Assembly (NCBI GenBank): GCA_025936045.1
Contig: JAICUB010000015.1
Span: forward strand, 30,642-94,641
Direction of reading: 5' to 3'
DNA: 64,000 bases
Source: Polyangiaceae bacterium
GTDB lineage: Bacteria; Myxococcota_A; Polyangia; Polyangiales; Polyangiaceae
Positions 1 to 64,000 of the stretch are shown piece after piece; position 1 is the first letter of the stretch, and the number at the start of each line of letters is the position of its first letter. The notes under the pieces were generated by a model. The model did no database searches. It was not told the DNA's origin and was given only the letters and a program-made list of their open reading frames with translations. Position numbers and translations under genes: made by a program.

Positions 1-824
1 GTGTTGAGCGCGAAGCCGTTCGCGTCTTCCACTCCGCCCATCTTGAGCAAGCGCGCTTCGTCCTCCACCGTGTGCCAACGGGAGTGGCCGCCGTCGAGGT
101 ACACGATCGTCTTCGGGTTCTGGCGCAGGACCTTGATCGCGTCGTGCAGCAAGAACACGCGCTCCTCCTGCTGCGCTTTGGTGAGGCAGTTCTCCTTCTC
201 GAGTAGACCGAGGGCGTCCGGCTCGAGAATGATGATGGCGGCGCGATCACCGATGCCCGCCGCGACCTTGCGGACCCAGCGCTGGTAGGCCTCCTTGGTC
301 TTGAGGCCGCCCGCCGAGTGCTGCCCGCAATCCCGTCCGGGCACGTTGTAGAGCACGAACGTCGGAACTTCGCCCTTCGAGGACGACTGATCGACCGTCC
401 ACTTCACCTTGCGGTAGACGTTGCTGTTCCACTCGCCGAGCCAGAGCGCCTGCGAGTACTTGGCGATCTTCTCGCGGAAGAGCTTCGCCACCTCGGGCTG
501 GGTCTTCTCGAGCGCGTTGGCGCGGAGCGCCGCGTTCGTGTCCGGGTCGATCCAGAGCTTGATGCCCTTGAGCGGGTTCCCGGTGGCCTTCGGGGGCGTC
601 GGCGGGTCGGTGATCGGCGCGTCGTCGGGCGGACCGTTGTCGTTGCTCGGGGAGAGGGCGGTGCTGGCACCGGCCGTCGTCGCTCCCTTGCCGTCGTCGG
701 CCGCGCTGCCGCAGGCGACGAACGAGGCGAGCGTGCCGCAGAGGACGAGCGACTTGCACGCCCAACCGACTGAACGCCGCAAATTCGAACCGACAGAGTT
801 ACTTACATCGATTGACGAGGCCAT
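1..824 (-). CDS. Glycoside hydrolase family 6 (cellulase) lipoprotein, 3'-partial
   Basis: Manual translation (absent from the ORF track because there is no stop in the window). ATG at 824 follows AAGGAG. Lipobox-like FVAC, then GH6 motifs FVLYNVPGRDCGQHSAGG, IILEPDAL, VYLDGGHSRW and GFALN. Confidence 0.9.
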   Translation of the reverse strand, partial: MASSIDVSNSVGSNLRRSVGWACKSLVLCGTLASFVACGSAADDGKGATTAGASTALSPSNDNGPPDDAPITDPPTPPKATGNPLKGIKLWIDPDTNAALRANALEKTQPEVAKLFREKIAKYSQALWLGEWNSNVYRKVKWTVDQSSSKGEVPTFVLYNVPGRDCGQHSAGGLKTKEAYQRWVRKVAAGIGDRAAIIILEPDALGLLEKENCLTKAQQEERVFLLHDAIKVLRQNPKTIVYLDGGHSRWHTVEDEARLLKMGGVEDANGFALN

Positions 825-899
825 GAACGGCTCCTTTATTCCGCCTCGCCGCCGCCCGCAAGCGCCGGAAAGCCGGGAGTTTATCGCCCCCCGAACCAC

Positions 900-2711
900 T
901 CATGGCAACGGACTTCGCTTTCGATCGAGGAATCGTCGAACCCGCGCCCAGGCACGATGGAGCACCGCGGCAAACCCGGGCCGCACGAGACAGGCGAGCA
1001 GCGTGAGCACCGCGAGCGGCACGGACCAGGCGAGCGTCCGCGGAAAGTAGCGGAACTCGACGCGTTGGTTGCCGGCGGCGAGCCGCGTCGCGACGAGGCC
1101 GTCCGCCGCGAGGGCCGGCTTGCCGTCGGCGCGCCAGCTCGGGTCGTAATTCATGTCGTAGACGAGAAGCGACCCGGGCGCCGCGCCCTTCACGTCGACG
1201 AGCGCGTGGTTCGGCGTCCAATCGACCACGCTCGCATTGCCCGGGCCGTCGACGAAAACGAGCCCGCGGTAGCCCGGCGCTTCGCTCGGGATGGCGCTCG
1301 GGACGAACGCGGGGTCGACGCCGTAACACTTGACGATGCCCTTGTTGGCGAACATCGCGAGCAGCGCGGGCTCCGCCCAGTCGCGGCGGACGTATTGGAC
1401 CTGCGGACGCAAGTGCTGCTCGAAGAGCGGTGCCTTCGCGATGTGCTCCGGCGCGCGCATCCAGAAGGCTTGCTCGAAGGGCGTTTGCGAGAAACGCGCC
1501 ATGTCCCAGGCGAGCAAGGCCACGGGCGCGAGCAGCGCCACGTCGAGCCAAGGACGGCGCGCGAGCTTGGGAGCCAGGTACTCGCCGGTCACGAGCACGA
1601 ACACCGCTCCGAACATGAGCAGCATCGGGTAGTGGTAACGCGAAGGCACGTGCTGCGACGCGAACAACGGCAGGCGGTGGAGAAGCGCCCAGGGCGCTAG
1701 CGGGCTCCACGCGCCGAAGCCGAGCAAGAGGCAGAGAAAGCCCAAAAGCCTGTAGCTTTGCACGCGCGCGCCGCGACCGAAGAGCGCCCCGACGAGCAGC
1801 ACGAGGAGTCCGCCGGCTCCGACGTAGATGCCCCACTCGTGCCAGTTGTAGGCGGGCACGGGCGTCGCCGCGACGCCGAAGCGCTGGTCGGGGGCCGTGA
1901 GCATGACGAGGAGTTGACGGAAGCCGATCACCTCCTTCGACTCGATGAGGCGCGGGATGACGCTCATCTGATCGACGACCGCGAAGAGCTTGGGCGCGGC
2001 GAACCCGAGCGCGGACGCGCCGACCAGCGCGAAGCTCCGCAGCGGCGAGAGCGAGCGTTCGAAGGCCGCGCGCAAGCACGCGTAAAGAGCGATGAGGAGC
2101 GCCGTGTGCGGCAGCGGATAGACGCCGCCCGCGTAACAGATGAGAGCGATCGCGAGTCCCGCCCCGAGCGCGAAGCGACGCCTCGCGGGCTCGAGTGAAC
2201 GCTCGAAACAATAGAACGCCCACGGCATGAAGGCGTATTGCAAGTGCCAGGTGTGCCCGACCGCCGCCTGCAGCGCCCAGCGACCGTTGAGCACGAAAAG
2301 GACCGCCAAGAGCGTGCGGAGGGCGATGCTCCGACACAAGGTCCCCGCGAACAGATACGTGCCCGCGAGCGCGAGCAACCCTTGGCCGAGCACTTCGATA
2401 CGGAGCGCCGTGCGAATGTCGGCGAGCAAGTAGACGGGGAGGTAAGGCGAGACGAAGTTCGGCGCGCCTTCGGGGTAACCGAAGGCCGGCACGCCGCCGC
2501 AGAACCAGGGGTGCCACCAGGGCCCCTCGCCCCGTTTCAGACTGAGGACGGTGATGTAGCGGTTTGCGGCGTGCGAATCCCAATCGTGAAAGCCGTAGGT
2601 CGAAAAATCGGCCAGCATCGGCGCGAGCACGAAGCACAGCGAGCCGACGAGCAGCGCCGTGGCCGCGAGCGTACCGACCAGGCGCGCGCTGCGCGTGGGA
2701 TCCTCGAACAC
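900..2711 (-). CDS. YfhO-like multi-pass membrane protein (GT-C-type glycosyltransferase)
   Basis: Many TM segments; N-terminal [15 protein letters not shown]; C-terminal YfhO-like [24 protein letters not shown]. Confidence 0.65.
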
Positions 2712-2832
2712 CCGCGCGACTCTAGCCCACGCCGCGCGGCGGAGCGAAGCGCCACCCGGGCGTCACGGAGCCGACGACAGCGGCCGGGCCGAGTGCGCGA
2801 CTCGTGCATCCGAGCTAGCGTGGGCCGCGAGG

Positions 2833-3093
2833 GTGACGGACCGCCCGCACACCGATCGCGAGGACGAGGGCGGGCTCGAATCGCTCCGCGAACAGGTGCT
2901 CTTGGTGGGCGCGCGGGTCGAGGAGATGATGACGCGCTCGCCGCGCGCGTTCTCCGAGCAGAATAGCAGCTCGCGGGCAGCACGAGCACGCACGATCGCG
3001 AAGTACCTCGAGCGCATCGCCGATCACGCGACCAACATCGCGGAGATGGTCGTGTTCATGGTGCGCGGACAAGACGTCCGGCACATGAGCTAG
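2833..3093 (+). pseudogene. phoU: Internally deleted PhoU (86 aa; pseudogene or mini-protein)
   Basis: GTG at 2833. PhoU N-terminus ([20 protein letters not shown]) is joined in frame to the PhoU C-terminus ([30 protein letters not shown]); the central region is absent. Confidence 0.7.
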
Positions 3094-3108
3094 CCGAGCT
3101 CCCGTACG

Positions 3109-3825
3109 TCAGCGCCGTCCGAGCTTTTCGAGCACGAACTCGAAGAGCTCGCGGGCGTCCTCGGCGAGGGAGCGCCAATCTGCGGGCGGGTCGGCCGGCG
3201 AACCCGACCACGACACGGCGACGTGTTCGGTACGCGCCCCCTCGAGCCGCGCGACGCGCTCACGTTCACGCGCGCGCTCGAGCCCGCCCGCCTGCACGAA
3301 CTCGAGGATACGCGGCAGCTCGCCCGCGTCGAACCACACGCCGTGATGCGGGCAGGTGTCCACGACGATGCCGCTCGTGCCGCCGAAATTGTTGCGGTTC
3401 ATGCGCGTGCGACACGCCGGGCACGCGAGGTAACGCACGGGCTCTTCCGCGGGATTTCGGCGCGCCGGGAGCGCGCGCGGCACCGTGCGGAAGTGCTCGC
3501 GGCGCTCGAGCAAATCGGCGAGCAGGGCATGCTCGACGAACTGGCCCCCGCACGCGCCGCACTCGGCGAGCGTCCCGCTGCCGCCGCCGAAGCCGCGCAA
3601 GCGCGCGTTGCACGTCGGACACTCGAGCTCGACCACGACGTCGAGCGGCTCGAGGCCGAGTTTTTCGCCACAGCCGGCGCAATGCGCGGCGTCGGCCGGG
3701 TTGAGCGTGAAGCAAGCCGCGCAGTGCACGCTCGCGAGCGGCGCGTGGCAGAAGTCGCAGCGTGGCGCGCCGGCAACCACGGGCGCTCCGCACACGGGAC
3801 AACGTCGAACGTCGACTTCGGTCAC
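3109..3825 (-). CDS. Multi zinc-ribbon protein with TFIIB-type zinc-finger repeats
   Basis: Repeated CxxC pairs; CPAC..M..IVVDTCPHHGVWFDAGEL signature. Confidence 0.75.
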   Translation of the reverse strand: MTEVDVRRCPVCGAPVVAGAPRCDFCHAPLASVHCAACFTLNPADAAHCAGCGEKLGLEPLDVVVELECPTCNARLRGFGGGSGTLAECGACGGQFVEHALLADLLERREHFRTVPRALPARRNPAEEPVRYLACPACRTRMNRNNFGGTSGIVVDTCPHHGVWFDAGELPRILEFVQAGGLERARERERVARLEGARTEHVAVSWSGSPADPPADWRSLAEDARELFEFVLEKLGRR

Positions 3826-3858
3826 CTGCTACAATGTATCGTTCCTGACGCGACGCGG

Positions 3859-5505
3859 CTATTCCGCGTGGGGAGCGCGCACGAACAGGTCGAAATCTTC
3901 GACGGACGTCGCGAGTTCGTAGTTCGAGTCGATGAGGTGCTCGAGCTCCGGAAAAGTCGCGAGCGAGCGGCGCGAGTCGAGCGTGTCGCCGGTCACCATC
4001 GGGAACACGTCGTTGCGCTGGACGACGACCACGGCCGGCGGACGCGCGGCGAGATCGCGCATCAGATCGCTGCGCGCCCGCTCCCGCTGCCAGCGCGTCC
4101 GCTGGGGCACGTCGTAGATGAAGCGAGTGGAGGGCTCACGCGACGCGAGCCAATAGATGACCGGCTCGAAGCCCCAGACGAACACCGGTGCGTCGACGCG
4201 TGTCCGCGCGCGAAGCTCGGCCGCCACCGCGCGATCGGCAGCGAGACTCACGTCCGCGACGGCACCGAGCTCGGCGTCGAGCGCCTCGCGCCGCTCGTAC
4301 GGCGGAATCCGCAGCAGGTAGCGCATGCGAATCGCGGAGCGGTCCCAAAAATCCTGCGGCAAGTCACCGACCGCCTGGCGCATCGCGATGCACGCGACCA
4401 CGAACGCGACGAACGCGAGCACGCCGCCGGGCCCGCCCACCAGGCACCGGCGCCAGAGCTTGTAGAGCCCGAGGCCCGCCATGAACGCGATCAGCGGCAG
4501 CGTAGCGGCGTAGTGATACGGAAAGAATTTGCCCTGCATCGCGATGCCGGTCACGTGCATCGCGATCACGCCGAGCACGAGGAAGATCCCTTCGCGCTCG
4601 CGCTGGTGGAGCGGCGTCATTGCGACGGCGGCGATGACCCCGGCCGTGTTGACGGCCGAGAACTTGAAGAACGCCTCCTGGAGCGCGTAATAGAACATCT
4701 CAGGCGCGCGCCGGCCCGTCCAGCTGAGCGCCGTGTAGCCGGGGGTAAAGTCGTGCATCGTCCAGTAGAGCGCGCCGAGGCCGCCGCGCGCCGCAAACCA
4801 AGCGATGGTGAGGACGAACGGCAAGACGGCGCCGACGCCGACGATCACGAGGGCGGCGACGGCGCTCTTCAGGCCCGTCTGCAGTTGCTCGCGTTTGACG
4901 AGGTACGCCCCGCATACGAGGGCGCCTCCGCCGAGGGGCGGTTTGAGCAGCGCGGCGCACCCGAACGCGAACCCGACGAGTAGCCAGCGCAGGTAGCGCT
5001 GCGGTCGACGGCCTTCCGCGGTCGTGAGTACGAGCGCGACGAACGTGAGCACGCCGCCGAAGGTCTCCGGCTGCCCGGTGTGCCAAAATTCGAGCTCGGC
5101 GTGGATTAATCCCGCGAGGGCGCCGCCGACGTAGCCGACCGTGCTGTTCCCGAAAAACGTCTGGGCGAGCCGTCCCGAGCACGCGACGAGCAGCACGAGC
5201 CCGAGCGCCTCGAGCAGCCGGGGCGCCAGCATGCTCTTGCCGAACACGGCCTGAGCGAACGCGTACACGAAGAAGATCCCGGGCGGCTTGAAATCCCAGA
5301 GGTCCTTGTACGGGACCTTCCCGTGCAAGAGACCCTCGCCGACCACCGCGTAGATGCCTTGGTCACGCCCGAACGGGAAGACGAGGATCTGCAGCGCGGC
5401 AAGCGCTACGACGGCGAAGCACGCGGCGCGGAGCCACGCGTCCGGATCGCGCACGTGCAGGCGCGGGATGATTTCCGCGGCGGGCGGCAGCGACGAACCG
5501 GGCAT
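3859..5505 (-). CDS. ArnT/GT39-like membrane glycosyltransferase
   Basis: RDQGIY..G..PYKDLWDFKPPGI motif and many TM helices; start codon uncertain. Confidence 0.75.
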   Translation of the reverse strand: MPGSSLPPAAEIIPRLHVRDPDAWLRAACFAVVALAALQILVFPFGRDQGIYAVVGEGLLHGKVPYKDLWDFKPPGIFFVYAFAQAVFGKSMLAPRLLEALGLVLLVACSGRLAQTFFGNSTVGYVGGALAGLIHAELEFWHTGQPETFGGVLTFVALVLTTAEGRRPQRYLRWLLVGFAFGCAALLKPPLGGGALVCGAYLVKREQLQTGLKSAVAALVIVGVGAVLPFVLTIAWFAARGGLGALYWTMHDFTPGYTALSWTGRRAPEMFYYALQEAFFKFSAVNTAGVIAAVAMTPLHQREREGIFLVLGVIAMHVTGIAMQGKFFPYHYAATLPLIAFMAGLGLYKLWRRCLVGGPGGVLAFVAFVVACIAMRQAVGDLPQDFWDRSAIRMRYLLRIPPYERREALDAELGAVADVSLAADRAVAAELRARTRVDAPVFVWGFEPVIYWLASREPSTRFIYDVPQRTRWQRERARSDLMRDLAARPPAVVVVQRNDVFPMVTGDTLDSRRSLATFPELEHLIDSNYELATSVEDFDLFVRAPHAE

Positions 5506-5508
5506 ATC

Positions 5509-5585
5509 TGGCGCGCCCCGTAGGATTCGAACCTACGACCCTCGGATTCGAAGTCCGATGCTCTATCCAGCTGAGCTAGGGGCGC
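5509..5585 (-). tRNA. tRNA-Arg (anticodon UCG)
   Basis: Reverse complement GCGCCCCTAGCTCAGCTGGATAGAGCATCGGACTTCGAATCCGAGGGTCGTAGGTTCGAATCCTACGGGGCGCGCCA forms a cloverleaf with loop CT-TCG-AA and an encoded CCA. Confidence 0.95.
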
Positions 5586-5763
5586 GTGAGGGTTGAGCTT
5601 ACCCGCGCGAGCGGGCGCCCGATCTTTCCGAGCCGGCGAAGATAGTCAAGCGCGCCGCCGGCTCGAGGACCGGAATTCGGCGCGGCTGCGGACCGTCCTT
5701 GGCTGCCGCCTGGAGTGAGCGGTTGAAATGACCGCGAGCATGAGCTAGAAGCCTCGCCCTCCC

Positions 5764-5839
5764 GGGTCATTAGCTCAATTGGTAGAGCAGCGGACTCTTA
5801 ATCCGTTGGCTTCAGGTTCAAGTCCTGAATGGCCCACCA
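5764..5839 (+). tRNA. tRNA-Lys (anticodon CUU)
   Basis: GGGTCATTAGCTCAATTGGTAGAGCAGCGGACTCTTAATCCGTTGGCTTCAGGTTCAAGTCCTGAATGGCCCACCA; loop CT-CTT-AA, T-loop and CCA end. Confidence 0.95.
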
Positions 5840-5903
5840 CGAGACAGCCTCCGCGACGCTTGGTCGCGGAGCCGAAAGTTGCGCTGAGACGCTACGAGAG
5901 CTT

Positions 5904-5973
5904 GGTGTCCGCAGGTGTCCGCGGCCTTCGGAGAGGCGCGCGCACGGTCGGGTGGTGTCCGTCGTGGTGTCCG
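5904..5973 (+). repeat. Four direct copies of GGTGTCCG downstream of tRNA-Lys (possible integrase arm-type sites)
   Basis: Copies at 5904, 5914, 5954 and 5966, arranged as two pairs. Confidence 0.55.
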
Positions 5974-5989
5974 CTGGTCCTTTGGACGC

Positions 5990-6420
5990 TACGAACCTAC
6001 CTGCGCTCGGGCATCCCGGCGATCCTCGTCCTGCGTGATGCGGGGGACGTGCACGCGGTAGCCGTCGCCGGGCGGAAGGAGGCGGGGCCGCCCGCAGAGC
6101 TTGGAAACGAACCTCGCGTGCTTCGCTACGGAGCTCTCAAGCGCGTCTACGTGCACGACGACCGAATCGGCCCCTATGTGAAGATGGAGCTCGACATCGT
6201 GAACGAGCACGATTCGCGCGAGATCCAACTCAAGAGAGTCCTCGTCGACGATCCGACGGATGCAAAACTCACGGCGAACACGCGAGTCAACTACGCCATC
6301 TACCCGCTCTATCCGAAGCTACGGCTGACCGCCCCGGATCTCGCTGAGCTCGCCGGCGAGGTCGCGCCGCTCTTCCGTCTCCTCGTGGGCGGTGTGCGCG
6401 CATCCGGTCTCACCGTTAGG
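5990..6420 (+). pseudogene. Fragment of an uncharacterised protein (possible papain-like fold remnant)
   Basis: Protein-like stretch YLRSGIPAIL..HAVAVAG..VYVHDDRIGPY..YPLYPKLRL inside the chimeric 5779-7224 ORF, with no plausible start or own stop; boundaries approximate. Confidence 0.4.
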
Positions 6421-6618
6421 CAATGGCTGATGTGGTCTGCGACACGACCGATATCCACAGGGAAGCGACGCCCTATTCGCCGGTGCTCGGCGTCTTCTTT
6501 TTCAACAGCCGACAGGTGGAGGCGGCAGTTCAGGCGATCGGTGGCAGCATGCCGGGGGCGCCAATCGTTTAGGCACGTCCTCACGCATCGCCTGGCCGTG
6601 AGCTTCGCGCGACGACTC

Positions 6619-7179
6619 TTACGGCTCGCGCGGGTTCGGAGGGGGGTTCAACAAATGGTGGATGACGTCACCGGTGAAGGAGCTGTTCGGATACTTCCCC
6701 AGCATGGCCCGCGCTTCGTTCTTGGCCTCGTCGAGACGACCCATGTTGAACAGAGCCTTGACGACGTTCCATTGGAATTCGGGCGCGTGCGGGCTGTCGG
6801 GGAAGCGATTGACGGCCCGCCTCGCCAACCGCAGCGACTGAGGCGGATCTGCCGCCGCGAGCTCGTGAAGGCTCGAGAGCAGCGAAGCCTCGTCGAGGAG
6901 CTCGCGGGTGTCCCGTTCCACCACCACGGGGTCGCTCGAGGTACGCACGAGCGACAGGGTAGGCGCCGGCTGCGTCGCGCTCGGGGCCGGCTCGGAGTCG
7001 ACCGCGGGCTCCGAGTCCGCTTCGCGCACGCTCGCCGTGGGCTCATTGACGCGGTCGAGTGCGCCGCCGGCGCCGTCAGGTGCATGGGAAAAGTGGTTCC
7101 ACAGCACCAAGGCGCCGGCGAGGACGGCCAGCGGAAGCCCGCCTGTCATGACGGCAGCGACAGTCGCGGCGTTCCTCAT
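6619..7179 (-). CDS. Membrane-anchored protein with C-terminal TPR-like helices
   Basis: N-terminal TM, Pro/Ser linker, RFPDSPHAPE..KALFNMGRLDEAK..KYPNS; starts 13 bp after the GH26 stop. Confidence 0.65.
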   Translation of the reverse strand: MRNAATVAAVMTGGLPLAVLAGALVLWNHFSHAPDGAGGALDRVNEPTASVREADSEPAVDSEPAPSATQPAPTLSLVRTSSDPVVVERDTRELLDEASLLSSLHELAAADPPQSLRLARRAVNRFPDSPHAPEFQWNVVKALFNMGRLDEAKNEARAMLGKYPNSSFTGDVIHHLLNPPPNPREP

Positions 7180-7192
7180 GCGGGTCTCTCGC

Positions 7193-8698
7193 TCACTTCA
7201 GGTTCGGTATCTCGTCCCGAGTGATCGTGTACTGGCTCGCGTAAGCGGCTTTCAGGCTGTCGACCGTGTTGAACATGAAGCCGCTTTGCGCCGTATTTTC
7301 GTACGTTGCCCAGATGTTCCAGAGGACCCAAGGCGCGGTATTCGGGAACATGTAGTCGGGCTGCACTGCAGTCCCGGTCTCGTGCAGCGCGATTGGCATG
7401 CTGGTTCCGAAGATGGCGGCCGCGGGATTGTAATTGGTCGCTGCGTTGAACGTGGCTAAATTGCTCGGCTGTGTGTATTCGTCCGGTCCTCCGATGTCCA
7501 CGAAGGCCTTACCCGGGTAGAAGGACGCACTCGGGCCGCCGCTGAACGGCATCAGCCATACGATGTTCTTGAGACCCTTCGTCTTAGTCAGGTAGTCGAA
7601 CGTGTAGGTCCACAAGTCGATGAACGCCGAGCCTGACGAGGTCTGCGCCCACCAGAACCAGCCGTTCGGCTGAGTCTCATGATAGAGCGCGAAGATGACC
7701 GGCACGTTCGCGGCCTGCATCGCTCCGAGCTGAACGGCCACGTAGTCGAGCTTGGCATTCAAGGACGTATTTTCCGGCGTCCCCGCCGTCACTACGTTCG
7801 TGAAAAACGATCCGGAGGGCTTGGTCGTGGGTTCGGCACAATCGTTCCCCTGGTAACAATCCGCCGTGCAGGTCAAGCCCGCGCCCGGCATGCCCATGTG
7901 GTAACGGAACATGCTGATGCCGCCCGCGTTCCAGTAGGCAATGGCGCGCGTCGTCGAGGGCGTCACGCTCGAGCACGAAGCGCCGTCGCGGTACAGGAAA
8001 TCGCTGCCGAGAACAGCCGGGTACTTGCCGATGTTGCTCGCGTACCAAGCGATGTCCGAAGGGTTCGCGTCCCAGTTGGTTTCTTGTTGCCCCGAGAGGA
8101 CATGATTGCCCTTGATGCCGTAGAGGTAGCAAAGAAGGTTTTTGGTCTGTTGCGTGGCATTGGGAGTGACCGGCGCGACGCTACAGCCGACTCCACCGCC
8201 GGAACCTCCCGACGACGCGGCGCCGCCGCTGGTTGCGCCACCCGAGCTCGGAGTCCCGGCGCCGCCGGCGCCAAGTCCGCCGCTCGAAGAGGCACCACCG
8301 GCGGACCTGCCGCCCGCGGGTGCTTCAGAGCCGCCGTCAGCGCCCGCCTGGGCAGACCTACCCGCGTTCGATAGGCCGCCGCCGAAGCCCGCCGTCTCGC
8401 CGCCGCCCGTTGCGCCGCCGAAGCCCGCCGTCTCGCCGCCACCCGTTGCGCCGCCGAAGCTCGCCGTCTCGCCGCCGCCCGTTGCGCCGCCGAAGCCCGC
8501 CGTTCCGCCGCCACCCATCCCAGCTGTCGAGCTCCCGGCTCGCCCGGCGGCGGGCGCTACGCCACCCGTTGCGTCGTGACCCGCGACCGCGCTCGTCCCT
8601 CCAGTCGCGTCCGGTATGACGGGCTCAGCGCTACTACACGCGAGCTGACCGGCCACCAACGTTACCGTGCCTACGCACGCGATCGAGAGTCTATTCAT
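7193..8698 (-). CDS. Glycoside hydrolase family 26 (beta-mannanase-like) lipoprotein
   Basis: Start MNRLS at 8698, lipobox QLAC, Gly-rich linker, VLSGQQ, HETQPNGWFWWA (acid/base) and PIALHETG (nucleophile). Confidence 0.85.
   Translation of the reverse strand: MNRLSIACVGTVTLVAGQLACSSAEPVIPDATGGTSAVAGHDATGGVAPAAGRAGSSTAGMGGGGTAGFGGATGGGETASFGGATGGGETAGFGGATGGGETAGFGGGLSNAGRSAQAGADGGSEAPAGGRSAGGASSSGGLGAGGAGTPSSGGATSGGAASSGGSGGGVGCSVAPVTPNATQQTKNLLCYLYGIKGNHVLSGQQETNWDANPSDIAWYASNIGKYPAVLGSDFLYRDGASCSSVTPSTTRAIAYWNAGGISMFRYHMGMPGAGLTCTADCYQGNDCAEPTTKPSGSFFTNVVTAGTPENTSLNAKLDYVAVQLGAMQAANVPVIFALYHETQPNGWFWWAQTSSGSAFIDLWTYTFDYLTKTKGLKNIVWLMPFSGGPSASFYPGKAFVDIGGPDEYTQPSNLATFNAATNYNPAAAIFGTSMPIALHETGTAVQPDYMFPNTAPWVLWNIWATYENTAQSGFMFNTVDSLKAAYASQYTITRDEIPNLK
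8378..8512. repeat. 36-bp coding tandem repeat (about 3.7 copies; GETAGFGGATGG)
   Basis: Unit gccgccgaagcccgccgtctcgccgccgcccgttgc repeated in the GH26 linker. Confidence 0.85.
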
Positions 8699-8800
8699 GT
8701 TGCCTCGTGCACGGACGAGCTGGCCGGCGCTGGCGTTTCGGCGCTGCATACGGCGACGAGCAGGGTTCGGCTCATGTCGGTCGTCAGGGGTCGATCCCTG

Positions 8801-8828
8801 AGTTCCCGCTCGACCGAATCAAGGTTCA
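8801..8828 (-). promoter_or_regulatory. Putative ECF-sigma promoter TGAACC-N16-GGAACT facing GH26
   Basis: Minus strand TGAACC TTGATTCGGTCGAGCG GGAACT; one of four copies. Confidence 0.75.
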
Positions 8829-8877
8829 CGTTGTCCGTCCGAGCACTCATCGCGGCGCACCCCGCATGGAAAGGAAG

Positions 8878-8905
8878 TGGACCGCGCGCCAGCCCAGCGG
8901 GAACT
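8878..8905 (+). promoter_or_regulatory. Putative ECF-sigma promoter TGGACC-N16-GGAACT facing the SGNH esterase
   Basis: TGGACC GCGCGCCAGCCCAGCG GGAACT, 36 bp before ATG 8942. Confidence 0.75.
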
Positions 8906-8941
8906 TCGTGCACTGCCGGGACCAACGATCGGCGTGCTCCC

Positions 8942-10108
8942 ATGACGCGCATTCTTCCCACGCTCCGCTTCGCCGTCTGGTCGGGCGCGCTTGCGCTCTC
9001 CTACGGCTGCAGTTCGTCGAACCCGAGCAGCGCTGGCGCGGTTGCGGGTACTGGAGGCTCAGGTCTGGCAGGCTCGGGAGGGAAGCTCGGCGCAGGCGGT
9101 TCACCGGGCTCGGGCTCCGGTGGCTCACTCGGATCCGGTGGTGCCGGTGGCACGCCGCTTTCGAGCGGTTCCGGCGCGTCGGGTTCGAGTGGCTTCGCTG
9201 GTACGACTTCGTCGATCGATTCGGGCGGAGTGTCCGGTTCTGTTGGCGCAGCCGGTCGCGGAGGCCGCGCTGGTCTTGGCGGTTCGGGCGGCTCGGGCGG
9301 GATGACGGGCTCCGGCGGAAAAGATTCGGGCGCCTCGGGGATTGGCGGCGTGGCCGCTCATGGGGGGGCAGCGGGCGCTGCGGGTGCAGGCGGCAGCGGA
9401 ACCGCGGGGACGGCGGGCGCCGGGGGCTCGTCGGCGCATACCGGAAGGTGGCGCATCATGCCTCTCGGTGATTCGATCACGGGCAGCACCTGTTACCCGC
9501 AGCTCTTGTCGAAGGAGCTGATTTCGAACGGGCACGCCAATTTCGACTTCGTCGGATTGAACCTCAACAACCAGAGCTGCGGGACGGGCGCTCCGAACCT
9601 GATGACCGAAGGTCACGGCGGCTACGACGTGACCTTCCTCCTCACCGACAGCCCTCCGCAATCGGGCCACGGAACGTTGGCAGAGCTTCAGAGTTGGGCG
9701 GCGGAGAAGCCCGACGTCGTGCTCATGGAATACGCCACCAACGACATCTGGGGCGGCACTTCGTTGCCGAGCATCCTCAGCGCTTACAGTTTCGTGGTCG
9801 ATCAATTCCGAATTCAGAATTCGAGCGTCATTTTCTTCGTCGCGCAAATCACCCCGCTGCATCCGAGCGGCTGCTCGGCGTGCGAATCGAACGTGGAGGC
9901 GCTAAATTCGATGATTCCATCCTGGGCCGACGGTGAGACGTCGACGGCGTCGCCGATTCACGTGGTCAACGTCTGGGCCGCGCTCCCGCAGGCGAGCTAT
10001 CTCCCCAACTCGCAATACACGAGCGACGGGGTTCACCCGAATGCGGCGGGCGCGCAGCTGATGGCCGACGTTTGGTCTGCGGCACTCGTCGCCACCGGCA
10101 TTCCGTGA
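8942..10108 (+). CDS. SGNH/GDSL hydrolase lipoprotein (CE3-like carbohydrate esterase)
   Basis: Start MTRIL at 8942, lipobox SYGC, Gly/Ser linker, IMPLGDSITG, EGHGG, TND and DGVHPN. Confidence 0.85.
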   Translation: MTRILPTLRFAVWSGALALSYGCSSSNPSSAGAVAGTGGSGLAGSGGKLGAGGSPGSGSGGSLGSGGAGGTPLSSGSGASGSSGFAGTTSSIDSGGVSGSVGAAGRGGRAGLGGSGGSGGMTGSGGKDSGASGIGGVAAHGGAAGAAGAGGSGTAGTAGAGGSSAHTGRWRIMPLGDSITGSTCYPQLLSKELISNGHANFDFVGLNLNNQSCGTGAPNLMTEGHGGYDVTFLLTDSPPQSGHGTLAELQSWAAEKPDVVLMEYATNDIWGGTSLPSILSAYSFVVDQFRIQNSSVIFFVAQITPLHPSGCSACESNVEALNSMIPSWADGETSTASPIHVVNVWAALPQASYLPNSQYTSDGVHPNAAGAQLMADVWSAALVATGIP

Positions 10109-10168
10109 ACCGGAGCGCTCGGAGTCTCTCCGGCTCAGCGGCAGTAGCAGGTCAGGGCCTGCCTCGGG

Positions 10169-11008
10169 TCATTTCGCAGTGCAGCCACTCGCATCGAGCG
10201 GGTCACAGGGGAATGCGAAACGACCTTTCAGGTTGAGCACGGGCTCCCCGGGCGCCGCGGCGGCCGTGAGCGCGAACGAGCCGGCGACCCCGCTCCGATC
10301 GAAGCGCGTGAGCTCGAGCTCGCCCCCTTGCGCCTTGTAATAGTCGAGCCGCCCGCCCCGCACGGTTTGCGCCACGAAGTCGCCCGCGGCCGCGGCCGCC
10401 ATGTCCGCCGCGCTGATCCGATAATGACCTGCTCCGAAGGGCACGTCCCGGTAACGGGAGCGGTCGCTCGTCATCAAGGTGACGCCTCCCTGATCGTCGA
10501 GACAGCTCAGCCGCAGGATGTGTCGCCGGGGATCGGACGCCATGGCTTGGGCGAGCTTCCGTTGCGCTTCCTCGTCGGTCGCGAACACGGCGACGCGCGC
10601 CCCGATGACGCGGCGTAGGTCGCTTTCGCTCGCCCAATAGTCGGAGCTAGCTTGCACGTCGGTCATGGGGTCCCTCGGCGTGGAGGCGAAGAACGTTCCC
10701 GTGATGGTGCGGGCGATGGGGCCTTCGATCCGGATCCAGCACGCCTCGCGCGACGGCAAGAGCGGCCGCGCGGGCCCGCTCGCGGCGGGCGGGATCTCGA
10801 CGAAATGCGGCTCGACGACGCGCGCGCGCAGCGCTTTAGGGAACACGTGCCGCTTCGGCCGTGCGCGACAGGCAGAGAGCATGGTGAGCGCCGCGAGCGC
10901 GACCAGTGACCAGCAAGGGGCGGCGTCTACGTCCCCACGCTTTTCGCCGCCTACACCCAAGCTCGCTCGGGTGTATCGAAATAGCAAACCACCGACGGGA
11001 CAGACCAC
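10169..11008 (-). CDS. Hypothetical exported protein/lipoprotein
   Basis: Hydrophobic segment ending LSAC; protein-like composition; true start probably downstream of 11008. Confidence 0.5.
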   Translation of the reverse strand: MVCPVGGLLFRYTRASLGVGGEKRGDVDAAPCWSLVALAALTMLSACRARPKRHVFPKALRARVVEPHFVEIPPAASGPARPLLPSREACWIRIEGPIARTITGTFFASTPRDPMTDVQASSDYWASESDLRRVIGARVAVFATDEEAQRKLAQAMASDPRRHILRLSCLDDQGGVTLMTSDRSRYRDVPFGAGHYRISAADMAAAAAGDFVAQTVRGGRLDYYKAQGGELELTRFDRSGVAGSFALTAAAAPGEPVLNLKGRFAFPCDPLDASGCTAK

Positions 11009-11152
11009 GCCAAAAACTAGTGAGTTTTGCGGGTTTCACCCAGTGAGACCCCAAAATTCACGATCGATGCGAGTGGTCTCCGGTGTAGGCCCATGGTCGT
11101 CCCTCGACCGCTCGCGGCCACAGAACGGGACGCGTGCGTTTCGGCTTCATAC

Positions 11153-12523
11153 TTAGGCGAGCAAGCCGCTGAGCGGAGCCTTCGCGCGAGCGAACGACGT
11201 TTGATTGACGCCCAGGGCCTGCATGATGGCGACGTAGATGCCTTCGATACTGCCGCTGCCGGCGATGGCGCGACCGGTCTGCAGCGCACCGCCCGCCGAG
11301 CCCGCCAGCAAGACGGGCATGTCTTGGTTGCTGTGCGAGTTACCGTCGCTGAGCTCGCTGAAACACATGCACACCATGTTGTCGAGCATGGTGCCGTCGC
11401 CATCCTGGATCTTGTCCAGGGCTTGCAGCACGTAGACGAACTGGCTCACGAGCCACTGGTTGACGGTCGCGTAGTTGGCGAGCGCCGTCGGGTCGTTGTT
11501 GTGGTGCGTCACGTTGGAGTGATAACCGACGTTGACGCCGAGCCAGGTGTGGCGGATTTCGGTCGTCGTGTGCTCGTAGGCGAAGGTGCCCACGCGCGTC
11601 ACGTCGCACATGAGCGCATTGATCATGATGTCGAGCATGACCTTCACGTGCGTCGGGAGATCGTTGGTCTGGCTCGGCGGCGCGCCCGGGTTGCAGCTCG
11701 CCGTGACGGGGCCCGTCTGTCCCGTGGTCGACATCGTCTTGATGGTGCGCTCGAGCTCGCTCAGGCCGGTCAAGTACTGGTCGAGCTTTTCCTTGTCGGA
11801 AGCACCGAGCTTCGCCTTGAGGTCGTTCGACTGCGACATGACGAGGTCGAGCACGCTCTTTCGCAAGGTGGGCGTCGCGTCGGTCATCCCGGCGGCGCCG
11901 CCGGTCCCCGTGCCACCGCCCATCGTGCTCATGCCGCCGAAGGCCCGCGTGAACGCCTTGACCGGATCAATCTCGCGCGAAAGCGGGGCCGTGGAGGAGG
12001 ACCAGTTCAAGTTGTCCTTCAGCACGGTGCTGTAGCCGCTTTCAGCGTTGGGGTTCTCCGTGTTGTGCGTCGTCCCGAGCTCGAGGCTCGTGAGCGCCGT
12101 TTGCCCGGCCCAGGCCTGGGCCACCACCTGATCCCACGAGATGGAATTATTGGTGCTGCCACTCGCGCATTGAACGCCCGTGAGCACACCCGAAATCCCG
12201 CAGGTGTGCCCGCGCGGACCGCCGATGGCGCTCGTGCCTGTGACCACGGCGACCTTCGGCTTGAGGCCCGCGTCGTCCACGGGCTTCATGGTCGAGCTCA
12301 AGGTGAAGCCCGTGCCCGTGCCGATTGGCTTCCACGCCGTCATGTTGCAGCCCGCCGGCATGTGGAAGAGGAACAGCCGCTTCGGCCCAGCTGCATACGC
12401 CCTCTGCTCTTGGAAGAACTCGAGGTAGGGCAGCGCGAGCAGCGCGCCGCCGCCCGCCAAGAACCAGCGTCGCTTCACCCTCTTCAGGTGACTCTCCAAC
12501 CATCGTTCCCTGCTATTTGACAT
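11153..12523 (-). CDS. DUF1552 family protein (Tat-like signal)
   Basis: RRWFLAGGGALLALPYLE, KRLFLFHMPAG, SWDQ, SVLDLV, LDQYLTGLSELE, CDVTRV, GNSHS..PVLLAG. Confidence 0.9.
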   Translation of the reverse strand: MSNSRERWLESHLKRVKRRWFLAGGGALLALPYLEFFQEQRAYAAGPKRLFLFHMPAGCNMTAWKPIGTGTGFTLSSTMKPVDDAGLKPKVAVVTGTSAIGGPRGHTCGISGVLTGVQCASGSTNNSISWDQVVAQAWAGQTALTSLELGTTHNTENPNAESGYSTVLKDNLNWSSSTAPLSREIDPVKAFTRAFGGMSTMGGGTGTGGAAGMTDATPTLRKSVLDLVMSQSNDLKAKLGASDKEKLDQYLTGLSELERTIKTMSTTGQTGPVTASCNPGAPPSQTNDLPTHVKVMLDIMINALMCDVTRVGTFAYEHTTTEIRHTWLGVNVGYHSNVTHHNNDPTALANYATVNQWLVSQFVYVLQALDKIQDGDGTMLDNMVCMCFSELSDGNSHSNQDMPVLLAGSAGGALQTGRAIAGSGSIEGIYVAIMQALGVNQTSFARAKAPLSGLLA

Positions 12524-12549
12524 CGTTCTGCTCCACGAGGGCAAAGGGT

Positions 12550-14403
12550 TCAGGGCGCGCCGCGCCGAGACAGCATCGCGTCGGTGGCCACCACGCGCCG
12601 CACCAACGCGGACATGCGACCGTTGTCGTCGCGATTGAAGGCTTGCGCCAAGTCGGAGATGACACAGGCGTCCTCCGCCTGCGTCTCACGCCCGAGGGCG
12701 TACGAGAGGAGGTACTGCACGACCGCCGTCGGCATGCGCGGGTCCTGTCGCAAGAGGGCCTCGAGCGCGATAGCCCCCGTAAAGGACGAGCCGGTGTCGA
12801 GTGTGCCCGAGGCGTCCACGGGGCTGCCGTTGTCCGTGTCGCGCCAGGCGCCGATGGCGTCGTAATTCTCGAGCCCGAATCCGATGGGATCCATGACGCT
12901 GTGACAGCTCGCGCAGGCAGTGTTGCCGACGTGAGCCTCGAGACGCTGGCGCATCGTGGCTCCGACCGGAACCGTCGTGCTGTCGAGCGGCGGCACCATC
13001 GCCGGCGGCGGCGGCGGGGGATCGGCGAGCACTCGCGCGAGCACCCACTGTCCGCGCCGAACGGGCGACGTCCGCTCCGACAGCGACGTCACCGTGAGGA
13101 ACGAAGCCTGCGTCAGAATGCCGCCACGCTGGCCGTTGCCGTCGAGGGCGAAGCGCTGGAACGTATCGTTGAATTGGCCGGGGATACCGTAAAATTGAGC
13201 GAGCTCGGCGTTCAGGTAGGTGAACTTGGCCGTCAGGAAGTCCATGAAGTTCACGTCCGCCGTCATGAACTCGCGCATGAACATGGACGTCTCGGTCTGC
13301 ATGGCCGCTTGCAACGCGGAGTCGAACCTCGGGAAAATGTCCGCCGCCGGGGCCTTCGAGACCGTTACGTTTTGCGTGTTCAGCCAGAGGCCGGGGAAGC
13401 GAGTGAAGAAGGCGTCCGCCTTGGGATCAGCCCACATCCGGTCGAGCTCGGCTTGCACCCCTGCGCTGGTTCCGAGCGTGCCCTTGGCAGCCGCGTCGAT
13501 GAGCGCGGCGTCCGGCATCGAGCTCCAGACGAAGTAGGAGAGCCGTGATGCGAGCTCATAGGGATCGACCGCGTGCTGTTCGGTCGAGTCGGGCGTGGGG
13601 TCGAGCTCCGGCCGGAACAGGAAGTGCGGTGAGAGCAGCACCGCCTCGACCATGAACTTCATGCCATCTTCGAAGCTGAGCCCGGCGGCGCGAGCCTGCG
13701 TGTAGAGGGCAACCAAGCTGTCGGCCTCACCCGATTTCAGGGGCCGGCGCCAGGCTCGCGCAGCGAACTGGGTCGCGGCTTGGCTCGCGCAGGTCGACTC
13801 ACTCGACGACTGCGGGTTGCAGGTGCCCAGCACGGAGGCCCGGCCAGGGCTTCCTGCGGCCATGGAGCTCGTCGCGAGCGCGAGGGCCAGCGCTTCGTAC
13901 TGCGACGCGAGCGTCGGGCTGATCGTGAGTGCGGCGGCGTTGTTGTCGAAGCCGCCGTCGCCGCTGTCCGGATCGAGCGCGTTCATGACGGTGTGGCTCG
14001 TATCGCCCAGCAGATCCCGCACTGTGTTGTCGTATTCGACGCGATTGAGGCGCGTCATCACGCGGAAAGGCACGGCCGCCGGCGCCCCACTCGCGCAAGT
14101 CGTCGCCATGCCGCCCCCGGTTCCCGCCGTAACGCTCGCCGTGCCGCCATTGCTTCCGCCGTTCCCGCCCTTGGCTATGGCACCGCTTCCCCCGGTCGGC
14201 GCTGCTGCGGCGCTCCCGCCGGTTGCGGTCGCCGAGCTGCCGCCTCCGGCACCGGGATTGGACGTCGTGGCGCCGAGGGTGCCGGCGCTCGCACCGCTGC
14301 CATCCGAAGGAACCCCTGTAATGGTGGTGCTGCATCCGGCGAGCAATGCAGCCAGGCACGTGCCCAGGCGCAAGACTGAAACTCCGGGGCGAGCCTTGGT
14401 CAT
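12550..14403 (-). CDS. DUF1592/1588/1595/1587/1585 domain lipoprotein
   Basis: RLNRVEYDNTVRDL, AWRRP, YELASRLSYFVWSSMPD, TSPVRRGQWV, CASCH..DPIGFGLENYD; lipobox LAGC; GGAG before ATG 14403 (alternative start 14457). Confidence 0.9.
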   Translation of the reverse strand: MTKARPGVSVLRLGTCLAALLAGCSTTITGVPSDGSGASAGTLGATTSNPGAGGGSSATATGGSAAAAPTGGSGAIAKGGNGGSNGGTASVTAGTGGGMATTCASGAPAAVPFRVMTRLNRVEYDNTVRDLLGDTSHTVMNALDPDSGDGGFDNNAAALTISPTLASQYEALALALATSSMAAGSPGRASVLGTCNPQSSSESTCASQAATQFAARAWRRPLKSGEADSLVALYTQARAAGLSFEDGMKFMVEAVLLSPHFLFRPELDPTPDSTEQHAVDPYELASRLSYFVWSSMPDAALIDAAAKGTLGTSAGVQAELDRMWADPKADAFFTRFPGLWLNTQNVTVSKAPAADIFPRFDSALQAAMQTETSMFMREFMTADVNFMDFLTAKFTYLNAELAQFYGIPGQFNDTFQRFALDGNGQRGGILTQASFLTVTSLSERTSPVRRGQWVLARVLADPPPPPPAMVPPLDSTTVPVGATMRQRLEAHVGNTACASCHSVMDPIGFGLENYDAIGAWRDTDNGSPVDASGTLDTGSSFTGAIALEALLRQDPRMPTAVVQYLLSYALGRETQAEDACVISDLAQAFNRDDNGRMSALVRRVVATDAMLSRRGAP

Positions 14404-14476
14404 CGGGTTCTCCACTTCCGCCGGCACCCGGCTCGTCGGGGTCTTGTCGCTAGCCATGGCCGTTTTCTGCGTTCGG

Positions 14477-14504
14477 AGTTCCCCCTGGACGGAATCAAGG
14501 TTCA
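14477..14504 (-). promoter_or_regulatory. Putative ECF-sigma promoter TGAACC-N16-GGAACT facing DUF1592-DUF1552
   Basis: Minus strand TGAACC TTGATTCCGTCCAGGG GGAACT; 25 of 28 bases identical to the 8801-8828 copy. Confidence 0.75.
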
Positions 14505-14549
14505 GGTCCGTGAAAAAAGCCCGTCGACAGGGAGGTGAGCTACTGGAAT

Positions 14550-14577
14550 TGGACCTTCGTCGAACTGAGCGGGAACT
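14550..14577 (+). promoter_or_regulatory. Putative autoregulatory ECF promoter TGGACC-N16-GGAACT
   Basis: TGGACC TTCGTCGAACTGAGCG GGAACT, directly upstream of the sigma gene. Confidence 0.8.
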
Positions 14578-14604
14578 TCGTGTGATGCTAGGACCAACGA
14601 TCGC

Positions 14605-15261
14605 GTGATTGCCGAAGTGCACGACCCCGAGCCGGCCCGGCCCGAGGGGGTTGTCCTTCCGCTCGGCTTCTCGGGCGACGACGCCGCTCTCGTCGCCGCG
14701 CTCCGCGAGCACCACCCGGGCGCCAAGGCGGCGTTTTTTCACCGTCACGCCGTCTACGTGGAGCGCGTCATCACGCGCGTCATCGGCTTCGATCACGAGC
14801 TCTCCGACATCGTGCAGGATGTCTTCTTGAGCGCGCTTTCGTCGCTCCACACGCTGAGGGACGCGGCCTCTCTCCGCCCCTGGATCGCTCAGGTCGCGAC
14901 CCAGACGGCGCGCAAGGTGCTGCGAACGCGCTCGCGGCGGCGCTGGCTTCGTCTTTTCGTCGATCGAGAGGACGAGAAGAGCTCGGAGCGGGTGACGAGC
15001 GGCACGGACCTCGCGACGCTGCGTGCACTCGGTGCCGTATACTCGGTCCTGGAAGAGCTCCCCGCCGACGAACACATCGCCTTCGCGTTGCGGTTCATCG
15101 AAGGAATGGAAATCGCGGAGGTGGCCGCCGCGTGCCGGGTATCGCTGTCTACTGCCAAGCGACGGCTGCAGCGTGCGGAGCGGCGCTTCGTCGACAAAGC
15201 TCGGCAGCGACCCGAGCTCGCAGATTGGTTGGGAAGAGGAGCACGATGGAAGAACCAATGA
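14605..15261 (+). CDS. ECF RNA polymerase sigma factor
   Basis: Region 2 DIVQDVF..LRPWI; region 4 AFALRFIEGMEIAEVA..STAKRRL. Confidence 0.92.
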   Translation: MIAEVHDPEPARPEGVVLPLGFSGDDAALVAALREHHPGAKAAFFHRHAVYVERVITRVIGFDHELSDIVQDVFLSALSSLHTLRDAASLRPWIAQVATQTARKVLRTRSRRRWLRLFVDREDEKSSERVTSGTDLATLRALGAVYSVLEELPADEHIAFALRFIEGMEIAEVAAACRVSLSTAKRRLQRAERRFVDKARQRPELADWLGRGARWKNQ

Positions 15262-16514
15262 TTCCCTTCGAGTCGTTGGGCCGGCGCGTTGCCGAGGCGC
15301 TGGACGAGCACGGCGTGGAACGCCGGCGTGCGGTAGAGCGCGCGCGCCATCAGTACCTGGCGATCGCGATGCGGAGGCCCGTCCGTTCGCGGCGTGCGCT
15401 GGTCGGATTGGCTGCGGCGGTGGCGGCCGTGCTGGTCGCAATCGGCGTGTTCGTCCAGGTTCGACCCCGTCCGCTTACGTTCACGGCTGGGGAGCAGGCG
15501 GGCGTCGTCGAGACCTGGGTGGCCGCACCCGACGGTCACGAAGTACCGCTGCGGTTCTCCGACGGCACGTTGTTCCGCCTGGAGCCGTCGTCACGGGCGC
15601 GCGTGGTCGCTGTCGGAGCTCGCGGGGCGAGCCTGGCTTTGGAGCGCGGAAGTCTGCATGCAGACGTGGTGCACTCCGACCAGAGTGCTTGGCGCGTAAT
15701 TGCTGGACCGCTCACGGTCCGGGTTACCGGCACCCGCTTCGACGTACGCTGGAGCGCGAGCGCGGAGGAGTTCTCCGTTGCGGTGACGAGAGGGAGTGTG
15801 GCGGTTTCAGGTGCCGTCGTGGGCGAGGAGCGCGCGGTTCGAGCCGGTGAGACGCTGCGCGTCTTCGTGAATGAGCACCGGCTCGAACTCGCGAGCACGG
15901 CGGAGCTCGCGGCCGACGGGGGTGTAAAGGCCGCAGGTGCCGCGCCGCAGCCTGCGCCAAGCGTCCCGGAAGCGGAGGCAACACTGGCGCGCACCGCCGA
16001 TCCCGCCAAACCGAGCGCCACTCGGACACCGGCGCCGGCCGTTCCCTCCCACGCACCGGATTGGCGACAATTCGCCCGCCAGGGCTCGCTGCGCGAGGCC
16101 TTTGCCGCTGCGCAGGCGACGGGTTTCGACGCGGCGTGCCAGAGCGCTTCACCCTCCGAGCTGCTGCAACTCGGAGACGGGGCACGTTTGTCCGGAAATC
16201 CGGCCAGCGCCAAGCGGGCGCTGATCCAGCTGCGCAGCTCCTTCCCCGGCGATTCGCGCCGCGCCGCGGCTGCGTTCGCCCTCGGAAAAATCGCTTTCGA
16301 TCAGAGTCGCGCGTACGAGGAAGCGGTGGAATGGTTCGAGACCACCATTCGCGAACAGCCGGGCGGCTCCCTCGTGCGGGAAGCGGCGGGACGTTTGATC
16401 GAGGCCCGCCGCCGCGCGGGAGACACTGCCGGTGCACGGCGCGCCGCTGAAAGCTACCTGGCGCGCTACCCCGCCGGACCGCATGCCGATCTCGCGCGCT
16501 CGCTCGTGCGATAA
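15258..16514 (+). CDS. FecR-domain anti-sigma factor with C-terminal TPR
   Basis: ATGA overlap with the sigma gene (alternative start 15246); single TM; LRFSDG..LERG..VRVTGTRFDV; TPR tail YLARYPAGPHA. Confidence 0.85.
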   Translation: MIPFESLGRRVAEALDEHGVERRRAVERARHQYLAIAMRRPVRSRRALVGLAAAVAAVLVAIGVFVQVRPRPLTFTAGEQAGVVETWVAAPDGHEVPLRFSDGTLFRLEPSSRARVVAVGARGASLALERGSLHADVVHSDQSAWRVIAGPLTVRVTGTRFDVRWSASAEEFSVAVTRGSVAVSGAVVGEERAVRAGETLRVFVNEHRLELASTAELAADGGVKAAGAAPQPAPSVPEAEATLARTADPAKPSATRTPAPAVPSHAPDWRQFARQGSLREAFAAAQATGFDAACQSASPSELLQLGDGARLSGNPASAKRALIQLRSSFPGDSRRAAAAFALGKIAFDQSRAYEEAVEWFETTIREQPGGSLVREAAGRLIEARRRAGDTAGARRAAESYLARYPAGPHADLARSLVR

Positions 16515-16523
16515 CATCGAGCC

Positions 16524-17534
16524 TTGCGTTTCGACGTAGGTCTCGCGTGCTTGTCACTCGTCGCCGGACCGGCGCTCTGGGCGGGGGTTTCCCGTGCAGA
16601 CAGCTCGGTATCTCGCGTGCTGCTGGTCGATCCTGGCAGCGAGCCCCTCACCGTGCGGCTGCGCGAGGAGATCGAATCGCTCGGCCTCGAAGTCACGGTC
16701 GTCTCCGAGGGCGACCCGGCAGAGCCGCTCGAGTTGCGGGCGCGCCTCGCCGACGCCGTCGCAGCGATTCGGATCACGCAGCGCGGGTCCGGTTCCGTCG
16801 ACATGACGATCCTGGATCGCGCGACCGGGAAGACCGTGAGCCGTCATCTGCCGATCGCGACGGGCACCGATCCCGCAGCGAGTGAGCTCGTGGCGACCCG
16901 CACCGTCGAGCTCCTCCGTGCGAGCCTGATGGAACTCGAGGCGCCGCATCCAGCGCGCGGTGACGCGGCCGTGACAGCCGAGGTGCGAGCTCTCGCGGCC
17001 CCCGTCCCCCAACCGCGCCCGACTACTCTGGCCGTCGCCGCGGGCCCCGCGCTCGTAACGAGTCAGAGCCTCGGTGTCTCACTCGACATCTGGCTCGCAG
17101 TGCTGCTGAGAACGCGGAACGGCTTCGGAGCGACTGCAGCCGTGGTTGCTCCGGGTACCGGCAGCGGGATCCGAAGCGCCGAGGGTCGTGTGAACGCAGC
17201 GGCGTGGCAGTACCGAATCGGCGCCGTTTTCGAAGGTCCGCGCCTCACGCGCGCGCTATCCCCACATTTCGAGGCCGGCGCCACCCTCGTCAGTCTCACC
17301 ACCGACGGCGTCGCGAGCGCTCCCTTTCGGGGCGTCGACCAACATTCGACGCTGTGGGGGCCGTGGGGGTCCGCGGGCCTCCGCTGCGAGTTCGTGCCCC
17401 GACTCGCCGTCGTCACGGCGGCGGAGGTCGCCCTGCTCTTTCCCGAGACAGTGATCCGCTCCGACGGTCGTGAGCTCGCGACGTTCGGGCAGCCGCTGGT
17501 CGCAGCGAACGCCGGACTCGAAATCGCATGGTGA
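16524..17534 (+). CDS. Exported protein with probable C-terminal beta-barrel (ECF-operon associated)
   Basis: Signal peptide, amphipathic beta-strands, terminal aromatic residue (GLEIAW). Confidence 0.55.
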   Translation: MRFDVGLACLSLVAGPALWAGVSRADSSVSRVLLVDPGSEPLTVRLREEIESLGLEVTVVSEGDPAEPLELRARLADAVAAIRITQRGSGSVDMTILDRATGKTVSRHLPIATGTDPAASELVATRTVELLRASLMELEAPHPARGDAAVTAEVRALAAPVPQPRPTTLAVAAGPALVTSQSLGVSLDIWLAVLLRTRNGFGATAAVVAPGTGSGIRSAEGRVNAAAWQYRIGAVFEGPRLTRALSPHFEAGATLVSLTTDGVASAPFRGVDQHSTLWGPWGSAGLRCEFVPRLAVVTAAEVALLFPETVIRSDGRELATFGQPLVAANAGLEIAW

Positions 17535-18748
17535 GAACTCCGCTGCTCGTGGGACTGGTGGCTCTCGCCTGCGTTGCGTGCGGTCCGGAGTACGTCGATC
17601 CCATTCAACGCTTGCCCGCAGCGAGCGCGGACGCTTGCGAGGAATGGCTCACGGAGAGCGACTGTCTTCTCGACGCTGCTCACGGCTGCAGCTACCAACC
17701 GAATGCGCTCGGCTGTAAGACGACCGATCCGAAGTGCACCTCCGGCAGCTGTCGCTCGGGGGATCCGTTCGTACGCAGCCGTCCCGCCCAGGGACTCTGG
17801 CTCCGCGGTCAACCTTATCGGTTCGTCGGAACCGTCTCGTGGGGCATCGCGTGGGGCAGCGAGTGCCAGGTCAACACGCTGCCGGATCAGGAGACGGCGC
17901 TCAAACGCGTGTTCGACGACCTGGTCGACGTGAGGCTGACGGTGCTGAAGGTTTGGGCGTTCCAGAGTTACGCGGGGACGTCGGGCAGCGATTATGCGAG
18001 CTTCGAGCGGATCGTCGCGGCCGCACGGCGAGCCGGCGTACGGCTGATTTTCGTGCTCGAGAACCAATACGAGCAGGACTGCACGTCCGGGCCGGCCCGC
18101 AACGACTCCTGGTACGCCTCCGGCTATGCGTCACCCTACGGCAACTACGCTCTTTCACTCGTGGACTACGCGCGCGGCCTCGCCGGTCATTTTCGAGACG
18201 AGCCGGCGATTTTAGCGTGGGAGATCCTGCACGAGGGACATACCGGCGACTTCGACGCCATGAACGCCTTCACCGAGGACATGTCCTCGGCGATTCGCGA
18301 AAATGATCCCAACCATCTCATCATACTCGGCACCGACAACGGCGATTCCCCCGCTACCGATCGCAGCCAAATGCCGTCGAACTACGAGCGTCTCCACGCC
18401 CATCCGACGGTCGACCTGCTCGATGCACATGACTTCTCGGCACCGGGTACACCACTCCCCGGCGCAATGATGGACGTTCTGACGATCGCTTCGTCGCTCG
18501 GTAAACCCATCTTCGCGGGCGCGACCGCCGTCGAGCTCGCGGATGCTTCGGCTGCGAGCTTCAGTGGGCGCGCCTCACGTGTCGAGGCCAAGCTTCAAGC
18601 GGCGTTCGACGCCGGTTACGTCGGCTTCCTCGTGTATGACTACATCCCGGACTGGCAGCAGGTGACGTGGTCCTTCGATACGCGGATGGCAGACCCTCTC
18701 GCGGGTCCGAATGGTGTGCTCGTTCGGAATGCAATCCCGAATCCCTAA
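17528..18748 (+). CDS. GH5-like lipoprotein, probably catalytically impaired
   Basis: Lipobox CVAC, Cys-rich N-domain, YRFVG, VLKVWAF, FRDEPAILAWEILHE, DPNHLI, DAH; nucleophile region reads GKPIFAGATA. Confidence 0.8.
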   Translation: MVRTPLLVGLVALACVACGPEYVDPIQRLPAASADACEEWLTESDCLLDAAHGCSYQPNALGCKTTDPKCTSGSCRSGDPFVRSRPAQGLWLRGQPYRFVGTVSWGIAWGSECQVNTLPDQETALKRVFDDLVDVRLTVLKVWAFQSYAGTSGSDYASFERIVAAARRAGVRLIFVLENQYEQDCTSGPARNDSWYASGYASPYGNYALSLVDYARGLAGHFRDEPAILAWEILHEGHTGDFDAMNAFTEDMSSAIRENDPNHLIILGTDNGDSPATDRSQMPSNYERLHAHPTVDLLDAHDFSAPGTPLPGAMMDVLTIASSLGKPIFAGATAVELADASAASFSGRASRVEAKLQAAFDAGYVGFLVYDYIPDWQQVTWSFDTRMADPLAGPNGVLVRNAIPNP

Positions 18749-19560
18749 CGGCGCCGTACGTTCGAGCCCTGTGCAGGGGCGGGGTCGTTGCCTGACTTCG
18801 AGTCCGGTCCTGACGCTTGACTCTTGCTCAGGGCAAACGCGCATAGGAACCCCCCCACGGCGACGAGTCCCGCGAGCGAGTGCGAGTCCTCGAACGCTTC
18901 GGGAATCATCGTATCGATCAACATCGCGAGGATCGCTCCCGCGGCCGTGGCAGTGACCGCCGAAACGATTTCGGGCGCGACGTTGCGAAATGCGACGAAG
19001 CCCAGCACCGAAGCAAGTCCCGATACGAACGCGATCGCCGCCCACAGACCGAAAACGTAAGCGGGTGATCGCTTCGCTTTTTTCATGCCGATGGAGCTCG
19101 AGAGACCTTCGGGCAGGTTCGAGAGGAAAATCGCAATCACTGCGACGAGGCTCACGCCTTTTCCGGCGAGCATGCTCGTGCCGATGACGATCGATTCGGG
19201 GATACCATCCAGCAGTGCACCGACGGCAATGGCCAAACCGCTGCCTGGTTGGTCCGCCTCGGAGGGTTGCGGTCCTCCCGCACGTTTACGGTGCTTGGCG
19301 CCGCGATGGGACAGGAGCGCGTTGATGCCGGTGAAGAGTGCGGCACCCGCCAAGAAGCCGGTGCCAGTCGCCCACATCCCGCCATGCGCTCGCGCATCGT
19401 CCATCAGATCGAAGCTCAGTGCCGAGAGCAGCACACCACTGCCGAAGGCCATGACGCTCGCCGTGATGCGCAACGGCAGCCTTGCGAACCAGCCGAGAAC
19501 CGCCCCGATCAGTAAAGCAGCACCCGCAAGCCACCCCCAGAAACCAGCCATCAACCACAT
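18745..19560 (-). CDS. ZIP family metal transporter
   Basis: MAFGSGVLLSALSFDL, LDGIPES, SNLPEG, DTMIPEAF; start MWLM at 19560. Confidence 0.88.
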   Translation of the reverse strand: MWLMAGFWGWLAGAALLIGAVLGWFARLPLRITASVMAFGSGVLLSALSFDLMDDARAHGGMWATGTGFLAGAALFTGINALLSHRGAKHRKRAGGPQPSEADQPGSGLAIAVGALLDGIPESIVIGTSMLAGKGVSLVAVIAIFLSNLPEGLSSSIGMKKAKRSPAYVFGLWAAIAFVSGLASVLGFVAFRNVAPEIVSAVTATAAGAILAMLIDTMIPEAFEDSHSLAGLVAVGGFLCAFALSKSQASGPDSKSGNDPAPAQGSNVRRR

Positions 19561-20024
19561 GGTGCTGGACGAGCAAGGGTCGTGCCGCCCGCGCAGCCGG
19601 GCCCGGTTTCGCTCGGGATCGTGACGGCGGGCAGCATGGCCGCCAGCCCGCGGTTCCACGGCTCGGCGCGGCGGTGCACCGGACGCGCTCGGGGCCGGTA
19701 CCGGCAGAGGACCCGGGGGACGAGTCGTGGCTCAGGCGATCCCCGGGCGACGAGGACTTCGACGGTGTGCCACGGCTCGACGACCACGTGCCTCGGTGCG
19801 GGGTTCGAGTCGCTCGACACGGTACATCGCGCCGGCGTGGTGCAACGACTACTCAGGTGCACGAAATGATCGTAGCGCCCGGCGCGCGGCCTGGCTTCGG
19901 GCCAGGACTCGATGCACGCGCTGGGGGCGCCTGGGTCTCCGCCCATCGGTGCGCCGTTCGCCGCGCCGGCTCCCGCGGGAAGTGCTGCGCAGAGCGCAAC
20001 GGCCAAGCAGCGCCAGGAAATCAC
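19551..20024 (-). CDS. Small secreted Cys-containing hypothetical protein
   Basis: Signal peptide, then C..WPEAR..YDHFVHL..C...C.VSSD.NP..GSP..C. Confidence 0.55.
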   Translation of the reverse strand: MISWRCLAVALCAALPAGAGAANGAPMGGDPGAPSACIESWPEARPRAGRYDHFVHLSSRCTTPARCTVSSDSNPAPRHVVVEPWHTVEVLVARGSPEPRLVPRVLCRYRPRARPVHRRAEPWNRGLAAMLPAVTIPSETGPGCAGGTTLARPAPCG

Positions 20025-20144
20025 ACGTACCTGGCTGCAAATGCCGTTCCCGCGCTCAACCTCGTTGCACGTTTCCCGAGCTTCGACGGCGTCCCGTCTG
20101 GTGAGTCAGGAGTGCATCGCCGCGGCAATCTGGACTGCCGACCA

Positions 20145-20158
20145 TGACAACCATGTAA
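20145..20158 (+). promoter_or_regulatory. CopR/CusR-type operator TGACA-N4-TGTAA
   Basis: TGACAACCATGTAA upstream of moxR; the operon ends with a CusR-like regulator. Confidence 0.55.
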
Positions 20159-20239
20159 CGTTCGCGCAAGGTCCGGGCAGGACAGGCACTGCATGGTCTC
20201 CGTGTTCCCGAAGGACGGGACGACACAGAGAGGCCAGCC

Positions 20240-21286
20240 ATGCAGACTCAGAGCCCCATCGACGGCAATCGCCCGACCTCGTTCGCCCACGGCGTCGGCA
20301 ACGCGGCCATTCAGGCCTTGCAGGAAGACGTACGGCGCCACTCGCAGTGGGTCGCACCGGTCGAGCAGGAGGTCGCGCGCGTCATCGTCGGCCAGCACTT
20401 CCTCGTCGAGCGGCTGCTCATCGGCCTGCTCACGAGCGGCCACGTGCTGCTCGAAGGCGTGCCGGGGCTCGCCAAGACGCTTTCGCTCAAGACGCTCGCG
20501 GGGGCGTTGCACGCGCAGCTGCGACGCGTGCAGTTCACGCCCGACATGCTGCCGAGCGACATCGTGGGCACGCTGATTTACAACCCCCGTGAGGGCGACT
20601 TCGTCACCAAGCGCGGCCCGGTGTTCTCGAACCTCGTGCTCGCCGACGAAATCAACCGCGCGCCGGCCAAGGTGCAGAGCGCGCTGCTCGAAGCCATGCA
20701 GGAGCATCAAGTCACGCTCGGCGAAGAGACGCTCATGCTGCCCGAGCCGTTTCTCGTGATGGCGACGCAGAACCCGATCGAACAAGAGGGTACTTACCCG
20801 CTCCCGGAAGCGCAGATCGACCGCTTCATGCTGAAGCTCGTGATCGGTTACCCGAGCCAGGCCGAAGAGCGCGCGATCCTCGACGCGATGGCGACGAGCG
20901 ATCCGGACCTGACCGTGCGAAAGGTCGTCGGCGTGGACGAAATCCTGGCGTCCCGCCGCGTGGTCAACCGCATTTACGTGGATGATCGGCTCAAGGACTA
21001 CATCGTAGCGTTGGTCGTCGCGACACGTGATCCGGCCAAGCTTGCGCCCAAGCTCGCGCGCCACGTGCAGTTCGGCGCGTCACCGCGCGCGACCATCAGC
21101 CTGACGCTCGCGGCCAAGGCGCACGCATTCTTGCAGGGTCGCGGTTACGTGACGCCGCTCGACGTGAAGTCACTCGCGCACGACGTGCTCAGGCACCGCA
21201 TCGTGCGCACCTACGAGGCCGAGGCCGAGGGCGTCACGACCGATCACGTAATCGACGCCTTGCTCGAGGCCCTGCCGGTCCCGTGA
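20240..21286 (+). CDS. moxR: MoxR family AAA+ ATPase
   Basis: HVLLEGVPGLAKT, QFTPDMLPSD, LADEINRAPAKVQSALLEAM, ATQNPIEQEGTYPLPEAQIDRF, GASPRA. Confidence 0.95.
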   Translation: MQTQSPIDGNRPTSFAHGVGNAAIQALQEDVRRHSQWVAPVEQEVARVIVGQHFLVERLLIGLLTSGHVLLEGVPGLAKTLSLKTLAGALHAQLRRVQFTPDMLPSDIVGTLIYNPREGDFVTKRGPVFSNLVLADEINRAPAKVQSALLEAMQEHQVTLGEETLMLPEPFLVMATQNPIEQEGTYPLPEAQIDRFMLKLVIGYPSQAEERAILDAMATSDPDLTVRKVVGVDEILASRRVVNRIYVDDRLKDYIVALVVATRDPAKLAPKLARHVQFGASPRATISLTLAAKAHAFLQGRGYVTPLDVKSLAHDVLRHRIVRTYEAEAEGVTTDHVIDALLEALPVP

Positions 21287-22200
21287 GGAGCGACACCATG
21301 GAGGAGCAGAGCCTCGCAGAAGTCGTGCGAAAAGTTCGGCAGATCGAGCTCCGCACGCGACGACTCGTCAACGACGCGGTCGCCGGGCACTACCACTCGG
21401 TGTTTCGGGGCCGCGGCATCGACTTCGACGAGGTGCGCGAGTACGTGCCGGGCGACGACGTCCGCACCATCGACTGGCACGTCACGGCGCGCGCCGGCCA
21501 CCCCTTCGTCAAGAAATTCCGCGAAGATCGCGAGCTCACGATTTTGCTGCTCGTGGACGTGAGTGGCTCCCTCGAGTTCGGCTCCGCCGCGGCGAGCAAG
21601 CGCGAGCTCGAGGCGGAGCTCGCGAGCGTCCTCGCGCTATCTGCCACGCGCAACAACGACAAGGTGGGGCTCGTGCTCTTTACCGAGGACGTCGAGACGT
21701 ACATCCCGCCGAAGAAGGGACGTTTTCACGTGCTCCGCGTGGTGCGCGAAATACTCGGCGCGGCGCCGCAACGTCGCGGCACCGACGTGGCGCGCGCGCT
21801 CCGCTTCGCGAACGAGGTGACGCATCGGCGCGCCATCGTGTTTCTGCTCTCGGACCTGCTGTCGCCCCGAGGTGCTCACGCCGACTTACGCGACGCCGTG
21901 CGGCTCGTCCGGCGGCGACACGACCTCGTCGCCATGCACCTCCACGATCCGCGCGAGATGGCGTTACCGAACGTGGGGTTGCTCACGCTCGAAGACGCGG
22001 AGACGGATGAGCTCGTCGAGCTCGACACCGGCAAGGCCAGGGTGCGTGAGCGCTACGCCGCGCTCGCCGAGACGCGGCGGCTCGAAACCGCGCGCACGCT
22101 GCGTCGCGAAGGCGTGGATTGCCTGGAAATCGATACGGCCCGGCCCTACCTCCCTCCGCTCCTCGCCTTCTTCAAGAATCGCGAACGGAGGCTCGCATGA
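21283..22200 (+). CDS. DUF58 domain protein
   Basis: GRGIDFDEVREYVPGDDVRTIDW..TAR; DVSGS (alternative start 21298). Confidence 0.92.
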   Translation: MRSDTMEEQSLAEVVRKVRQIELRTRRLVNDAVAGHYHSVFRGRGIDFDEVREYVPGDDVRTIDWHVTARAGHPFVKKFREDRELTILLLVDVSGSLEFGSAAASKRELEAELASVLALSATRNNDKVGLVLFTEDVETYIPPKKGRFHVLRVVREILGAAPQRRGTDVARALRFANEVTHRRAIVFLLSDLLSPRGAHADLRDAVRLVRRRHDLVAMHLHDPREMALPNVGLLTLEDAETDELVELDTGKARVRERYAALAETRRLETARTLRREGVDCLEIDTARPYLPPLLAFFKNRERRLA

Positions 22201-22802
22201 CCGTTCCGCATGCGCTCGCCCCCGCGCTCGGCGCGACCCGAACCGGCGCCGCGGCGCAAGATATCCGTGACATTCGCGGGCCAATCCCGATCCCCTCGGT
22301 CTGGCCGACGGTGCTGGTCGTGGCGGGCGTCGTCGCCGTCGCCCTGTTGCTCGCGGTCGTCGCGTACGCGGTCGTGCGCCACGTTCGACGGACGCGCGTG
22401 AAGACGCCGGCTCAAATCGCCCTCGCTCGCCTGGAGCAGGCGCGCGCGCTCGCTACCGAGGGACGGGCCGCCGAGCTCGGCGAGGTCGTCTCCGGCACCT
22501 TGCGCGCGTACATCGAGGCGCGCTTCGACTTGCGCGCCCCGAAGCGTACGACCGAGGAGTTTCTCCACGAGCTTGCCCGCGTGAGCGAGAGCCCGGTAGC
22601 GCGGCATCGCGACGCGCTGGCGGCGTTCCTCGGTGCCTGCGATCTCGCGAAATTTGCGCGCTTCGCCATCGATGTCGAACACGAGCTCGCGATGATCGAC
22701 GCCGCGGTCGGCTTCGTGAACGCGACGGACGCTGCGGTGCCCGTTCGGGAACACGAACCGGCGCCGCCGCGCGCTCTCACTCCCTCCGAGGTACGGCCAT
22801 GA
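22197..22802 (+). CDS. DUF4381-like Bat-operon membrane protein
   Basis: DIRDIRGP, TM helix, LRAYIE.RF..TTEEFL, DLAKFA; ATGA overlap with the upstream gene. Confidence 0.75.
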   Translation: MTVPHALAPALGATRTGAAAQDIRDIRGPIPIPSVWPTVLVVAGVVAVALLLAVVAYAVVRHVRRTRVKTPAQIALARLEQARALATEGRAAELGEVVSGTLRAYIEARFDLRAPKRTTEEFLHELARVSESPVARHRDALAAFLGACDLAKFARFAIDVEHELAMIDAAVGFVNATDAAVPVREHEPAPPRALTPSEVRP

Positions 22803-23869
22803 ATCTCGGTCAGCTGCCGTTTCACACCGCGCTGCCGCCCGAGCTCGCGACGGCGCTTCGGTCGGCGTTGGCGCTCCATTTCGCGTCACCCGCTTGCTTG
22901 TGGGCGCTCCTGCTCCTGCCGCTCGTCTACCTTTGGCGCGGGCGCCGCGGCCGGCGCGCGGCGGTCGGTTTTTCGAGCGTCTCGACGGCGCGCGAGGTCG
23001 CTCGCGACGTGAAGAGCCGCTGGGGCCGCTTGCTGCCTCTCGCGCGCACGCTCGCCCTGGCTGCAGGCATCCTCGCGCTGGCTCGGCCGCAAGTCGCTCA
23101 CGCCCACGCGGACGCTCGGGCGAGCGGCGTGGATTTACTGCTCGCCCTCGACGTGTCGGGCTCGATGGGCTCGCTGGATTTCAAGCGTGACGACGCGCCG
23201 GTGAGCCGGCTCGACGTGGTCAAGTCCGTCGTCCAGGACTTCGTCGGCGACCGCCCGAACGATCGACTCGGAATGATCGCGTTCGCGGGCAGGCCGTACC
23301 TCGTGAGCCCCCTCACGCTCGATCACGATTGGCTCGTGCAGAACCTCGACCGAGTTCGCATCGGCGCGGTCGAGGACGGCACGGCCATCGGTTCGGCGCT
23401 CGGAGCCGCGGTCAATCGGCTGCGCGGGCAGGCCTCGAAGTCGAAGGTGGTGATTCTGCTGACGGACGGCGTGAACAACAGCGGCAGCGTGCGTCCCGAG
23501 CTCGCGGCGGAGGCCGCCAAAGCGCTCGGCGTGCGCGTGTACACCATCGGCGTCGGCGTACGCGGCGAAGCGCCCATGCCCGTCACGGCCGAAGACGGCA
23601 CGACACGACTCGTCATGACCAAGGTCGACATCGACGAGGACACGCTGCGCAACATCGCCGACACCACGGGCGGCAAGTACTTCCGCGCCACCGACACGGG
23701 GTCGCTCCGCCAGATCTACGCCGCCATCGACAAGATGGAGAAGACGACGCACACCGTCCACCATTACGAGACGCACGAGGAGCGCTTTGCGTGGTTTCTG
23801 ACCCCGGCCGCTTGCCTCCTCGCGCTCGAGCTCGGCTTCGGCCTCACGCGTTTCCGTCGCGTCCCCTGA
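22799..23869 (+). CDS. batA: BatA-like VWA domain protein
   Basis: ALARPQ, DVSGSM (MIDAS), SPLTLD, GTAIG, ILLTDG.NN, YFRA. Confidence 0.88.
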   Translation: MNLGQLPFHTALPPELATALRSALALHFASPACLWALLLLPLVYLWRGRRGRRAAVGFSSVSTAREVARDVKSRWGRLLPLARTLALAAGILALARPQVAHAHADARASGVDLLLALDVSGSMGSLDFKRDDAPVSRLDVVKSVVQDFVGDRPNDRLGMIAFAGRPYLVSPLTLDHDWLVQNLDRVRIGAVEDGTAIGSALGAAVNRLRGQASKSKVVILLTDGVNNSGSVRPELAAEAAKALGVRVYTIGVGVRGEAPMPVTAEDGTTRLVMTKVDIDEDTLRNIADTTGGKYFRATDTGSLRQIYAAIDKMEKTTHTVHHYETHEERFAWFLTPAACLLALELGFGLTRFRRVP

Positions 23870-23882
23870 CCACGAGATCGCC

Positions 23883-25829
23883 ATGCATTTCGTCCATCCC
23901 GCATTCCTCGTCATTGCCGCCGCCGCCGTGGTTGCGCTCGGCTTCATGTTTGCCGCGGCGGACCACGCACGCAGGCGAGCACTCGCCCGCGTCGGCGCGC
24001 AGCGTCTGCTCCCGCGACTGACGGCTTCACTCTCGAAAGCACGTCGCCGTTCGAAGCAAGCGGCGCTTGCCGTCGGGACGGCGCTCGTACTCGTCGCGTT
24101 CGCCAGGCCAGAGCTCGGCTACCGCTGGGAGCAGGTGCAGCGCCGGGGCGTGGACCTGTTGTTCGCGATCGACACGTCGAAGAGCATGCTGGCGCGCGAC
24201 GTGAAGCCGAACCGCCTCGAGCGGGCGAAGCTCGCCGTGCGTTCGCTCGTCGAGAAGTTCCCCGACAATCGCGTCGGGCTCGTCGTCTTCGCGGGCGACG
24301 CGTTCGTCGAGACCCCGCTCACGCTCGATCACGGCATTTTCGACGAATCAGTCGCCGCGCTCGACACCAGCGTCGTCCCCGTCGGTGGCACGAACCTCGG
24401 CAGCGCCATCGACCACGCAACCCGGGCGCTCGCGGGCGACACGCACGACAAGGTGCTCGTGCTGCTCACGGACGGCGAAGATCTCGCGGGGGCGGCACTC
24501 GACGCCGCCACGCGCGCCGCCAAGGAGGGCGTCGTCATCGATACGCTCGGCGTCGGAACTCCGAGCGGGGAGCTCGTGCCGGAATCCGGCGAGAACGGGC
24601 AGACACGGTTCGTGCGGGACCAAGCCGGCAAGCTCGTCACGTCGCGGCTCGACGAGGCGGCCCTCGCGAGCATCGCGCGCGCAACCGGCGGCGAATACCG
24701 CCCCCTCGGGGATACGGGCCAGGGCCTCGATTCGCTGTATCGCGACCGGCTCGCGAAGCTCGCCACGTCCGAGCTCGCGTCACGCAGCATTCGGGTGCCC
24801 ATCGAGCGCTTTCAATGGCCGCTCGCGGCCGGCCTGCTGCTGCTCGGGCTCGAGCCGCTCATCGGCGAACGGAAGCGGCGGCGCGGTCGCCGAACGTCGC
24901 AGCCGCGCCCGGTGGTGGCGGCCGGTGTCGTCGCGGTGCTCATGCTCCTGCCGGGGCGAGCTTGGGCTTCACCGCAGAGCGCCGAGCGTGCGTACGCGAA
25001 GGGCGACTTCGATACCGCCGAACGCGAGTACGCCGATGCCGCGCATTCGACCCCGGGCGACGCGCGCCTGAGCTTCAACGCCGGCGCCGCCGCGTACCGC
25101 AAGGGCGCCTACGACGCGGCCGCCAAGGCCTTCGAAAACACGCTCCGCAGCACCGACCTCGGCCTGCAGGAGCAGGCCTATTACAACCTCGGCAACGCCG
25201 GGTACCGCGTCGGCGAGGCGGCGCTCGCGAAGCAAGACGTCGAGGGCACGAAGGCGCGCTGGAAGCAGGCGATCGACGAGTACGAGCGAGCCCTGCGCTT
25301 GCGCGCCGACGATGCCGACGCCCGCTATAACCTCGAGTTCGTGCGGCGAAAGCTCGCCGAGCTCGAGCAACGCACGGCCGAGCAGCGCAAAAACTCGACC
25401 GGTTCGCAGCAGAACCAGCAGAAGCCGGGCGGGCAAGATCAGCAGCAGCAAAACCAGCAGGGCCAAGGTCAGCAGCAGCAAAACCAGCAGGGCCAAGGTC
25501 AGCAGCAGCAAAGCCAGCAGGGCGCAGCTCAAGCCAAACCGCAAACAGGGCAAGGTCAGACGCGGCCGGATCAGCGGGGCCAGCAACCAGCGCCCTCGAG
25601 TGCCAAGCCGTCAGCGACTCAAGAGCCGCCGCCACCTCAAGGAGAGAAGTCGGGTCGTGGAGGGCAGGGACAGAACCACTCCGACGCCGATCAGCCAGAG
25701 CCCGGCGCGCTGTCCAAGGCCGACGCCGCGGCGCTCCTCGATTCGATGCGCGGCGAGCTCAGGCTCGGCGCTCCGCCGCGCAAGGGCGCGCAGCACGCCA
25801 CGCCGGACGAGCCGGAAAGGGATTGGTGA
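23883..25829 (+). CDS. BatB-BatC fusion (VWA + TPR + Gln-rich tail)
   Basis: DTSKSMLARDVKPNRL, LLTDGED, YYNLGN TPRs, DARYNLE, Gln-rich linker, C-terminal RDW. Confidence 0.85.
   Translation: MHFVHPAFLVIAAAAVVALGFMFAAADHARRRALARVGAQRLLPRLTASLSKARRRSKQAALAVGTALVLVAFARPELGYRWEQVQRRGVDLLFAIDTSKSMLARDVKPNRLERAKLAVRSLVEKFPDNRVGLVVFAGDAFVETPLTLDHGIFDESVAALDTSVVPVGGTNLGSAIDHATRALAGDTHDKVLVLLTDGEDLAGAALDAATRAAKEGVVIDTLGVGTPSGELVPESGENGQTRFVRDQAGKLVTSRLDEAALASIARATGGEYRPLGDTGQGLDSLYRDRLAKLATSELASRSIRVPIERFQWPLAAGLLLLGLEPLIGERKRRRGRRTSQPRPVVAAGVVAVLMLLPGRAWASPQSAERAYAKGDFDTAEREYADAAHSTPGDARLSFNAGAAAYRKGAYDAAAKAFENTLRSTDLGLQEQAYYNLGNAGYRVGEAALAKQDVEGTKARWKQAIDEYERALRLRADDADARYNLEFVRRKLAELEQRTAEQRKNSTGSQQNQQKPGGQDQQQQNQQGQGQQQQNQQGQGQQQQSQQGAAQAKPQTGQGQTRPDQRGQQPAPSSAKPSATQEPPPPQGEKSGRGGQGQNHSDADQPEPGALSKADAAALLDSMRGELRLGAPPRKGAQHATPDEPERDW
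25440..25523 (+). repeat. 30-bp coding tandem repeat (QQQQNQQGQG, about 2.8 copies)
   Basis: cagcagcagcaaaaccagcagggccaaggt repeated. Confidence 0.85.
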
Positions 25830-25832
25830 ACC

Positions 25833-27398
25833 GTGACGACGCACCGCACTTCGAGCCACTTCTGCGCGCTCCTGTCAGCGTTCGGCGCCGCGCTCTTCAG
25901 CGCTGTCGCCGTGGCCGCGCCGACTCCGGGCATCGCGGCCGTTCAGCCCGTCGTGGCGCCGGCCCAACGAGGCCCTGACGCGGGCGAGTCCGGGCGTGCG
26001 TTCGCGACGCTCAAGCTGCCGAAGCACACCCTCTATGTCGGCGAGTCCGTCCCGATCGCGCTCCACGCGTATTACTCGGCAGGCACTGCGGTCACCGTTA
26101 CGGGCGCACCGACCGTGAATAGTCCCGACTTCACGCTGAGCGTCGGCGATGCGGCGCAAGGCCGCGCGGCCGTCGGGGGCGAGCCTTACCTCGAGGTCAC
26201 CTGGAAGGGACGCCTTTCGCCCGTGAAGGCGGGGCACTACGAACTCGAGGTTCGCATCCCGAGCACGCTCGAATGGCGCGCGGCGCCCGCCCGCTCGCTC
26301 TCCGCACCCGACGACGATCTGTTCGGCGATGCTTTCGGCGATCTCGACTTCCCCGGAATGAACGGCGACCCGTTCGCTGCCATGCAGCAGCACATGCAGC
26401 ACCTCATGGACCAGGCAATGCAGGGGTTCGATGCTGGCCCGGTGCAGAAGCGGACGCTCACGCTGCAATCGAAGAAGCTCTCGCTCGACGTTCAACCGCT
26501 ACCGCCCGCGGCCAGACCCGCGAGCTTCAGCGGCGCCGTTGGTCACTTCAGCCTCGAAGCGAGCGTCACGGATCGCCACGTGCGCGCAGGCGAGCCGGTG
26601 GATCTCCGACTCGTCGTCACCGGCGACGGTAACTTCGATCGCGTCACGACGGCGGGCGTCCCGAGCTCAGCTACCCTCGAGAGTTATCCGCCCACGAGCA
26701 GCCAAAGTGGGAACGCGAAGACCTTCACGCAGCCGCTCGTCCCGCGCGAGGCAGGCCAGGTGGAGATCCCAGCCGTGGAGCTCGGCTATTTCGATCCGGA
26801 CGCGCACCGGTACGTCACGGCGCGCAGCGAACCCATCGCGCTCGACGTGGCTCCCGGCCGTGCGCTCGCCGCGAGCCGGTCCGGCGTCGTGCCGGACGCC
26901 GCGCGCGGGCCGACGCTCGCGCCCAATGCCGCCGCCGAAGGTCGCACCGTCGCGTCGTTGCGCCCGCTCTACACGCGTCGCCGCTTCTGGCTCGCGCAAC
27001 TCGTACCGTTCGCTGCGCTGGCCGCCGCGCTCTCGTTCGCCGGCTGGCGCAAACGGGTGACGAGCGATCCACATCGGAGCTTGCGAGCGTCCGCACGCAG
27101 GGCGCTCCGCCGTCACACCGCCGAGCTCGAAGCCGCGTTCGCCGTGGGCGACGCCCCGGCCTTCTTTGCCGCTGCCCGCGCCGCGCTCCAGCAGCGCCTG
27201 GGCGCGCTCTGGGGCATCCTGCCGGAAGCTATCACGCTCGTTGAAATCGAACGGCGAGTGAGCGGCCCGCAACTCCACACGCTGCAGACGGTGTTCGACG
27301 CCGACGCAGCTCGCTTCGGCCCGGGAGCGACGCCACGAGAGCTCGCCTCCTGCCGGGACGGCGTGCGCCGCATCCTCGCTCATCCGGAGGCACCATGA
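25833..27398 (+). CDS. batD: BatD-like protein
   Basis: LYVGE, V.PLP...RPASFSGAVG.F, G.GN, YFDP...YVT, C-terminal TM. Confidence 0.8.
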   Translation: MTTHRTSSHFCALLSAFGAALFSAVAVAAPTPGIAAVQPVVAPAQRGPDAGESGRAFATLKLPKHTLYVGESVPIALHAYYSAGTAVTVTGAPTVNSPDFTLSVGDAAQGRAAVGGEPYLEVTWKGRLSPVKAGHYELEVRIPSTLEWRAAPARSLSAPDDDLFGDAFGDLDFPGMNGDPFAAMQQHMQHLMDQAMQGFDAGPVQKRTLTLQSKKLSLDVQPLPPAARPASFSGAVGHFSLEASVTDRHVRAGEPVDLRLVVTGDGNFDRVTTAGVPSSATLESYPPTSSQSGNAKTFTQPLVPREAGQVEIPAVELGYFDPDAHRYVTARSEPIALDVAPGRALAASRSGVVPDAARGPTLAPNAAAEGRTVASLRPLYTRRRFWLAQLVPFAALAAALSFAGWRKRVTSDPHRSLRASARRALRRHTAELEAAFAVGDAPAFFAAARAALQQRLGALWGILPEAITLVEIERRVSGPQLHTLQTVFDADAARFGPGATPRELASCRDGVRRILAHPEAP

Positions 27399-28180
27399 AA
27401 ACCCACGCTCGCTCCTCGTCCCTGCACCGATGGTTCGCCGTCCTCGCCGTCTTGGCCGCATGTCTCGGCTTTACGCGCCGCGCATCGGCGTCGGTGGCGC
27501 TCGACGCGGCCAATCGCGCCTTCGCCGAAGGACGCTACGCAGACGCAGTCGCGCGCTATGAACGGCTCCTCGAACACGAGGGCTATTCGGCCCCGGTGCT
27601 CTTCGATCTCGGCAACGCTTACCTGCGCGACAAGCAGCCCGCCCGCGCGCTCCTCGCCTATGAGCGCGCTCGTCTGCTCGCGCCGCGCGACCCTGCGCTC
27701 GCTCGGAACCTCGTGCAAGCGGAGGCGGCAACCGGCTTCGCCGAGCCATCGAGTACGGTAACGCGCCTCGCCCGAAGCCTGACACTCGATGAGTGGACTC
27801 GACTCGGAGCCGCGACATTCTGGCTCGCTGCTTGCGCGACGGTCGGGGCGTTCGTGCTACGCCGGGGCCGCGGCTGGCTCCGGCTCGCGGCGGCGGGCGG
27901 GGCAGTCGTCGCCGGCGTTTCGCTCGCGGCGATCGCCAGCGCAAGCCGCGTCACGGACACTGGGCTCGTACTCGAGGCCGCGCCGCTGCTGGTCTCCCCG
28001 TTCGCCGGAGCGGAGAGCAGCGGCTCGCTGCGGCCCGGTGCCGAGGTGGAGCTCGAACGCACCCATGACAGCTTTGCGCTCGTGCGTGATCGCGCAGGCC
28101 ACGAGGGTTGGATCGAGCGCGGCGCCGTCGCTCCGATCGTGCCGGATGGAGCTAAATTCAGCGCATGCATTTCCTCGTGA
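27395..28180 (+). CDS. batE: BatE-like TPR + SH3 protein
   Basis: ANRAFAEGRY, LGNAY, YERARLLAPRD, two TMs, SH3-like tail GHEGWI. Confidence 0.8.
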   Translation: MKTHARSSSLHRWFAVLAVLAACLGFTRRASASVALDAANRAFAEGRYADAVARYERLLEHEGYSAPVLFDLGNAYLRDKQPARALLAYERARLLAPRDPALARNLVQAEAATGFAEPSSTVTRLARSLTLDEWTRLGAATFWLAACATVGAFVLRRGRGWLRLAAAGGAVVAGVSLAAIASASRVTDTGLVLEAAPLLVSPFAGAESSGSLRPGAEVELERTHDSFALVRDRAGHEGWIERGAVAPIVPDGAKFSACISS

Positions 28181-28842
28181 TCGAGGACGACGAGAAAATC
28201 GGCGGATTTCTCGCGCGGGGTCTCGAGCAGGAGGGGCATCAGGCAGACTGGGTCAAAAATGGCTTCGACGGGCTCGCTCATGCCCGGGACGCGCACCACG
28301 ACGCGCTCATCCTGGACCGCATGCTGCCCGGCATCGACGGGCTCGAAATCATTCGCCGGCTCCGCGCGGAAAAGCTCAACACGCCGATCCTCGTGCTCAG
28401 CGCGAGAAGCTCCGTCGAGGACCGAGTCGCCGGACTCGGGGTCGGGGCCGACGATTACCTCACCAAGCCCTTCTCGTTCGCGGAGCTCGTCGCACGCCTC
28501 AATGCGCTCGTTCGGCGCACGACCGCCGCCCCCGAACCCACGACGCGCCTCGCGTACGCGGACCTCACGCTCGACCTTTTGACGCGCCGGGCGACACGGG
28601 CGGGCCGCACGATCGATTTGCAAGCGAAGGAGTTCGCGCTGCTCGAGTATTTGATGCGAAACCCCGAGCGCGTCCTCAGCAAGACGATGATCCTCTCACG
28701 CGTGTGGGACTACGCGTTCGATCCGCAGACCAACGTGGTCGACGTTCTCGTGAGCCGCGTGCGCACGAAGGTGGACAAGGGCTTCGATAGGAAGCTCATC
28801 CATACGTTACGAGGCGTGGGCTATGTCCTCCGGAAGGATTGA
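28165..28842 (+). CDS. OmpR-family response regulator, CusR/CzcR-like
   Basis: [48 protein letters not shown]. Confidence 0.92.
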
Positions 28843-30142
28843 CCGCGTCCTTCGCTCGACTGGGTTCCGGCTCACCGCCTGGTACGTCGCCGTGTTCGCC
28901 GCAAGCTTCGCGCTCACGGCGGGCGTGCTCGCTTGGTTCATGAGCCACGCGGTGAGCGCGACGGCGCAGACATTGGTCGATGCCCGCCTCGCCGAATACC
29001 GTACCGAGTACGAGAGCCGCGGCATTTCCGGCCTCGCGAGCGCCGTCGCGTTGCACACCAAAGCCGGTGATCGCGACGCGGTGGCGCTCACGGACGGCAG
29101 CCGGACCCTCTACCGCTCGAGCGACGACGTCCCCGTGCCCAACCTCGCCCGCGCGCGCATCGCGGTCACGACCATCGCGAGCGATCTCGAGCTCCGGCTC
29201 GAGCACGGTAACGACGACGAGCGCGCGCTGCTCGAGCGCTTGCGCACGGCGACGCTCGTCGCACTCGGCACCGCCCTGTGCCTCGGCGTCATCGGCGGCG
29301 CGCTTCTCACACGTCGGGCGTTGCGGCCGGTTCGCCGGCTCACGACCGTCGCAGAGGGCATTCTGCGCTCGGAGTCATTCGACGCTCGCGTTCCGACACG
29401 CGGAGCCGGAGACGAGCTCGATGAGCTCGCCACCCAGTTCAATCGCGTGCTCGCGCGCAACGAAGCCTTGGTCAAGGGCATGCGCGAGTCGCTCGACAAC
29501 GTCGCGCACGATCTCCGCACGCCGCTCACGCGCTTACGCGGCGGAGCCGAGCTCGCGCTCAAAGTGCCGGAAGATCGCGAAAAGCTCGTGGAAGCGCTGG
29601 CCGACTGCGTCGACGAGTCGGATCGCGTGCTCGCCATGCTGCACACGTTGATGGACATCTCCGCAGCCGAAACGGGGGCCATGCGTCTCGACCGCGCGCG
29701 GGTAGAGCTCGACGTTCTCGCGCGTGAAGTGGTCGAGCTCTACGAGCTCGTCGCCGAGGAACGTGGCGTACGGCTCGTTTCGAGCCTCGAGCCCATTGCC
29801 GTCCAGGGCGACGCCGCGCGCCTTCGCCAGCTCCTTGCGAACCTCGTCGATAACGGCGTCAAGTACACGCGACCGGGCGGCCTGGTCGAAGTGCGCAGCC
29901 GCCGTGAGGGCGACCGAGCGCTTCTCCAGGTCAGGGACACGGGCCTCGGGATCGATCCGAAAGAGCAGCTGCGTATCTTCGACCGGCTGTACCGCGGCGA
30001 TCGCAGCCGCTCCGAAGCCGGCCTGGGCCTCGGCTTGAGCTTCGTCAGTGCCATCGCCCGTGCGCACGGCGGCACCGTCAGCGTGACGAGCGCACCGGGG
30101 GAAGGTTCCACGTTCTCCGTGTTGCTCCCGCTCGGCGAGTAG
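28823..30142 (+). CDS. HAMP-domain sensor histidine kinase
   Basis: Two TMs, [34 protein letters not shown]. Confidence 0.92.
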
Positions 30143-30228
30143 CGCTCGCGAGCAGCTCTACGAGCGCTCAGGTCCGCGGGCGGCTCGAACGCTGGAGGTT
30201 CTGCGGGCAGTCGCGCAACTGCTCGATC

Positions 30229-31797
30229 GTGAACCAAGCGCTGCATCCGTCGCGAGTTCGTCGTTCCTGGGCATGGTGTGCGGCTCTGCTCGCCGCGGCC
30301 TCCGCGTGCGGTGGCTCAGACACGGTGGGCGCCGCTGGCGGCGGCTCTGGAAACACCGTCCCGGCTGGTACCGGCGGGATACCCGCAGGTGCGGGGAGCG
30401 CTGGCCTAGCAGCGGGCGGCACGAGTGGCGGGCGCGACGCGCTCGGTGGCGCGCCGCAGGCGGGGAGCACGACAACTGCGGGAGGCAGCGCCGCCGGATC
30501 GAAGGCCGTCAACCCAGACGGTGGCAGGAGCGGCGCCGCGGGCAGCGGTGGCATTCCGCAAAATGGAACGAGCGGCCGCGCTGGCAACAGCGGCGGTACG
30601 GGGACCATGATCAGCGGGGGCTCCGGTGGACAGGCGGCGCACGGCGGCGCGGGCGCAGGCGGACGCGGAGGTGCAGCGAGCGGCGGGCGCGCAGCGAGCG
30701 CAGGCACGGGCGCGGGCGGGACCGGCGACACCGCTGCCAGCGGCGGCGCTTCGGCCGGAACGGCCGGGCCGCCCGAGACCAAGCCCCTCGGCTACGGGCA
30801 AGCGACGACCGGAGGCGGCTCTGCGACGCCCGTCACGGCGGCGACGATGGCAGCGCTGCAAGCCGCGATCGACGCGTATTCCGGCTCGGGTGGGCTCGTC
30901 GTCAATTACACCGGGCACTTCGACTTCGCGACCATTCCCGACCCTTGCGTGCAGTGGCAGAAGGACGCAGAGCTCGTCGAGATCAAGCAGAAGAGCGACA
31001 TCACGATCCTCGGCGCCGACGGCTCCGCCGCGAACTTCGGCATCCACATCGCGTCGTCGTCGAGCAACATCATCGTGCGCAACATGACCTTCGGCCTCTT
31101 GCCGGGCGGTGACGGCGCGGACGCGATTTCGCTCGAGGGCATGAGCAGCGGCTTTCCGACGGACATTTGGCTCGATCACAACGAGCTCTTCAGCTCGCTC
31201 GCGGACTGCGCCGGCGCGGGGGACTCCTCCTTCGACGGCCTGATCGACATGAAGAAGGGCGTCGACCGCGTCACCGTCTCCTACAATTTCCTGCACGATC
31301 ATCATAAGGCGAGCCTCAACGGCTTTTCCGACTCTGACGCTGCCGTGCGACACGTGACGTTCCATCACAACGTGTTCGAGAACATCGGTTCCCGCACGCC
31401 GCTGCAACGTCACGGCTACAGCCACCTCCTCAACAATTACTTTTCGCACGTCGATACGTCGGCCATCAACGTGCGCATGGGCGGCTACTCACTCGTAGAA
31501 GGCAACTACTTCGAGCAAGTCCAAAACGCCGTCACCTCGCGCGACAGCGACGCGCTCGGCTTTTGGGAGCTCCGCAACAACAACGTGCGCTCGCCCGCCG
31601 ACTTCGTGACGTACGGGCTCACCTGGGTGGCAAGCACCTCGTCACCGACGCAAGACGCAACCGACTGGGTCACGACAGCGGCTTTTCCAGAAGCGCTCGG
31701 CTACGCCTGCAGCATGGACCCGCCGGAATGCCTGAAGAGCGCTCTTCAGGCGGTGGCAGGGGCCGGCAAGCAGTTGGCGACGCTCACGTGCCAGTGA
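30229..31797 (+). CDS. Pectate lyase (PL1) lipoprotein
   Basis: Lipobox ASAC, Gly linker, TTGG, NIIVRNM, WLDHNEL, DGLID, VTFHHN..SRTPLQR.G..HLLNNYF. Confidence 0.9.
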   Translation: MNQALHPSRVRRSWAWCAALLAAASACGGSDTVGAAGGGSGNTVPAGTGGIPAGAGSAGLAAGGTSGGRDALGGAPQAGSTTTAGGSAAGSKAVNPDGGRSGAAGSGGIPQNGTSGRAGNSGGTGTMISGGSGGQAAHGGAGAGGRGGAASGGRAASAGTGAGGTGDTAASGGASAGTAGPPETKPLGYGQATTGGGSATPVTAATMAALQAAIDAYSGSGGLVVNYTGHFDFATIPDPCVQWQKDAELVEIKQKSDITILGADGSAANFGIHIASSSSNIIVRNMTFGLLPGGDGADAISLEGMSSGFPTDIWLDHNELFSSLADCAGAGDSSFDGLIDMKKGVDRVTVSYNFLHDHHKASLNGFSDSDAAVRHVTFHHNVFENIGSRTPLQRHGYSHLLNNYFSHVDTSAINVRMGGYSLVEGNYFEQVQNAVTSRDSDALGFWELRNNNVRSPADFVTYGLTWVASTSSPTQDATDWVTTAAFPEALGYACSMDPPECLKSALQAVAGAGKQLATLTCQ

Positions 31798-32101
31798 TCG
31801 ACTCGCCAGCCGTGCAGGCAGCGCGTCGTTCGAGCGGTCGCCCGGACGACTCGTCCACGCTTCGCGCGACCGGCAGTGGCTCCGAAGCAGCGCGACGCGA
31901 GCAGAATTTTTGGCTAGCGCGCTCACCCCGGCGTCAAACGTGCTCATTCGTTGCGCGTTGAGCTCATTTTTATGACCGCACCGGATTATCTCGCGGGGTG
32001 GCCAACCGCCCGTTTGCTGGCTACAACCTCTACTAATCCCATCGCGCCGGTCGGTTTACTCCAAATCGCTCGCTCGCGACCTCACAGGCACACTGAAATC
32101 A

Positions 32102-33001
32102 ATGTCCCTCACTCATCTCGAACTCCTCGAAGCCGAGGCCATTCAAATCATGCGCGAGGTCGTCGCCGAGACCGAGAAGCCGGTGATGCTCTACTCGATC
32201 GGCAAGGACAGCGGAGCGATGCTCCACCTCGCGAAGAAGGCGTTCTACCCCGCGCCGCCGCCCTTCCCGCTGCTGCACGTCGATACGACCTTCAAGTTTC
32301 GCGACATGTACACGATGCGTGATCGCATGGCCGCCGAGAGCGGGATGGAGCTCTTGGTTCACAAGAACCCCGACGCGATTGCGAGGAACATCAATCCGTT
32401 CACGCACGGCTCCCAGGTTCACACCGACACCTGGAAGACCGAGGGGCTCAAGCAAGCGCTCGACAAGTACGGCTTCGACGCCGCCTTCGGCGGTGCACGC
32501 CGCGACGAAGAGAAGTCGCGCGCGAAGGAGCGCGTGTTCTCGTTTCGCAGCGCACAGCACCGCTGGGATCCGAAAAATCAGCGCCCCGAGCTCTGGCGCC
32601 TCTACAACACGCGCAAGCAAAAGGGCGAGTCGATCCGCGTCTTCCCGCTCTCGAATTGGACCGAGATGGACGTGTGGCAGTACATCTATCTCGAGGGCAT
32701 ACCGATCGTGCCGCTCTACTACGCGGCCGAGCGCCCCATCGTGGAGCGCGACGGCGCGCTCATCATGGTCGACGACGACCGCTTGCCGCTCAAGCCCGGT
32801 GAGAAGCCGCAGCAGCGCATGGTGCGCTTCCGCACGCTCGGTTGCTATCCGCTCACTGGCGCCGTCGAATCCACGGCGACGACGCTGCCCGCGATCATCC
32901 GCGAGATGCAGGCGAGCGAAGTTTCCGAACGCCAAGGTCGCGTGATCGACTACGACTCACCCTCCTCGATGGAGCAGAAGAAGCAGGAGGGTTATTTCTG
33001 A
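32102..33001 (+). CDS. cysD: Sulfate adenylyltransferase subunit 2
   Basis: [41 protein letters not shown]. Confidence 0.97.
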
Positions 33002-34905
33002 TGCGCCCCAATGCACAAATCGACACGGCGATCGACGCGGACCTCCGCGTAGCGAAGAGCCTGCTGCGTTTCAACACCTGCGGCAGCGTCGACGACGGCA
33101 AGAGCACGCTCATCGGCCGCATGCTGTTCGAGTCGGGCGTGATCCCGAAGGATCAGCTCGCGGCGCTCGAAGCCGACTCCAAGCGCGTCGGCACGCGCCC
33201 CGGCGAGCTCGATTACGCGCTTCTGCTCGACGGCCTTTCCGCCGAGCGCGAGCAGGGCATCACGATCGACGTGTCCTACCGTTTCTTCGCCACGGACAAG
33301 CGCAAGTTCATCGTCGCCGACACGCCGGGGCACGAGCAGTACACGCGCAACATGGTGACGGGGGCCTCGACCGCCGACCTCAGCATCATCTTGATCGACG
33401 CGCGCAAGGGCGTACTCACGCAGACCCGCCGCCACAGCTACCTCGTGTGGCTGCTCGGCATCCGCCACGTGGTGCTGGTCGTGAACAAGATGGACCTCGT
33501 CGACTACTCGAACGACGTGTTCGCGAAGATCGAGGCCGACTACCGCGCGTTCGCCGAACAGCTCGGCTTCGACGAGATCACGTGCATCCCCGTCTCCGCC
33601 GTCCGCGGCGACAACATCATGAAGCACTCGACGGCCACGCCTTGGTATCAGGGTGCGACGCTGATGGGCTTGCTCAACGAGGTACAGGTCGATCATTCGC
33701 GCCTGCGGAACGACCCGCTGCGTATGCCCGTGCAATGGGTGAACCGCCCGAACCTCGATTTCCGCGGCTTCGCGGGGACGATCGTGGCCGGCACGGTCAA
33801 GCCGGGGGACATGGTGCGCGTCCAGCCGTCGAACAAGACGACGAAGGTGTCGCGCATCGTGAGCTTCGACGGCGACTTGCCGTCGGCGACGGTCGGACAA
33901 TCGATCACGCTGACGCTCGCCGACGAGGTCGACGTCTCGCGAGGCGACTTGATCGTCACGGCGGATTCGCCGGCCGAAATCGCGAACCAGTTCGAGGCGA
34001 CGGTCGTCTGGATGAACGAAGGGCCGTTGCTTCGCGGCCGGACCTATCTCTTGAAGATCGGCACGAAGACGGTCACGGCGACCGTCGGCGCGATCAAAAA
34101 CAAGATCAACGTCAACAACCTCGAGCAAGTTCCCGCCCCGACCCTCGGGTTGAACGAGATCGGCGTCTGTAACCTCGAGCTCGATCGGCCCATCGCTTTC
34201 GACGCGTACAAGGTGAACCGCGATACCGGCGGCTTCATCCTGATCGATCGCATGACGAACGATACGGTCGGCGCGGGCATGCTGCACTTCGCGCTGCGCC
34301 GCGCGCAGAACGTGCATTGGCAAGCGCTCGACGTGAACAAGCAGGCGCGCGCCGCGATCAAGGGGCAGAAGCCGTGCTTGCTCTGGTACACGGGCCTCTC
34401 CGGTGCCGGCAAGTCGACCATCGCGAACCTCGTCGACAAGAAGCTCCACAGCATGAACCGCCACACGTACCTGCTCGACGGGGACAACGTGCGGCACGGC
34501 TTGAACAAGGACCTCGGGTTTACCGCGGCCGATCGCGTCGAGAACATCCGCCGCATTGCCGAGGTGGCAAGGCTCATGGTCGACGCGGGGCTCATCGTGA
34601 GCACGGCGTTCATCTCGCCGTTCCGCGCCGAGCGCGAGATGGCACGCTACCTGCTCCCGCCGGGCGAGTTCATCGAGATCTTCGTGGATACACCGCTGTC
34701 CGTCGCCGAGCAGCGCGACCCGAAGGGCCTCTACAAGAAGGCGCGCCGGGGCGAGCTCAAGAACTTCACCGGCATCGACTCCCCGTACGAAACGCCGGAG
34801 AAGCCCGAGCTACGCATCGACACGACCCTGCTGTCGCCGGAGGCCGCGGCCGAGCGCGTCGTCGCGTTCTTGCAAGCGCGCGGAGCGCTCGAAGGTCCGG
34901 CGTGA
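33001..34905 (+). CDS. cysNC: Bifunctional sulfate adenylyltransferase subunit 1 / APS kinase
   Basis: TGATG coupling with cysD; [28 protein letters not shown]; kinase [27 protein letters not shown]. Confidence 0.97.
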
Positions 34906-35867
34906 CGCTGTTTTACGCGTTCAACGGCGACGCGGACGGACTCTGCGCCCTCCAGCAGCTCCGGCTCGAAGACCCGCGGACGAGCACGCTCGTCACGGGC
35001 GTGAAGCGGGACATCGAGCTCGTCGCACGCGTCCCGGCGAAGGCCGGTGACGAGTGCGTCGTGCTCGACGTGTCGCTCGACGTGAATCGCGCCGGGCTCT
35101 TGGCCGTGCTCGCGGCGGGCGCCAAGGTTCGGTACTTCGACCACCATCACGCGGGCGAAGTGCCGAACGACCCCGGCCTCGAGCCGCACCTCGACCCGAG
35201 CCCGACGGTGTGCACGAGCCTGCTCGTCGATCGGTATCTCGGCGGGCGGCGGAGGCTCTGGGCCGTCGTCGGGACGTTCGGCGACAGCCTGACGGAGGAA
35301 GGCTCCGCGCTCGCTCGCGAGGCCGGGCTCTCCGACGCCGACGCGCGGTCGCTCAAGGATCTCGGCGTGTGCATCAACTACAACGCTTACGGCGAGACCG
35401 TCGCGGATCTGCACGTACCGCCCATGGCGCTCGCGGAGGAGCTGCGCCCGTTCGAGGATCCGCGGGAGTTCGCGCTCAAGTCCGCCACGTTCCAGCGCCT
35501 CCACGACGGCTATCGACACGACATGCAGCTCGCCGCGACCCTCGCGCCGGAGCGCTCCGCGCCGGGCGCCGTGCTCTTCATGCTGCCGGACGAAGCGTGG
35601 GCGCGCCGCGCGAGCGGCACCCTCGCGAACGATCTCGCGAAGGCGCACGCGGGCAGCGCCGTGGCGATCGTATCGCCGAAGGCACAGGGCGGCTTCCTCG
35701 TCAGCTTGCGCGTCCCCAAGGAGTCGAGCGTCTCGGCCGAGTCGTTCGCGCGTCGCTTTCCGACGGGCGGCGGACGGCGCACGGCCGCGGGGATCAATCA
35801 CTTGCCGGCGCCGGAATTCGAAGCGTTCGCGACGGACTTCACGCGCGAGTTCAGGGCACAGCCGTAG
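34902..35867 (+). CDS. DHH-family phosphoesterase (candidate PAP phosphatase)
   Basis: GTGA overlap with cysNC; FNGDADG, VLDV, YFDHH, C-terminal VSLR..GGGR..AAG. Confidence 0.75.
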
Positions 35868-35928
35868 TCGCGGCTGCACAGGGAAACCGCCGCCGCCTAG
35901 CCGGACGGGTCGTATTCTAACGCGCCAT

Positions 35929-35951
35929 AAATCTAGCATTTTACTAGACTT
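35929..35951. promoter_or_regulatory. 7-9-7 imperfect palindrome (Rrf2-like operator) upstream of cysH
   Basis: AAATCTA-GCATTTTAC-TAGACTT in an AT-rich intergenic patch. Confidence 0.65.
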
Positions 35952-36035
35952 TTATTCTGAGTAATTTCAAATAGTTGCTCAATAACTTGATAAGTTTGGT
36001 TGACAACCTGGGCGGGTCGCCGCAGCTTCTTAGGC

Positions 36036-36794
36036 ATGGCTTCATTGAAGCTCGTCGACTCTGCAGCTCCTGAAATCGATCTGGACGCGCTGAACGCCCG
36101 CTTGGCTGACGCTCCCGCGAAGGCGGTGCTCGAATGGGCGCGCGAGGAGTTCGGCGATCGGCTGATCCTGAGCTCGAGCTTCGGGGCCGAATCCGCGGTG
36201 ATGTTGCACCTCGCCAACGAGGTGATCCCGGGCGTCCCGGTCGTCTTTCTCGATACGGGGTACCTCTTCCCCGAGACGTATCAGTTCGCCGAGGAGCTCA
36301 CCGAACGGCTGAACCTGAACCTTCGCGTCTATAACCCCAAGCTGACCGCAGCACGGCAAGAAGCGCTCTACGGCAAGCTGTGGGAAGGCGACGAGCAGGA
36401 CCTCGCTCGCTACAACGAGCTCAACAAGGTCGAGCCCATGGATCGCGCGCTCCGCGAGCTCGGCGCCCGCGCATGGATCGCTGGGCTACGCGGCAACCAG
36501 AATTCGTTTCGCTCGGGCTTACGCCCGGTCGAGCTCCAAGCCGGCATCTACAAGGTGCACCCCATTCTCGGCTGGGACCGTGAGAAAATTCACCACTACC
36601 TCCGTAGCAACGATCTCCCGTATCACCCGCTCTATCGCCGCGGGTACCGCTCGATCGGTGACGTGCACTCGACGCGGCCGGTCGAGGAGGGCGAGGACGC
36701 GCGCTCGGGCCGGCGGCTCGGCGTGCACAGCGAGTGCGGCTTGCACCTGCCACGGCTGAGCTCCGAGGAGAGCCTCAAATCGAGCGGGCTCTGA
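36036..36794 (+). CDS. cysH: PAPS reductase (Fe-S-free type)
   Basis: SSSFG, LDTGYLFPETY, NKVEP lacking the CC pair, GYRSIGD, ECGLH. Confidence 0.93.
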   Translation: MASLKLVDSAAPEIDLDALNARLADAPAKAVLEWAREEFGDRLILSSSFGAESAVMLHLANEVIPGVPVVFLDTGYLFPETYQFAEELTERLNLNLRVYNPKLTAARQEALYGKLWEGDEQDLARYNELNKVEPMDRALRELGARAWIAGLRGNQNSFRSGLRPVELQAGIYKVHPILGWDREKIHHYLRSNDLPYHPLYRRGYRSIGDVHSTRPVEEGEDARSGRRLGVHSECGLHLPRLSSEESLKSSGL

Positions 36795-36999
36795 CCCGGT
36801 GTCTCACCGCGCCCCGTCCCGGCGCGCTCGCCTCTGACTGAGATTTCGCAGCGCGGCTGCCACGCGGCGCCCGCTCGATTCCATCGACTAAGCACGAGCC
36901 ACGCGACGACGGCGTGATACGGTCCCGGCACCTCGCTCGCTCTTCCATCTCCATGGGATTTGGAGACTCGAGAAGACGGCCTCCGGATACTGGAACGTC

Positions 37000-38139
37000 A
37001 TGAACAGCGTGCTCTCACGAATGGGTCGGATCTACGGGGTGCTTCGCAAGACGCACCACGTCTACGTGGTCCCGCTTTTTGTCGCCGTGCTCTTCGGGTT
37101 TCTCCGGACGCTCGTGGCGGTGAGCATGGCGCTCGATCACGTCTTTTTCCCGCGGTTGAACCGCACGAAGGCCACTCGCCCCATCGTGCTGGTCGGTAAC
37201 CCGCGCACCGGAACCACGTTCCTGCAGCGCTTCCTCTCCGACAACGGCTTCGGCGCCGGCATGGAGCTCTTCTTGATGCTCTATCCGTCGCTGCTCTTGC
37301 AGAAGATGCTGAGCCCCGTCCTTCCGCTCTTGGAGAAGCTCTCGCCCGCGAAGTTCCATTCCACTGAGGCGCACCAAACGAGCCTGAGCTCGGTGGAGAC
37401 GGACGACGTCGGAGTGCTGTTCCGCTACCTCGACGGCTTCTTTCTCTACGGCTTCTTCCTCTCATTCGAAGAGCGGGACGCGCTACGGCAGTTCGACCCG
37501 CGCGTGCGCGACACGTCCGCGCGCGACTACGGCTGGCTCGACGCGCTCTGGCGCCGCAGCCTCGTGCTGCATGGGGCCGAGCGCAACATCGCCAAGTTGT
37601 TCTCGGTGTCGGTGCGCATCCCCTCCTTCCTCGAGCGCTTTCCCGAAGCGCAGATCCTCTACATGGCGCGCGATCCGCTCTCGATCATCCCGAGCGCTAA
37701 CAGCCTCGTCATCGGCGTGCTGGACCGCGCGTTCGGCTTCTGGAGCCTGCCGGAAGACGTGAAGAAGCGCTGGCTCGACCGCATGTACCAGGCTTGGATC
37801 CTCCTCTTGCAGAAGTTCCACGAGGATTGGACGACCGGCGCCATCGACAAGAGCCGCGTCTACGTCGTGCGCTACGACCGCATGATGCTCGACCTCGAGA
37901 ACGTGATGGCCGAGATCTGTACCTTCCTCGGCAAAGAGCTGACGCCCGAGCTCAAGGCGACCGTGCAGAAGCAAGCCGACAAGCAGCGCGCCTACGAGTC
38001 CGAGCACAAGTACAACCTCGCAAAGTACGGCCTGACGGAAGAGCAGATCCGGAAAGACTGCGCCTTCTTCTACGATACGTTCTTGCCGCCCTGGGCTCCG
38101 CCCGGTTCGAACGGCGATTCGCTCAAGAAGTCGGCGTAG
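37000..38139 (+). CDS. PAPS-dependent sulfotransferase with hydrophobic N-terminus
   Basis: 5'-PSB loop IVLVGNPRTGTT, FPEAQILYMARDP...S (3'-PB), VRYD, H.YNL..YG. Confidence 0.9.
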   Translation: MNSVLSRMGRIYGVLRKTHHVYVVPLFVAVLFGFLRTLVAVSMALDHVFFPRLNRTKATRPIVLVGNPRTGTTFLQRFLSDNGFGAGMELFLMLYPSLLLQKMLSPVLPLLEKLSPAKFHSTEAHQTSLSSVETDDVGVLFRYLDGFFLYGFFLSFEERDALRQFDPRVRDTSARDYGWLDALWRRSLVLHGAERNIAKLFSVSVRIPSFLERFPEAQILYMARDPLSIIPSANSLVIGVLDRAFGFWSLPEDVKKRWLDRMYQAWILLLQKFHEDWTTGAIDKSRVYVVRYDRMMLDLENVMAEICTFLGKELTPELKATVQKQADKQRAYESEHKYNLAKYGLTEEQIRKDCAFFYDTFLPPWAPPGSNGDSLKKSA

Positions 38140-38230
38140 TCGAAGCGCGTCAGCGACTACAAAAGCGAAAGCGGCGCAACGCTCCCTTCTCGAGAGCGCG
38201 CGCCGCTGACGAACGGCGACTGAGCTTGGC

Positions 38231-39064
38231 TCAGGGCCGCTCGAGGTACCGAGTCGTGAAGTAGTCGTCCTTCGTGTCGGGAGCGAGGGCGATTTTCTCC
38301 GACTTGAAGATCGACTTGCGGCCGTTTTGCTTGTTCACCATTTCCATGGTGAGGGGGCGGTAGCGCTTGTTCTTCGGGTCGAGGAGCTTCACGTCGCTCG
38401 TGTTGAGCTCCTTCAAGAGCTTGCCGCCCAGGTCGAAGAACTGCGTGCGGCGCACGGTGTAAGTGGCCTTGCTGATCCACACCGTCTTCTTCGAGTAACC
38501 CTCGCCCTCGCCGGTCGCCTTGTCCTTCGGCATCACGTCGATGACGAAGCAGGGCTCGCCGCCCGCGTTCTCTTCCTTCACGAGGTTGTAGGTGTACTCG
38601 TCGAGCGACGGCACGCCGAGGTCGCCGAAGGAGAACTCACTGCCGAGGAACGCCTGGTTGCGCTGCGAGCTCACGATGCGGCGCGTCTTGCGCAGGGCCG
38701 GGAGGAAGATCCACGTGTCGTCGGGCTTCGCGTCGTAGTCGAACATCAAGACGCCGGTGCCCTTCACGTCGGCGGGCGCCGTAAAGCGCACGATGCGCTT
38801 TTCCGTCTTGCCGCCGTCGAAGAGCTTGGTCGCCATCGTCATCTCGCGTTCGCGAGTGGAGCCCTTGTCGTCGCTCATGATCATCTTCACGACGGCTTCC
38901 GACCCGTCGAGCTTTCGGGCCTGGAGCGACTTATCCATGATGTCTCGCGGTGACGGGCCGGCCGACGCATCGCCTCCGCCCATCAAGAACCCGAGGCCCA
39001 TGGCGGCGGCCAATCCCAAGCTAGCGATGCTCTTCCTCACGCGACGATCCATCATCTTCGACAT
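38231..39064 (-). CDS. LolA-like outer-membrane lipoprotein-sorting family protein
   Basis: RFTAPADVKGTGVL, DDTWIFLPALRKTRRI, FLGSEFSFGD, FTTRYL. Confidence 0.88.
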   Translation of the reverse strand: MSKMMDRRVRKSIASLGLAAAMGLGFLMGGGDASAGPSPRDIMDKSLQARKLDGSEAVVKMIMSDDKGSTREREMTMATKLFDGGKTEKRIVRFTAPADVKGTGVLMFDYDAKPDDTWIFLPALRKTRRIVSSQRNQAFLGSEFSFGDLGVPSLDEYTYNLVKEENAGGEPCFVIDVMPKDKATGEGEGYSKKTVWISKATYTVRRTQFFDLGGKLLKELNTSDVKLLDPKNKRYRPLTMEMVNKQNGRKSIFKSEKIALAPDTKDDYFTTRYLERP

Positions 39065-39250
39065 CTCCGGTTCTGTGGGTTCTACGCTCGACCTTGGACG
39101 AAAATGCCCGCTCGAATCTTCAGAGATTTAGCCGGCGTTTCGTTACGCTCGAGTACCACGGCGTTCGACCGCGGGCACCCGAAGCAAGCTCGAAAAAGCA
39201 GCCCGCCACGCGGGGCTTGACCGGTTGAGACGGCGCCGAGGCGCTGCGCC

Positions 39251-40858
39251 TCAGAAAGACATGCGGAGCTCGGCGTAGCCCGCGCTGAGCTCGGAGCGGA
39301 TGACGCCGAAGAGGGTGTTGGTTGGGCCTTCGTAGATTTCGGCGCCGACCGTCGCGCTCAGGTTGTCCGTGAGGGAGTAGCCGATCTTCGGGAAGAGCAG
39401 CCACTCTTGCGTGGTGAAATTGACGAACGCGAGCGCCGACGCGGAGAGCGTCTGGTGCAGGGTCAACCATTCGAGGCGCAGGGACGCCATGTGCTGCTGC
39501 TGGGCGAGTTGGGAGAAGAGGATTTGGTTCTTGCTTCGGAGGACGGCGAAGAGCGTCGGATCGACGGCGGCTGGATCGCTGAAACGCCCGAGGAGGCTCG
39601 TATCTGGGTTGAAGGCGGGGTACTTCGTGTAGTTGAACACGTAACGCCCGATGTATTGAGCGATGACGCTCACGTCGCCGAACGTATGGTCGAGACCGAG
39701 AACGTATTGAACGTCCGGGTTCGGCGCATACACCTTCTCACGGAAATGGACGGGGTCGCGATACGCCGCCTCACCACGAACGCCAAGCCAATCCCCGAGC
39801 GTCGTCGCAAAGTCGAAACCGACGACCTGCTGGTTGTACGCGGCCCGGGTGATCACGGCTTCCGCGGTGAGGGTGGATCCCAGATCTCGGTACTCCAGAA
39901 GCGTCAAGCCCGGCAGCGGTGCATAGCCGTACACGTACGACGCCGACATCTCGACGGCTGGCAACTCGAGGTGCAAACGTGCGCCCTCCGTGCCGTTCTC
40001 GATGCGGGGGCGCGGGTATGTCGAATCGCCGAGTACCGCGCGGTCGGGTAGTGGCAACGGCGGCAGCTCGGTCGCTTCATAGAGCGGCATCCACACGCCT
40101 TCGAGCCGAAACGGCGAGAAATTCAAGAAAGCGCGGGCACCCACGTTGCCGACGCGCCGGTCGTCCTCGATCGGCGAATGGATGCGGAAATCGACGGGCG
40201 TGATGTTGCTCGTCGGATTGAGCGCATCCGCTCGCCCCCACACCACGATTTGCTTGCCGAGGCGCAAATCAAGAGGGCCGGCGTAGAGGTTCGCGTACGC
40301 TTCACGCAGGTCGACGATGAGACCTTGAGCGTTGCCCTGCAGCCCGTAACGGAAGCGAGGCTCGGCGTACGCGTCGCCGAGCTTGTCCTTCTTCACCTTC
40401 AGCTTGAGGGAGAGCTCGGAATACGCGGCCTTCATCTCCGCGTGGTTCGCGTGCTGTTCCTTGCCGACGAAGACGTCACCGCGAACGTAGCCGTTGAACT
40501 CGTATCCAGTCTCGGCTGGCGCTTCGCCCGCGCCGCTCCCGCTGCCACTGCTCGAAGTGTCCTGACTCGCCTCGAACAGACCCGAGCCCGTCGACACCTG
40601 GCCGCCCGAATCGGCAGAGCCCGATGCCGCATCGGCAGCTGCCCCCGCTGCCGCAGGCGGCGTGGACGCAGCGTCACTCGGCGAAGCCGGCTTCGTGTCG
40701 CTGGGCGGTGCCGCGGGCGGCGGCGTCTCTTTCCGCGCATCCGGGGCGGGGCTTGGAACGGCAGGCTCCTGCGCAACAGCGACCCTGCTTGAAAGAACGA
40801 GCGCGCACGCAAGGCACACGCCCGCGCTGCGCCCACGGAGTGAGGCTTTGGGATTCAT
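39251..40858 (-). CDS. DUF1302-like outer-membrane beta-barrel protein
   Basis: Signal peptide, LREAY, LRLGKQIVVWGRAD, terminal ELRMSF. Confidence 0.75.
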   Translation of the reverse strand: MNPKASLRGRSAGVCLACALVLSSRVAVAQEPAVPSPAPDARKETPPPAAPPSDTKPASPSDAASTPPAAAGAAADAASGSADSGGQVSTGSGLFEASQDTSSSGSGSGAGEAPAETGYEFNGYVRGDVFVGKEQHANHAEMKAAYSELSLKLKVKKDKLGDAYAEPRFRYGLQGNAQGLIVDLREAYANLYAGPLDLRLGKQIVVWGRADALNPTSNITPVDFRIHSPIEDDRRVGNVGARAFLNFSPFRLEGVWMPLYEATELPPLPLPDRAVLGDSTYPRPRIENGTEGARLHLELPAVEMSASYVYGYAPLPGLTLLEYRDLGSTLTAEAVITRAAYNQQVVGFDFATTLGDWLGVRGEAAYRDPVHFREKVYAPNPDVQYVLGLDHTFGDVSVIAQYIGRYVFNYTKYPAFNPDTSLLGRFSDPAAVDPTLFAVLRSKNQILFSQLAQQQHMASLRLEWLTLHQTLSASALAFVNFTTQEWLLFPKIGYSLTDNLSATVGAEIYEGPTNTLFGVIRSELSAGYAELRMSF

Positions 40859-40861
40859 GGA

Positions 40862-41914
40862 TTAGCTAGCCGGCTTGTGTACGTGCTTGGCGCCGGTCCA
40901 CATACCGCTGGCCATGACCATGGAGTAACCGGCGGCGGCGCTACCGAGCACGAATTTGTCACCTGGTTCCACATCGCATTCGTCGAGCAGGTGCTTGAAG
41001 GTAACGCCTACACTAGCGCTCGCAGTATTTCCATAGAGGGCGTGGGAATACACACCGCGATCCTGGGGCACGCCGATGTCGTCCATGATCTTTCGGACCA
41101 TGATCTCGCTCGGCTGGTGGAAGACGTAGTGGTTCACCTCTTCCGCCTTCCATCCCGTGACCGTCAGCCGGTCCTTGAGCCAGGGCGGGATCAGCTTGCC
41201 GAGGCGCATGAGCTCGACGGACGAGGACGTGAAAGTGCCCAGCACCGGAACTTTGCAGAGATGCCAGTGATCGGGCGCCGTATACGTGTCGATCTGGAGG
41301 AGCTTCAAACCTCCGCCCGGCCACGGAGCGCGTCGCAAGAGGAAACACGCCGCACCGTTGCCGATCGTGAGGCCGGCCGAGCGAGCGTAGAGATCGCGCA
41401 CCGTTTGGATGTCGTAGCTGAGGTACGGGCCGGCTAGCTCCGAGGTGCACACCAGCGCCGTTCGGTACTGGTCGTGCAGTTGGAGGTACGCCGCGGCCGT
41501 CTGCACGGCTTCGAGGTGCCCGACGCACGCCGAAGTCACGTCGAACGCATGCGTTCGCTTCAGCCCGAGCTTCGCCGCGACTTCCATCGCCGTGGCGGGT
41601 TCGAAATATTGTCGCGCGATGCCGCCACAAATGACGAGATCGACCTCGTCGAGAGCGGCTTCGTTCACCTCGAGGCAGTTCTTTGCGGCAGCGACGGCAT
41701 AGTCCGCTACGCACGCCTCGTCAGTCGCCGCCAAGTAGCGGTACTGCGTTTTGCAAAGGCCGAAGACGTGCTCGATGGCCGACTGGAGGGTCGGCCACTC
41801 GCTTTCCGGACCTTTGTACAGAGCGCGGACTCGGCTGATGACCTCCGCGTTGTCGACGCGGGTCGCTGGAAACGCGACCCCGGGCTTGGAAAGGTGAAAT
41901 TCGGGTAGGCTCAA
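40862..41914 (-). CDS. OleA-like / KAS III thiolase-fold condensing enzyme
   Basis: RQYFEPATA (OleA-type Glu), FDVTSAC, HQPS, GNTASAS; TTG start. Confidence 0.85.
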   Translation of the reverse strand: MSLPEFHLSKPGVAFPATRVDNAEVISRVRALYKGPESEWPTLQSAIEHVFGLCKTQYRYLAATDEACVADYAVAAAKNCLEVNEAALDEVDLVICGGIARQYFEPATAMEVAAKLGLKRTHAFDVTSACVGHLEAVQTAAAYLQLHDQYRTALVCTSELAGPYLSYDIQTVRDLYARSAGLTIGNGAACFLLRRAPWPGGGLKLLQIDTYTAPDHWHLCKVPVLGTFTSSSVELMRLGKLIPPWLKDRLTVTGWKAEEVNHYVFHQPSEIMVRKIMDDIGVPQDRGVYSHALYGNTASASVGVTFKHLLDECDVEPGDKFVLGSAAAGYSMVMASGMWTGAKHVHKPAS

Positions 41915-42283
41915 CAGCTAGCTCCGCTCGGGCGGACGCCACATACCATCTGGCGGTGTTTTTCGGGGGAACGACGTCCGGTGGACTAAAAAGAATAGGC
42001 CCCGAAGCCGCCTCTGTCGAGGCAGCAGTGCTGCAAAATGACACTCATACCTTGTCGCACCGCAACACCATGAAACACACCAGCCGCGCCTCCGCGGAAG
42101 TGCTTCGGGTTACCCACTCGGGTCGGGATGGGCGGGTTCATTTTGTGACGCGAGAGGTCGCACCACCAGTCGGACGTTCTTCGCGCGTGTCCCGATGCCC
42201 GAGGCGCGCCGTTCGTATTCGCAACGCACACCGGTGTGCGATCGCGCCTGGCCTTGCCGCCTGCTCTGGGGTTAACTCCCGCC

Positions 42284-43333
42284 ATGCGTAACGGCTTCCG
42301 ACACCTTTTGGTCGCGCGCAGCACGCGCGTTCTCTCTTCGATGATCGCACCGGCGCTGATCGGCGCACTCCTCCCCGCGTGTGGCGGCGGGAACACGGCG
42401 GGCACTCCGACCGGCCCCGGGGATGATGCCGTGAAGCTCACGCCATACGAGAACTTCTCTTCGTCCAGCAAGCTGGTGATCCCGCCGGTGATGGTCGCCG
42501 CCGAGGACGACCTCACCATCGACTGGAGCGCGCTCAGCAAGGATATCCAGCTGCACGCGGTCAGCCCGACCGACGACATCAACGACGTCAGCTTGATTCG
42601 CGTCAAGAGCAGCAGCCCGACCGACGTCGCACAATGGCTCAACCTGGGCGAGCTCGACACCAACAAGGTCGATCTCGACTTCGAGTTCAAGAATACGAGC
42701 AAGGTGACGTCGGCCAAGCTCAGCCAGTTCACGCAGCTCGGTGGCGCGACGCCCGTTGCGCTCGACCCGGCGAAGGACTTCAAGACGGATTCCGGAATCA
42801 CCTATCTCATGGTGCTGGCGACCGGCACGCAGATCGGCTTCGGCGCAAGGATGATGACGATCTTGGCGCCGGACGACTCGTCTCACACCGACGGCGTAAT
42901 GGTCACCAATACGAGCGCGACGCTGTCGTACACAGCAACGTTCCACGACAGCGTCCCGGTCGCCGCAGACACGGCCCCCGTGATCGATTGGAGCGGCGTG
43001 ACCGAGAACGGAGCAGGGCAGGAAATCGGCCCACACGACGTGGACAGCATCTTGCTCGGCTTCTACAAGAACAAGTCGGTCACGGACTTGCAGACGGGGT
43101 TCCTCAATCTGCAAGAAAAGACGGAAGCGACCGGCGGCCCGACGCTATCGTGGCATCTCGAACCAAAAAACACTCAGAGGGCGGACCTCGCCGGGGCCAT
43201 GGGCCGCGCTCAGGAGGCGCCGTTCGCCAACTTCGAGACTGGCAGCGATACCGGCACGTGGCTCCTCGGCATGTTCTGCAGCGGCTGCCAGAATCCCGCG
43301 CCCGTCATCGTCACGATTTTGGAACCGAAGTGA
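42284..43333 (+). CDS. Uncharacterised lipoprotein, C-x-x-C-x-NPAP family, paralog 1
   Basis: Lipobox LPAC; two DWS repeats; C-terminal TWLLGMFCSGCQNPAP. Confidence 0.8.
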   Translation: MRNGFRHLLVARSTRVLSSMIAPALIGALLPACGGGNTAGTPTGPGDDAVKLTPYENFSSSSKLVIPPVMVAAEDDLTIDWSALSKDIQLHAVSPTDDINDVSLIRVKSSSPTDVAQWLNLGELDTNKVDLDFEFKNTSKVTSAKLSQFTQLGGATPVALDPAKDFKTDSGITYLMVLATGTQIGFGARMMTILAPDDSSHTDGVMVTNTSATLSYTATFHDSVPVAADTAPVIDWSGVTENGAGQEIGPHDVDSILLGFYKNKSVTDLQTGFLNLQEKTEATGGPTLSWHLEPKNTQRADLAGAMGRAQEAPFANFETGSDTGTWLLGMFCSGCQNPAPVIVTILEPK

Positions 43334-44700
43334 GAGCGGCCGCGCGCGTCTTAACGCTCGCAAGCACGCTCGCGACAGCCGGCTGCGGCGACGAAGCAAA
43401 GTCGTTCGCTCCGGCTGATGTGCGCGCGGGAGCGAATCCCGCCGTCGCCACGCTCGTCGACGTCCAATGGACGACCTCCGCTCCCGCGGTCGGCTACGTC
43501 GGCTACGGAACGACGCCGAGCCTCGGCTCGGTTTCCGCAATCGAGCGGACCAGCACGACTCAGCACAAAGTGAGCCTCTTCGGTCTCACTCCGGGCACGA
43601 CTTACTACTACCAAGTCGTGATTTGGCAGGGGCACGACGCCGGAGAAAGCCAGGTGCAAAGCGTGACGACGGGTGCGGTGCCGACGACGCTCCCGACCTT
43701 CACGACGACCGGCGACACGAGCGAGAGCGGTATGGACGAGCTCGTGCTCATGCCGGTGACGACGACGAAGCCCCTCGTCGTCGTGGTTTCGCCGAAGGGT
43801 CAGGTGCTCTGGTATCACGAGGAGGACCGCCCGCGGACGGTAACGCGCGCTCGCTTTTCCAGCGACAAGGCGAGCGTGCTCTACGACGCCATCGACGCGG
43901 GCGGCGACTCCGAGATCGTCCGCGTCGCGCTCGATGGCTCGAGCCAAAGCGCCGTTCCGGTGAAGGGCCTCGGCAACGACTTCGTTCAGCTGACCAACGG
44001 CAACTTCGCGGCGCTCGCCGCCGACACGCGCGACTCGAACGGGATGATGCTCCGCGGCGACAAGCTCGTCGAGGTCACGCCCGGCGGCACCGCAACCGAT
44101 GTTGCGAGCATTTGGAACTGTTTCAATCCTGCCACCGCCCCCGGCGACGGCCCGGCGGGCGAGTGGACGGGTGCGAGCGCGCTCGTCGTCGACGAGGGCG
44201 CGTCGAAGACGGACGAATCCGACGACGTGTTCTACGTCGCGCTCCGTGATCTGAGCACGATCGTGCGCATTCCACGCGCCACGGGGAAGTGCGACACGGT
44301 GATCGGAAAGACGATGCCGACGGTGAGCTTCGCGGATCCTGCTGACGCTTTCGCGCATCCGGGCGGCTTCAACGCCTCGAGCACGGATCTCGCCGTGCTC
44401 GACGCCGACGGTGCCGGCGCCGGGACGTCGCGCGCCATCGAGTACGCGCTCGACCTCACCGCGAACACGGCGACGAAGTCCTGGAGCTACACACCGAGCC
44501 CGGCGGTGCACGTCACGTCGCTCGGTCACGTGTCGCAGCTCACTCAGGGCCGGCGGCTCGTGAATTGGTCGACGGCCGGCCGGCTGGATCTCGCTGACAA
44601 GAACGGCGCGCAGCTGTGGTCGCTCACGGGGCCGGCGGGCGCGACGTTCGGCCATCACGTTCGCACTGACTCCCTGGACGACCCGAGCAGCAAGCCGTGA
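43330..44700 (+). CDS. FN3 + arylsulfate-sulfotransferase-like lipoprotein (catalytic His residues lost)
   Basis: GTGA overlap, lipobox TAGC, FN3 GLTPGTTYYYQV, G.VLWY; alignable by eye to the 49582 and 53900 proteins. Confidence 0.65.
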   Translation: MRAAARVLTLASTLATAGCGDEAKSFAPADVRAGANPAVATLVDVQWTTSAPAVGYVGYGTTPSLGSVSAIERTSTTQHKVSLFGLTPGTTYYYQVVIWQGHDAGESQVQSVTTGAVPTTLPTFTTTGDTSESGMDELVLMPVTTTKPLVVVVSPKGQVLWYHEEDRPRTVTRARFSSDKASVLYDAIDAGGDSEIVRVALDGSSQSAVPVKGLGNDFVQLTNGNFAALAADTRDSNGMMLRGDKLVEVTPGGTATDVASIWNCFNPATAPGDGPAGEWTGASALVVDEGASKTDESDDVFYVALRDLSTIVRIPRATGKCDTVIGKTMPTVSFADPADAFAHPGGFNASSTDLAVLDADGAGAGTSRAIEYALDLTANTATKSWSYTPSPAVHVTSLGHVSQLTQGRRLVNWSTAGRLDLADKNGAQLWSLTGPAGATFGHHVRTDSLDDPSSKP

Positions 44701-46187
44701 AGCAGCATTTTCTCACTGGCCTCTGTGCCACCACCGCCGCGCTCACACTCAGCGCCGCCGCGCGCGCCGACGGTGGCTACTTCGACGGCGTCAAAGGGGC
44801 ACACGCGGCAGGTCGCGGCGGTGCCTTCACGGCGCGCGCCGACGACGTTTCCGCGGTCGAGCTGAACCCAGCCGGGCTCACGCACATCGGGACGACCATC
44901 ATTCAGATCGGTAATCGCTTTTCGTACAACCAGCGCACGTACCAGCGAAACCCGACGCTCGACTGGTCCCAGTCGGGCACCGACGAGACGACACCGCCGC
45001 CGTACGTGACGTTCGCGAAGGTAAGCAACAAGACCCCCGTTCAGGCGCTCGACCCGTTCATCGGCGTTGCCTCGAACTTCGGCCTCGCGGATTGGGCCTT
45101 TGCGTTCGCCCTCTTCTCGCCTGCTGGGACGGCCCGCGAGGTGTACCCGAACGACGGCGGGCAGCGTTACATGATGACGCGGCGCAACGCGCAAATGATC
45201 GATTGGAACCTGAGCGCCGCATGGAAGTACCACGAGCTCTTCGGCCTCGGCGTGACGCTCCAATCGGTAGCGGTGCCGACGCTCGAGTACGGGCTCGTCA
45301 TCGACGGCAGCCCGTACCCGCACGGCAACCCCGTCTCGAGCGGGCTCGACATCCGTGCAAACGTCAAAGGCTCCGACCTTTTCACGCTGAATGCCATCCT
45401 CGGTGCCTGGGTGCGGCCGACGCCGAACCTCGAGATCGGGCTATCCGGACAGGTGTTGCCGAGCGAGATCCAGACGAAGAGCAAGCTCGCCGTCAGCTTC
45501 GTCCAGCCGGATCCGACGCTGCCGAACGACACGGTGACGCTCGAGCGCAACAACGTGCCTGCGAATGACGTCACGCTCACGTTGCCGCTGCCGATGACGG
45601 CGCGGCTCGGCGCGCGCTACCGCTACCTCGACGGCGATCGCGAGATCTTCGACGTGGAGCTCGACGGCGTCTACGAGACGTGGTCGCGCGTGAAGGACTT
45701 CCGCCTCGACTCGAACAACATCGTCGCGAGCTACCGCGGGCAGAACGTCAACATCGGCGTGATCGACATCGCGAAGGATTGGCGTGACACCTTCGGGATC
45801 CATCTCGGTGGGGATTTCGTCGTCGTGCCGAAGCGCGCGACGGTACGTGCAGGGGTCTACTATGAGACGCCCGTCGGGACGCCCGCGTACGCGAACGTCG
45901 ACTTCTCGGACGGGGCGCAATACGGCGGCGCGCTCGGCGCATCGGTCTACTTCGGCAAGGTGGAAGTTGCGGTCGCCGGCGAGTACCGCGCCCAGTCCAC
46001 CGTGTACGTCTCCGACAGCAACTCGCGCGTGTATCAGCAGAAGCCCGCGGGTTCCTGCCCCGCACCGTATACCGATGGGACGAACTGCGACCCACGCTAT
46101 ACCGGCGCGCCTTCACCGCCCGTCAACGGCGGCACGTACGACGCGTACTCGATCGTCGGGTCCCTCGAAGCGATTTACCGGTTCTGA
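44697..46187 (+). CDS. OmpP1/FadL family outer-membrane transporter
   Basis: GRGGAFTARADDVSAVELNPAGL, WRDT, VRAGVYYE, terminal YRF. Confidence 0.85.
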   Translation: MKQHFLTGLCATTAALTLSAAARADGGYFDGVKGAHAAGRGGAFTARADDVSAVELNPAGLTHIGTTIIQIGNRFSYNQRTYQRNPTLDWSQSGTDETTPPPYVTFAKVSNKTPVQALDPFIGVASNFGLADWAFAFALFSPAGTAREVYPNDGGQRYMMTRRNAQMIDWNLSAAWKYHELFGLGVTLQSVAVPTLEYGLVIDGSPYPHGNPVSSGLDIRANVKGSDLFTLNAILGAWVRPTPNLEIGLSGQVLPSEIQTKSKLAVSFVQPDPTLPNDTVTLERNNVPANDVTLTLPLPMTARLGARYRYLDGDREIFDVELDGVYETWSRVKDFRLDSNNIVASYRGQNVNIGVIDIAKDWRDTFGIHLGGDFVVVPKRATVRAGVYYETPVGTPAYANVDFSDGAQYGGALGASVYFGKVEVAVAGEYRAQSTVYVSDSNSRVYQQKPAGSCPAPYTDGTNCDPRYTGAPSPPVNGGTYDAYSIVGSLEAIYRF

Positions 46188-46239
46188 GCCTCGCACCCGC
46201 GGGCCTCGCGCGTCGCGACGCCGTGATAAACTCGCCGGC

Positions 46240-46863
46240 ATGGCCCGTTCGCGCGCGCCGGTCTCGATGTCGCTCGCCGCGGCGCTTGCACTCGTGAGCG
46301 CGTGTTCGTCGACGAGACCCGACGTCGACGCCACGGGCGGCTCTGCCGGAACGGCGACGGGCGGATCGAGCAACGCCACCGGCGGCTCCGCCGGCACGTC
46401 GAGCGACGCCGGCATGTCCGGCGATGCCGCCGCGCCAGCTAACTCTCCCCCGTACGCGAACGTCACCGCGGTCATCGCGAGTGGCAGCGACGGCAACTAT
46501 ACGTTCAACGTCACTATCGAAAGCGCGGACATCGATTGTTCGCAATTCGCGGATTGGTGGGAGGTCTTGGGTGAGGACGGCTCGCTCGTCTATCGGCGCA
46601 TCCTCGAGCACAGTCACACGGACGCGAATGGCACGTCGGACGCGGATATGCCGGGCAACACGTTCACCCGCAGCGGTGGTCCCGTTCCTGCCGCCGCGGA
46701 TGACAGCGTCCTCGTGCGCGCGCACATGAGCGTCGGCGGCTACAACGGCCAAGTGATGCGCGGCAGCGCTACGAACGGCTTCGTGCCTGCGCCGGATATC
46801 ACTGCGGATTTTGCCGCAGACGCAGACACGGCAAGCCCACAGCCGACCGGTTGCGAGTTCTGA
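46240..46863 (+). CDS. Conserved-looking hypothetical lipoprotein with possible His/Met metal ligands
   Basis: Lipobox VSAC; ADWWEVL..G....RRIL.HSH, FTRSGGPV, VRAHM. Confidence 0.7.
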   Translation: MARSRAPVSMSLAAALALVSACSSTRPDVDATGGSAGTATGGSSNATGGSAGTSSDAGMSGDAAAPANSPPYANVTAVIASGSDGNYTFNVTIESADIDCSQFADWWEVLGEDGSLVYRRILEHSHTDANGTSDADMPGNTFTRSGGPVPAAADDSVLVRAHMSVGGYNGQVMRGSATNGFVPAPDITADFAADADTASPQPTGCEF

Positions 46864-46928
46864 GACGGTCCTGAAAAATTGGAAGACTTGCCGGGCGTTG
46901 CCCGCTGCCCCAAGCTTCGCGTGCCGTC

Positions 46929-48389
46929 ATGCATTCTGGGAGGACTTCCGTGGCTCGACTCTTCGCGGGCTTCACTATCAGGGGTGGTGTGCTGTTCGCC
47001 GCCGTTGCGACGTTCGGCTGCGGTAGCTCGAAGTCCAGCGACGGGACTGCCACGGACCAGGAGCCGGTAAGCTGGAACGGCAATATCGCGCCGCTCGTCG
47101 CGAAGAAGTGCGTCGGCTGCCACCAGACGGGTGGGATCGCGCCGATGTCGCTCGAGTCCTACGCGTCGGCGAAGCCCTACGCACGCCAGATGTTGGCCGA
47201 GGTGGCCGCCGGAGCGATGCCGCCGTGGAGCGCACGCACCACGGACGAATGCACGCCGCCGTACGCGTTCAAGGACGACCCGACGCTCAGCGACGACGAA
47301 ATGAGTCAGCTCAAGGCCTGGGTCGACAACGGAGCGATCGAGGGCGCGGCGTCGAACACTCCGCTGCCGGTGCCCGCACAGCGGACGCTCGATAACCGCG
47401 ATCTCGAGCTCACGATTCCGACGACGATCAACGTCGACGGCGGGTCGGACCAGCTGCTCTGCTTCTCGCTCGATCCGAAGCTCGACCAGGACGCATGGGT
47501 CAACGGCGTGCAGGTGAATCCCGGCAATCCCGAGATCGTGCACCACGTGCTCCTGTTCTCCGATCCGCAGGGGCAAAGCATAGAGCTTGCGGGCGACAAG
47601 GGTTATTACCCCTGCTTCGGTGGACCAGAGCTCGAGCCCAGCCCGGACGGGCCGTCGTTCGCTCTGCTCGGCGCGTGGGCACCCGGCGGCGTGCCGACGG
47701 TGACCCCGCCCGACGTCGCGATGCAACTCCCCGGCGGCTCGCGCCTCGTCATGCAGGTCCATTACCATCCGCACGACGGTGTCCACAGCGGGGCGGACTC
47801 GAGCACGAGCGTCGACCTGCGCTTCGCGCCCACCGCGCCGCGACTCGTCGGAAAACTAGCGCTGCTAGGCAATATCTCTCAGCAAGATTGGGACAAAGCC
47901 GGGGGCGAGGGCTACGGCTTGATGCCCGGGCCGGACGATCCGCCTCCGCCCGCCAAGGCCGAGTTCTCGATCCCGCCGAACGTCTCCGGCCACACGGAGA
48001 CCGAGCGCATCCTGATTCCTGAAGAAAAGGGCGTGAAGGATTACCTCGTCTGGGGCATCGCCACGCACATGCATTACGTCGGGACGGACATGAAAATCGA
48101 CCTGGTCCATTCCGACGGCTCGAGCGATTGCCTGCTGCAAACCCCCCAGTGGGATTTCAACTGGCAGCGTGTCTATTACTACGACACGCCGCTTGCCTCG
48201 GCTCCAGTCGCCAACTTCGGCGACGTGATTCAGATGCGCTGCACTTACGACAACACCATGAACAATCCGCAAGTCGTAACGGCGCTCGATCAACAAGGCC
48301 TCACCGCGCCGAAGACGGTGACGCTCGGCGAGACGTCGCTCGACGAGATGTGTCTCGGAGCGTTCGGCTTCGCGGTCGAAGGTAAGTAG
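46929..48389 (+). CDS. Copper type II (PHM-like) monooxygenase lipoprotein with N-terminal CxxCH
   Basis: Lipobox TFGC; CVGCH..GGIAPM..MPPW; VHH, QVHYH, THMH, WDFNWQ, EMC. Confidence 0.85.
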   Translation: MHSGRTSVARLFAGFTIRGGVLFAAVATFGCGSSKSSDGTATDQEPVSWNGNIAPLVAKKCVGCHQTGGIAPMSLESYASAKPYARQMLAEVAAGAMPPWSARTTDECTPPYAFKDDPTLSDDEMSQLKAWVDNGAIEGAASNTPLPVPAQRTLDNRDLELTIPTTINVDGGSDQLLCFSLDPKLDQDAWVNGVQVNPGNPEIVHHVLLFSDPQGQSIELAGDKGYYPCFGGPELEPSPDGPSFALLGAWAPGGVPTVTPPDVAMQLPGGSRLVMQVHYHPHDGVHSGADSSTSVDLRFAPTAPRLVGKLALLGNISQQDWDKAGGEGYGLMPGPDDPPPPAKAEFSIPPNVSGHTETERILIPEEKGVKDYLVWGIATHMHYVGTDMKIDLVHSDGSSDCLLQTPQWDFNWQRVYYYDTPLASAPVANFGDVIQMRCTYDNTMNNPQVVTALDQQGLTAPKTVTLGETSLDEMCLGAFGFAVEGK

Positions 48390-48403
48390 CGGCTTCGAAA
48401 GCG

Positions 48404-48429
48404 GAACGGACGCCGCAGGGCGTCCGTTC
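48404..48429. terminator. Stem-loop between convergent genes
   Basis: GAACGGACGCC-GCAG-GGCGTCCGTTC, an 11-bp perfect stem with no U tract. Confidence 0.55.
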
Positions 48430-48476
48430 GTGGTCGACCGCGCCGCAGCGGCCGCCGTCTGAGAGCTACGTGCGTG

Positions 48477-49544
48477 TCAGTTCGCGCACGTCTTGAGCAC
48501 GGCCAGGTACCAGGGCGCCGGGTTCGTGCACTGCTCGGTGCAGTTGAGCGCGACGATCCACGTGTGCGTGCTGTCGATGCCCGGGAAGGCGGCGCCGTTC
48601 GGATCCTTCGTCTGCGACAGATCGAACGTCGTGCCGGCCGTGACTTCGGCGCTGTACATCGTGTCCGCGATGGTATCGAGGTTCAGGAAGTTCGTCTTGT
48701 CCTCGAGGTCCGTGGCGGACTTCGAATATTTGCCGACGCGGATCTGCGTGACGTAGGTCGGCTCGAACACGAGGCCCGCCGCGGTCTTCGTCATATTCGT
48801 CCAGTCGACCTTGATCGCGGGCGTGCCTGCGGGAACGGTGAACGCCGTCTGCGAGTGCAGGTCCGCCGTGAGCGAGAGCTGAGTCGAATCCGACGTGACG
48901 TTCACCTGCGTGTTGGTCACGGTCGGATCGAAGCTGAAGCCCGCGATCATGCGCGTGCCCTTGCCGTACGTCATGCCGTCCGCGAGCATCACCGTGTAGA
49001 GGTGGGTGTCGGGGGGGTACGTCGTCGTGTCGAGATACGGGTCGATCTGATCCTTCCTATAAGGAGCGCCCATATCCGTGAGCTGGTAGATGTCGCCCGA
49101 GGTGGTCCCGGGGGCCGGCACGATCGAAGCGATGATGGCGAGATCCGACTGGCCGAGCGCGTCGTCGTTCAGCTTCTTCTCGAAGTTCGCCTGCGTGAGA
49201 TTCCAGAGCTCGACCTCGACCATACCGATCGTGCTGACGTCGAGGTCATGGCCGAGCAGATCCTTTTTGACTCCGCTCCAGTCGAACTTCACGTCGGAGC
49301 CCGTTTGAACCTTCGTCACGTCGACCGTCAAGGAGCTCGAGAACTTGTAGTTGGTCGCGTCGCTCGCCGTGAGGTTCGTCTCGCACATCGCAGCGGGCAT
49401 GCCGCCCGAGCCGCCGCTGCTCGTACCGCCGCCGCTGCCGCTCGCGCCGCCGGTGCCCTTCGAGTCGTCGTCCCCGCCGCTGCTACAGCCTGCGAGGGCA
49501 ACGACAAATCCCACCAAAGAAGCTCTAATCGCTCGGTGCATCAT
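48477..49544 (-). CDS. Uncharacterised lipoprotein, NPAP family, paralog 2
   Basis: Start MMHR at 49544, lipobox LAGC, DWS/DWT repeats, TWIVALNCTEQCTNPAPWYL. Confidence 0.8.
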   Translation of the reverse strand: MMHRAIRASLVGFVVALAGCSSGGDDDSKGTGGASGSGGGTSSGGSGGMPAAMCETNLTASDATNYKFSSSLTVDVTKVQTGSDVKFDWSGVKKDLLGHDLDVSTIGMVEVELWNLTQANFEKKLNDDALGQSDLAIIASIVPAPGTTSGDIYQLTDMGAPYRKDQIDPYLDTTTYPPDTHLYTVMLADGMTYGKGTRMIAGFSFDPTVTNTQVNVTSDSTQLSLTADLHSQTAFTVPAGTPAIKVDWTNMTKTAAGLVFEPTYVTQIRVGKYSKSATDLEDKTNFLNLDTIADTMYSAEVTAGTTFDLSQTKDPNGAAFPGIDSTHTWIVALNCTEQCTNPAPWYLAVLKTCAN

Positions 49545-49581
49545 GGGGTTTTCTTTTGCATGGTGCTCGGTCGACGGCAAC

Positions 49582-51246
49582 TCACTTCGGGGGCAACCCG
49601 TACAGCGTCGGACGCCAGATGATGTAGCCCGTTGCACCGCCGGTGCCCCAGCTGATCTCCTGCAGCATGTTCTTGCCGTTGTCGACCTGGTGAATTTTGC
49701 CCTGAGTCGAGTAGGTCACGAGCGTATTCCCGTTCGGGAGGCGTTGGACATCACCCATGACGGCGTTCGCGATCACCGGGGACGCCGTGTACTCCCACAA
49801 CTTGGTGGCCGTCTTCGCGGTCGTATCCAGCTGAAGCTCGATGGCGTTCGAGCCGGCGCCCGGCGCGCCGTTGTTGAACATGAGAATGTGGTTCGCGCCG
49901 AGCACCTCGAGGTTGTGCTCGACCTGCCACGTCGCGGCGTCACCCGTAAAGTCGTTGTCGCTGCCGCCCCCGAGGACCCATACGACCTCGCCCGTGCGCT
50001 TCATCTTCACGTATGCGTTGTGATCGAGCTCCGAAACCACGAGGGTATCGTCTTCCTTCGAGTACTCGACCGCATTCGCGTGGCACGCGCCGCTCGTGAA
50101 CGCCTTGCTGAGGTTCATGACGGTCGTCGTCATGCCCGTGGACGGAACGTACTGCTTGATGTCATCGCACGACGCGCCGCCCTGACCGTAAGCGATGAAG
50201 TACATCGTCTCGTCGGGCAGAATCGTAAAGTCGTGGTTCATGTTCGCGAACTGCATGCTCATGTCCACGGCGCCGGTGCCGTCCATGTTGACCCTGACCA
50301 TGTGCCCCGCCTGCGACGGCACGTTGCCGTGGCCGATCCACATGTACTTCCCGTCGGAGCTCATGCGCGCGCGCGTCAAGTCGCCGATCTTCGGGTCGAA
50401 CCACCAGACGACGTCGTTGTCCTTGTCCATGATGAACGCGATCTGCTTGCCCGCGTACCACTCGCCCACCATGAAGCCGCCAGCGAGCTTGGTCGCGTCC
50501 TTCGTCGTGATCGCTCCCTTCGGAATGCCGTTCGCGGCGGGACCGGTCATGAGCGTCTGATCCTCGCCCGTGCACGTGCTTCCTCCGCTGCTCACGACGA
50601 CGCGGTAGTGGTACGGCTTGCTCGGCTTCATGCCGAGGAGGAGCGTGCCCTTCGTGTCCGTCAGATCGACGGGAGCGGTGTAGCCGTAGGTCGTATCGAG
50701 GCCGAAGTCGATGTGCGCCGCGTCGACGTTCGCCAGGTCCGTCGTGTAGGTCACGGTGAACACCGTGCCGATCGCGGTGCTCTGCGTCGCCGTCGGCGTG
50801 ATCTTACAGCTCGCGGGCGTCGTGCCGCCGGCGCCCATGCCGGCGCCGCCCATCATGGTGCCGCTGCCGGCGCTGCCACCCACGCTGCCCCCCGTGCCCA
50901 TGCCGGCGCCGCCCATCATCATGCCGCTGCCGCCGGTCGTGCCACCTGTCGTGCCACCGGTGGTAGCGCCCGTGCTCCCGCCGGTGCCGCCGGTGGTCCC
51001 ACCAGCGCCGCCCGTCGCGCCCGAACCGCCCGTGCTGCCACCCGTGCCGCCGGTCGAGCCGCCCGTGCCGGGAGGCCTACCTGCGGTGCCCGAGCCGCCG
51101 GTACCGGTCATGTTCATGGTGCCGCCCGCGCTCGTCTGCGAGCCGCCGGTTCCGTCAGGGGTTTGGGCGCTATTGCCGCACGCCGCGGCAACGAGCGCGG
51201 CGCTCGAAGTCAGGAACAACACGAGGGGAAGGTTCGAGCGGATCAT
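49582..51246 (-). CDS. Arylsulfate sulfotransferase (ASST)-like lipoprotein
   Basis: Lipobox AAAC, GGT linker, LLGMKP..YHYRV, NHDFTILPD, HANAV, EHN, GDVQRLPNGNTLV. Confidence 0.8.
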   Translation of the reverse strand: MIRSNLPLVLFLTSSAALVAAACGNSAQTPDGTGGSQTSAGGTMNMTGTGGSGTAGRPPGTGGSTGGTGGSTGGSGATGGAGGTTGGTGGSTGATTGGTTGGTTGGSGMMMGGAGMGTGGSVGGSAGSGTMMGGAGMGAGGTTPASCKITPTATQSTAIGTVFTVTYTTDLANVDAAHIDFGLDTTYGYTAPVDLTDTKGTLLLGMKPSKPYHYRVVVSSGGSTCTGEDQTLMTGPAANGIPKGAITTKDATKLAGGFMVGEWYAGKQIAFIMDKDNDVVWWFDPKIGDLTRARMSSDGKYMWIGHGNVPSQAGHMVRVNMDGTGAVDMSMQFANMNHDFTILPDETMYFIAYGQGGASCDDIKQYVPSTGMTTTVMNLSKAFTSGACHANAVEYSKEDDTLVVSELDHNAYVKMKRTGEVVWVLGGGSDNDFTGDAATWQVEHNLEVLGANHILMFNNGAPGAGSNAIELQLDTTAKTATKLWEYTASPVIANAVMGDVQRLPNGNTLVTYSTQGKIHQVDNGKNMLQEISWGTGGATGYIIWRPTLYGLPPK

Positions 51247-51308
51247 CGAGATCTCCTTTTGACTGTCTCAGAGCGGGCGAGCAGGGGCGGCAAAGTCGAA
51301 CGCGAAAC

Positions 51309-52121
51309 TCACATTGACGAGGGAGCGGGGCTGTCGGCGCAGCTGGCGCCGACACTGGTGATGGGGCTCACGGTGTGATCGTCAGCCAAGATCGCGCCGA
51401 GGTCCGTGGCTTGAACGGTGAGGCACGTCGGCGTGTCCGTCGCCGACGCGTTCGGGCACGGCTCGCACTTCACTTTGCAGCTGTCGTCCATGCACGTGGA
51501 CAGCGTGTAGTGCTCGCTCAAGGCCTGGCACACTGACGCCGCGTCGCGCGTGGGGCCGAGCGAGGCGAACAGGATGTAGAGCTGCTTGAAGTCCATCGTC
51601 GCTTCGAGCGTTCCGCTGGTCGACGTCGTGCCGCCGTTCGGGAAAACGTTGCTGAACTTGAGATTGAAAACGTCGGCAGTCACTTGCAACGGAGGCGTCT
51701 GTGAGGCGTTGATGACGTGCAGCTTCATCTGAGGAACGGTCACCGAGCCATCCGCGCCGACAGTCGCCGTCGTAGTCGGACCGCAGGCGTCTTGCTTGAT
51801 CTGCTCGGGGGGCAATGCGACGGGGTTCTTGTCCGCATCCAGCATCGTCGCCGTGCCGTAGCCAAGCGTCGTCGTCTGATTCGAGCCGCTGCCCTGGATG
51901 TCGAACATGAACGCTGGCGCGACGCCGAACAGGTCGGCTCCGACGCCACGTGGCACTGCCCAATCGCCCTTTTTGATCGAGAGCAGGTAGCGATGCCCCG
52001 ACCAGCTCGCGTCGTTATTTTTCGAAGAGTCATCGTCGCCGCTCGAGCAGGCGGCGAGTGGAATCGAGATGAGACAGAGTGCAACGGCGGTCGAGAAACG
52101 CTTGAGCATGTTTGTATTCAT
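51309..52121 (-). CDS. Cys-rich hypothetical lipoprotein
   Basis: Lipobox LAAC; C-terminal Cys cluster; first gene of the ASST-2 operon. Confidence 0.75.
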   Translation of the reverse strand: MNTNMLKRFSTAVALCLISIPLAACSSGDDDSSKNNDASWSGHRYLLSIKKGDWAVPRGVGADLFGVAPAFMFDIQGSGSNQTTTLGYGTATMLDADKNPVALPPEQIKQDACGPTTTATVGADGSVTVPQMKLHVINASQTPPLQVTADVFNLKFSNVFPNGGTTSTSGTLEATMDFKQLYILFASLGPTRDAASVCQALSEHYTLSTCMDDSCKVKCEPCPNASATDTPTCLTVQATDLGAILADDHTVSPITSVGASCADSPAPSSM

Positions 52122-52397
52122 TCTTCCGGGCCGTGATGGTGCCCGCTATCCGGGGACCTTAACACGCGCGCCTCTACCGTCACGTCAGCGCGATCACGCA
52201 GAGCTCGAGCTTCTTGGAAAAGTACAGCGCGGGAGCGTGAGTTTTCGCTCCGCGATCACGCTCTGCCGGGGCATCGCTTCTTAGTCGCTGGTAACGAAGC
52301 TCGGCGTGGAGCAGGCGCGCATGGCGGGAACGATGTGATCCGGAGAGTAAGGAGACAAATTGACGCCGCCACTCTCAATCCAGCAGCTGGCGCTGAT

Positions 52398-52420
52398 TAG
52401 TCCATTGAATAACTAGGCTT
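52398..52420. promoter_or_regulatory. 7-9-7 palindrome upstream of the ASST-2 operon
   Basis: TAGTCCA-TTGAATAAC-TAGGCTT. Confidence 0.65.
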
Positions 52421-52703
52421 ATCTACCGGCTATTTCTAAAGGCCCGGCGCGAATAAGCCGACCAAGGCGTAGATTTTTTGCTGAAGTTCTGAATCATGCG
52501 CGAGACCCGCTAATGCCCACGACGAGCCGCTCGTCTCGCGGATCAGCACTCGCACGTTCGATATAGGCATGGCCTTCAGTCATGGAAGCCGGCGGCCCGG
52601 CGAGCACGCCAAGGTCGAAGCCATCCCTTGCGAGCTCGACGTTTCCGAGCTCTACCGTGAGCCGCTAGGGCGAGCCGACGCGTGAACGAACGCGTCTCTC
52701 CCG

Positions 52704-53855
52704 TCACTTACACGTCTTGAGGACCGTGAGGAACCAGGGCGCCGGGTTGCCGCAGTACTTCGGGTCGCAGAAGAGCGCCATGATCCAGGTCCCCGAGTCG
52801 TCGATGCCCGGGAACGGGTTCATCTGCGCGTCCTTGAGACCGGAGAGCGACATCGGGTCGTCGGACGGGACGTACGCGCTGTAGAGCGAGGAGGCGATCG
52901 TCTCGAGATCGAAGAACTGATTCTCGAGCTCGGTCAGGCTCTGCGTGTAGTGGCCGACCGTGAGCTTCGTGATCGAGCGTGCCTCCCACGTGCGGCCGAG
53001 GCCGTTCGTCGTGAGACCACTCCAATCGACCGTGATGTTGGGATTGCCCGCGGGGAGCCCGATCGGCGTGAGCTTTTGAAGCGAGGTGTCGTAAGTAACG
53101 TTCATACTCGGACCGGTCGTCCCGCCGGTGTGACCGTTCGCGCCCGCAGCGGTGCGCGTGTTGGAGCCGAGTGCGAGGCTCGTCGTCGTCGACGCGGTGT
53201 CCACCGTGAAGACCTGAATCATGCGCGCGCCACTGCCTGCGTCCGTGCCAGCGGAGGGCATCAAGGCGAGGATCGTCTTGCTCGGATCACTGACGGCGGG
53301 GTTCAGGTAATCGTCCACGCCCTTCTTCACGTCGGCCGACGTCTTGTAGGTGTTCTGCGGCTGCGTGGGGACGCCGAAATCCTCGAGGTTGCCCTTCGTG
53401 AGCATCTTGTTCGTGAGGAGCTGGAGCGCGCCCTGGTTGAATTGCGTGAGGGTGCCGTCGTCGGCGTTCAGGTGCTGCTCGAACTGGTCGACCGTGAGGC
53501 TCAAGATCACGAGCAACGTCGAGTCGATGTCCTTCGCCGGGTCCATCTTCCGGCCGAGGAAGTCCGTCGTCACGCCCGACCAATCGAAGTCGAGGTTCGG
53601 CTCGTTCGCCTTCACCTTCGTCGGAGTGAGCGTGATGTTACTCGTGAACGTATAGTTGTTCGCGGCGTTGAGGGTTGCCGTACTGCCCGTGACGCACTGA
53701 GGAGCAGTCCCCGAACCGCCGCTTCCCGATGACCCGCCCGTCGCACCGGTGCCGCCGGTGCCCGCATTGCCGCCGGCTCCGGAGTCATCGTCCCCGCCGC
53801 CGCTGCACGCGAGAAGGAAAAAGGGAACGAGCGCAACGAGGAATTTGGAACTCAT
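52704..53855 (-). CDS. Uncharacterised lipoprotein, NPAP family, paralog 3
   Basis: Lipobox LLAC, two DWSG repeats, TWIMALFCDPKYCGNPAPWFL. Confidence 0.8.
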   Translation of the reverse strand: MSSKFLVALVPFFLLACSGGGDDDSGAGGNAGTGGTGATGGSSGSGGSGTAPQCVTGSTATLNAANNYTFTSNITLTPTKVKANEPNLDFDWSGVTTDFLGRKMDPAKDIDSTLLVILSLTVDQFEQHLNADDGTLTQFNQGALQLLTNKMLTKGNLEDFGVPTQPQNTYKTSADVKKGVDDYLNPAVSDPSKTILALMPSAGTDAGSGARMIQVFTVDTASTTTSLALGSNTRTAAGANGHTGGTTGPSMNVTYDTSLQKLTPIGLPAGNPNITVDWSGLTTNGLGRTWEARSITKLTVGHYTQSLTELENQFFDLETIASSLYSAYVPSDDPMSLSGLKDAQMNPFPGIDDSGTWIMALFCDPKYCGNPAPWFLTVLKTCK

Positions 53856-53899
53856 GTTCGGTGCAAGTAACTAGCAGCGAAGCTTCGGAGAAACCAGAC

Positions 53900-55669
53900 T
53901 CATAAGCGCGGCGGCGGACCGTAGAGGGTCTCACGCCAATTGGCGTAACCGCCGGGACCGCTGATGGTCTGGACGAGGTTCGCCGCCGTGGGGTCGATCT
54001 CGTGGATGACGGAAGCCGTGGAGAACGTGACCAGCGTGTTGCCGTTCGGCAGGCGCTGCACGTCGCCGAGCACCGAGCTCGTCGTGCCGGGCGAGTACTT
54101 CGGCGGGTTCGCGGGCGTCGCAGCGAAGGTGCCCGTCTCCGTCAGCTTGTAGAAGAACGCGGTCGAAGCGCCGCTCTGCCCGTTGTTGAAGAAGAGGAAG
54201 GTGCCGTCATCCATCATGTCGTGCCCGTGGTTCACCTTCCAATCACCGGGGACGCACTTCGGAGCGGGCGCGCCGGTACAGCTGCCGCCGAATTGCCAGA
54301 GCACGGCCCCTGCGTGGCTGAGCTTCACGAACAGGTTCGGGTTGCGATCACCGACCGTGTAGCTGTCGTCCTTCATGTGATAGTGGATGGAGTTGGCGTG
54401 GAAGGTGCCTGACCCGCCGCCGAGGCCCGAGCCGCCCTGGTAGATCTTCGAATCCACCGTGACGATCTTCTTCACGGTGCCCATGTAATCGGACTCGAGC
54501 AGATCGCTCGGCTGATCGCCCGATTGCTGGATCCACGACATGCACGCGGCCCTGCCGTCCGGCAGCACGGTGAGGTCGTGGTGACAGTTCGACATGCCCG
54601 GGATCTTCCCGGTGCTCTGCAGGCCATCCATCGAAATACGGCGCAGCTCGCCGCCGTCCTTCGCCATGTTGTCGACGTTGAGCTCGACCATCCACATGTA
54701 TTGGCCGTCGTAGCTCATCTTCGCGCGACTACACGTCGCCGGTGCCGGTGCGAACCAAACGATCTCTCCGTCGGAGTCGAGGATGAACGCGTAGGAGCTA
54801 CCGCCGCCCATGCCGCCGCCGAACCCGCCACCGCCGGCTCCGAGCCCAGAGCTCGTCACGATGAAGCCCTTCTGCTGCATGGACGCTGCCGGGCCCGCGG
54901 TGCGCGTGATGCGCGGCACGGCGCTCGGAACGGCGCCGGTCTTGATCATGTAGTCCGGGCTCGTGCAGCTCGAGGTCCCGTTCGTCACGTTGATGTGGAA
55001 CGAGTACGTCTTCGAGCCCTTCATTCCGAGCAGCAGCGTGCGGAACATCGGGCCCGTCGCGACGTCGACGGGCGCCGTCATCGTGGTCGTGCCGCCCATC
55101 AGCGTAAAATCGATGCTCGCCTTCGTGAGGCCCGTCATGTCCACGGACCAGTTGACGATACCGACCGTCGGAATGCCGTTAGGGCCGGCTTGATCCGCCG
55201 TCTGCGACATCGTGGTGAAGGTGCAGTTGCCCGGCATCGCGCCGGTGCCCGCCGACCCGCCCGTCGTCCCGGCGCCAGCCGATCCGCCCGTCGTCCCGGC
55301 GCCGGCCGACCCGCCAGTCATCCCGGTGCCACCCGTGGCCGGGACGGTGCCGCCGGTGCCGTTGGTCGTCCCGCTCGCACCGCCGGTGGTCGGCGTGGTG
55401 CCGCCCGTCGTTCCCCCCGTCGAACCGCCCGTGCCTCCACTCGTACCACCGGTACCGGGCTTGTTTCCGGTACCACCGGTCGTCGCCCCGCCCATGCCCG
55501 TCTGGGTGCCGCCGGTGGTACCGCCCGTAGCGCCCGTGCCGGGGACGCCCGCCGCGCTCGTTCCGCCCGTTTGGCCCTGAGTAGAGGAGTCGGTCGACGC
55601 ACAGGCGAGGAACAGACCCGTCATCAATGCGGAACCGAGAACCAACCGAATGGAAGAAAACTGAGTCAT
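53900..55669 (-). CDS. Arylsulfate sulfotransferase (ASST)-like lipoprotein
   Basis: Lipobox FLAC, GGT linker, LLGMK, DGEIVW, HHDLTVLPDG, HANSI, DRN, NHG, GDVQRLPNGNTLV. Confidence 0.82.
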   Translation of the reverse strand: MTQFSSIRLVLGSALMTGLFLACASTDSSTQGQTGGTSAAGVPGTGATGGTTGGTQTGMGGATTGGTGNKPGTGGTSGGTGGSTGGTTGGTTPTTGGASGTTNGTGGTVPATGGTGMTGGSAGAGTTGGSAGAGTTGGSAGTGAMPGNCTFTTMSQTADQAGPNGIPTVGIVNWSVDMTGLTKASIDFTLMGGTTTMTAPVDVATGPMFRTLLLGMKGSKTYSFHINVTNGTSSCTSPDYMIKTGAVPSAVPRITRTAGPAASMQQKGFIVTSSGLGAGGGGFGGGMGGGSSYAFILDSDGEIVWFAPAPATCSRAKMSYDGQYMWMVELNVDNMAKDGGELRRISMDGLQSTGKIPGMSNCHHDLTVLPDGRAACMSWIQQSGDQPSDLLESDYMGTVKKIVTVDSKIYQGGSGLGGGSGTFHANSIHYHMKDDSYTVGDRNPNLFVKLSHAGAVLWQFGGSCTGAPAPKCVPGDWKVNHGHDMMDDGTFLFFNNGQSGASTAFFYKLTETGTFAATPANPPKYSPGTTSSVLGDVQRLPNGNTLVTFSTASVIHEIDPTAANLVQTISGPGGYANWRETLYGPPPRL

Positions 55670-55750
55670 GGGGTCTTTCTGCCAGTAACCGAAAAAGGAG
55701 AAGACGGGCCGGGTATCGCCGTCAATTTGCCGAAATATTTGGAAAGCGAT

Positions 55751-55773
55751 TAGTCCATAAAACGGGTGGACTA
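55751..55773. promoter_or_regulatory. Perfect 7-9-7 palindrome upstream of the ASST-3 operon
   Basis: TAGTCCA-TAAAACGGG-TGGACTA. Confidence 0.7.
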
Positions 55774-55890
55774 TGATCTCGCGGATCCGACCGGCCGCGG
55801 GCCGCGAGGAACGAGATATTCGACGTCGAAAACTTCAAGCACCTTGTGTGCTGCCGGGCCTGCCCCCGATCACCGAAATGCTGAGAAGCT

Positions 55891-56793
55891 TCAGCGTGAA
55901 CCAACCAGCCCGCCGGCGCCACCGACCGTCGCGAGGAGCTGCGTGCCGTTCGGGATGACGTTGACCTCGAGTACGTCCGATTGAAGCAAGCGCTGCGTTT
56001 CGAGTAGCTCGAAGAGCGCGCTCGAGATGACCGGGTCCTTCGCGATCTCCCCGAGGGCCGCGCCGACGATGCGCGGTCGCGTCGTCGCGGCCTTGGCAAA
56101 CTCCACGGCCGCCTGCCGATCCGCCGTCGAGCGGATCACGTTCACGCGATTCGAACCGTCCTGCTGGATCGCAGCCGTCACCTGCCGCAGGCGGTTGACG
56201 ACCTTCTGCTCGATCTGGCCGATCATGTTGCGGTCGCGAAAGTGTACTTTTCGGATGTAGGTGCTCCCGAGCATGTAGCCCCACTCCTTCGACTTGACCG
56301 AGACCTCTTCGCGCACCGCGTGGCTCATGGCGTGGCGGTTTTCGAGCATTTCATTGAGCTTCAGGTTGGAGAGGCAGCGCACCGCGGCATTCGAGACGTT
56401 CGCACGCAAGGATCCGACCGGATCGACGTTCTTGTAGAGGAAGGAGAGCGGATCGCTCACGAACATCTCGCACCAGACGCCGATGCCCATCGGCGCGCCC
56501 TCCTCGGAGTTTACGGGTTGGCTGCGAAGGTAGCTTTGATCGAGGCGCATATCGACACGGCGAACGCGACCGAACAACGGGACCAGCGCCGCGAGCGGTC
56601 CCATCTCCGTCCACGGCGAGTGGAGCCCCGCCTCGCGCAGCGTGAGCCGCACCTTGCCGAAGAGCTCGAACACCAAACACTCGCGCTCACGCACGACGAC
56701 GTAAAGCCCGAGGGCGCGCGCCCAAAACTGGAGCAGCGGCACGACGAAGAAGCAGGCGATGAACGCGATGCCGACGGCGATCAGAAAATTCAT
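55891..56793 (-). CDS. SPFH/band-7 domain protein
   Basis: N-terminal TM, FGKV....GLH, SEEGAPMGI, WG..LGS.YIRKV, coiled tail. Confidence 0.85.
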   Translation of the reverse strand: MNFLIAVGIAFIACFFVVPLLQFWARALGLYVVVRERECLVFELFGKVRLTLREAGLHSPWTEMGPLAALVPLFGRVRRVDMRLDQSYLRSQPVNSEEGAPMGIGVWCEMFVSDPLSFLYKNVDPVGSLRANVSNAAVRCLSNLKLNEMLENRHAMSHAVREEVSVKSKEWGYMLGSTYIRKVHFRDRNMIGQIEQKVVNRLRQVTAAIQQDGSNRVNVIRSTADRQAAVEFAKAATTRPRIVGAALGEIAKDPVISSALFELLETQRLLQSDVLEVNVIPNGTQLLATVGGAGGLVGSR

Positions 56794-57797
56794 CGGACGA
56801 CTCCCGGCTTGCTCGCGAGCACGACTTGGCGCGCACGGCGGTAGAGCCCGAGCTTCGCGTTACGCACGTAGGCGTCGAGCGCGCCGGGGCCGCTCCCCGC
56901 GAGGTCGCGCAGCTGCGTCGCGAGCATGACGAGCGGCTGGACTTCGGCTTGTGCGTTCAAGGTCTCGATTTCGACCGCGCGTCTCGACTGGACGATTTTC
57001 TGATCCGCAGCGGCTTGCGCGAGGCTGATTTCGCTCGACACGTGGTTGTGCGCCGTGTTGATGGCGGCGAGCGCCGAGTCGACCTCCGCCGGCGGGTCGA
57101 TGCCGGTGATGAGCGCTGCGTCGAGATCGATCCCGTAACGCGCCACGGTCGAGGCGCAATCCTGATCCATGCGCTCGTTCAGGTCGCGCAGGTTCTTGCG
57201 GAGGTCGTTGATGGAGATGCCCTGGACCATGCCGCTCGGGTCCTCGCCGCCCGTGTCGAGCGGCGCCGCCTGCGTTCCGGCCGGGGCCTCGAAGCGCGCG
57301 ATGCGATCACGGAGCACGGAAACGAAGTAACCCATCACGTGCGCCATGGGATTTTTCACGCCGAAAAGGTACGCGTAGAGGTTCCGCTCCGAGACGCCGA
57401 AGCGGATCTGGCCCGAAAGGCCGGTGTTCAGCTGGTCCTTCGTGACGGCTTCGAGGATGCGCCCACCCTGGTTCACGCTCGCGTCCTCGGGGTCGTAGCC
57501 GATGGACACGGTGATGGTGGCGATCGACACCTTGTAAACGCGCTGCCACGGCAGCCTCCAATAGAAGCCCGGGCCGATCACGCGCACCTGCGGGTATGCG
57601 TAGCGCTCGCGCTCGTCGTGCCGCAGGTTCTGCGCCATCGGATCTTCGAGCGTGCTCGCGCCGAGACGCTGAGCGCGCCCGAACGTCGTGAGCACGGCGC
57701 GCTCGTTCGGCCCCACCGTGTAGAGCCCGAGCGCGCCGTAGCGGAAAAAAAACCAAAGCAAGAACCCGAGGGGGAGCCCGACCAGCACCTCTGCCAT
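56790..57797 (-). CDS. SPFH/band-7 domain protein
   Basis: YTVGPNERAVLTTFG, PWQRV, TKDQ, YGIDL..ALIT.IDPP.EV; ATGA coupling with the partner gene. Confidence 0.85.
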   Translation of the reverse strand: MAEVLVGLPLGFLLWFFFRYGALGLYTVGPNERAVLTTFGRAQRLGASTLEDPMAQNLRHDERERYAYPQVRVIGPGFYWRLPWQRVYKVSIATITVSIGYDPEDASVNQGGRILEAVTKDQLNTGLSGQIRFGVSERNLYAYLFGVKNPMAHVMGYFVSVLRDRIARFEAPAGTQAAPLDTGGEDPSGMVQGISINDLRKNLRDLNERMDQDCASTVARYGIDLDAALITGIDPPAEVDSALAAINTAHNHVSSEISLAQAAADQKIVQSRRAVEIETLNAQAEVQPLVMLATQLRDLAGSGPGALDAYVRNAKLGLYRRARQVVLASKPGVVR

Positions 57798-57871
57798 GGC
57801 CCGAGGCTACACGCCGCGCGCACGATCAGTCTCGCTTGCCGTACCGCCCTCGCTCGGCGAAACTCGGAGCC

Positions 57872-58423
57872 GTGCTCGAAAAAATCGGTTTTTGCAGGGC
57901 AATCGCGAGCGTGGCCTCGTTCGTGCTCCTGACCGGCTGCAAGACCACGCCGCCCGCGGCCGACGCTTCAGGGGTTCGAGGCACGCCCGGCGGAGGAGCG
58001 GCGCCCGCTCCGTCGAGCGCCGTCGCTCCGAACGGCGTGACGGGCGCGACGAGCACTGGGCCGGCCGGTCCCCCTCCCATCGGCAACGTCTTGCCCGAGC
58101 TCGCCGGCAAGTGGTGCTTCATGGCGAACGTCGACGCCAAGGACGGCGGTCGCGAGTCGGGCACGTGCTTCACGCTCAAAGACGACGGGACCTACCAGTT
58201 TCGTGCGGACGGCAGCGCTCCGGCTCCGTTCACGGGCTCGGCGCCGCCGTCGAGCGAAGTCGGGCACTGGGTCGCGACGACCAACACGCTCAGCGTCGTC
58301 GCCGCGAGCGGGCAGGTGACGCGCTATCCGCTCGCGAAGAAGAACCATCCGAAAACGCGCGACCCCATGCTCGTCTTGAGCGGGCAGCCGTTCGTCACCG
58401 TATTTCAAAAGCAGCCGTGGTGA
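57872..58423 (+). CDS. Hypothetical lipoprotein (lipocalin-like)
   Basis: Lipobox LTGC, ELAGKW, L..DGTY, G.W; GTG at 57872 follows GGAG. Confidence 0.65.
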   Translation: MLEKIGFCRAIASVASFVLLTGCKTTPPAADASGVRGTPGGGAAPAPSSAVAPNGVTGATSTGPAGPPPIGNVLPELAGKWCFMANVDAKDGGRESGTCFTLKDDGTYQFRADGSAPAPFTGSAPPSSEVGHWVATTNTLSVVAASGQVTRYPLAKKNHPKTRDPMLVLSGQPFVTVFQKQPW

Positions 58424-58426
58424 GCG

Positions 58427-59605
58427 TTAGGTGACGCCGCCGAGCGACGCGACGCCGCGCTTGCCGTTGACGCGCCAGGTCGCGTCCTCGCGCTCGAGTG
58501 CGGCCGCGCGCCCCGGCGCGAGCCCCACGATCGGATCGCTCTTCAGCGTGCGGAGCGCGAGGAGGGGCGCGGGGAAATACGCCGTCACGTCCGCAAACGC
58601 CGCATCCGCGGGCCATACCGCGTCCCCCACCGCGCGCCGGTAATTCGCGTCGCCCTTGAGCACCACGAGCCGCGCAGACGCGAACTCGGCGACGAGCTCG
58701 GCGGGCAGCGCCCAGAGCGACTCCGGGCCGTTCCAATACGGGTGCGCGCGCAGCGTCACGCGTCCGCTCGTCACCTCGCCCGCAAGCCGAGCCACGCAGC
58801 GCCGCGCCGCGCCGGACGCTCCCGGCCGCGGCGTTTCGCCCGTGAGCCCGAGGAAGCGGCGCACGTCTGCGATCGTCGCGTCGCTCACGAACGTGGGATG
58901 CTCCTTCAAGTGCAGCACGACCGGCACGCCGAGCTCGCTCACCACGAAATCGGCGAGCACCAGATCGAGCGTGAGCTCGGTGCCCGCGTTGTCCGCGATG
59001 ACGTGCAGCGGACCCGTACGGTCGAAGAAGCACCGGACGGTCGCTTCGCGATCGTCCACCAGCAGATCATCCTCGGCGGCTTCGAGACCGTGCGCGCGTG
59101 ACGCCGCGAAGCTCAGATCGATGCGGTTGCCGAAGACACCCGCGGCGAGCAACTGCGCGAGCCGCTCGTCCTTTTCGGCCGGCCCCGTGAGCGCGCCGTC
59201 GAACGCGGCCGCATGGGCGTCGCTCGCGTATTCCTCCTGTTTGTTGGGCAGAAATGGATCGCGCGCGGTCCGCCAGAAGCGCGTCCGCTCGACGAGCTGC
59301 CGGTACGCGTACGTCTCCGCGAAGAACCAATCCGTACCGAGCCATGTCTCACCCGCCCGTGCGGCAAGTGCGCTCCGGACGGCGTCGGCGCCGGGTGCGG
59401 CCCCCTCGAGCGCGGGCAGCTCGCCGTTCGACTCGAGCGCGACGGCAAGCTCCTCGACGGCGGACCCGATCTCCGGCTCGTAGTCTTCGTTGCGCAGGAG
59501 CACCTCGCGCAGGATCCGCGGCACGCGCACGCGCATGGTGTGGTGCGCGAACGGGTTCGTCGCGTCAGTTCGAATACGGCCGGGGTAACGCGCTGGCTCG
59601 GACAT
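58427..59605 (-). CDS. DUF89/ARMT1 damage-control phosphatase
   Basis: WFFAETYAYR, GNRIDLS, DNAGTEL, HPTFVSD, KGDANYR, RTLKSD. Confidence 0.9.
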   Translation of the reverse strand: MSEPARYPGRIRTDATNPFAHHTMRVRVPRILREVLLRNEDYEPEIGSAVEELAVALESNGELPALEGAAPGADAVRSALAARAGETWLGTDWFFAETYAYRQLVERTRFWRTARDPFLPNKQEEYASDAHAAAFDGALTGPAEKDERLAQLLAAGVFGNRIDLSFAASRAHGLEAAEDDLLVDDREATVRCFFDRTGPLHVIADNAGTELTLDLVLADFVVSELGVPVVLHLKEHPTFVSDATIADVRRFLGLTGETPRPGASGAARRCVARLAGEVTSGRVTLRAHPYWNGPESLWALPAELVAEFASARLVVLKGDANYRRAVGDAVWPADAAFADVTAYFPAPLLALRTLKSDPIVGLAPGRAAALEREDATWRVNGKRGVASLGGVT

Positions 59606-60452
59606 TGCGGAAGCGGTCCACCACGTACGTCCGAAGCGCGTAGCCGAACAGCGAATTTTGGTTCAAGTCGGGCCGAATGCGCGCCGCGCGAGCCTCGTGG
59701 AGCGCTCGATAGCGGCTCCAGTGCACGCCGGGGTGCTCGTGATGCACGGTATGCAGTCCGTTCTCGAACACGAACCAGTTGAAGAACGGGCTCGTGAAGT
59801 TTCGCGAATGATCGTCCTTCGAAGCCGCGTTGCAGCCCACGTGCTGGAGATAGTTCGTGAACAGCATGAAATAGCTCGCGAGCGCGGCGGGAAGCCCCGC
59901 GGACACGACGTAGACGCCGAGGCCCGTGCGTACGCCGTGAAGCCGGACGCCGAGCGCGATGAGCGCGCCGTGAACCACGACGATCGCGGTCGCTTCGACG
60001 ACGAGGCGACGAAGCTTGCGGGGACTCTTCATGCGCGCCTCCCGCGCGAAAGCGAAGACCAGCGGCAGCTGCGCGCGCCCCGCAAGGAAGGGATATTTGA
60101 AGGCGACCAAGGCTGTGTCCACCGTTCCAACGCGCGCCGTTTGCGACGCGTCGCCGTCGCCGTTCGAATACCGGTGGTGATTCTGGTTGTGCGTCGGCAC
60201 CCAGGAGAGGAGTGGGAAGCCGTAGAAAATCGAGAGCCACGCCCCGTAGGCCTCGTTCACGGAGCGGCTCACGAACGTCGGCGAGTGATTGTGGTTGTGC
60301 GCGAGCACCCCGGCGCAATAGGACGCATACAGGGCGAGCGGGAGCAGTGAGAGCGCGAGTCCGGGCCACGCGTACGCGAGCGCCGGGACCAGCGGAAACA
60401 GCGCGAAAGCCCAAATGAGCGTGCGACGATCTTCTCGGTAACGGAGGTTCAT
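59565..60452 (-). CDS. Membrane fatty acid desaturase family protein
   Basis: His boxes HNHNH, HNQNHH, QH..HTVHH; start MNLRY at 60452. Confidence 0.88.
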   Translation of the reverse strand: MNLRYREDRRTLIWAFALFPLVPALAYAWPGLALSLLPLALYASYCAGVLAHNHNHSPTFVSRSVNEAYGAWLSIFYGFPLLSWVPTHNQNHHRYSNGDGDASQTARVGTVDTALVAFKYPFLAGRAQLPLVFAFAREARMKSPRKLRRLVVEATAIVVVHGALIALGVRLHGVRTGLGVYVVSAGLPAALASYFMLFTNYLQHVGCNAASKDDHSRNFTSPFFNWFVFENGLHTVHHEHPGVHWSRYRALHEARAARIRPDLNQNSLFGYALRTYVVDRFRNVRASALPRPYSN

Positions 60453-60667
60453 GGTGCCTCCGAGAATGCGACACGGACGCAGGCTCGACCATTCGTGTCG
60501 ACCTCCGATTTTGACTCTCGTTGCCCTGCTCCCGCCGCTCCGAGAAAGCGGCGGAAGCGTGCCGCAAGACGGGCGGCGGGCACACGGCGCCGCGCGCCGG
60601 CTCGCGTTTGTGCCCACGAAAATCAACGCCGTTCGTCGCCGCGGCCGTTCGCGCTAAAGAGCGAACG

Positions 60668-61315
60668 ATGTCCCGCGCCGCGCTTACCCTCGTCGGTCGT
60701 CACAGCTCGCACTACACGCGCATCGTCTCGATCTACGCGACGGAGCTCGCCGTCGAGTGCGCCTTCCAGCCCGTGTTGGACATCGGCTCCACGGACGCGC
60801 ACGTCTTCGGCGAAAATCCGCTGCTGCGCGTTCCGAGCCTTACGACGCCGGAAGGCACCTGGTTCGGCTCGCTCAACGCGTGTCGGGAGCTCGCGCGCCG
60901 CTCGACCGCCGGCGTTCCGCTGATTTGGCCCGAGGACCACGCGACACCTCTCGGCGCCAACGCGCAGGAAATCACGACGGACGCGATGGTCAGCGGCGTC
61001 GTCATCGTGACCGGTCGCCTGTGCGCGCTCGCGGACGACGCGCCGAGCCTCGTGAAACCGTTCGCCCGCCTGCGCGGCGCCGTCGCTTGGCTCGAAGCGA
61101 ACCTCGACGCCGCGCTCGCCCCGTTACCCGAACGCCGGCTCAGCTTCCTCGAGGTGAGCGCGTTTTGCATGCTCACGCACCTCGGCTTCAGACAATTGCT
61201 TTCGCTCGAGGATCGCCCGCGGCTCACCGCGTTCTGCCAGCGCTTCGGCGCGCGGCCCTCGGCGCTCGCGAGCGGCTACTACTTCGACCCGCCGAGCGCG
61301 CCGCCGGCCGGCTGA
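60668..61315 (+). CDS. Glutathione S-transferase family protein
   Basis: SSHYTR, NPLLRVPSL, C-terminal LGFR..RPRL..F..RF..RPS. Confidence 0.8.
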   Translation: MSRAALTLVGRHSSHYTRIVSIYATELAVECAFQPVLDIGSTDAHVFGENPLLRVPSLTTPEGTWFGSLNACRELARRSTAGVPLIWPEDHATPLGANAQEITTDAMVSGVVIVTGRLCALADDAPSLVKPFARLRGAVAWLEANLDAALAPLPERRLSFLEVSAFCMLTHLGFRQLLSLEDRPRLTAFCQRFGARPSALASGYYFDPPSAPPAG

Positions 61316-61321
61316 ATCGGC

Positions 61322-61501
61322 ATGCTGTCCGACATTCTGCTCTTTACCGCGCTGATTCTCATCGGCTTGAAGTTCGGCTTGCGCACGCGGCTCCGTGAGC
61401 TCGGACGCGTGCTCGACCGGCTCGTGAATCTCCTGCTCGTGCTGATTCTCGGAGCGTATGCCTTGCAGCTCTTGTGGCTCGTGACGTTCGGACGCAAATA
61501 A
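61322..61501 (+). CDS. 59-aa two-TM small membrane protein (not in ORF track)
   Basis: MLSDILLFTALILIGLKFGLRTRLRELGRVLDRLVNLLLVLILGAYALQLLWLVTFGRK*; fills the gap between GST and the next gene. Confidence 0.7.
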   Translation: MLSDILLFTALILIGLKFGLRTRLRELGRVLDRLVNLLLVLILGAYALQLLWLVTFGRK

Positions 61502-61511
61502 CGGCCGCAAA

Positions 61512-64000
61512 TCAGGGCGACGGTGGCGCTGCCGTACAGGACGCGCTCGTCGTTCCGGACACCGTCATATCGGATAGTGCATTGACCTCTGCCGCGGTCG
61601 TGAGCGCGATCGTGCCTTCGTCCACGTAGAGCGTCCCGCCCGCGGCGGCGTAGAGATCGTTGGCGACGAACTGCGCCGGATCGCCACTCGCGCCGAGCTC
61701 GGTGAACGGGGCGTAGGTCGTGCCGAAGCCGTTCAAGCAGTTGTTCTTCACGATGCCGCCACCCGTCCACGCGAGAGCCGAACACTGGGAGGTGAAGCAG
61801 GGCCTCGGCGTGAAGACGACGTTCGACTCGAAATCCTGCGCTGCGCCCGACATTCCAGTATTAAAGTGGTTGTTCAGAACGACGCCGCCGTTCGTGAGCG
61901 TGCTCGGGTGCCAGTAGAACTGAGCGGAACTCTGCATGTTGAAGGCGCCCCCCGCCGAGAAGGTGTTGTTCTCGACGCGGTTCGTCCCGTTACCCTGGAG
62001 CATCAGCGGGTAGCCGCCACGCTGGCAGCCACCGGATTGGCAAGCGATGCTGGACGTCATTCCGGTCACCAGATTGCCGCGAATCACGGCGCAGCTACCG
62101 CCCGAGCAATCGATCCCGTATCCCTCGCTGGGCTGGCCCTGGACGTACGGCTGAGTGGCGCTGGGTTCCGAGAGTCCGGTGATGGCGGGGTTATTCACGA
62201 TCACGCAGCGGCTCGGCACGGTACCTGCCATGCAGACTACCGCGCGACCGCCGGTGAGCGCGGGCGACCCCACGTCGTTCTCGATCGTCTGGTTGGCCTC
62301 GATCACGGGGTGGCAATCGCCGACGGCGCGCACCGCCTCGGCGTACGTCGCGTTGACGGTCCAGCTGAGCGCGTGATTGTCCGCAATCCAGGGCGCAGCG
62401 CCGCCGCACTCGGTGAGGGCGATCAGCGCAGAGGGAATTTCCCCGTTCGCAGCTACACTGCCGCCCACCGTGTTCGCGCGGACGACGACGCCGGCTCCGT
62501 CGCCCGCAACGAGGATGCCGGCTTGATCGTCGCCGCCGGGGCTGTCCGTCTGCACGCGCGCGCAGATCGTGCTCCGCTCGAGGCGCGAGCCCGCGGCGTT
62601 TTGCAATGAAACCGCATAGCGGGGAGAGCCGCTCGCTAGCGCCATGATTTGCGGGCCGCGAGCCGAGCACGCGCTCGTGCAGCGTCCGGTGATCGGGTCG
62701 GTGTCGCCCGCACAGTTGTCCTCGACGCTGACTCGCGAGTCCGCAGCATGGACCGCGGCGCTGTTCGCGGCGCCATAACCCGCTTCGATGCGGTCGCGAA
62801 CCAGCAAGGCGTCCGCCCCGTGCCTCAGGTCGACACCGTAGCCCTCCCCCTGCCCGGAGGCGTTGGCGGAGCTCATTTGTCCGCCGGTGATCGTCAAATT
62901 CGAGAGAAGCACGCCGCGCGCGCCGTCCACGGTGACGCCCGCGACGAGCACATCGTCGAACGGGCGGTCGATCGTGAAGCCGTCGAGCGCGGTGCGAATC
63001 GCGATCGTCGCCGGAAAGACCACGCCGCGACCCGTCGCGGGTGCGAGGTGCGTCGTCGAGTCGGTGCAGCGTGTCCAGCACGTCGATTCGTAGTTGCCGA
63101 GCAGGCTGATGCCGTCTCGCATCGTAAGCTCGCCGGCAGGGCCCGCGTACGTCGTCGTCGCGCCGCACGTCGCGCCGGCGGCGACGCAGACACGGTTCGC
63201 CACGGTGCGGTGTGTGTCCGCGAAGTCGAGCGCCGTCTGGACGTTGCGAAACGGTGTCGCGCCGGCGTCGGTGGACGCGGCGGCGTCGTCGCCGTCGGGT
63301 GCGACGTGGACGCAGGTCGGACAATCCTCGTCGATGGCGCCGTCACAATCGTCGTCGATGCCGTTACAGCCGTCCACGGTCGTCGTGGGCGCGAGGGGGA
63401 CGCACGCGCTCGGCCTGGCGCCGCTGCACGCCGTGACCGTCTGGCGGCACGCGCCGAGGCCGCACGTGATGTCGGGCAGGTCGTCGGCGACGCCGTTGCA
63501 GTCGTCGTCCTCGCCGTTGCACATCTCTCCCGTCGCGCCCGAGCAGAGACCCCAGGTGCCGCCCGTGCAGCGGCGTGTCCCGCCGTTGCAACACGCCGCC
63601 GTCGAGCTGTCCGCGACGTTCGGATCGCCGTCGTCGCAATCGAGCGGGACGCCGGAACAAGCGCAGTCGGCGCCGACTCCGAAGCCGTCGCCGTCGCCGT
63701 CCTCACAGCGAACCGCGACCTCGCACTGACCCGACAGCGAGCATGTCCAAGCGCCGCAACCCCGCGGCCCGATCTTGGTGTCGCAGTCCGACGCCTCGAG
63801 GCAGCCGAGATCGAGCGGAACGCTGGGCCCGCTCTTCGTGCACAGACTATTGCCCGCCGCACCACCCGCGTTCAAGCCGCCCGTACCGCCGGTCGCGAGG
63901 CTGCCGCCCGAGCTCGTTCCGGCTCCGCCGGCGAGTCCCGCTGTGCCACCGCTTTCTGCACCCGCGCTCCCGCCGGTGCCGCTTGCACCCGCTTCCGCCA
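61512..64000 (-). CDS. Large Cys-rich exported protein with CNG.DDDC.G repeats and beta-helix region, 5'-partial
   Basis: The frame stays open to the window end (Gly-rich linker); DGDGDGFG, DCDD, EMCNGEDDDCNG, GCNGIDDDCDG, PFRNVQ.A and NN-ladder repeats. Confidence 0.75.
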   Translation of the reverse strand, partial: AEAGASGTGGSAGAESGGTAGLAGGAGTSSGGSLATGGTGGLNAGGAAGNSLCTKSGPSVPLDLGCLEASDCDTKIGPRGCGAWTCSLSGQCEVAVRCEDGDGDGFGVGADCACSGVPLDCDDGDPNVADSSTAACCNGGTRRCTGGTWGLCSGATGEMCNGEDDDCNGVADDLPDITCGLGACRQTVTACSGARPSACVPLAPTTTVDGCNGIDDDCDGAIDEDCPTCVHVAPDGDDAAASTDAGATPFRNVQTALDFADTHRTVANRVCVAAGATCGATTTYAGPAGELTMRDGISLLGNYESTCWTRCTDSTTHLAPATGRGVVFPATIAIRTALDGFTIDRPFDDVLVAGVTVDGARGVLLSNLTITGGQMSSANASGQGEGYGVDLRHGADALLVRDRIEAGYGAANSAAVHAADSRVSVEDNCAGDTDPITGRCTSACSARGPQIMALASGSPRYAVSLQNAAGSRLERSTICARVQTDSPGGDDQAGILVAGDGAGVVVRANTVGGSVAANGEIPSALIALTECGGAAPWIADNHALSWTVNATYAEAVRAVGDCHPVIEANQTIENDVGSPALTGGRAVVCMAGTVPSRCVIVNNPAITGLSEPSATQPYVQGQPSEGYGIDCSGGSCAVIRGNLVTGMTSSIACQSGGCQRGGYPLMLQGNGTNRVENNTFSAGGAFNMQSSAQFYWHPSTLTNGGVVLNNHFNTGMSGAAQDFESNVVFTPRPCFTSQCSALAWTGGGIVKNNCLNGFGTTYAPFTELGASGDPAQFVANDLYAAAGGTLYVDEGTIALTTAAEVNALSDMTVSGTTSASCTAAPPSP

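Follow-up and report, generated by a model that had tools for sequence, protein, structure and literature searches.

The DNA considered here is a stretch of 64,000 nt (the window) from Polyangiaceae bacterium GCA_025936045.1, contig JAICUB010000015.1, positions 30,642-94,641 of the forward strand. Between positions 32,102 and 55,773 of the window lie genes for PAPS supply, a sulfotransferase (ST), a ketosynthase (KS), lipid transport proteins and ASST-like propellers with partner lipoproteins. Profile searches against Pfam and NCBIfam recovered the genes named in the original prediction where it had placed them, the DHH gene through a sub-threshold DHHA1 match and a visible DHH motif. The features, in window coordinates, are as follows.

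32102-33001, + strand: cysD (PF01507, E 8e-54)
32998-34905, + strand: cysN-cysC fusion, cysNC (Pfam GTP_EFTU and APS_kinase)
34902-35867, + strand: DHH-family phosphoesterase (DHHA1, 22.8 bits against a cut-off of 25.9)
36000-36794, + strand: cysH, PAPS reductase (PF01507, E 1e-54)
37000-38139, + strand: PAPS-dependent, Stf-like ST (PF13469, E 1e-19; PAPS loop GNPRTGTTF)
38231-39064, - strand: LolA_like periplasmic carrier (PF17131, E 2e-54; signal peptide)
39251-40858, - strand: DUF1302-family outer-membrane barrel (PF06980, 38 bits against a cut-off of 23; signal peptide, C-terminal Phe)
40862-41914, - strand: FabH/OleA-like KS (Pfam ACP_syn_III and ACP_syn_III_C)
42236-43333, + strand: P1, partner-family lipoprotein, paralogue of P2 and P3 (no Pfam match)
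43330-44700, + strand: ASST1, ASST-like propeller lacking the catalytic histidines (PF05935, 29 bits)
44697-46187, + strand: FadL/TodX-family outer-membrane channel for hydrophobic molecules (PF03349, E 3e-18)
46240-46863, + strand: small lipoprotein with a conserved EHSHTDANGT stretch (open reading frame with lipobox)
46929-48389: Cu2-monooxygenase with a CxxCH motif (weak Pfam match)
48477-49544, - strand: P2, partner lipoprotein of ASST2 (no Pfam match)
49582-51246, - strand: ASST2, ASST-like lipoprotein (PF05935, E 5e-16; PF14269, E 8e-15)
51309-52121, - strand: X, conserved lipoprotein heading the X-ASST2-P2 operon
52704-53855, - strand: P3, partner lipoprotein of ASST3 (paralogue of P2, 33% identity)
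53900-55669, - strand: ASST3, ASST-like lipoprotein (PF05935, E 1e-11)

Conservation was followed in 80 loci around OleA-like KS relatives, taken from Polyangia metagenome-assembled genomes; every cluster-bearing genome is of this kind. Within the 52 of these loci that span at least 15 kb (the long loci), a neighbour was counted if it lay no more than 10 kb from the KS, and presence was scored in a fixed sample of 151 Polyangiaceae genomes.

By their sequences, cysD and cysNC, which overlap by 4 bp, supply the ATP sulfurylase and APS kinase of PAPS synthesis. No second cysD/cysN copy was found in the genome. The gene is housekeeping in the family (cysD is present in 105 of the 151 genomes), its nearest relatives belong to cluster-negative genomes, and in 25 of the 80 loci one or other of cysD and cysNC is found no more than 10 kb from the KS. 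The DHH gene occurs in 20 related loci, directly 5' of the ST gene in 15 of them; in 8 loci a CysQ-type gene substitutes, and the two are never found together. Because the CysQ-type gene displaces it across loci, the DHH phosphoesterase is probably a phosphatase of PAP (3'-phosphoadenosine 5'-phosphate). Many loci carry cysD, cysNC, DHH and ST on one strand, and a sulfate permease and an APS kinase are present in some loci as well. Two genes originally counted into the system drop out of it: cysH, a KS neighbour within 10 kb in only 3 of 80 loci, is a local passenger, and the Cu monooxygenase, present in 2 of 80, likewise lies outside the conserved cluster.

The loop GNPRTGTT and an RDP motif of the ST align to its best PDB matches, 2Z6V and 2ZQ5, and its orthologues, found in 13 of 89 Polyangiaceae genera, are named Stf3 orthologue by JGI. 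A hydrophobic N-terminal segment (KD window values of 2.0-2.7), kept in orthologues, suggests that the enzyme is membrane-associated. Neither ST nor KS has a signal peptide, whereas the ASSTs are lipoproteins.

The best solved match to the KS is OleA of X. campestris (3ROW, E 7e-17), and the best NCBIfam model, PRK09258, falls below its cut-off. Cys130, His266 and Asn296 align to the OleA Cys/His/Asn triad and Glu105, within YFEPATA, to OleA Glu117; all four residues are invariant across 12 orthologues. Head-to-head condensing enzymes of the kind of OleA and PpyS are marked by an inter-subunit glutamate of this sort (PMC4578411), and on this alignment the KS is assigned to that FabH-fold, OleA/PpyS-like class. 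A beta-keto acid of the OleA type would present no obvious hydroxyl to sulfate. Nor is the enzyme a type III PKS.

The grouping of the OleA-like gene with DUF1302 and LolA-like genes was borne out: 3 bp separate the KS gene from the downstream DUF1302 start, and in relatives DUF1302 occurs in 55 of 80 KS loci and the LolA-like gene in 53. FadL, present in 48 of 80, is the sole copy in the genome. An MMPL gene is absent from the 64-kb window and from its closest relatives, though it is core in other relatives, with an orthologue in 16 of the 52 long loci and a paralogue in 18. The rest of this genome offers no more than a homologue with 47% identity to the paralogous MMPL, so export here is unaccounted for.

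All three propellers carry lipoboxes and, as predicted, match an ASST profile (PF05935), at 29 bits for ASST1, 59 for ASST2 and 44.5 for ASST3; each has long Gly/Thr/Ser linkers. The expected lipoprotein stands beside each one, as three paralogues (P1, P2, P3) with the C-terminal motif C-x3-C-x-NPAP(W/V). The count of three ASST modules stands in part. ASST3 retains the full active-site set of EcAST (equivalents of His252, His356-x-Asn358, Arg374 and His436), and ASST2 keeps all of these except Arg374, which is replaced by Leu and has no equivalent in its clade; ASST1, however, has N, G and G in the columns of His252, His356 and His436, and its orthologues are degenerate at most EcAST histidine positions. 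ASST1 overlaps P1 and FadL by 4 bp each and is lacking in many loci in which P1 stands right next to FadL; across related loci P-family genes adjoin FadL in 29 cases and an ASST in 37. The true P1 start is probably the ATG near 42284.

The P2 family comprises 714 representatives at 50% clustering. Its AF2 model (pLDDT 90) has tandem beta-sandwiches, for which structural comparison gave no informative match. Prediction of the ASST2-P2 complex gave an ipSAE of 0.72, while the best of three controls scored 0.00. Of 80 solved complexes 58 attained that mark, as did 2 of 110 mismatched pairs. At least 86% of contacts are shared between the runs, with partner pLDDT of at least 90. The modelling thus supports binding of P2 by ASST2. 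P3 lies 44 bp 3' of ASST3 on the same strand. Protein X has no match in Pfam or NCBIfam, and its AF2 model (pLDDT 79) is a small beta-barrel whose structural matches, at or below Z 6.9, are within the noise range. X homologues are found in 15 of 80 loci, and the small lipoprotein at 46240-46863, which has no Pfam match, belongs to a 63%-identical family in 9 of 80; both are conserved additions to the cluster. A palindrome, GATTAGTCCAT / 7-9-7, is common to the ASST3 and X-ASST2-P2 operons, and a weaker look-alike (6/7 and 4/7 positions match) lies 5' of cysH.

Known ASSTs are transferases that require an activated aryl or enol sulfate donor (PMC13426309). The solved structure closest to the ASST family profile is 9KF6 (E 1e-32, compared with 7e-25 for E. 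coli AssT), a Streptomyces ASST whose substrates are caprazamycin-type liponucleosides (bioRxiv 10.64898/2026.10.08.757629). The genome holds at least 11 ASST-like genes, most of them outside the cluster, so in this organism ASSTs also function where no KS and ST are linked to them.

That the genes co-occur in other genomes is clear from the Polyangia loci. Within 10 kb of the KS in the 52 long loci, which as related genomes are non-independent samples, are DUF1302 (40), the LolA-like gene (39), a partner lipoprotein (38), an ASST-like gene (37), FadL (37), ST (35) and some PAPS-supply gene (30); about 30% lack an ASST in that range. Among the 151 Polyangiaceae genomes the KS is present in 15 and the ST in 22, and 15 of 15 KS-positive genomes also have the ST. 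KS, LolA, DUF1302, FadL, P1/ASST1 and ASST2/P2 lie near the ST orthologue in five same-genus genomes and also in ten from seven further genera. Gene order is strongly shuffled from locus to locus, and the linkage holds through this rearrangement in at least 8 genera and 80 species-level genomes, in three architectures and with translational coupling in places. Examples include a compact ASST-KS-ST operon (loci G117 and G171), in which the ASST retains the EcAST histidines; KS-ST with a 4-bp overlap followed by a TauE exporter (G153); ST-KS-...-FadL-DUF1302-MMPL-LolA-ASST (L116); KS-DUF1302-MMPL-ST (G112); and, in some loci, KS-FadL-DUF1302-MMPL-LolA-ASST arrays. In a 6.4 Mb genome that carries about 11 ASST genes and 6 partner genes, an ASST or partner would be expected within 10 kb of a given gene in roughly 2-4% of cases; about 70% is observed, and neighbour frequencies run about 20-fold over copy-number expectation. 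Because orthologues stay together in many rearranged loci and so far above expectation, chance does not account for the co-location. The linkage has good support, and comparison of the sequences points to a single functional gene cluster conserved in uncultured Polyangia (Myxococcota). A literature search found no published description of it.

The nearest parallel is the caprazamycin system of Streptomyces, where a condensing enzyme (Cpz6), a PAPS-dependent ST (Cpz8) and a PAPS-independent ASST (Cpz4) are encoded together, and where Cpz8 sulfates pyrones that Cpz4 then takes as donors (PMC4257720). The analogy is the more apt because the nearest solved ASST is the caprazamycin-type 9KF6. That said, Cpz6 is a type III PKS, whereas the cluster has a FabH-fold KS; its ASSTs are extracytoplasmic lipoproteins, each with a partner protein; MMPL, LolA-like, DUF1302, FadL and a PAPS cassette are added; and antibiotic-biosynthesis genes are lacking. 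The adp cluster for sulfated adipostatin likewise joins a condensing enzyme that forms a lipid phenol (a type III PKS) with an ST, AdpST, and a dedicated PAPS cassette (PMC12135136), but it is of actinomycete origin, uses another KS family and has neither an ASST nor an envelope transport module. E. coli AssT, encoded next to the dedicated accessory genes for DsbL/DsbI, is a periplasmic propeller with the same His252, His356, Asn358 and His436 (PMC13426309); its accessory is a disulfide oxidase pair, whereas in the cluster a beta-sandwich lipoprotein is the predicted binding partner, and its counterparts here are lipoproteins with long linkers.

Other parallels concern the lipid. The KS shares fold, triad and inter-subunit catalytic Glu with OleA and PpyS (PMC4578411), though it has low identity to OleA, no oleBCD-type gene turned up among its conserved neighbours, and this KS clade is always partnered by a sulfotransferase. 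Modules of Pseudomonas and relatives also encode an outer-membrane DUF1302 protein, a LolA-like DUF1329 protein and an RND/MMPL pump together, and a lipidic component of the envelope has been proposed as their cargo (bioRxiv 10.1101/2020.07.04.188060); in the cluster, unlike these, the transporters are tied to KS, ST and ASSTs. Mycobacterial sulfolipid systems, for SL-1 (Stf0/Pks2/PapA/MmpL8/Sap) and S881 (Stf3/Cyp128), likewise tie an Stf-like ST to lipid synthesis, and MMPL transporters are reported to export mycobacterial sulfolipid (PMC3318749). An MMPL exporter is linked in relatives of the cluster too, but the lipid-forming enzymes differ, the envelope here is Gram-negative and has LolA-like, DUF1302 and FadL proteins, and the ASST/partner pairs are without mycobacterial counterpart.

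Taken together, these genes can be read as a Gram-negative, envelope-spanning version of the two-step caprazamycin sulfation. In the cytoplasm, the head-to-head KS would build a lipid with an acidic hydroxyl, for which a dialkyl-4-hydroxy-pyrone is the chemically simplest candidate. The membrane-associated ST would sulfate it with PAPS from the adjacent cassette of cysD, cysNC and PAP phosphatase. The sulfated lipid would then cross the envelope by way of the MMPL exporter that is core in relatives, the LolA-like periplasmic carrier and the DUF1302 barrel; both its chemistry and its outward direction we infer. At the envelope, the ASST lipoproteins, each predicted to bind its beta-sandwich partner, would accept the sulfuryl group on the catalytic histidine and pass it to acceptors, and by analogy with Cpz4 they probably use the exported lipid as donor. 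FadL, P1 and the histidine-less ASST1 could bring back spent carrier. The relay of the original prediction thus gains from co-occurrence, ASST profiles and closeness to 9KF6, while the inner-membrane MMPL exporter that it needs is missing from the window; as a whole we hold it tentatively, at somewhat short of an even chance.

An alternative, which we consider unlikely though a serious contender, is that the sulfated lipid is itself the end product: KS, ST and PAPS cassette, with MMPL, LolA and DUF1302, would make and export a functional outer-membrane lipid, surfactant or signal comparable to SL-1 or S881, and the ASST/partner pairs and FadL would remodel, desulfate, recycle or sense it, or serve other substrates. 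The always-linked core is indeed KS plus ST, directly adjacent in many type-B loci; the Stf-like character of the ST and the mycobacterial use of MMPL exporters fit; some loci hold KS, ST and exporters with no ASST within 10 kb; and no acceptor pathway is conserved among the neighbours of related loci. Against this, ASST genes sit inside KS-ST or export-gene operons in several distant lineages and there retain an intact sulfuryl-transfer site, and the KS-ST product could supply the activated donor that known ASSTs need.

Inward traffic, also raised originally, is now disfavoured and seems very improbable. Surface ASSTs would move sulfate from environmental aryl sulfates to a lipid carrier, imported through FadL for assimilation under sulfur limitation. 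FadL channels are importers, cysH and the only cysDN copy abut the cluster in the window, and the shared palindrome has its look-alike at cysH. Yet that match is poor, cysH is rarely linked elsewhere, MMPL/RND pumps export their substrates, and the conserved operon of cysD, cysNC, PAP phosphatase and ST makes and consumes PAPS and destroys PAP, the opposite of the reverse PAP-to-PAPS conversion that would be needed. Least probable of all, we think, is that sulfate assimilation, a lipid-export operon and the envelope lipoproteins are independent modules that share no pathway and owe their proximity only to common descent or island structure. The housekeeping distribution of cysD and the ASST and partner genes elsewhere in the genome would suit this, as would evidence that is all comparative and drawn from related genomes, but such modules would hardly persist through heavy rearrangement in several architectures, so far above copy-number expectation, or leave the KS never without the ST in the sample. 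We therefore return to the relay from KS and ST to envelope ASSTs as the preferred reading, in which the gene set suggests that uncultured soil myxobacteria have an undescribed route taking sulfate from inside the cell to its surface.

The source of the window is a metagenome-assembled genome (MAG) of 6.37 Mb and 86.6% completeness, whose close relatives carry the labels Polyangiaceae or Polyangia in NCBI and JGI records. Real genes were chosen by third-position GC and then submitted to profile searches against Pfam and NCBIfam, which bore out every gene that had been named from the sequence alone.

Genes of the window considered here
Sulfur genes: cysD; a cysN-cysC fusion; a DHH-type gene (34902-35867, plus strand); cysH
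37000-38139, plus strand: ST, a PAPS-dependent sulfotransferase (Sulfotransfer_3) with the PAPS loop GNPRTGTT and a hydrophobic N-terminal segment
40862-41914, minus strand, opposite to ST: KS, a FabH-fold ketosynthase, followed after 3 bp by a DUF1302 barrel gene and then by a LolA_like gene
P1-ASST1-FadL operon, with 4-bp overlaps between its genes: partner-family lipoprotein, arylsulfate sulfotransferase-like (ASST) lipoprotein and FadL channel
46240-46863: small lipoprotein, an ORF absent from the original prediction, with a conserved ILEHSHTDANGT...PGNTFTRSGGP stretch and no Pfam family
46929-48389: Cu2-monooxygenase-like lipoprotein (weak match), with a lipobox and a fused N-terminal CxxCH cytochrome c (haem c) domain
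X-ASST2-P2 operon, minus strand: lipoprotein X (51309-52121) at its head, then the second ASST and its partner
ASST3-P3 operon, minus strand: the third ASST and its partner

All of the ASSTs and P proteins have lipoboxes followed by long Gly/Thr/Ser linkers, and P1, P2 and P3 are paralogues with a C-terminal C-x3-C-x-NPAP motif. The DHH-type gene scores slightly under the DHHA1 cut-off, and its DHH motif can be seen. Two adjoining SPFH/Band_7 genes at 55891-57797, downstream of the ASST3 promoter region, were not found in related loci. An Rfam scan of 28-58 kb of the window gave 0 matches, and a promoter and terminator scan gave no signal exceeding shuffled expectation.

The closeness of these modules inside a single window says little, since the ASST-partner pair is a recurring cassette in this genome: it holds 11 or more ASST-like genes along with 6 of the partner family, and further pairs lie on contigs C53 and C83. 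ST orthologues of 66-81% identity are sparse: 6 of the 25 genomes sampled from the genus have one, as do 13 of the family's 89 genera. When up to 40 kb around the ST orthologues was taken from 15 genomes, KS, LolA-like, DUF1302, FadL, P1/ASST1, ASST2/P2 and X were found nearby in varying order and orientation. Distant ST homologues (37-39% identity) overlap or directly trail a KS gene of 48-49% identity. Two genomes (G117 and G171) carry a three-gene ASST-KS-ST operon with unrelated housekeeping genes on its flanks and the ASST active site intact, while another (G153) has a radical-SAM gene, KS, ST and a TauE exporter in that sequence. Within a fixed sample of 151 family genomes KS occurs in 15 and ST in 22, and all 15 of the KS genomes are ST-positive.

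An alignment scan of species-representative genomes with KS yielded 129 relatives, and the best 80 of these 129 loci were retained; they come from MAGs throughout, and wherever a record gives a taxon name below the phylum, it is one of Myxococcota, mostly Polyangia. Neighbors within 10 kb of KS were counted in those 52 of the best 80 loci that span 15 kb or more. A DUF1302 gene is present in 40 of the 52, a LolA-like gene in 39, a partner-family gene in 38, FadL and ASST in 37 each, ST in 35 and any PAPS-supply gene in 30. From this genome's copy numbers, an ASST or partner gene would be expected within 10 kb of a given gene by chance about 2-4% of the time, a comparison to be read with the fact that the neighbor frequencies are drawn from related genomes and thus from non-independent samples. 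Co-directional arrays of the form ST-KS-...-FadL-DUF1302-MMPL-LolA-ASST also occur among the best 80 of 129 loci, and the many differing arrangements argue for linkage under selection rather than an order that was merely inherited. Co-occurrence in other genomes, which the original prediction had offered as a check, is therefore clear both from the 15 genomes gathered by ST and from the best 80 of 129 loci gathered by KS, and the modules are very probably linked in function. In one long-read MAG (G021, contig C5, L014/L133) tblastn returns the KS and ASST2 orthologues each as two neighboring segments whose frames differ, probably because of assembly indel errors and not because they are pseudogenes.

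The same comparison redraws the membership of the cluster. Protein X, which has no family assignment, is conserved in 15 of the best 80 of 129 loci, and the small lipoprotein has homologues of 63% identity in 9; both are conserved additional members. The gene cysH, originally counted as part of the cluster, lies beside KS in 3 of the best 80 of 129 loci and is a local passenger. So is the Cu monooxygenase, ruled out as a member with 2 such loci out of the same 80; it has a paralogue of 29% identity on contig C47.

The conserved sulfur module is instead cysD-cysNC-DHH-ST. Among the best 80 of 129 loci, the DHH gene is directly upstream of ST in 15 of the 20 that carry it, a CysQ-type phosphatase takes its place in 8 others, and no locus has both. 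This mutual displacement supports a role for the DHH protein as a PAP phosphatase. Other sulfur genes seen in some related loci are those of a sulfate permease and of free-standing APS kinases. As a housekeeping gene, cysD is present in 105 of 151 genomes of the family, and the cluster in this genome appears to adjoin the sole assimilation operon. One relative (G112, contigs C14 and C10, loci L096 and L098) has three KS copies, two of which adjoin their own cysD(-cysNC), so that the link between KS and PAPS supply is duplicated inside one genome.

ST itself scores 72 bits against PF13469 (cut-off 27), and its GNPRTGTT loop aligns to GMPRTGTT, the 5'-PSB loop of 2Z6V. It resembles mycobacterial Stf-type enzymes: JGI records give its orthologues the name Stf3 orthologue, and in the PDB it matches 2Z6V and 2ZQ5, which we take to be Stf9 and Stf1, respectively. 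The ST orthologues of large clusters have a strongly hydrophobic N-terminal segment with basic flanks, which is absent in minimal KS-ST pairs.

The best solved match to KS is Xanthomonas OleA (3ROW, E 7e-17). Aligned to that structure, KS fits a thiolase fold with the Cys-His-Asn and inter-subunit Glu117 of OleA: Glu105, within an invariant YFEPATA motif, falls on Glu117, while Cys130, His266 and Asn296 fall on the catalytic triad, and all four residues are unchanged in 12 orthologues. The inter-subunit Glu is a mark of head-to-head condensing ketosynthases, such as OleA, which leads to beta-keto acids, and PpyS, which leads to dialkyl-4-hydroxy-pyrones (PMC4578411). Against the curated NCBIfam model PRK09258, KS reaches 134.9 bits where the cut-off is 285, and it scores just 29 bits against DpgA. 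Its sole Pfam matches are ACP_syn_III, ACP_syn_III_C and Thiolase_N, with no type III polyketide synthase (PKS) signature, and no oleB, oleC or oleD was found in the window or among ten profiled conserved neighbor ORF families from the best 80 of 129 loci. Given a score under the nearest curated cut-off, the lack of ole genes close by and a family other than type III PKS, KS is best described as OleA/PpyS-like in mechanism and not as an OleA. In some of the clusters without DUF1302, the gene that immediately follows KS encodes a calcineurin-like/PhoD-like metallophosphoesterase of 505 residues (L109:10993-12510 and 11 other loci).

Enzymes of the EcAST type are known to transfer sulfuryl groups from aryl sulfates independently of PAPS. 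The three propellers match the ASST profile PF05935 (cut-off 24.2 bits), ASST1 with 29.1, ASST2 with 59 and ASST3 with 44.5 bits. The closest solved structure is 9KF6, matched by the family profile at E 1e-32 versus 7e-25 for 3ELQ; it is a Streptomyces ASST that acts on caprazamycin-type liponucleosides (preprint, bioRxiv 10.64898/2026.10.08.757629). The family profile was aligned to E. coli AssT, with the catalytic-His column fixed by the H436N mutant entry 4P04. ASST3 keeps His252, His356-x-Asn358, Arg374 and His436. In ASST2 the His and Asn residues are likewise present, the 374 column reads Leu, and Arg is missing there across the ASST2 clade; ASST1 has the Arg374 equivalent and reads N, G and G at the His columns, though the alignment at the Arg374 column may be shifted by 1-2 residues. 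The histidines are gone in most ASST1 orthologues too. Of the three ASST modules expected, those of ASST2 and ASST3 retain the active-site histidines, and that of ASST1, without them, is catalytically degenerate. The ASSTs of the ASST-KS-ST operons keep His436, His252 and His356-x-Asn358.

The partner family comprises 714 representatives at 50% clustering and has no Pfam model. Its genes directly adjoin ASST in 37 cases and FadL in 29 among the best 80 of 129 loci. Two longer members checked for fusion to an ASST (P0179 and P0262) had no Pfam domain. The AlphaFold model of P2 (pLDDT 90) consists of tandem beta-sandwiches; Foldseek against the PDB returned only generic Ig-like rows (TM at most 0.18) and VIA-align a top Z of 5.8 (rmsd 3.5 over 104 residues), neither giving a functional lead. 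A complex prediction for the ASST2 propeller with P2, run on author-made alignments, scored 0.72 against 0.00 for the highest of three controls; of 80 solved complexes 58 attain this mark, and of 110 mismatched pairs 2 do. Runs share at least 86% of contacts with partner pLDDT of at least 90, and the predicted interface residues, as listed, exclude catalytic residues. This modeling supports binding of P2 by the ASST2 propeller. For protein X, a ligand-binding barrel is not claimed, since the avidin- and lipocalin-like barrels of the top rows (Z 6.9, rmsd 4.2, 109 residues) score in the range that the tool assigns to a common arrangement.

An 11-mer, GATTAGTCCAT, occurs at 55745-55775 and 52385-52420, upstream of the ASST3-P3 and X-ASST2-P2 operons. 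At ASST3 the 11-mer belongs to a perfect 7-9-7 palindrome, TAGTCCA-N9-TGGACTA; the palindrome ahead of X is imperfect, and a possible site with 2 mismatches lies near an ASST paralogue on contig C56. Judged from sequence, the element looks like an operator common to the ASST operons. The remaining matches of a genome-wide search at up to 3 mismatches appear random, and the palindrome was set aside as a tie between the ASST operons and cysH, where the match is weak.

Of a putative DUF1302/LolA_like/MMPL lipid-transport module, the window includes the DUF1302 and LolA_like genes. An 819-residue MMPL protein is encoded in KS-DUF1302-MMPL(-ST) operons of five relatives (G112, G054, G131, G137 and G017), and 34 of the 52 long loci (best 80 of 129) have an MMPL orthologue or paralogue alongside KS. 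MMPL has no copy in the window or its nearest relatives; the sole candidate in this genome, which is 86.6% complete, lies on contig C13 and is a homologue that shares 47% identity with the paralogous MMPL. The paralogous MMPL belongs to a P1-FadL-221aa-MMPL operon (L076:6610-7275 for the 221-residue protein, and 25 other loci) that is absent from this genome. The 221-residue protein has no Pfam match and no homologue in this genome, and comparison ruled it out as the small lipoprotein of the window.

PAPS is confined to the cytoplasm. Neither KS nor ST carries a signal peptide, and every ASST, partner, X, LolA-like, DUF1302 and FadL protein is secreted or lipidated, so a KS-ST product must traverse the inner membrane to reach them. 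We tentatively propose a Gram-negative lipid-linked sulfate carrier cycle that would sulfate extracytoplasmic molecules, where PAPS is unavailable. On the most economical view, KS would form a lipid bearing an acidic hydroxyl, chemically likeliest a PpyS-type dialkyl-hydroxypyrone, and ST would use PAPS to sulfate it at the inner membrane. The MMPL, LolA-like and DUF1302 proteins would move the sulfated lipid outward, where heterodimeric ASST/partner lipoproteins could take it as sulfuryl donor and discharge it onto envelope or extracellular acceptors. The spent carrier could then be bound and returned by FadL together with P1 and the inactive ASST1.

The steps of this proposal differ in strength. 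A sulfated lipid that is exported is probable, and its use as a donor by the ASSTs is possible, if somewhat doubtful; the complete cycle, with recycling, is more doubtful again. That the sulfolipid itself is the end product, with the ASSTs as accessories, would account for the same export and is fairly plausible, though less likely than donor use. Against an inward route that scavenges sulfate, raised in the original prediction, stand the operon around ST, which makes PAPS and destroys PAP, and the rarity of cysH linkage, leaving this reading very improbable. A coincidence of unrelated modules, which the recurrence of the ASST-partner cassette might suggest within one window, is opposed by the comparative data and is the least probable of these explanations.

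The mycobacterial Stf/MmpL sulfolipid systems are a precedent for the ST and MMPL components of the proposed carrier cycle. A closer likeness is the two-step sulfation of caprazamycin, where Cpz8 makes sulfated pyrones as donors for the ASST Cpz4 (PMC4257720). Here, too, a carrier-forming condensing enzyme, a PAPS-dependent sulfotransferase and an ASST are encoded together, as in the G117 and G171 operons and the widespread linkage, but the Cpz condensing enzyme, Cpz6, is a type III PKS for triketide pyrones whereas KS is FabH/OleA-like. The adp cluster combines a type III PKS, a sulfotransferase and a PAPS cassette (PMC12135136), and DUF1302/DUF1329/RND modules have been proposed to transport a lipidic component of the envelope (bioRxiv 10.1101/2020.07.04.188060). 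The parts are thus individually precedented, and literature searches found no published description of the combination, whether as a KS-ST-ASST or a DUF1302-sulfotransferase system in myxobacteria.

According to a 2026 review (PMC13426309), it is poorly understood what bacterial ASSTs do physiologically and which donors and acceptors they use in nature. The cluster is a concrete, testable candidate route to the natural donor for a large ASST clade, and it suggests how a Gram-negative cell might sulfate molecules past its inner membrane. It also defines three unannotated protein families: the ASST partners, protein X and the small lipoprotein. If true, the carrier cycle would be a new category of system, the sulfate equivalent of undecaprenyl-phosphate-linked sugar donors, and would supply the long-missing natural donor of ASSTs. 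Since the cluster is widespread in uncultured Polyangia of soil and freshwater, its product may be an abundant, so far unseen sulfated lipid.
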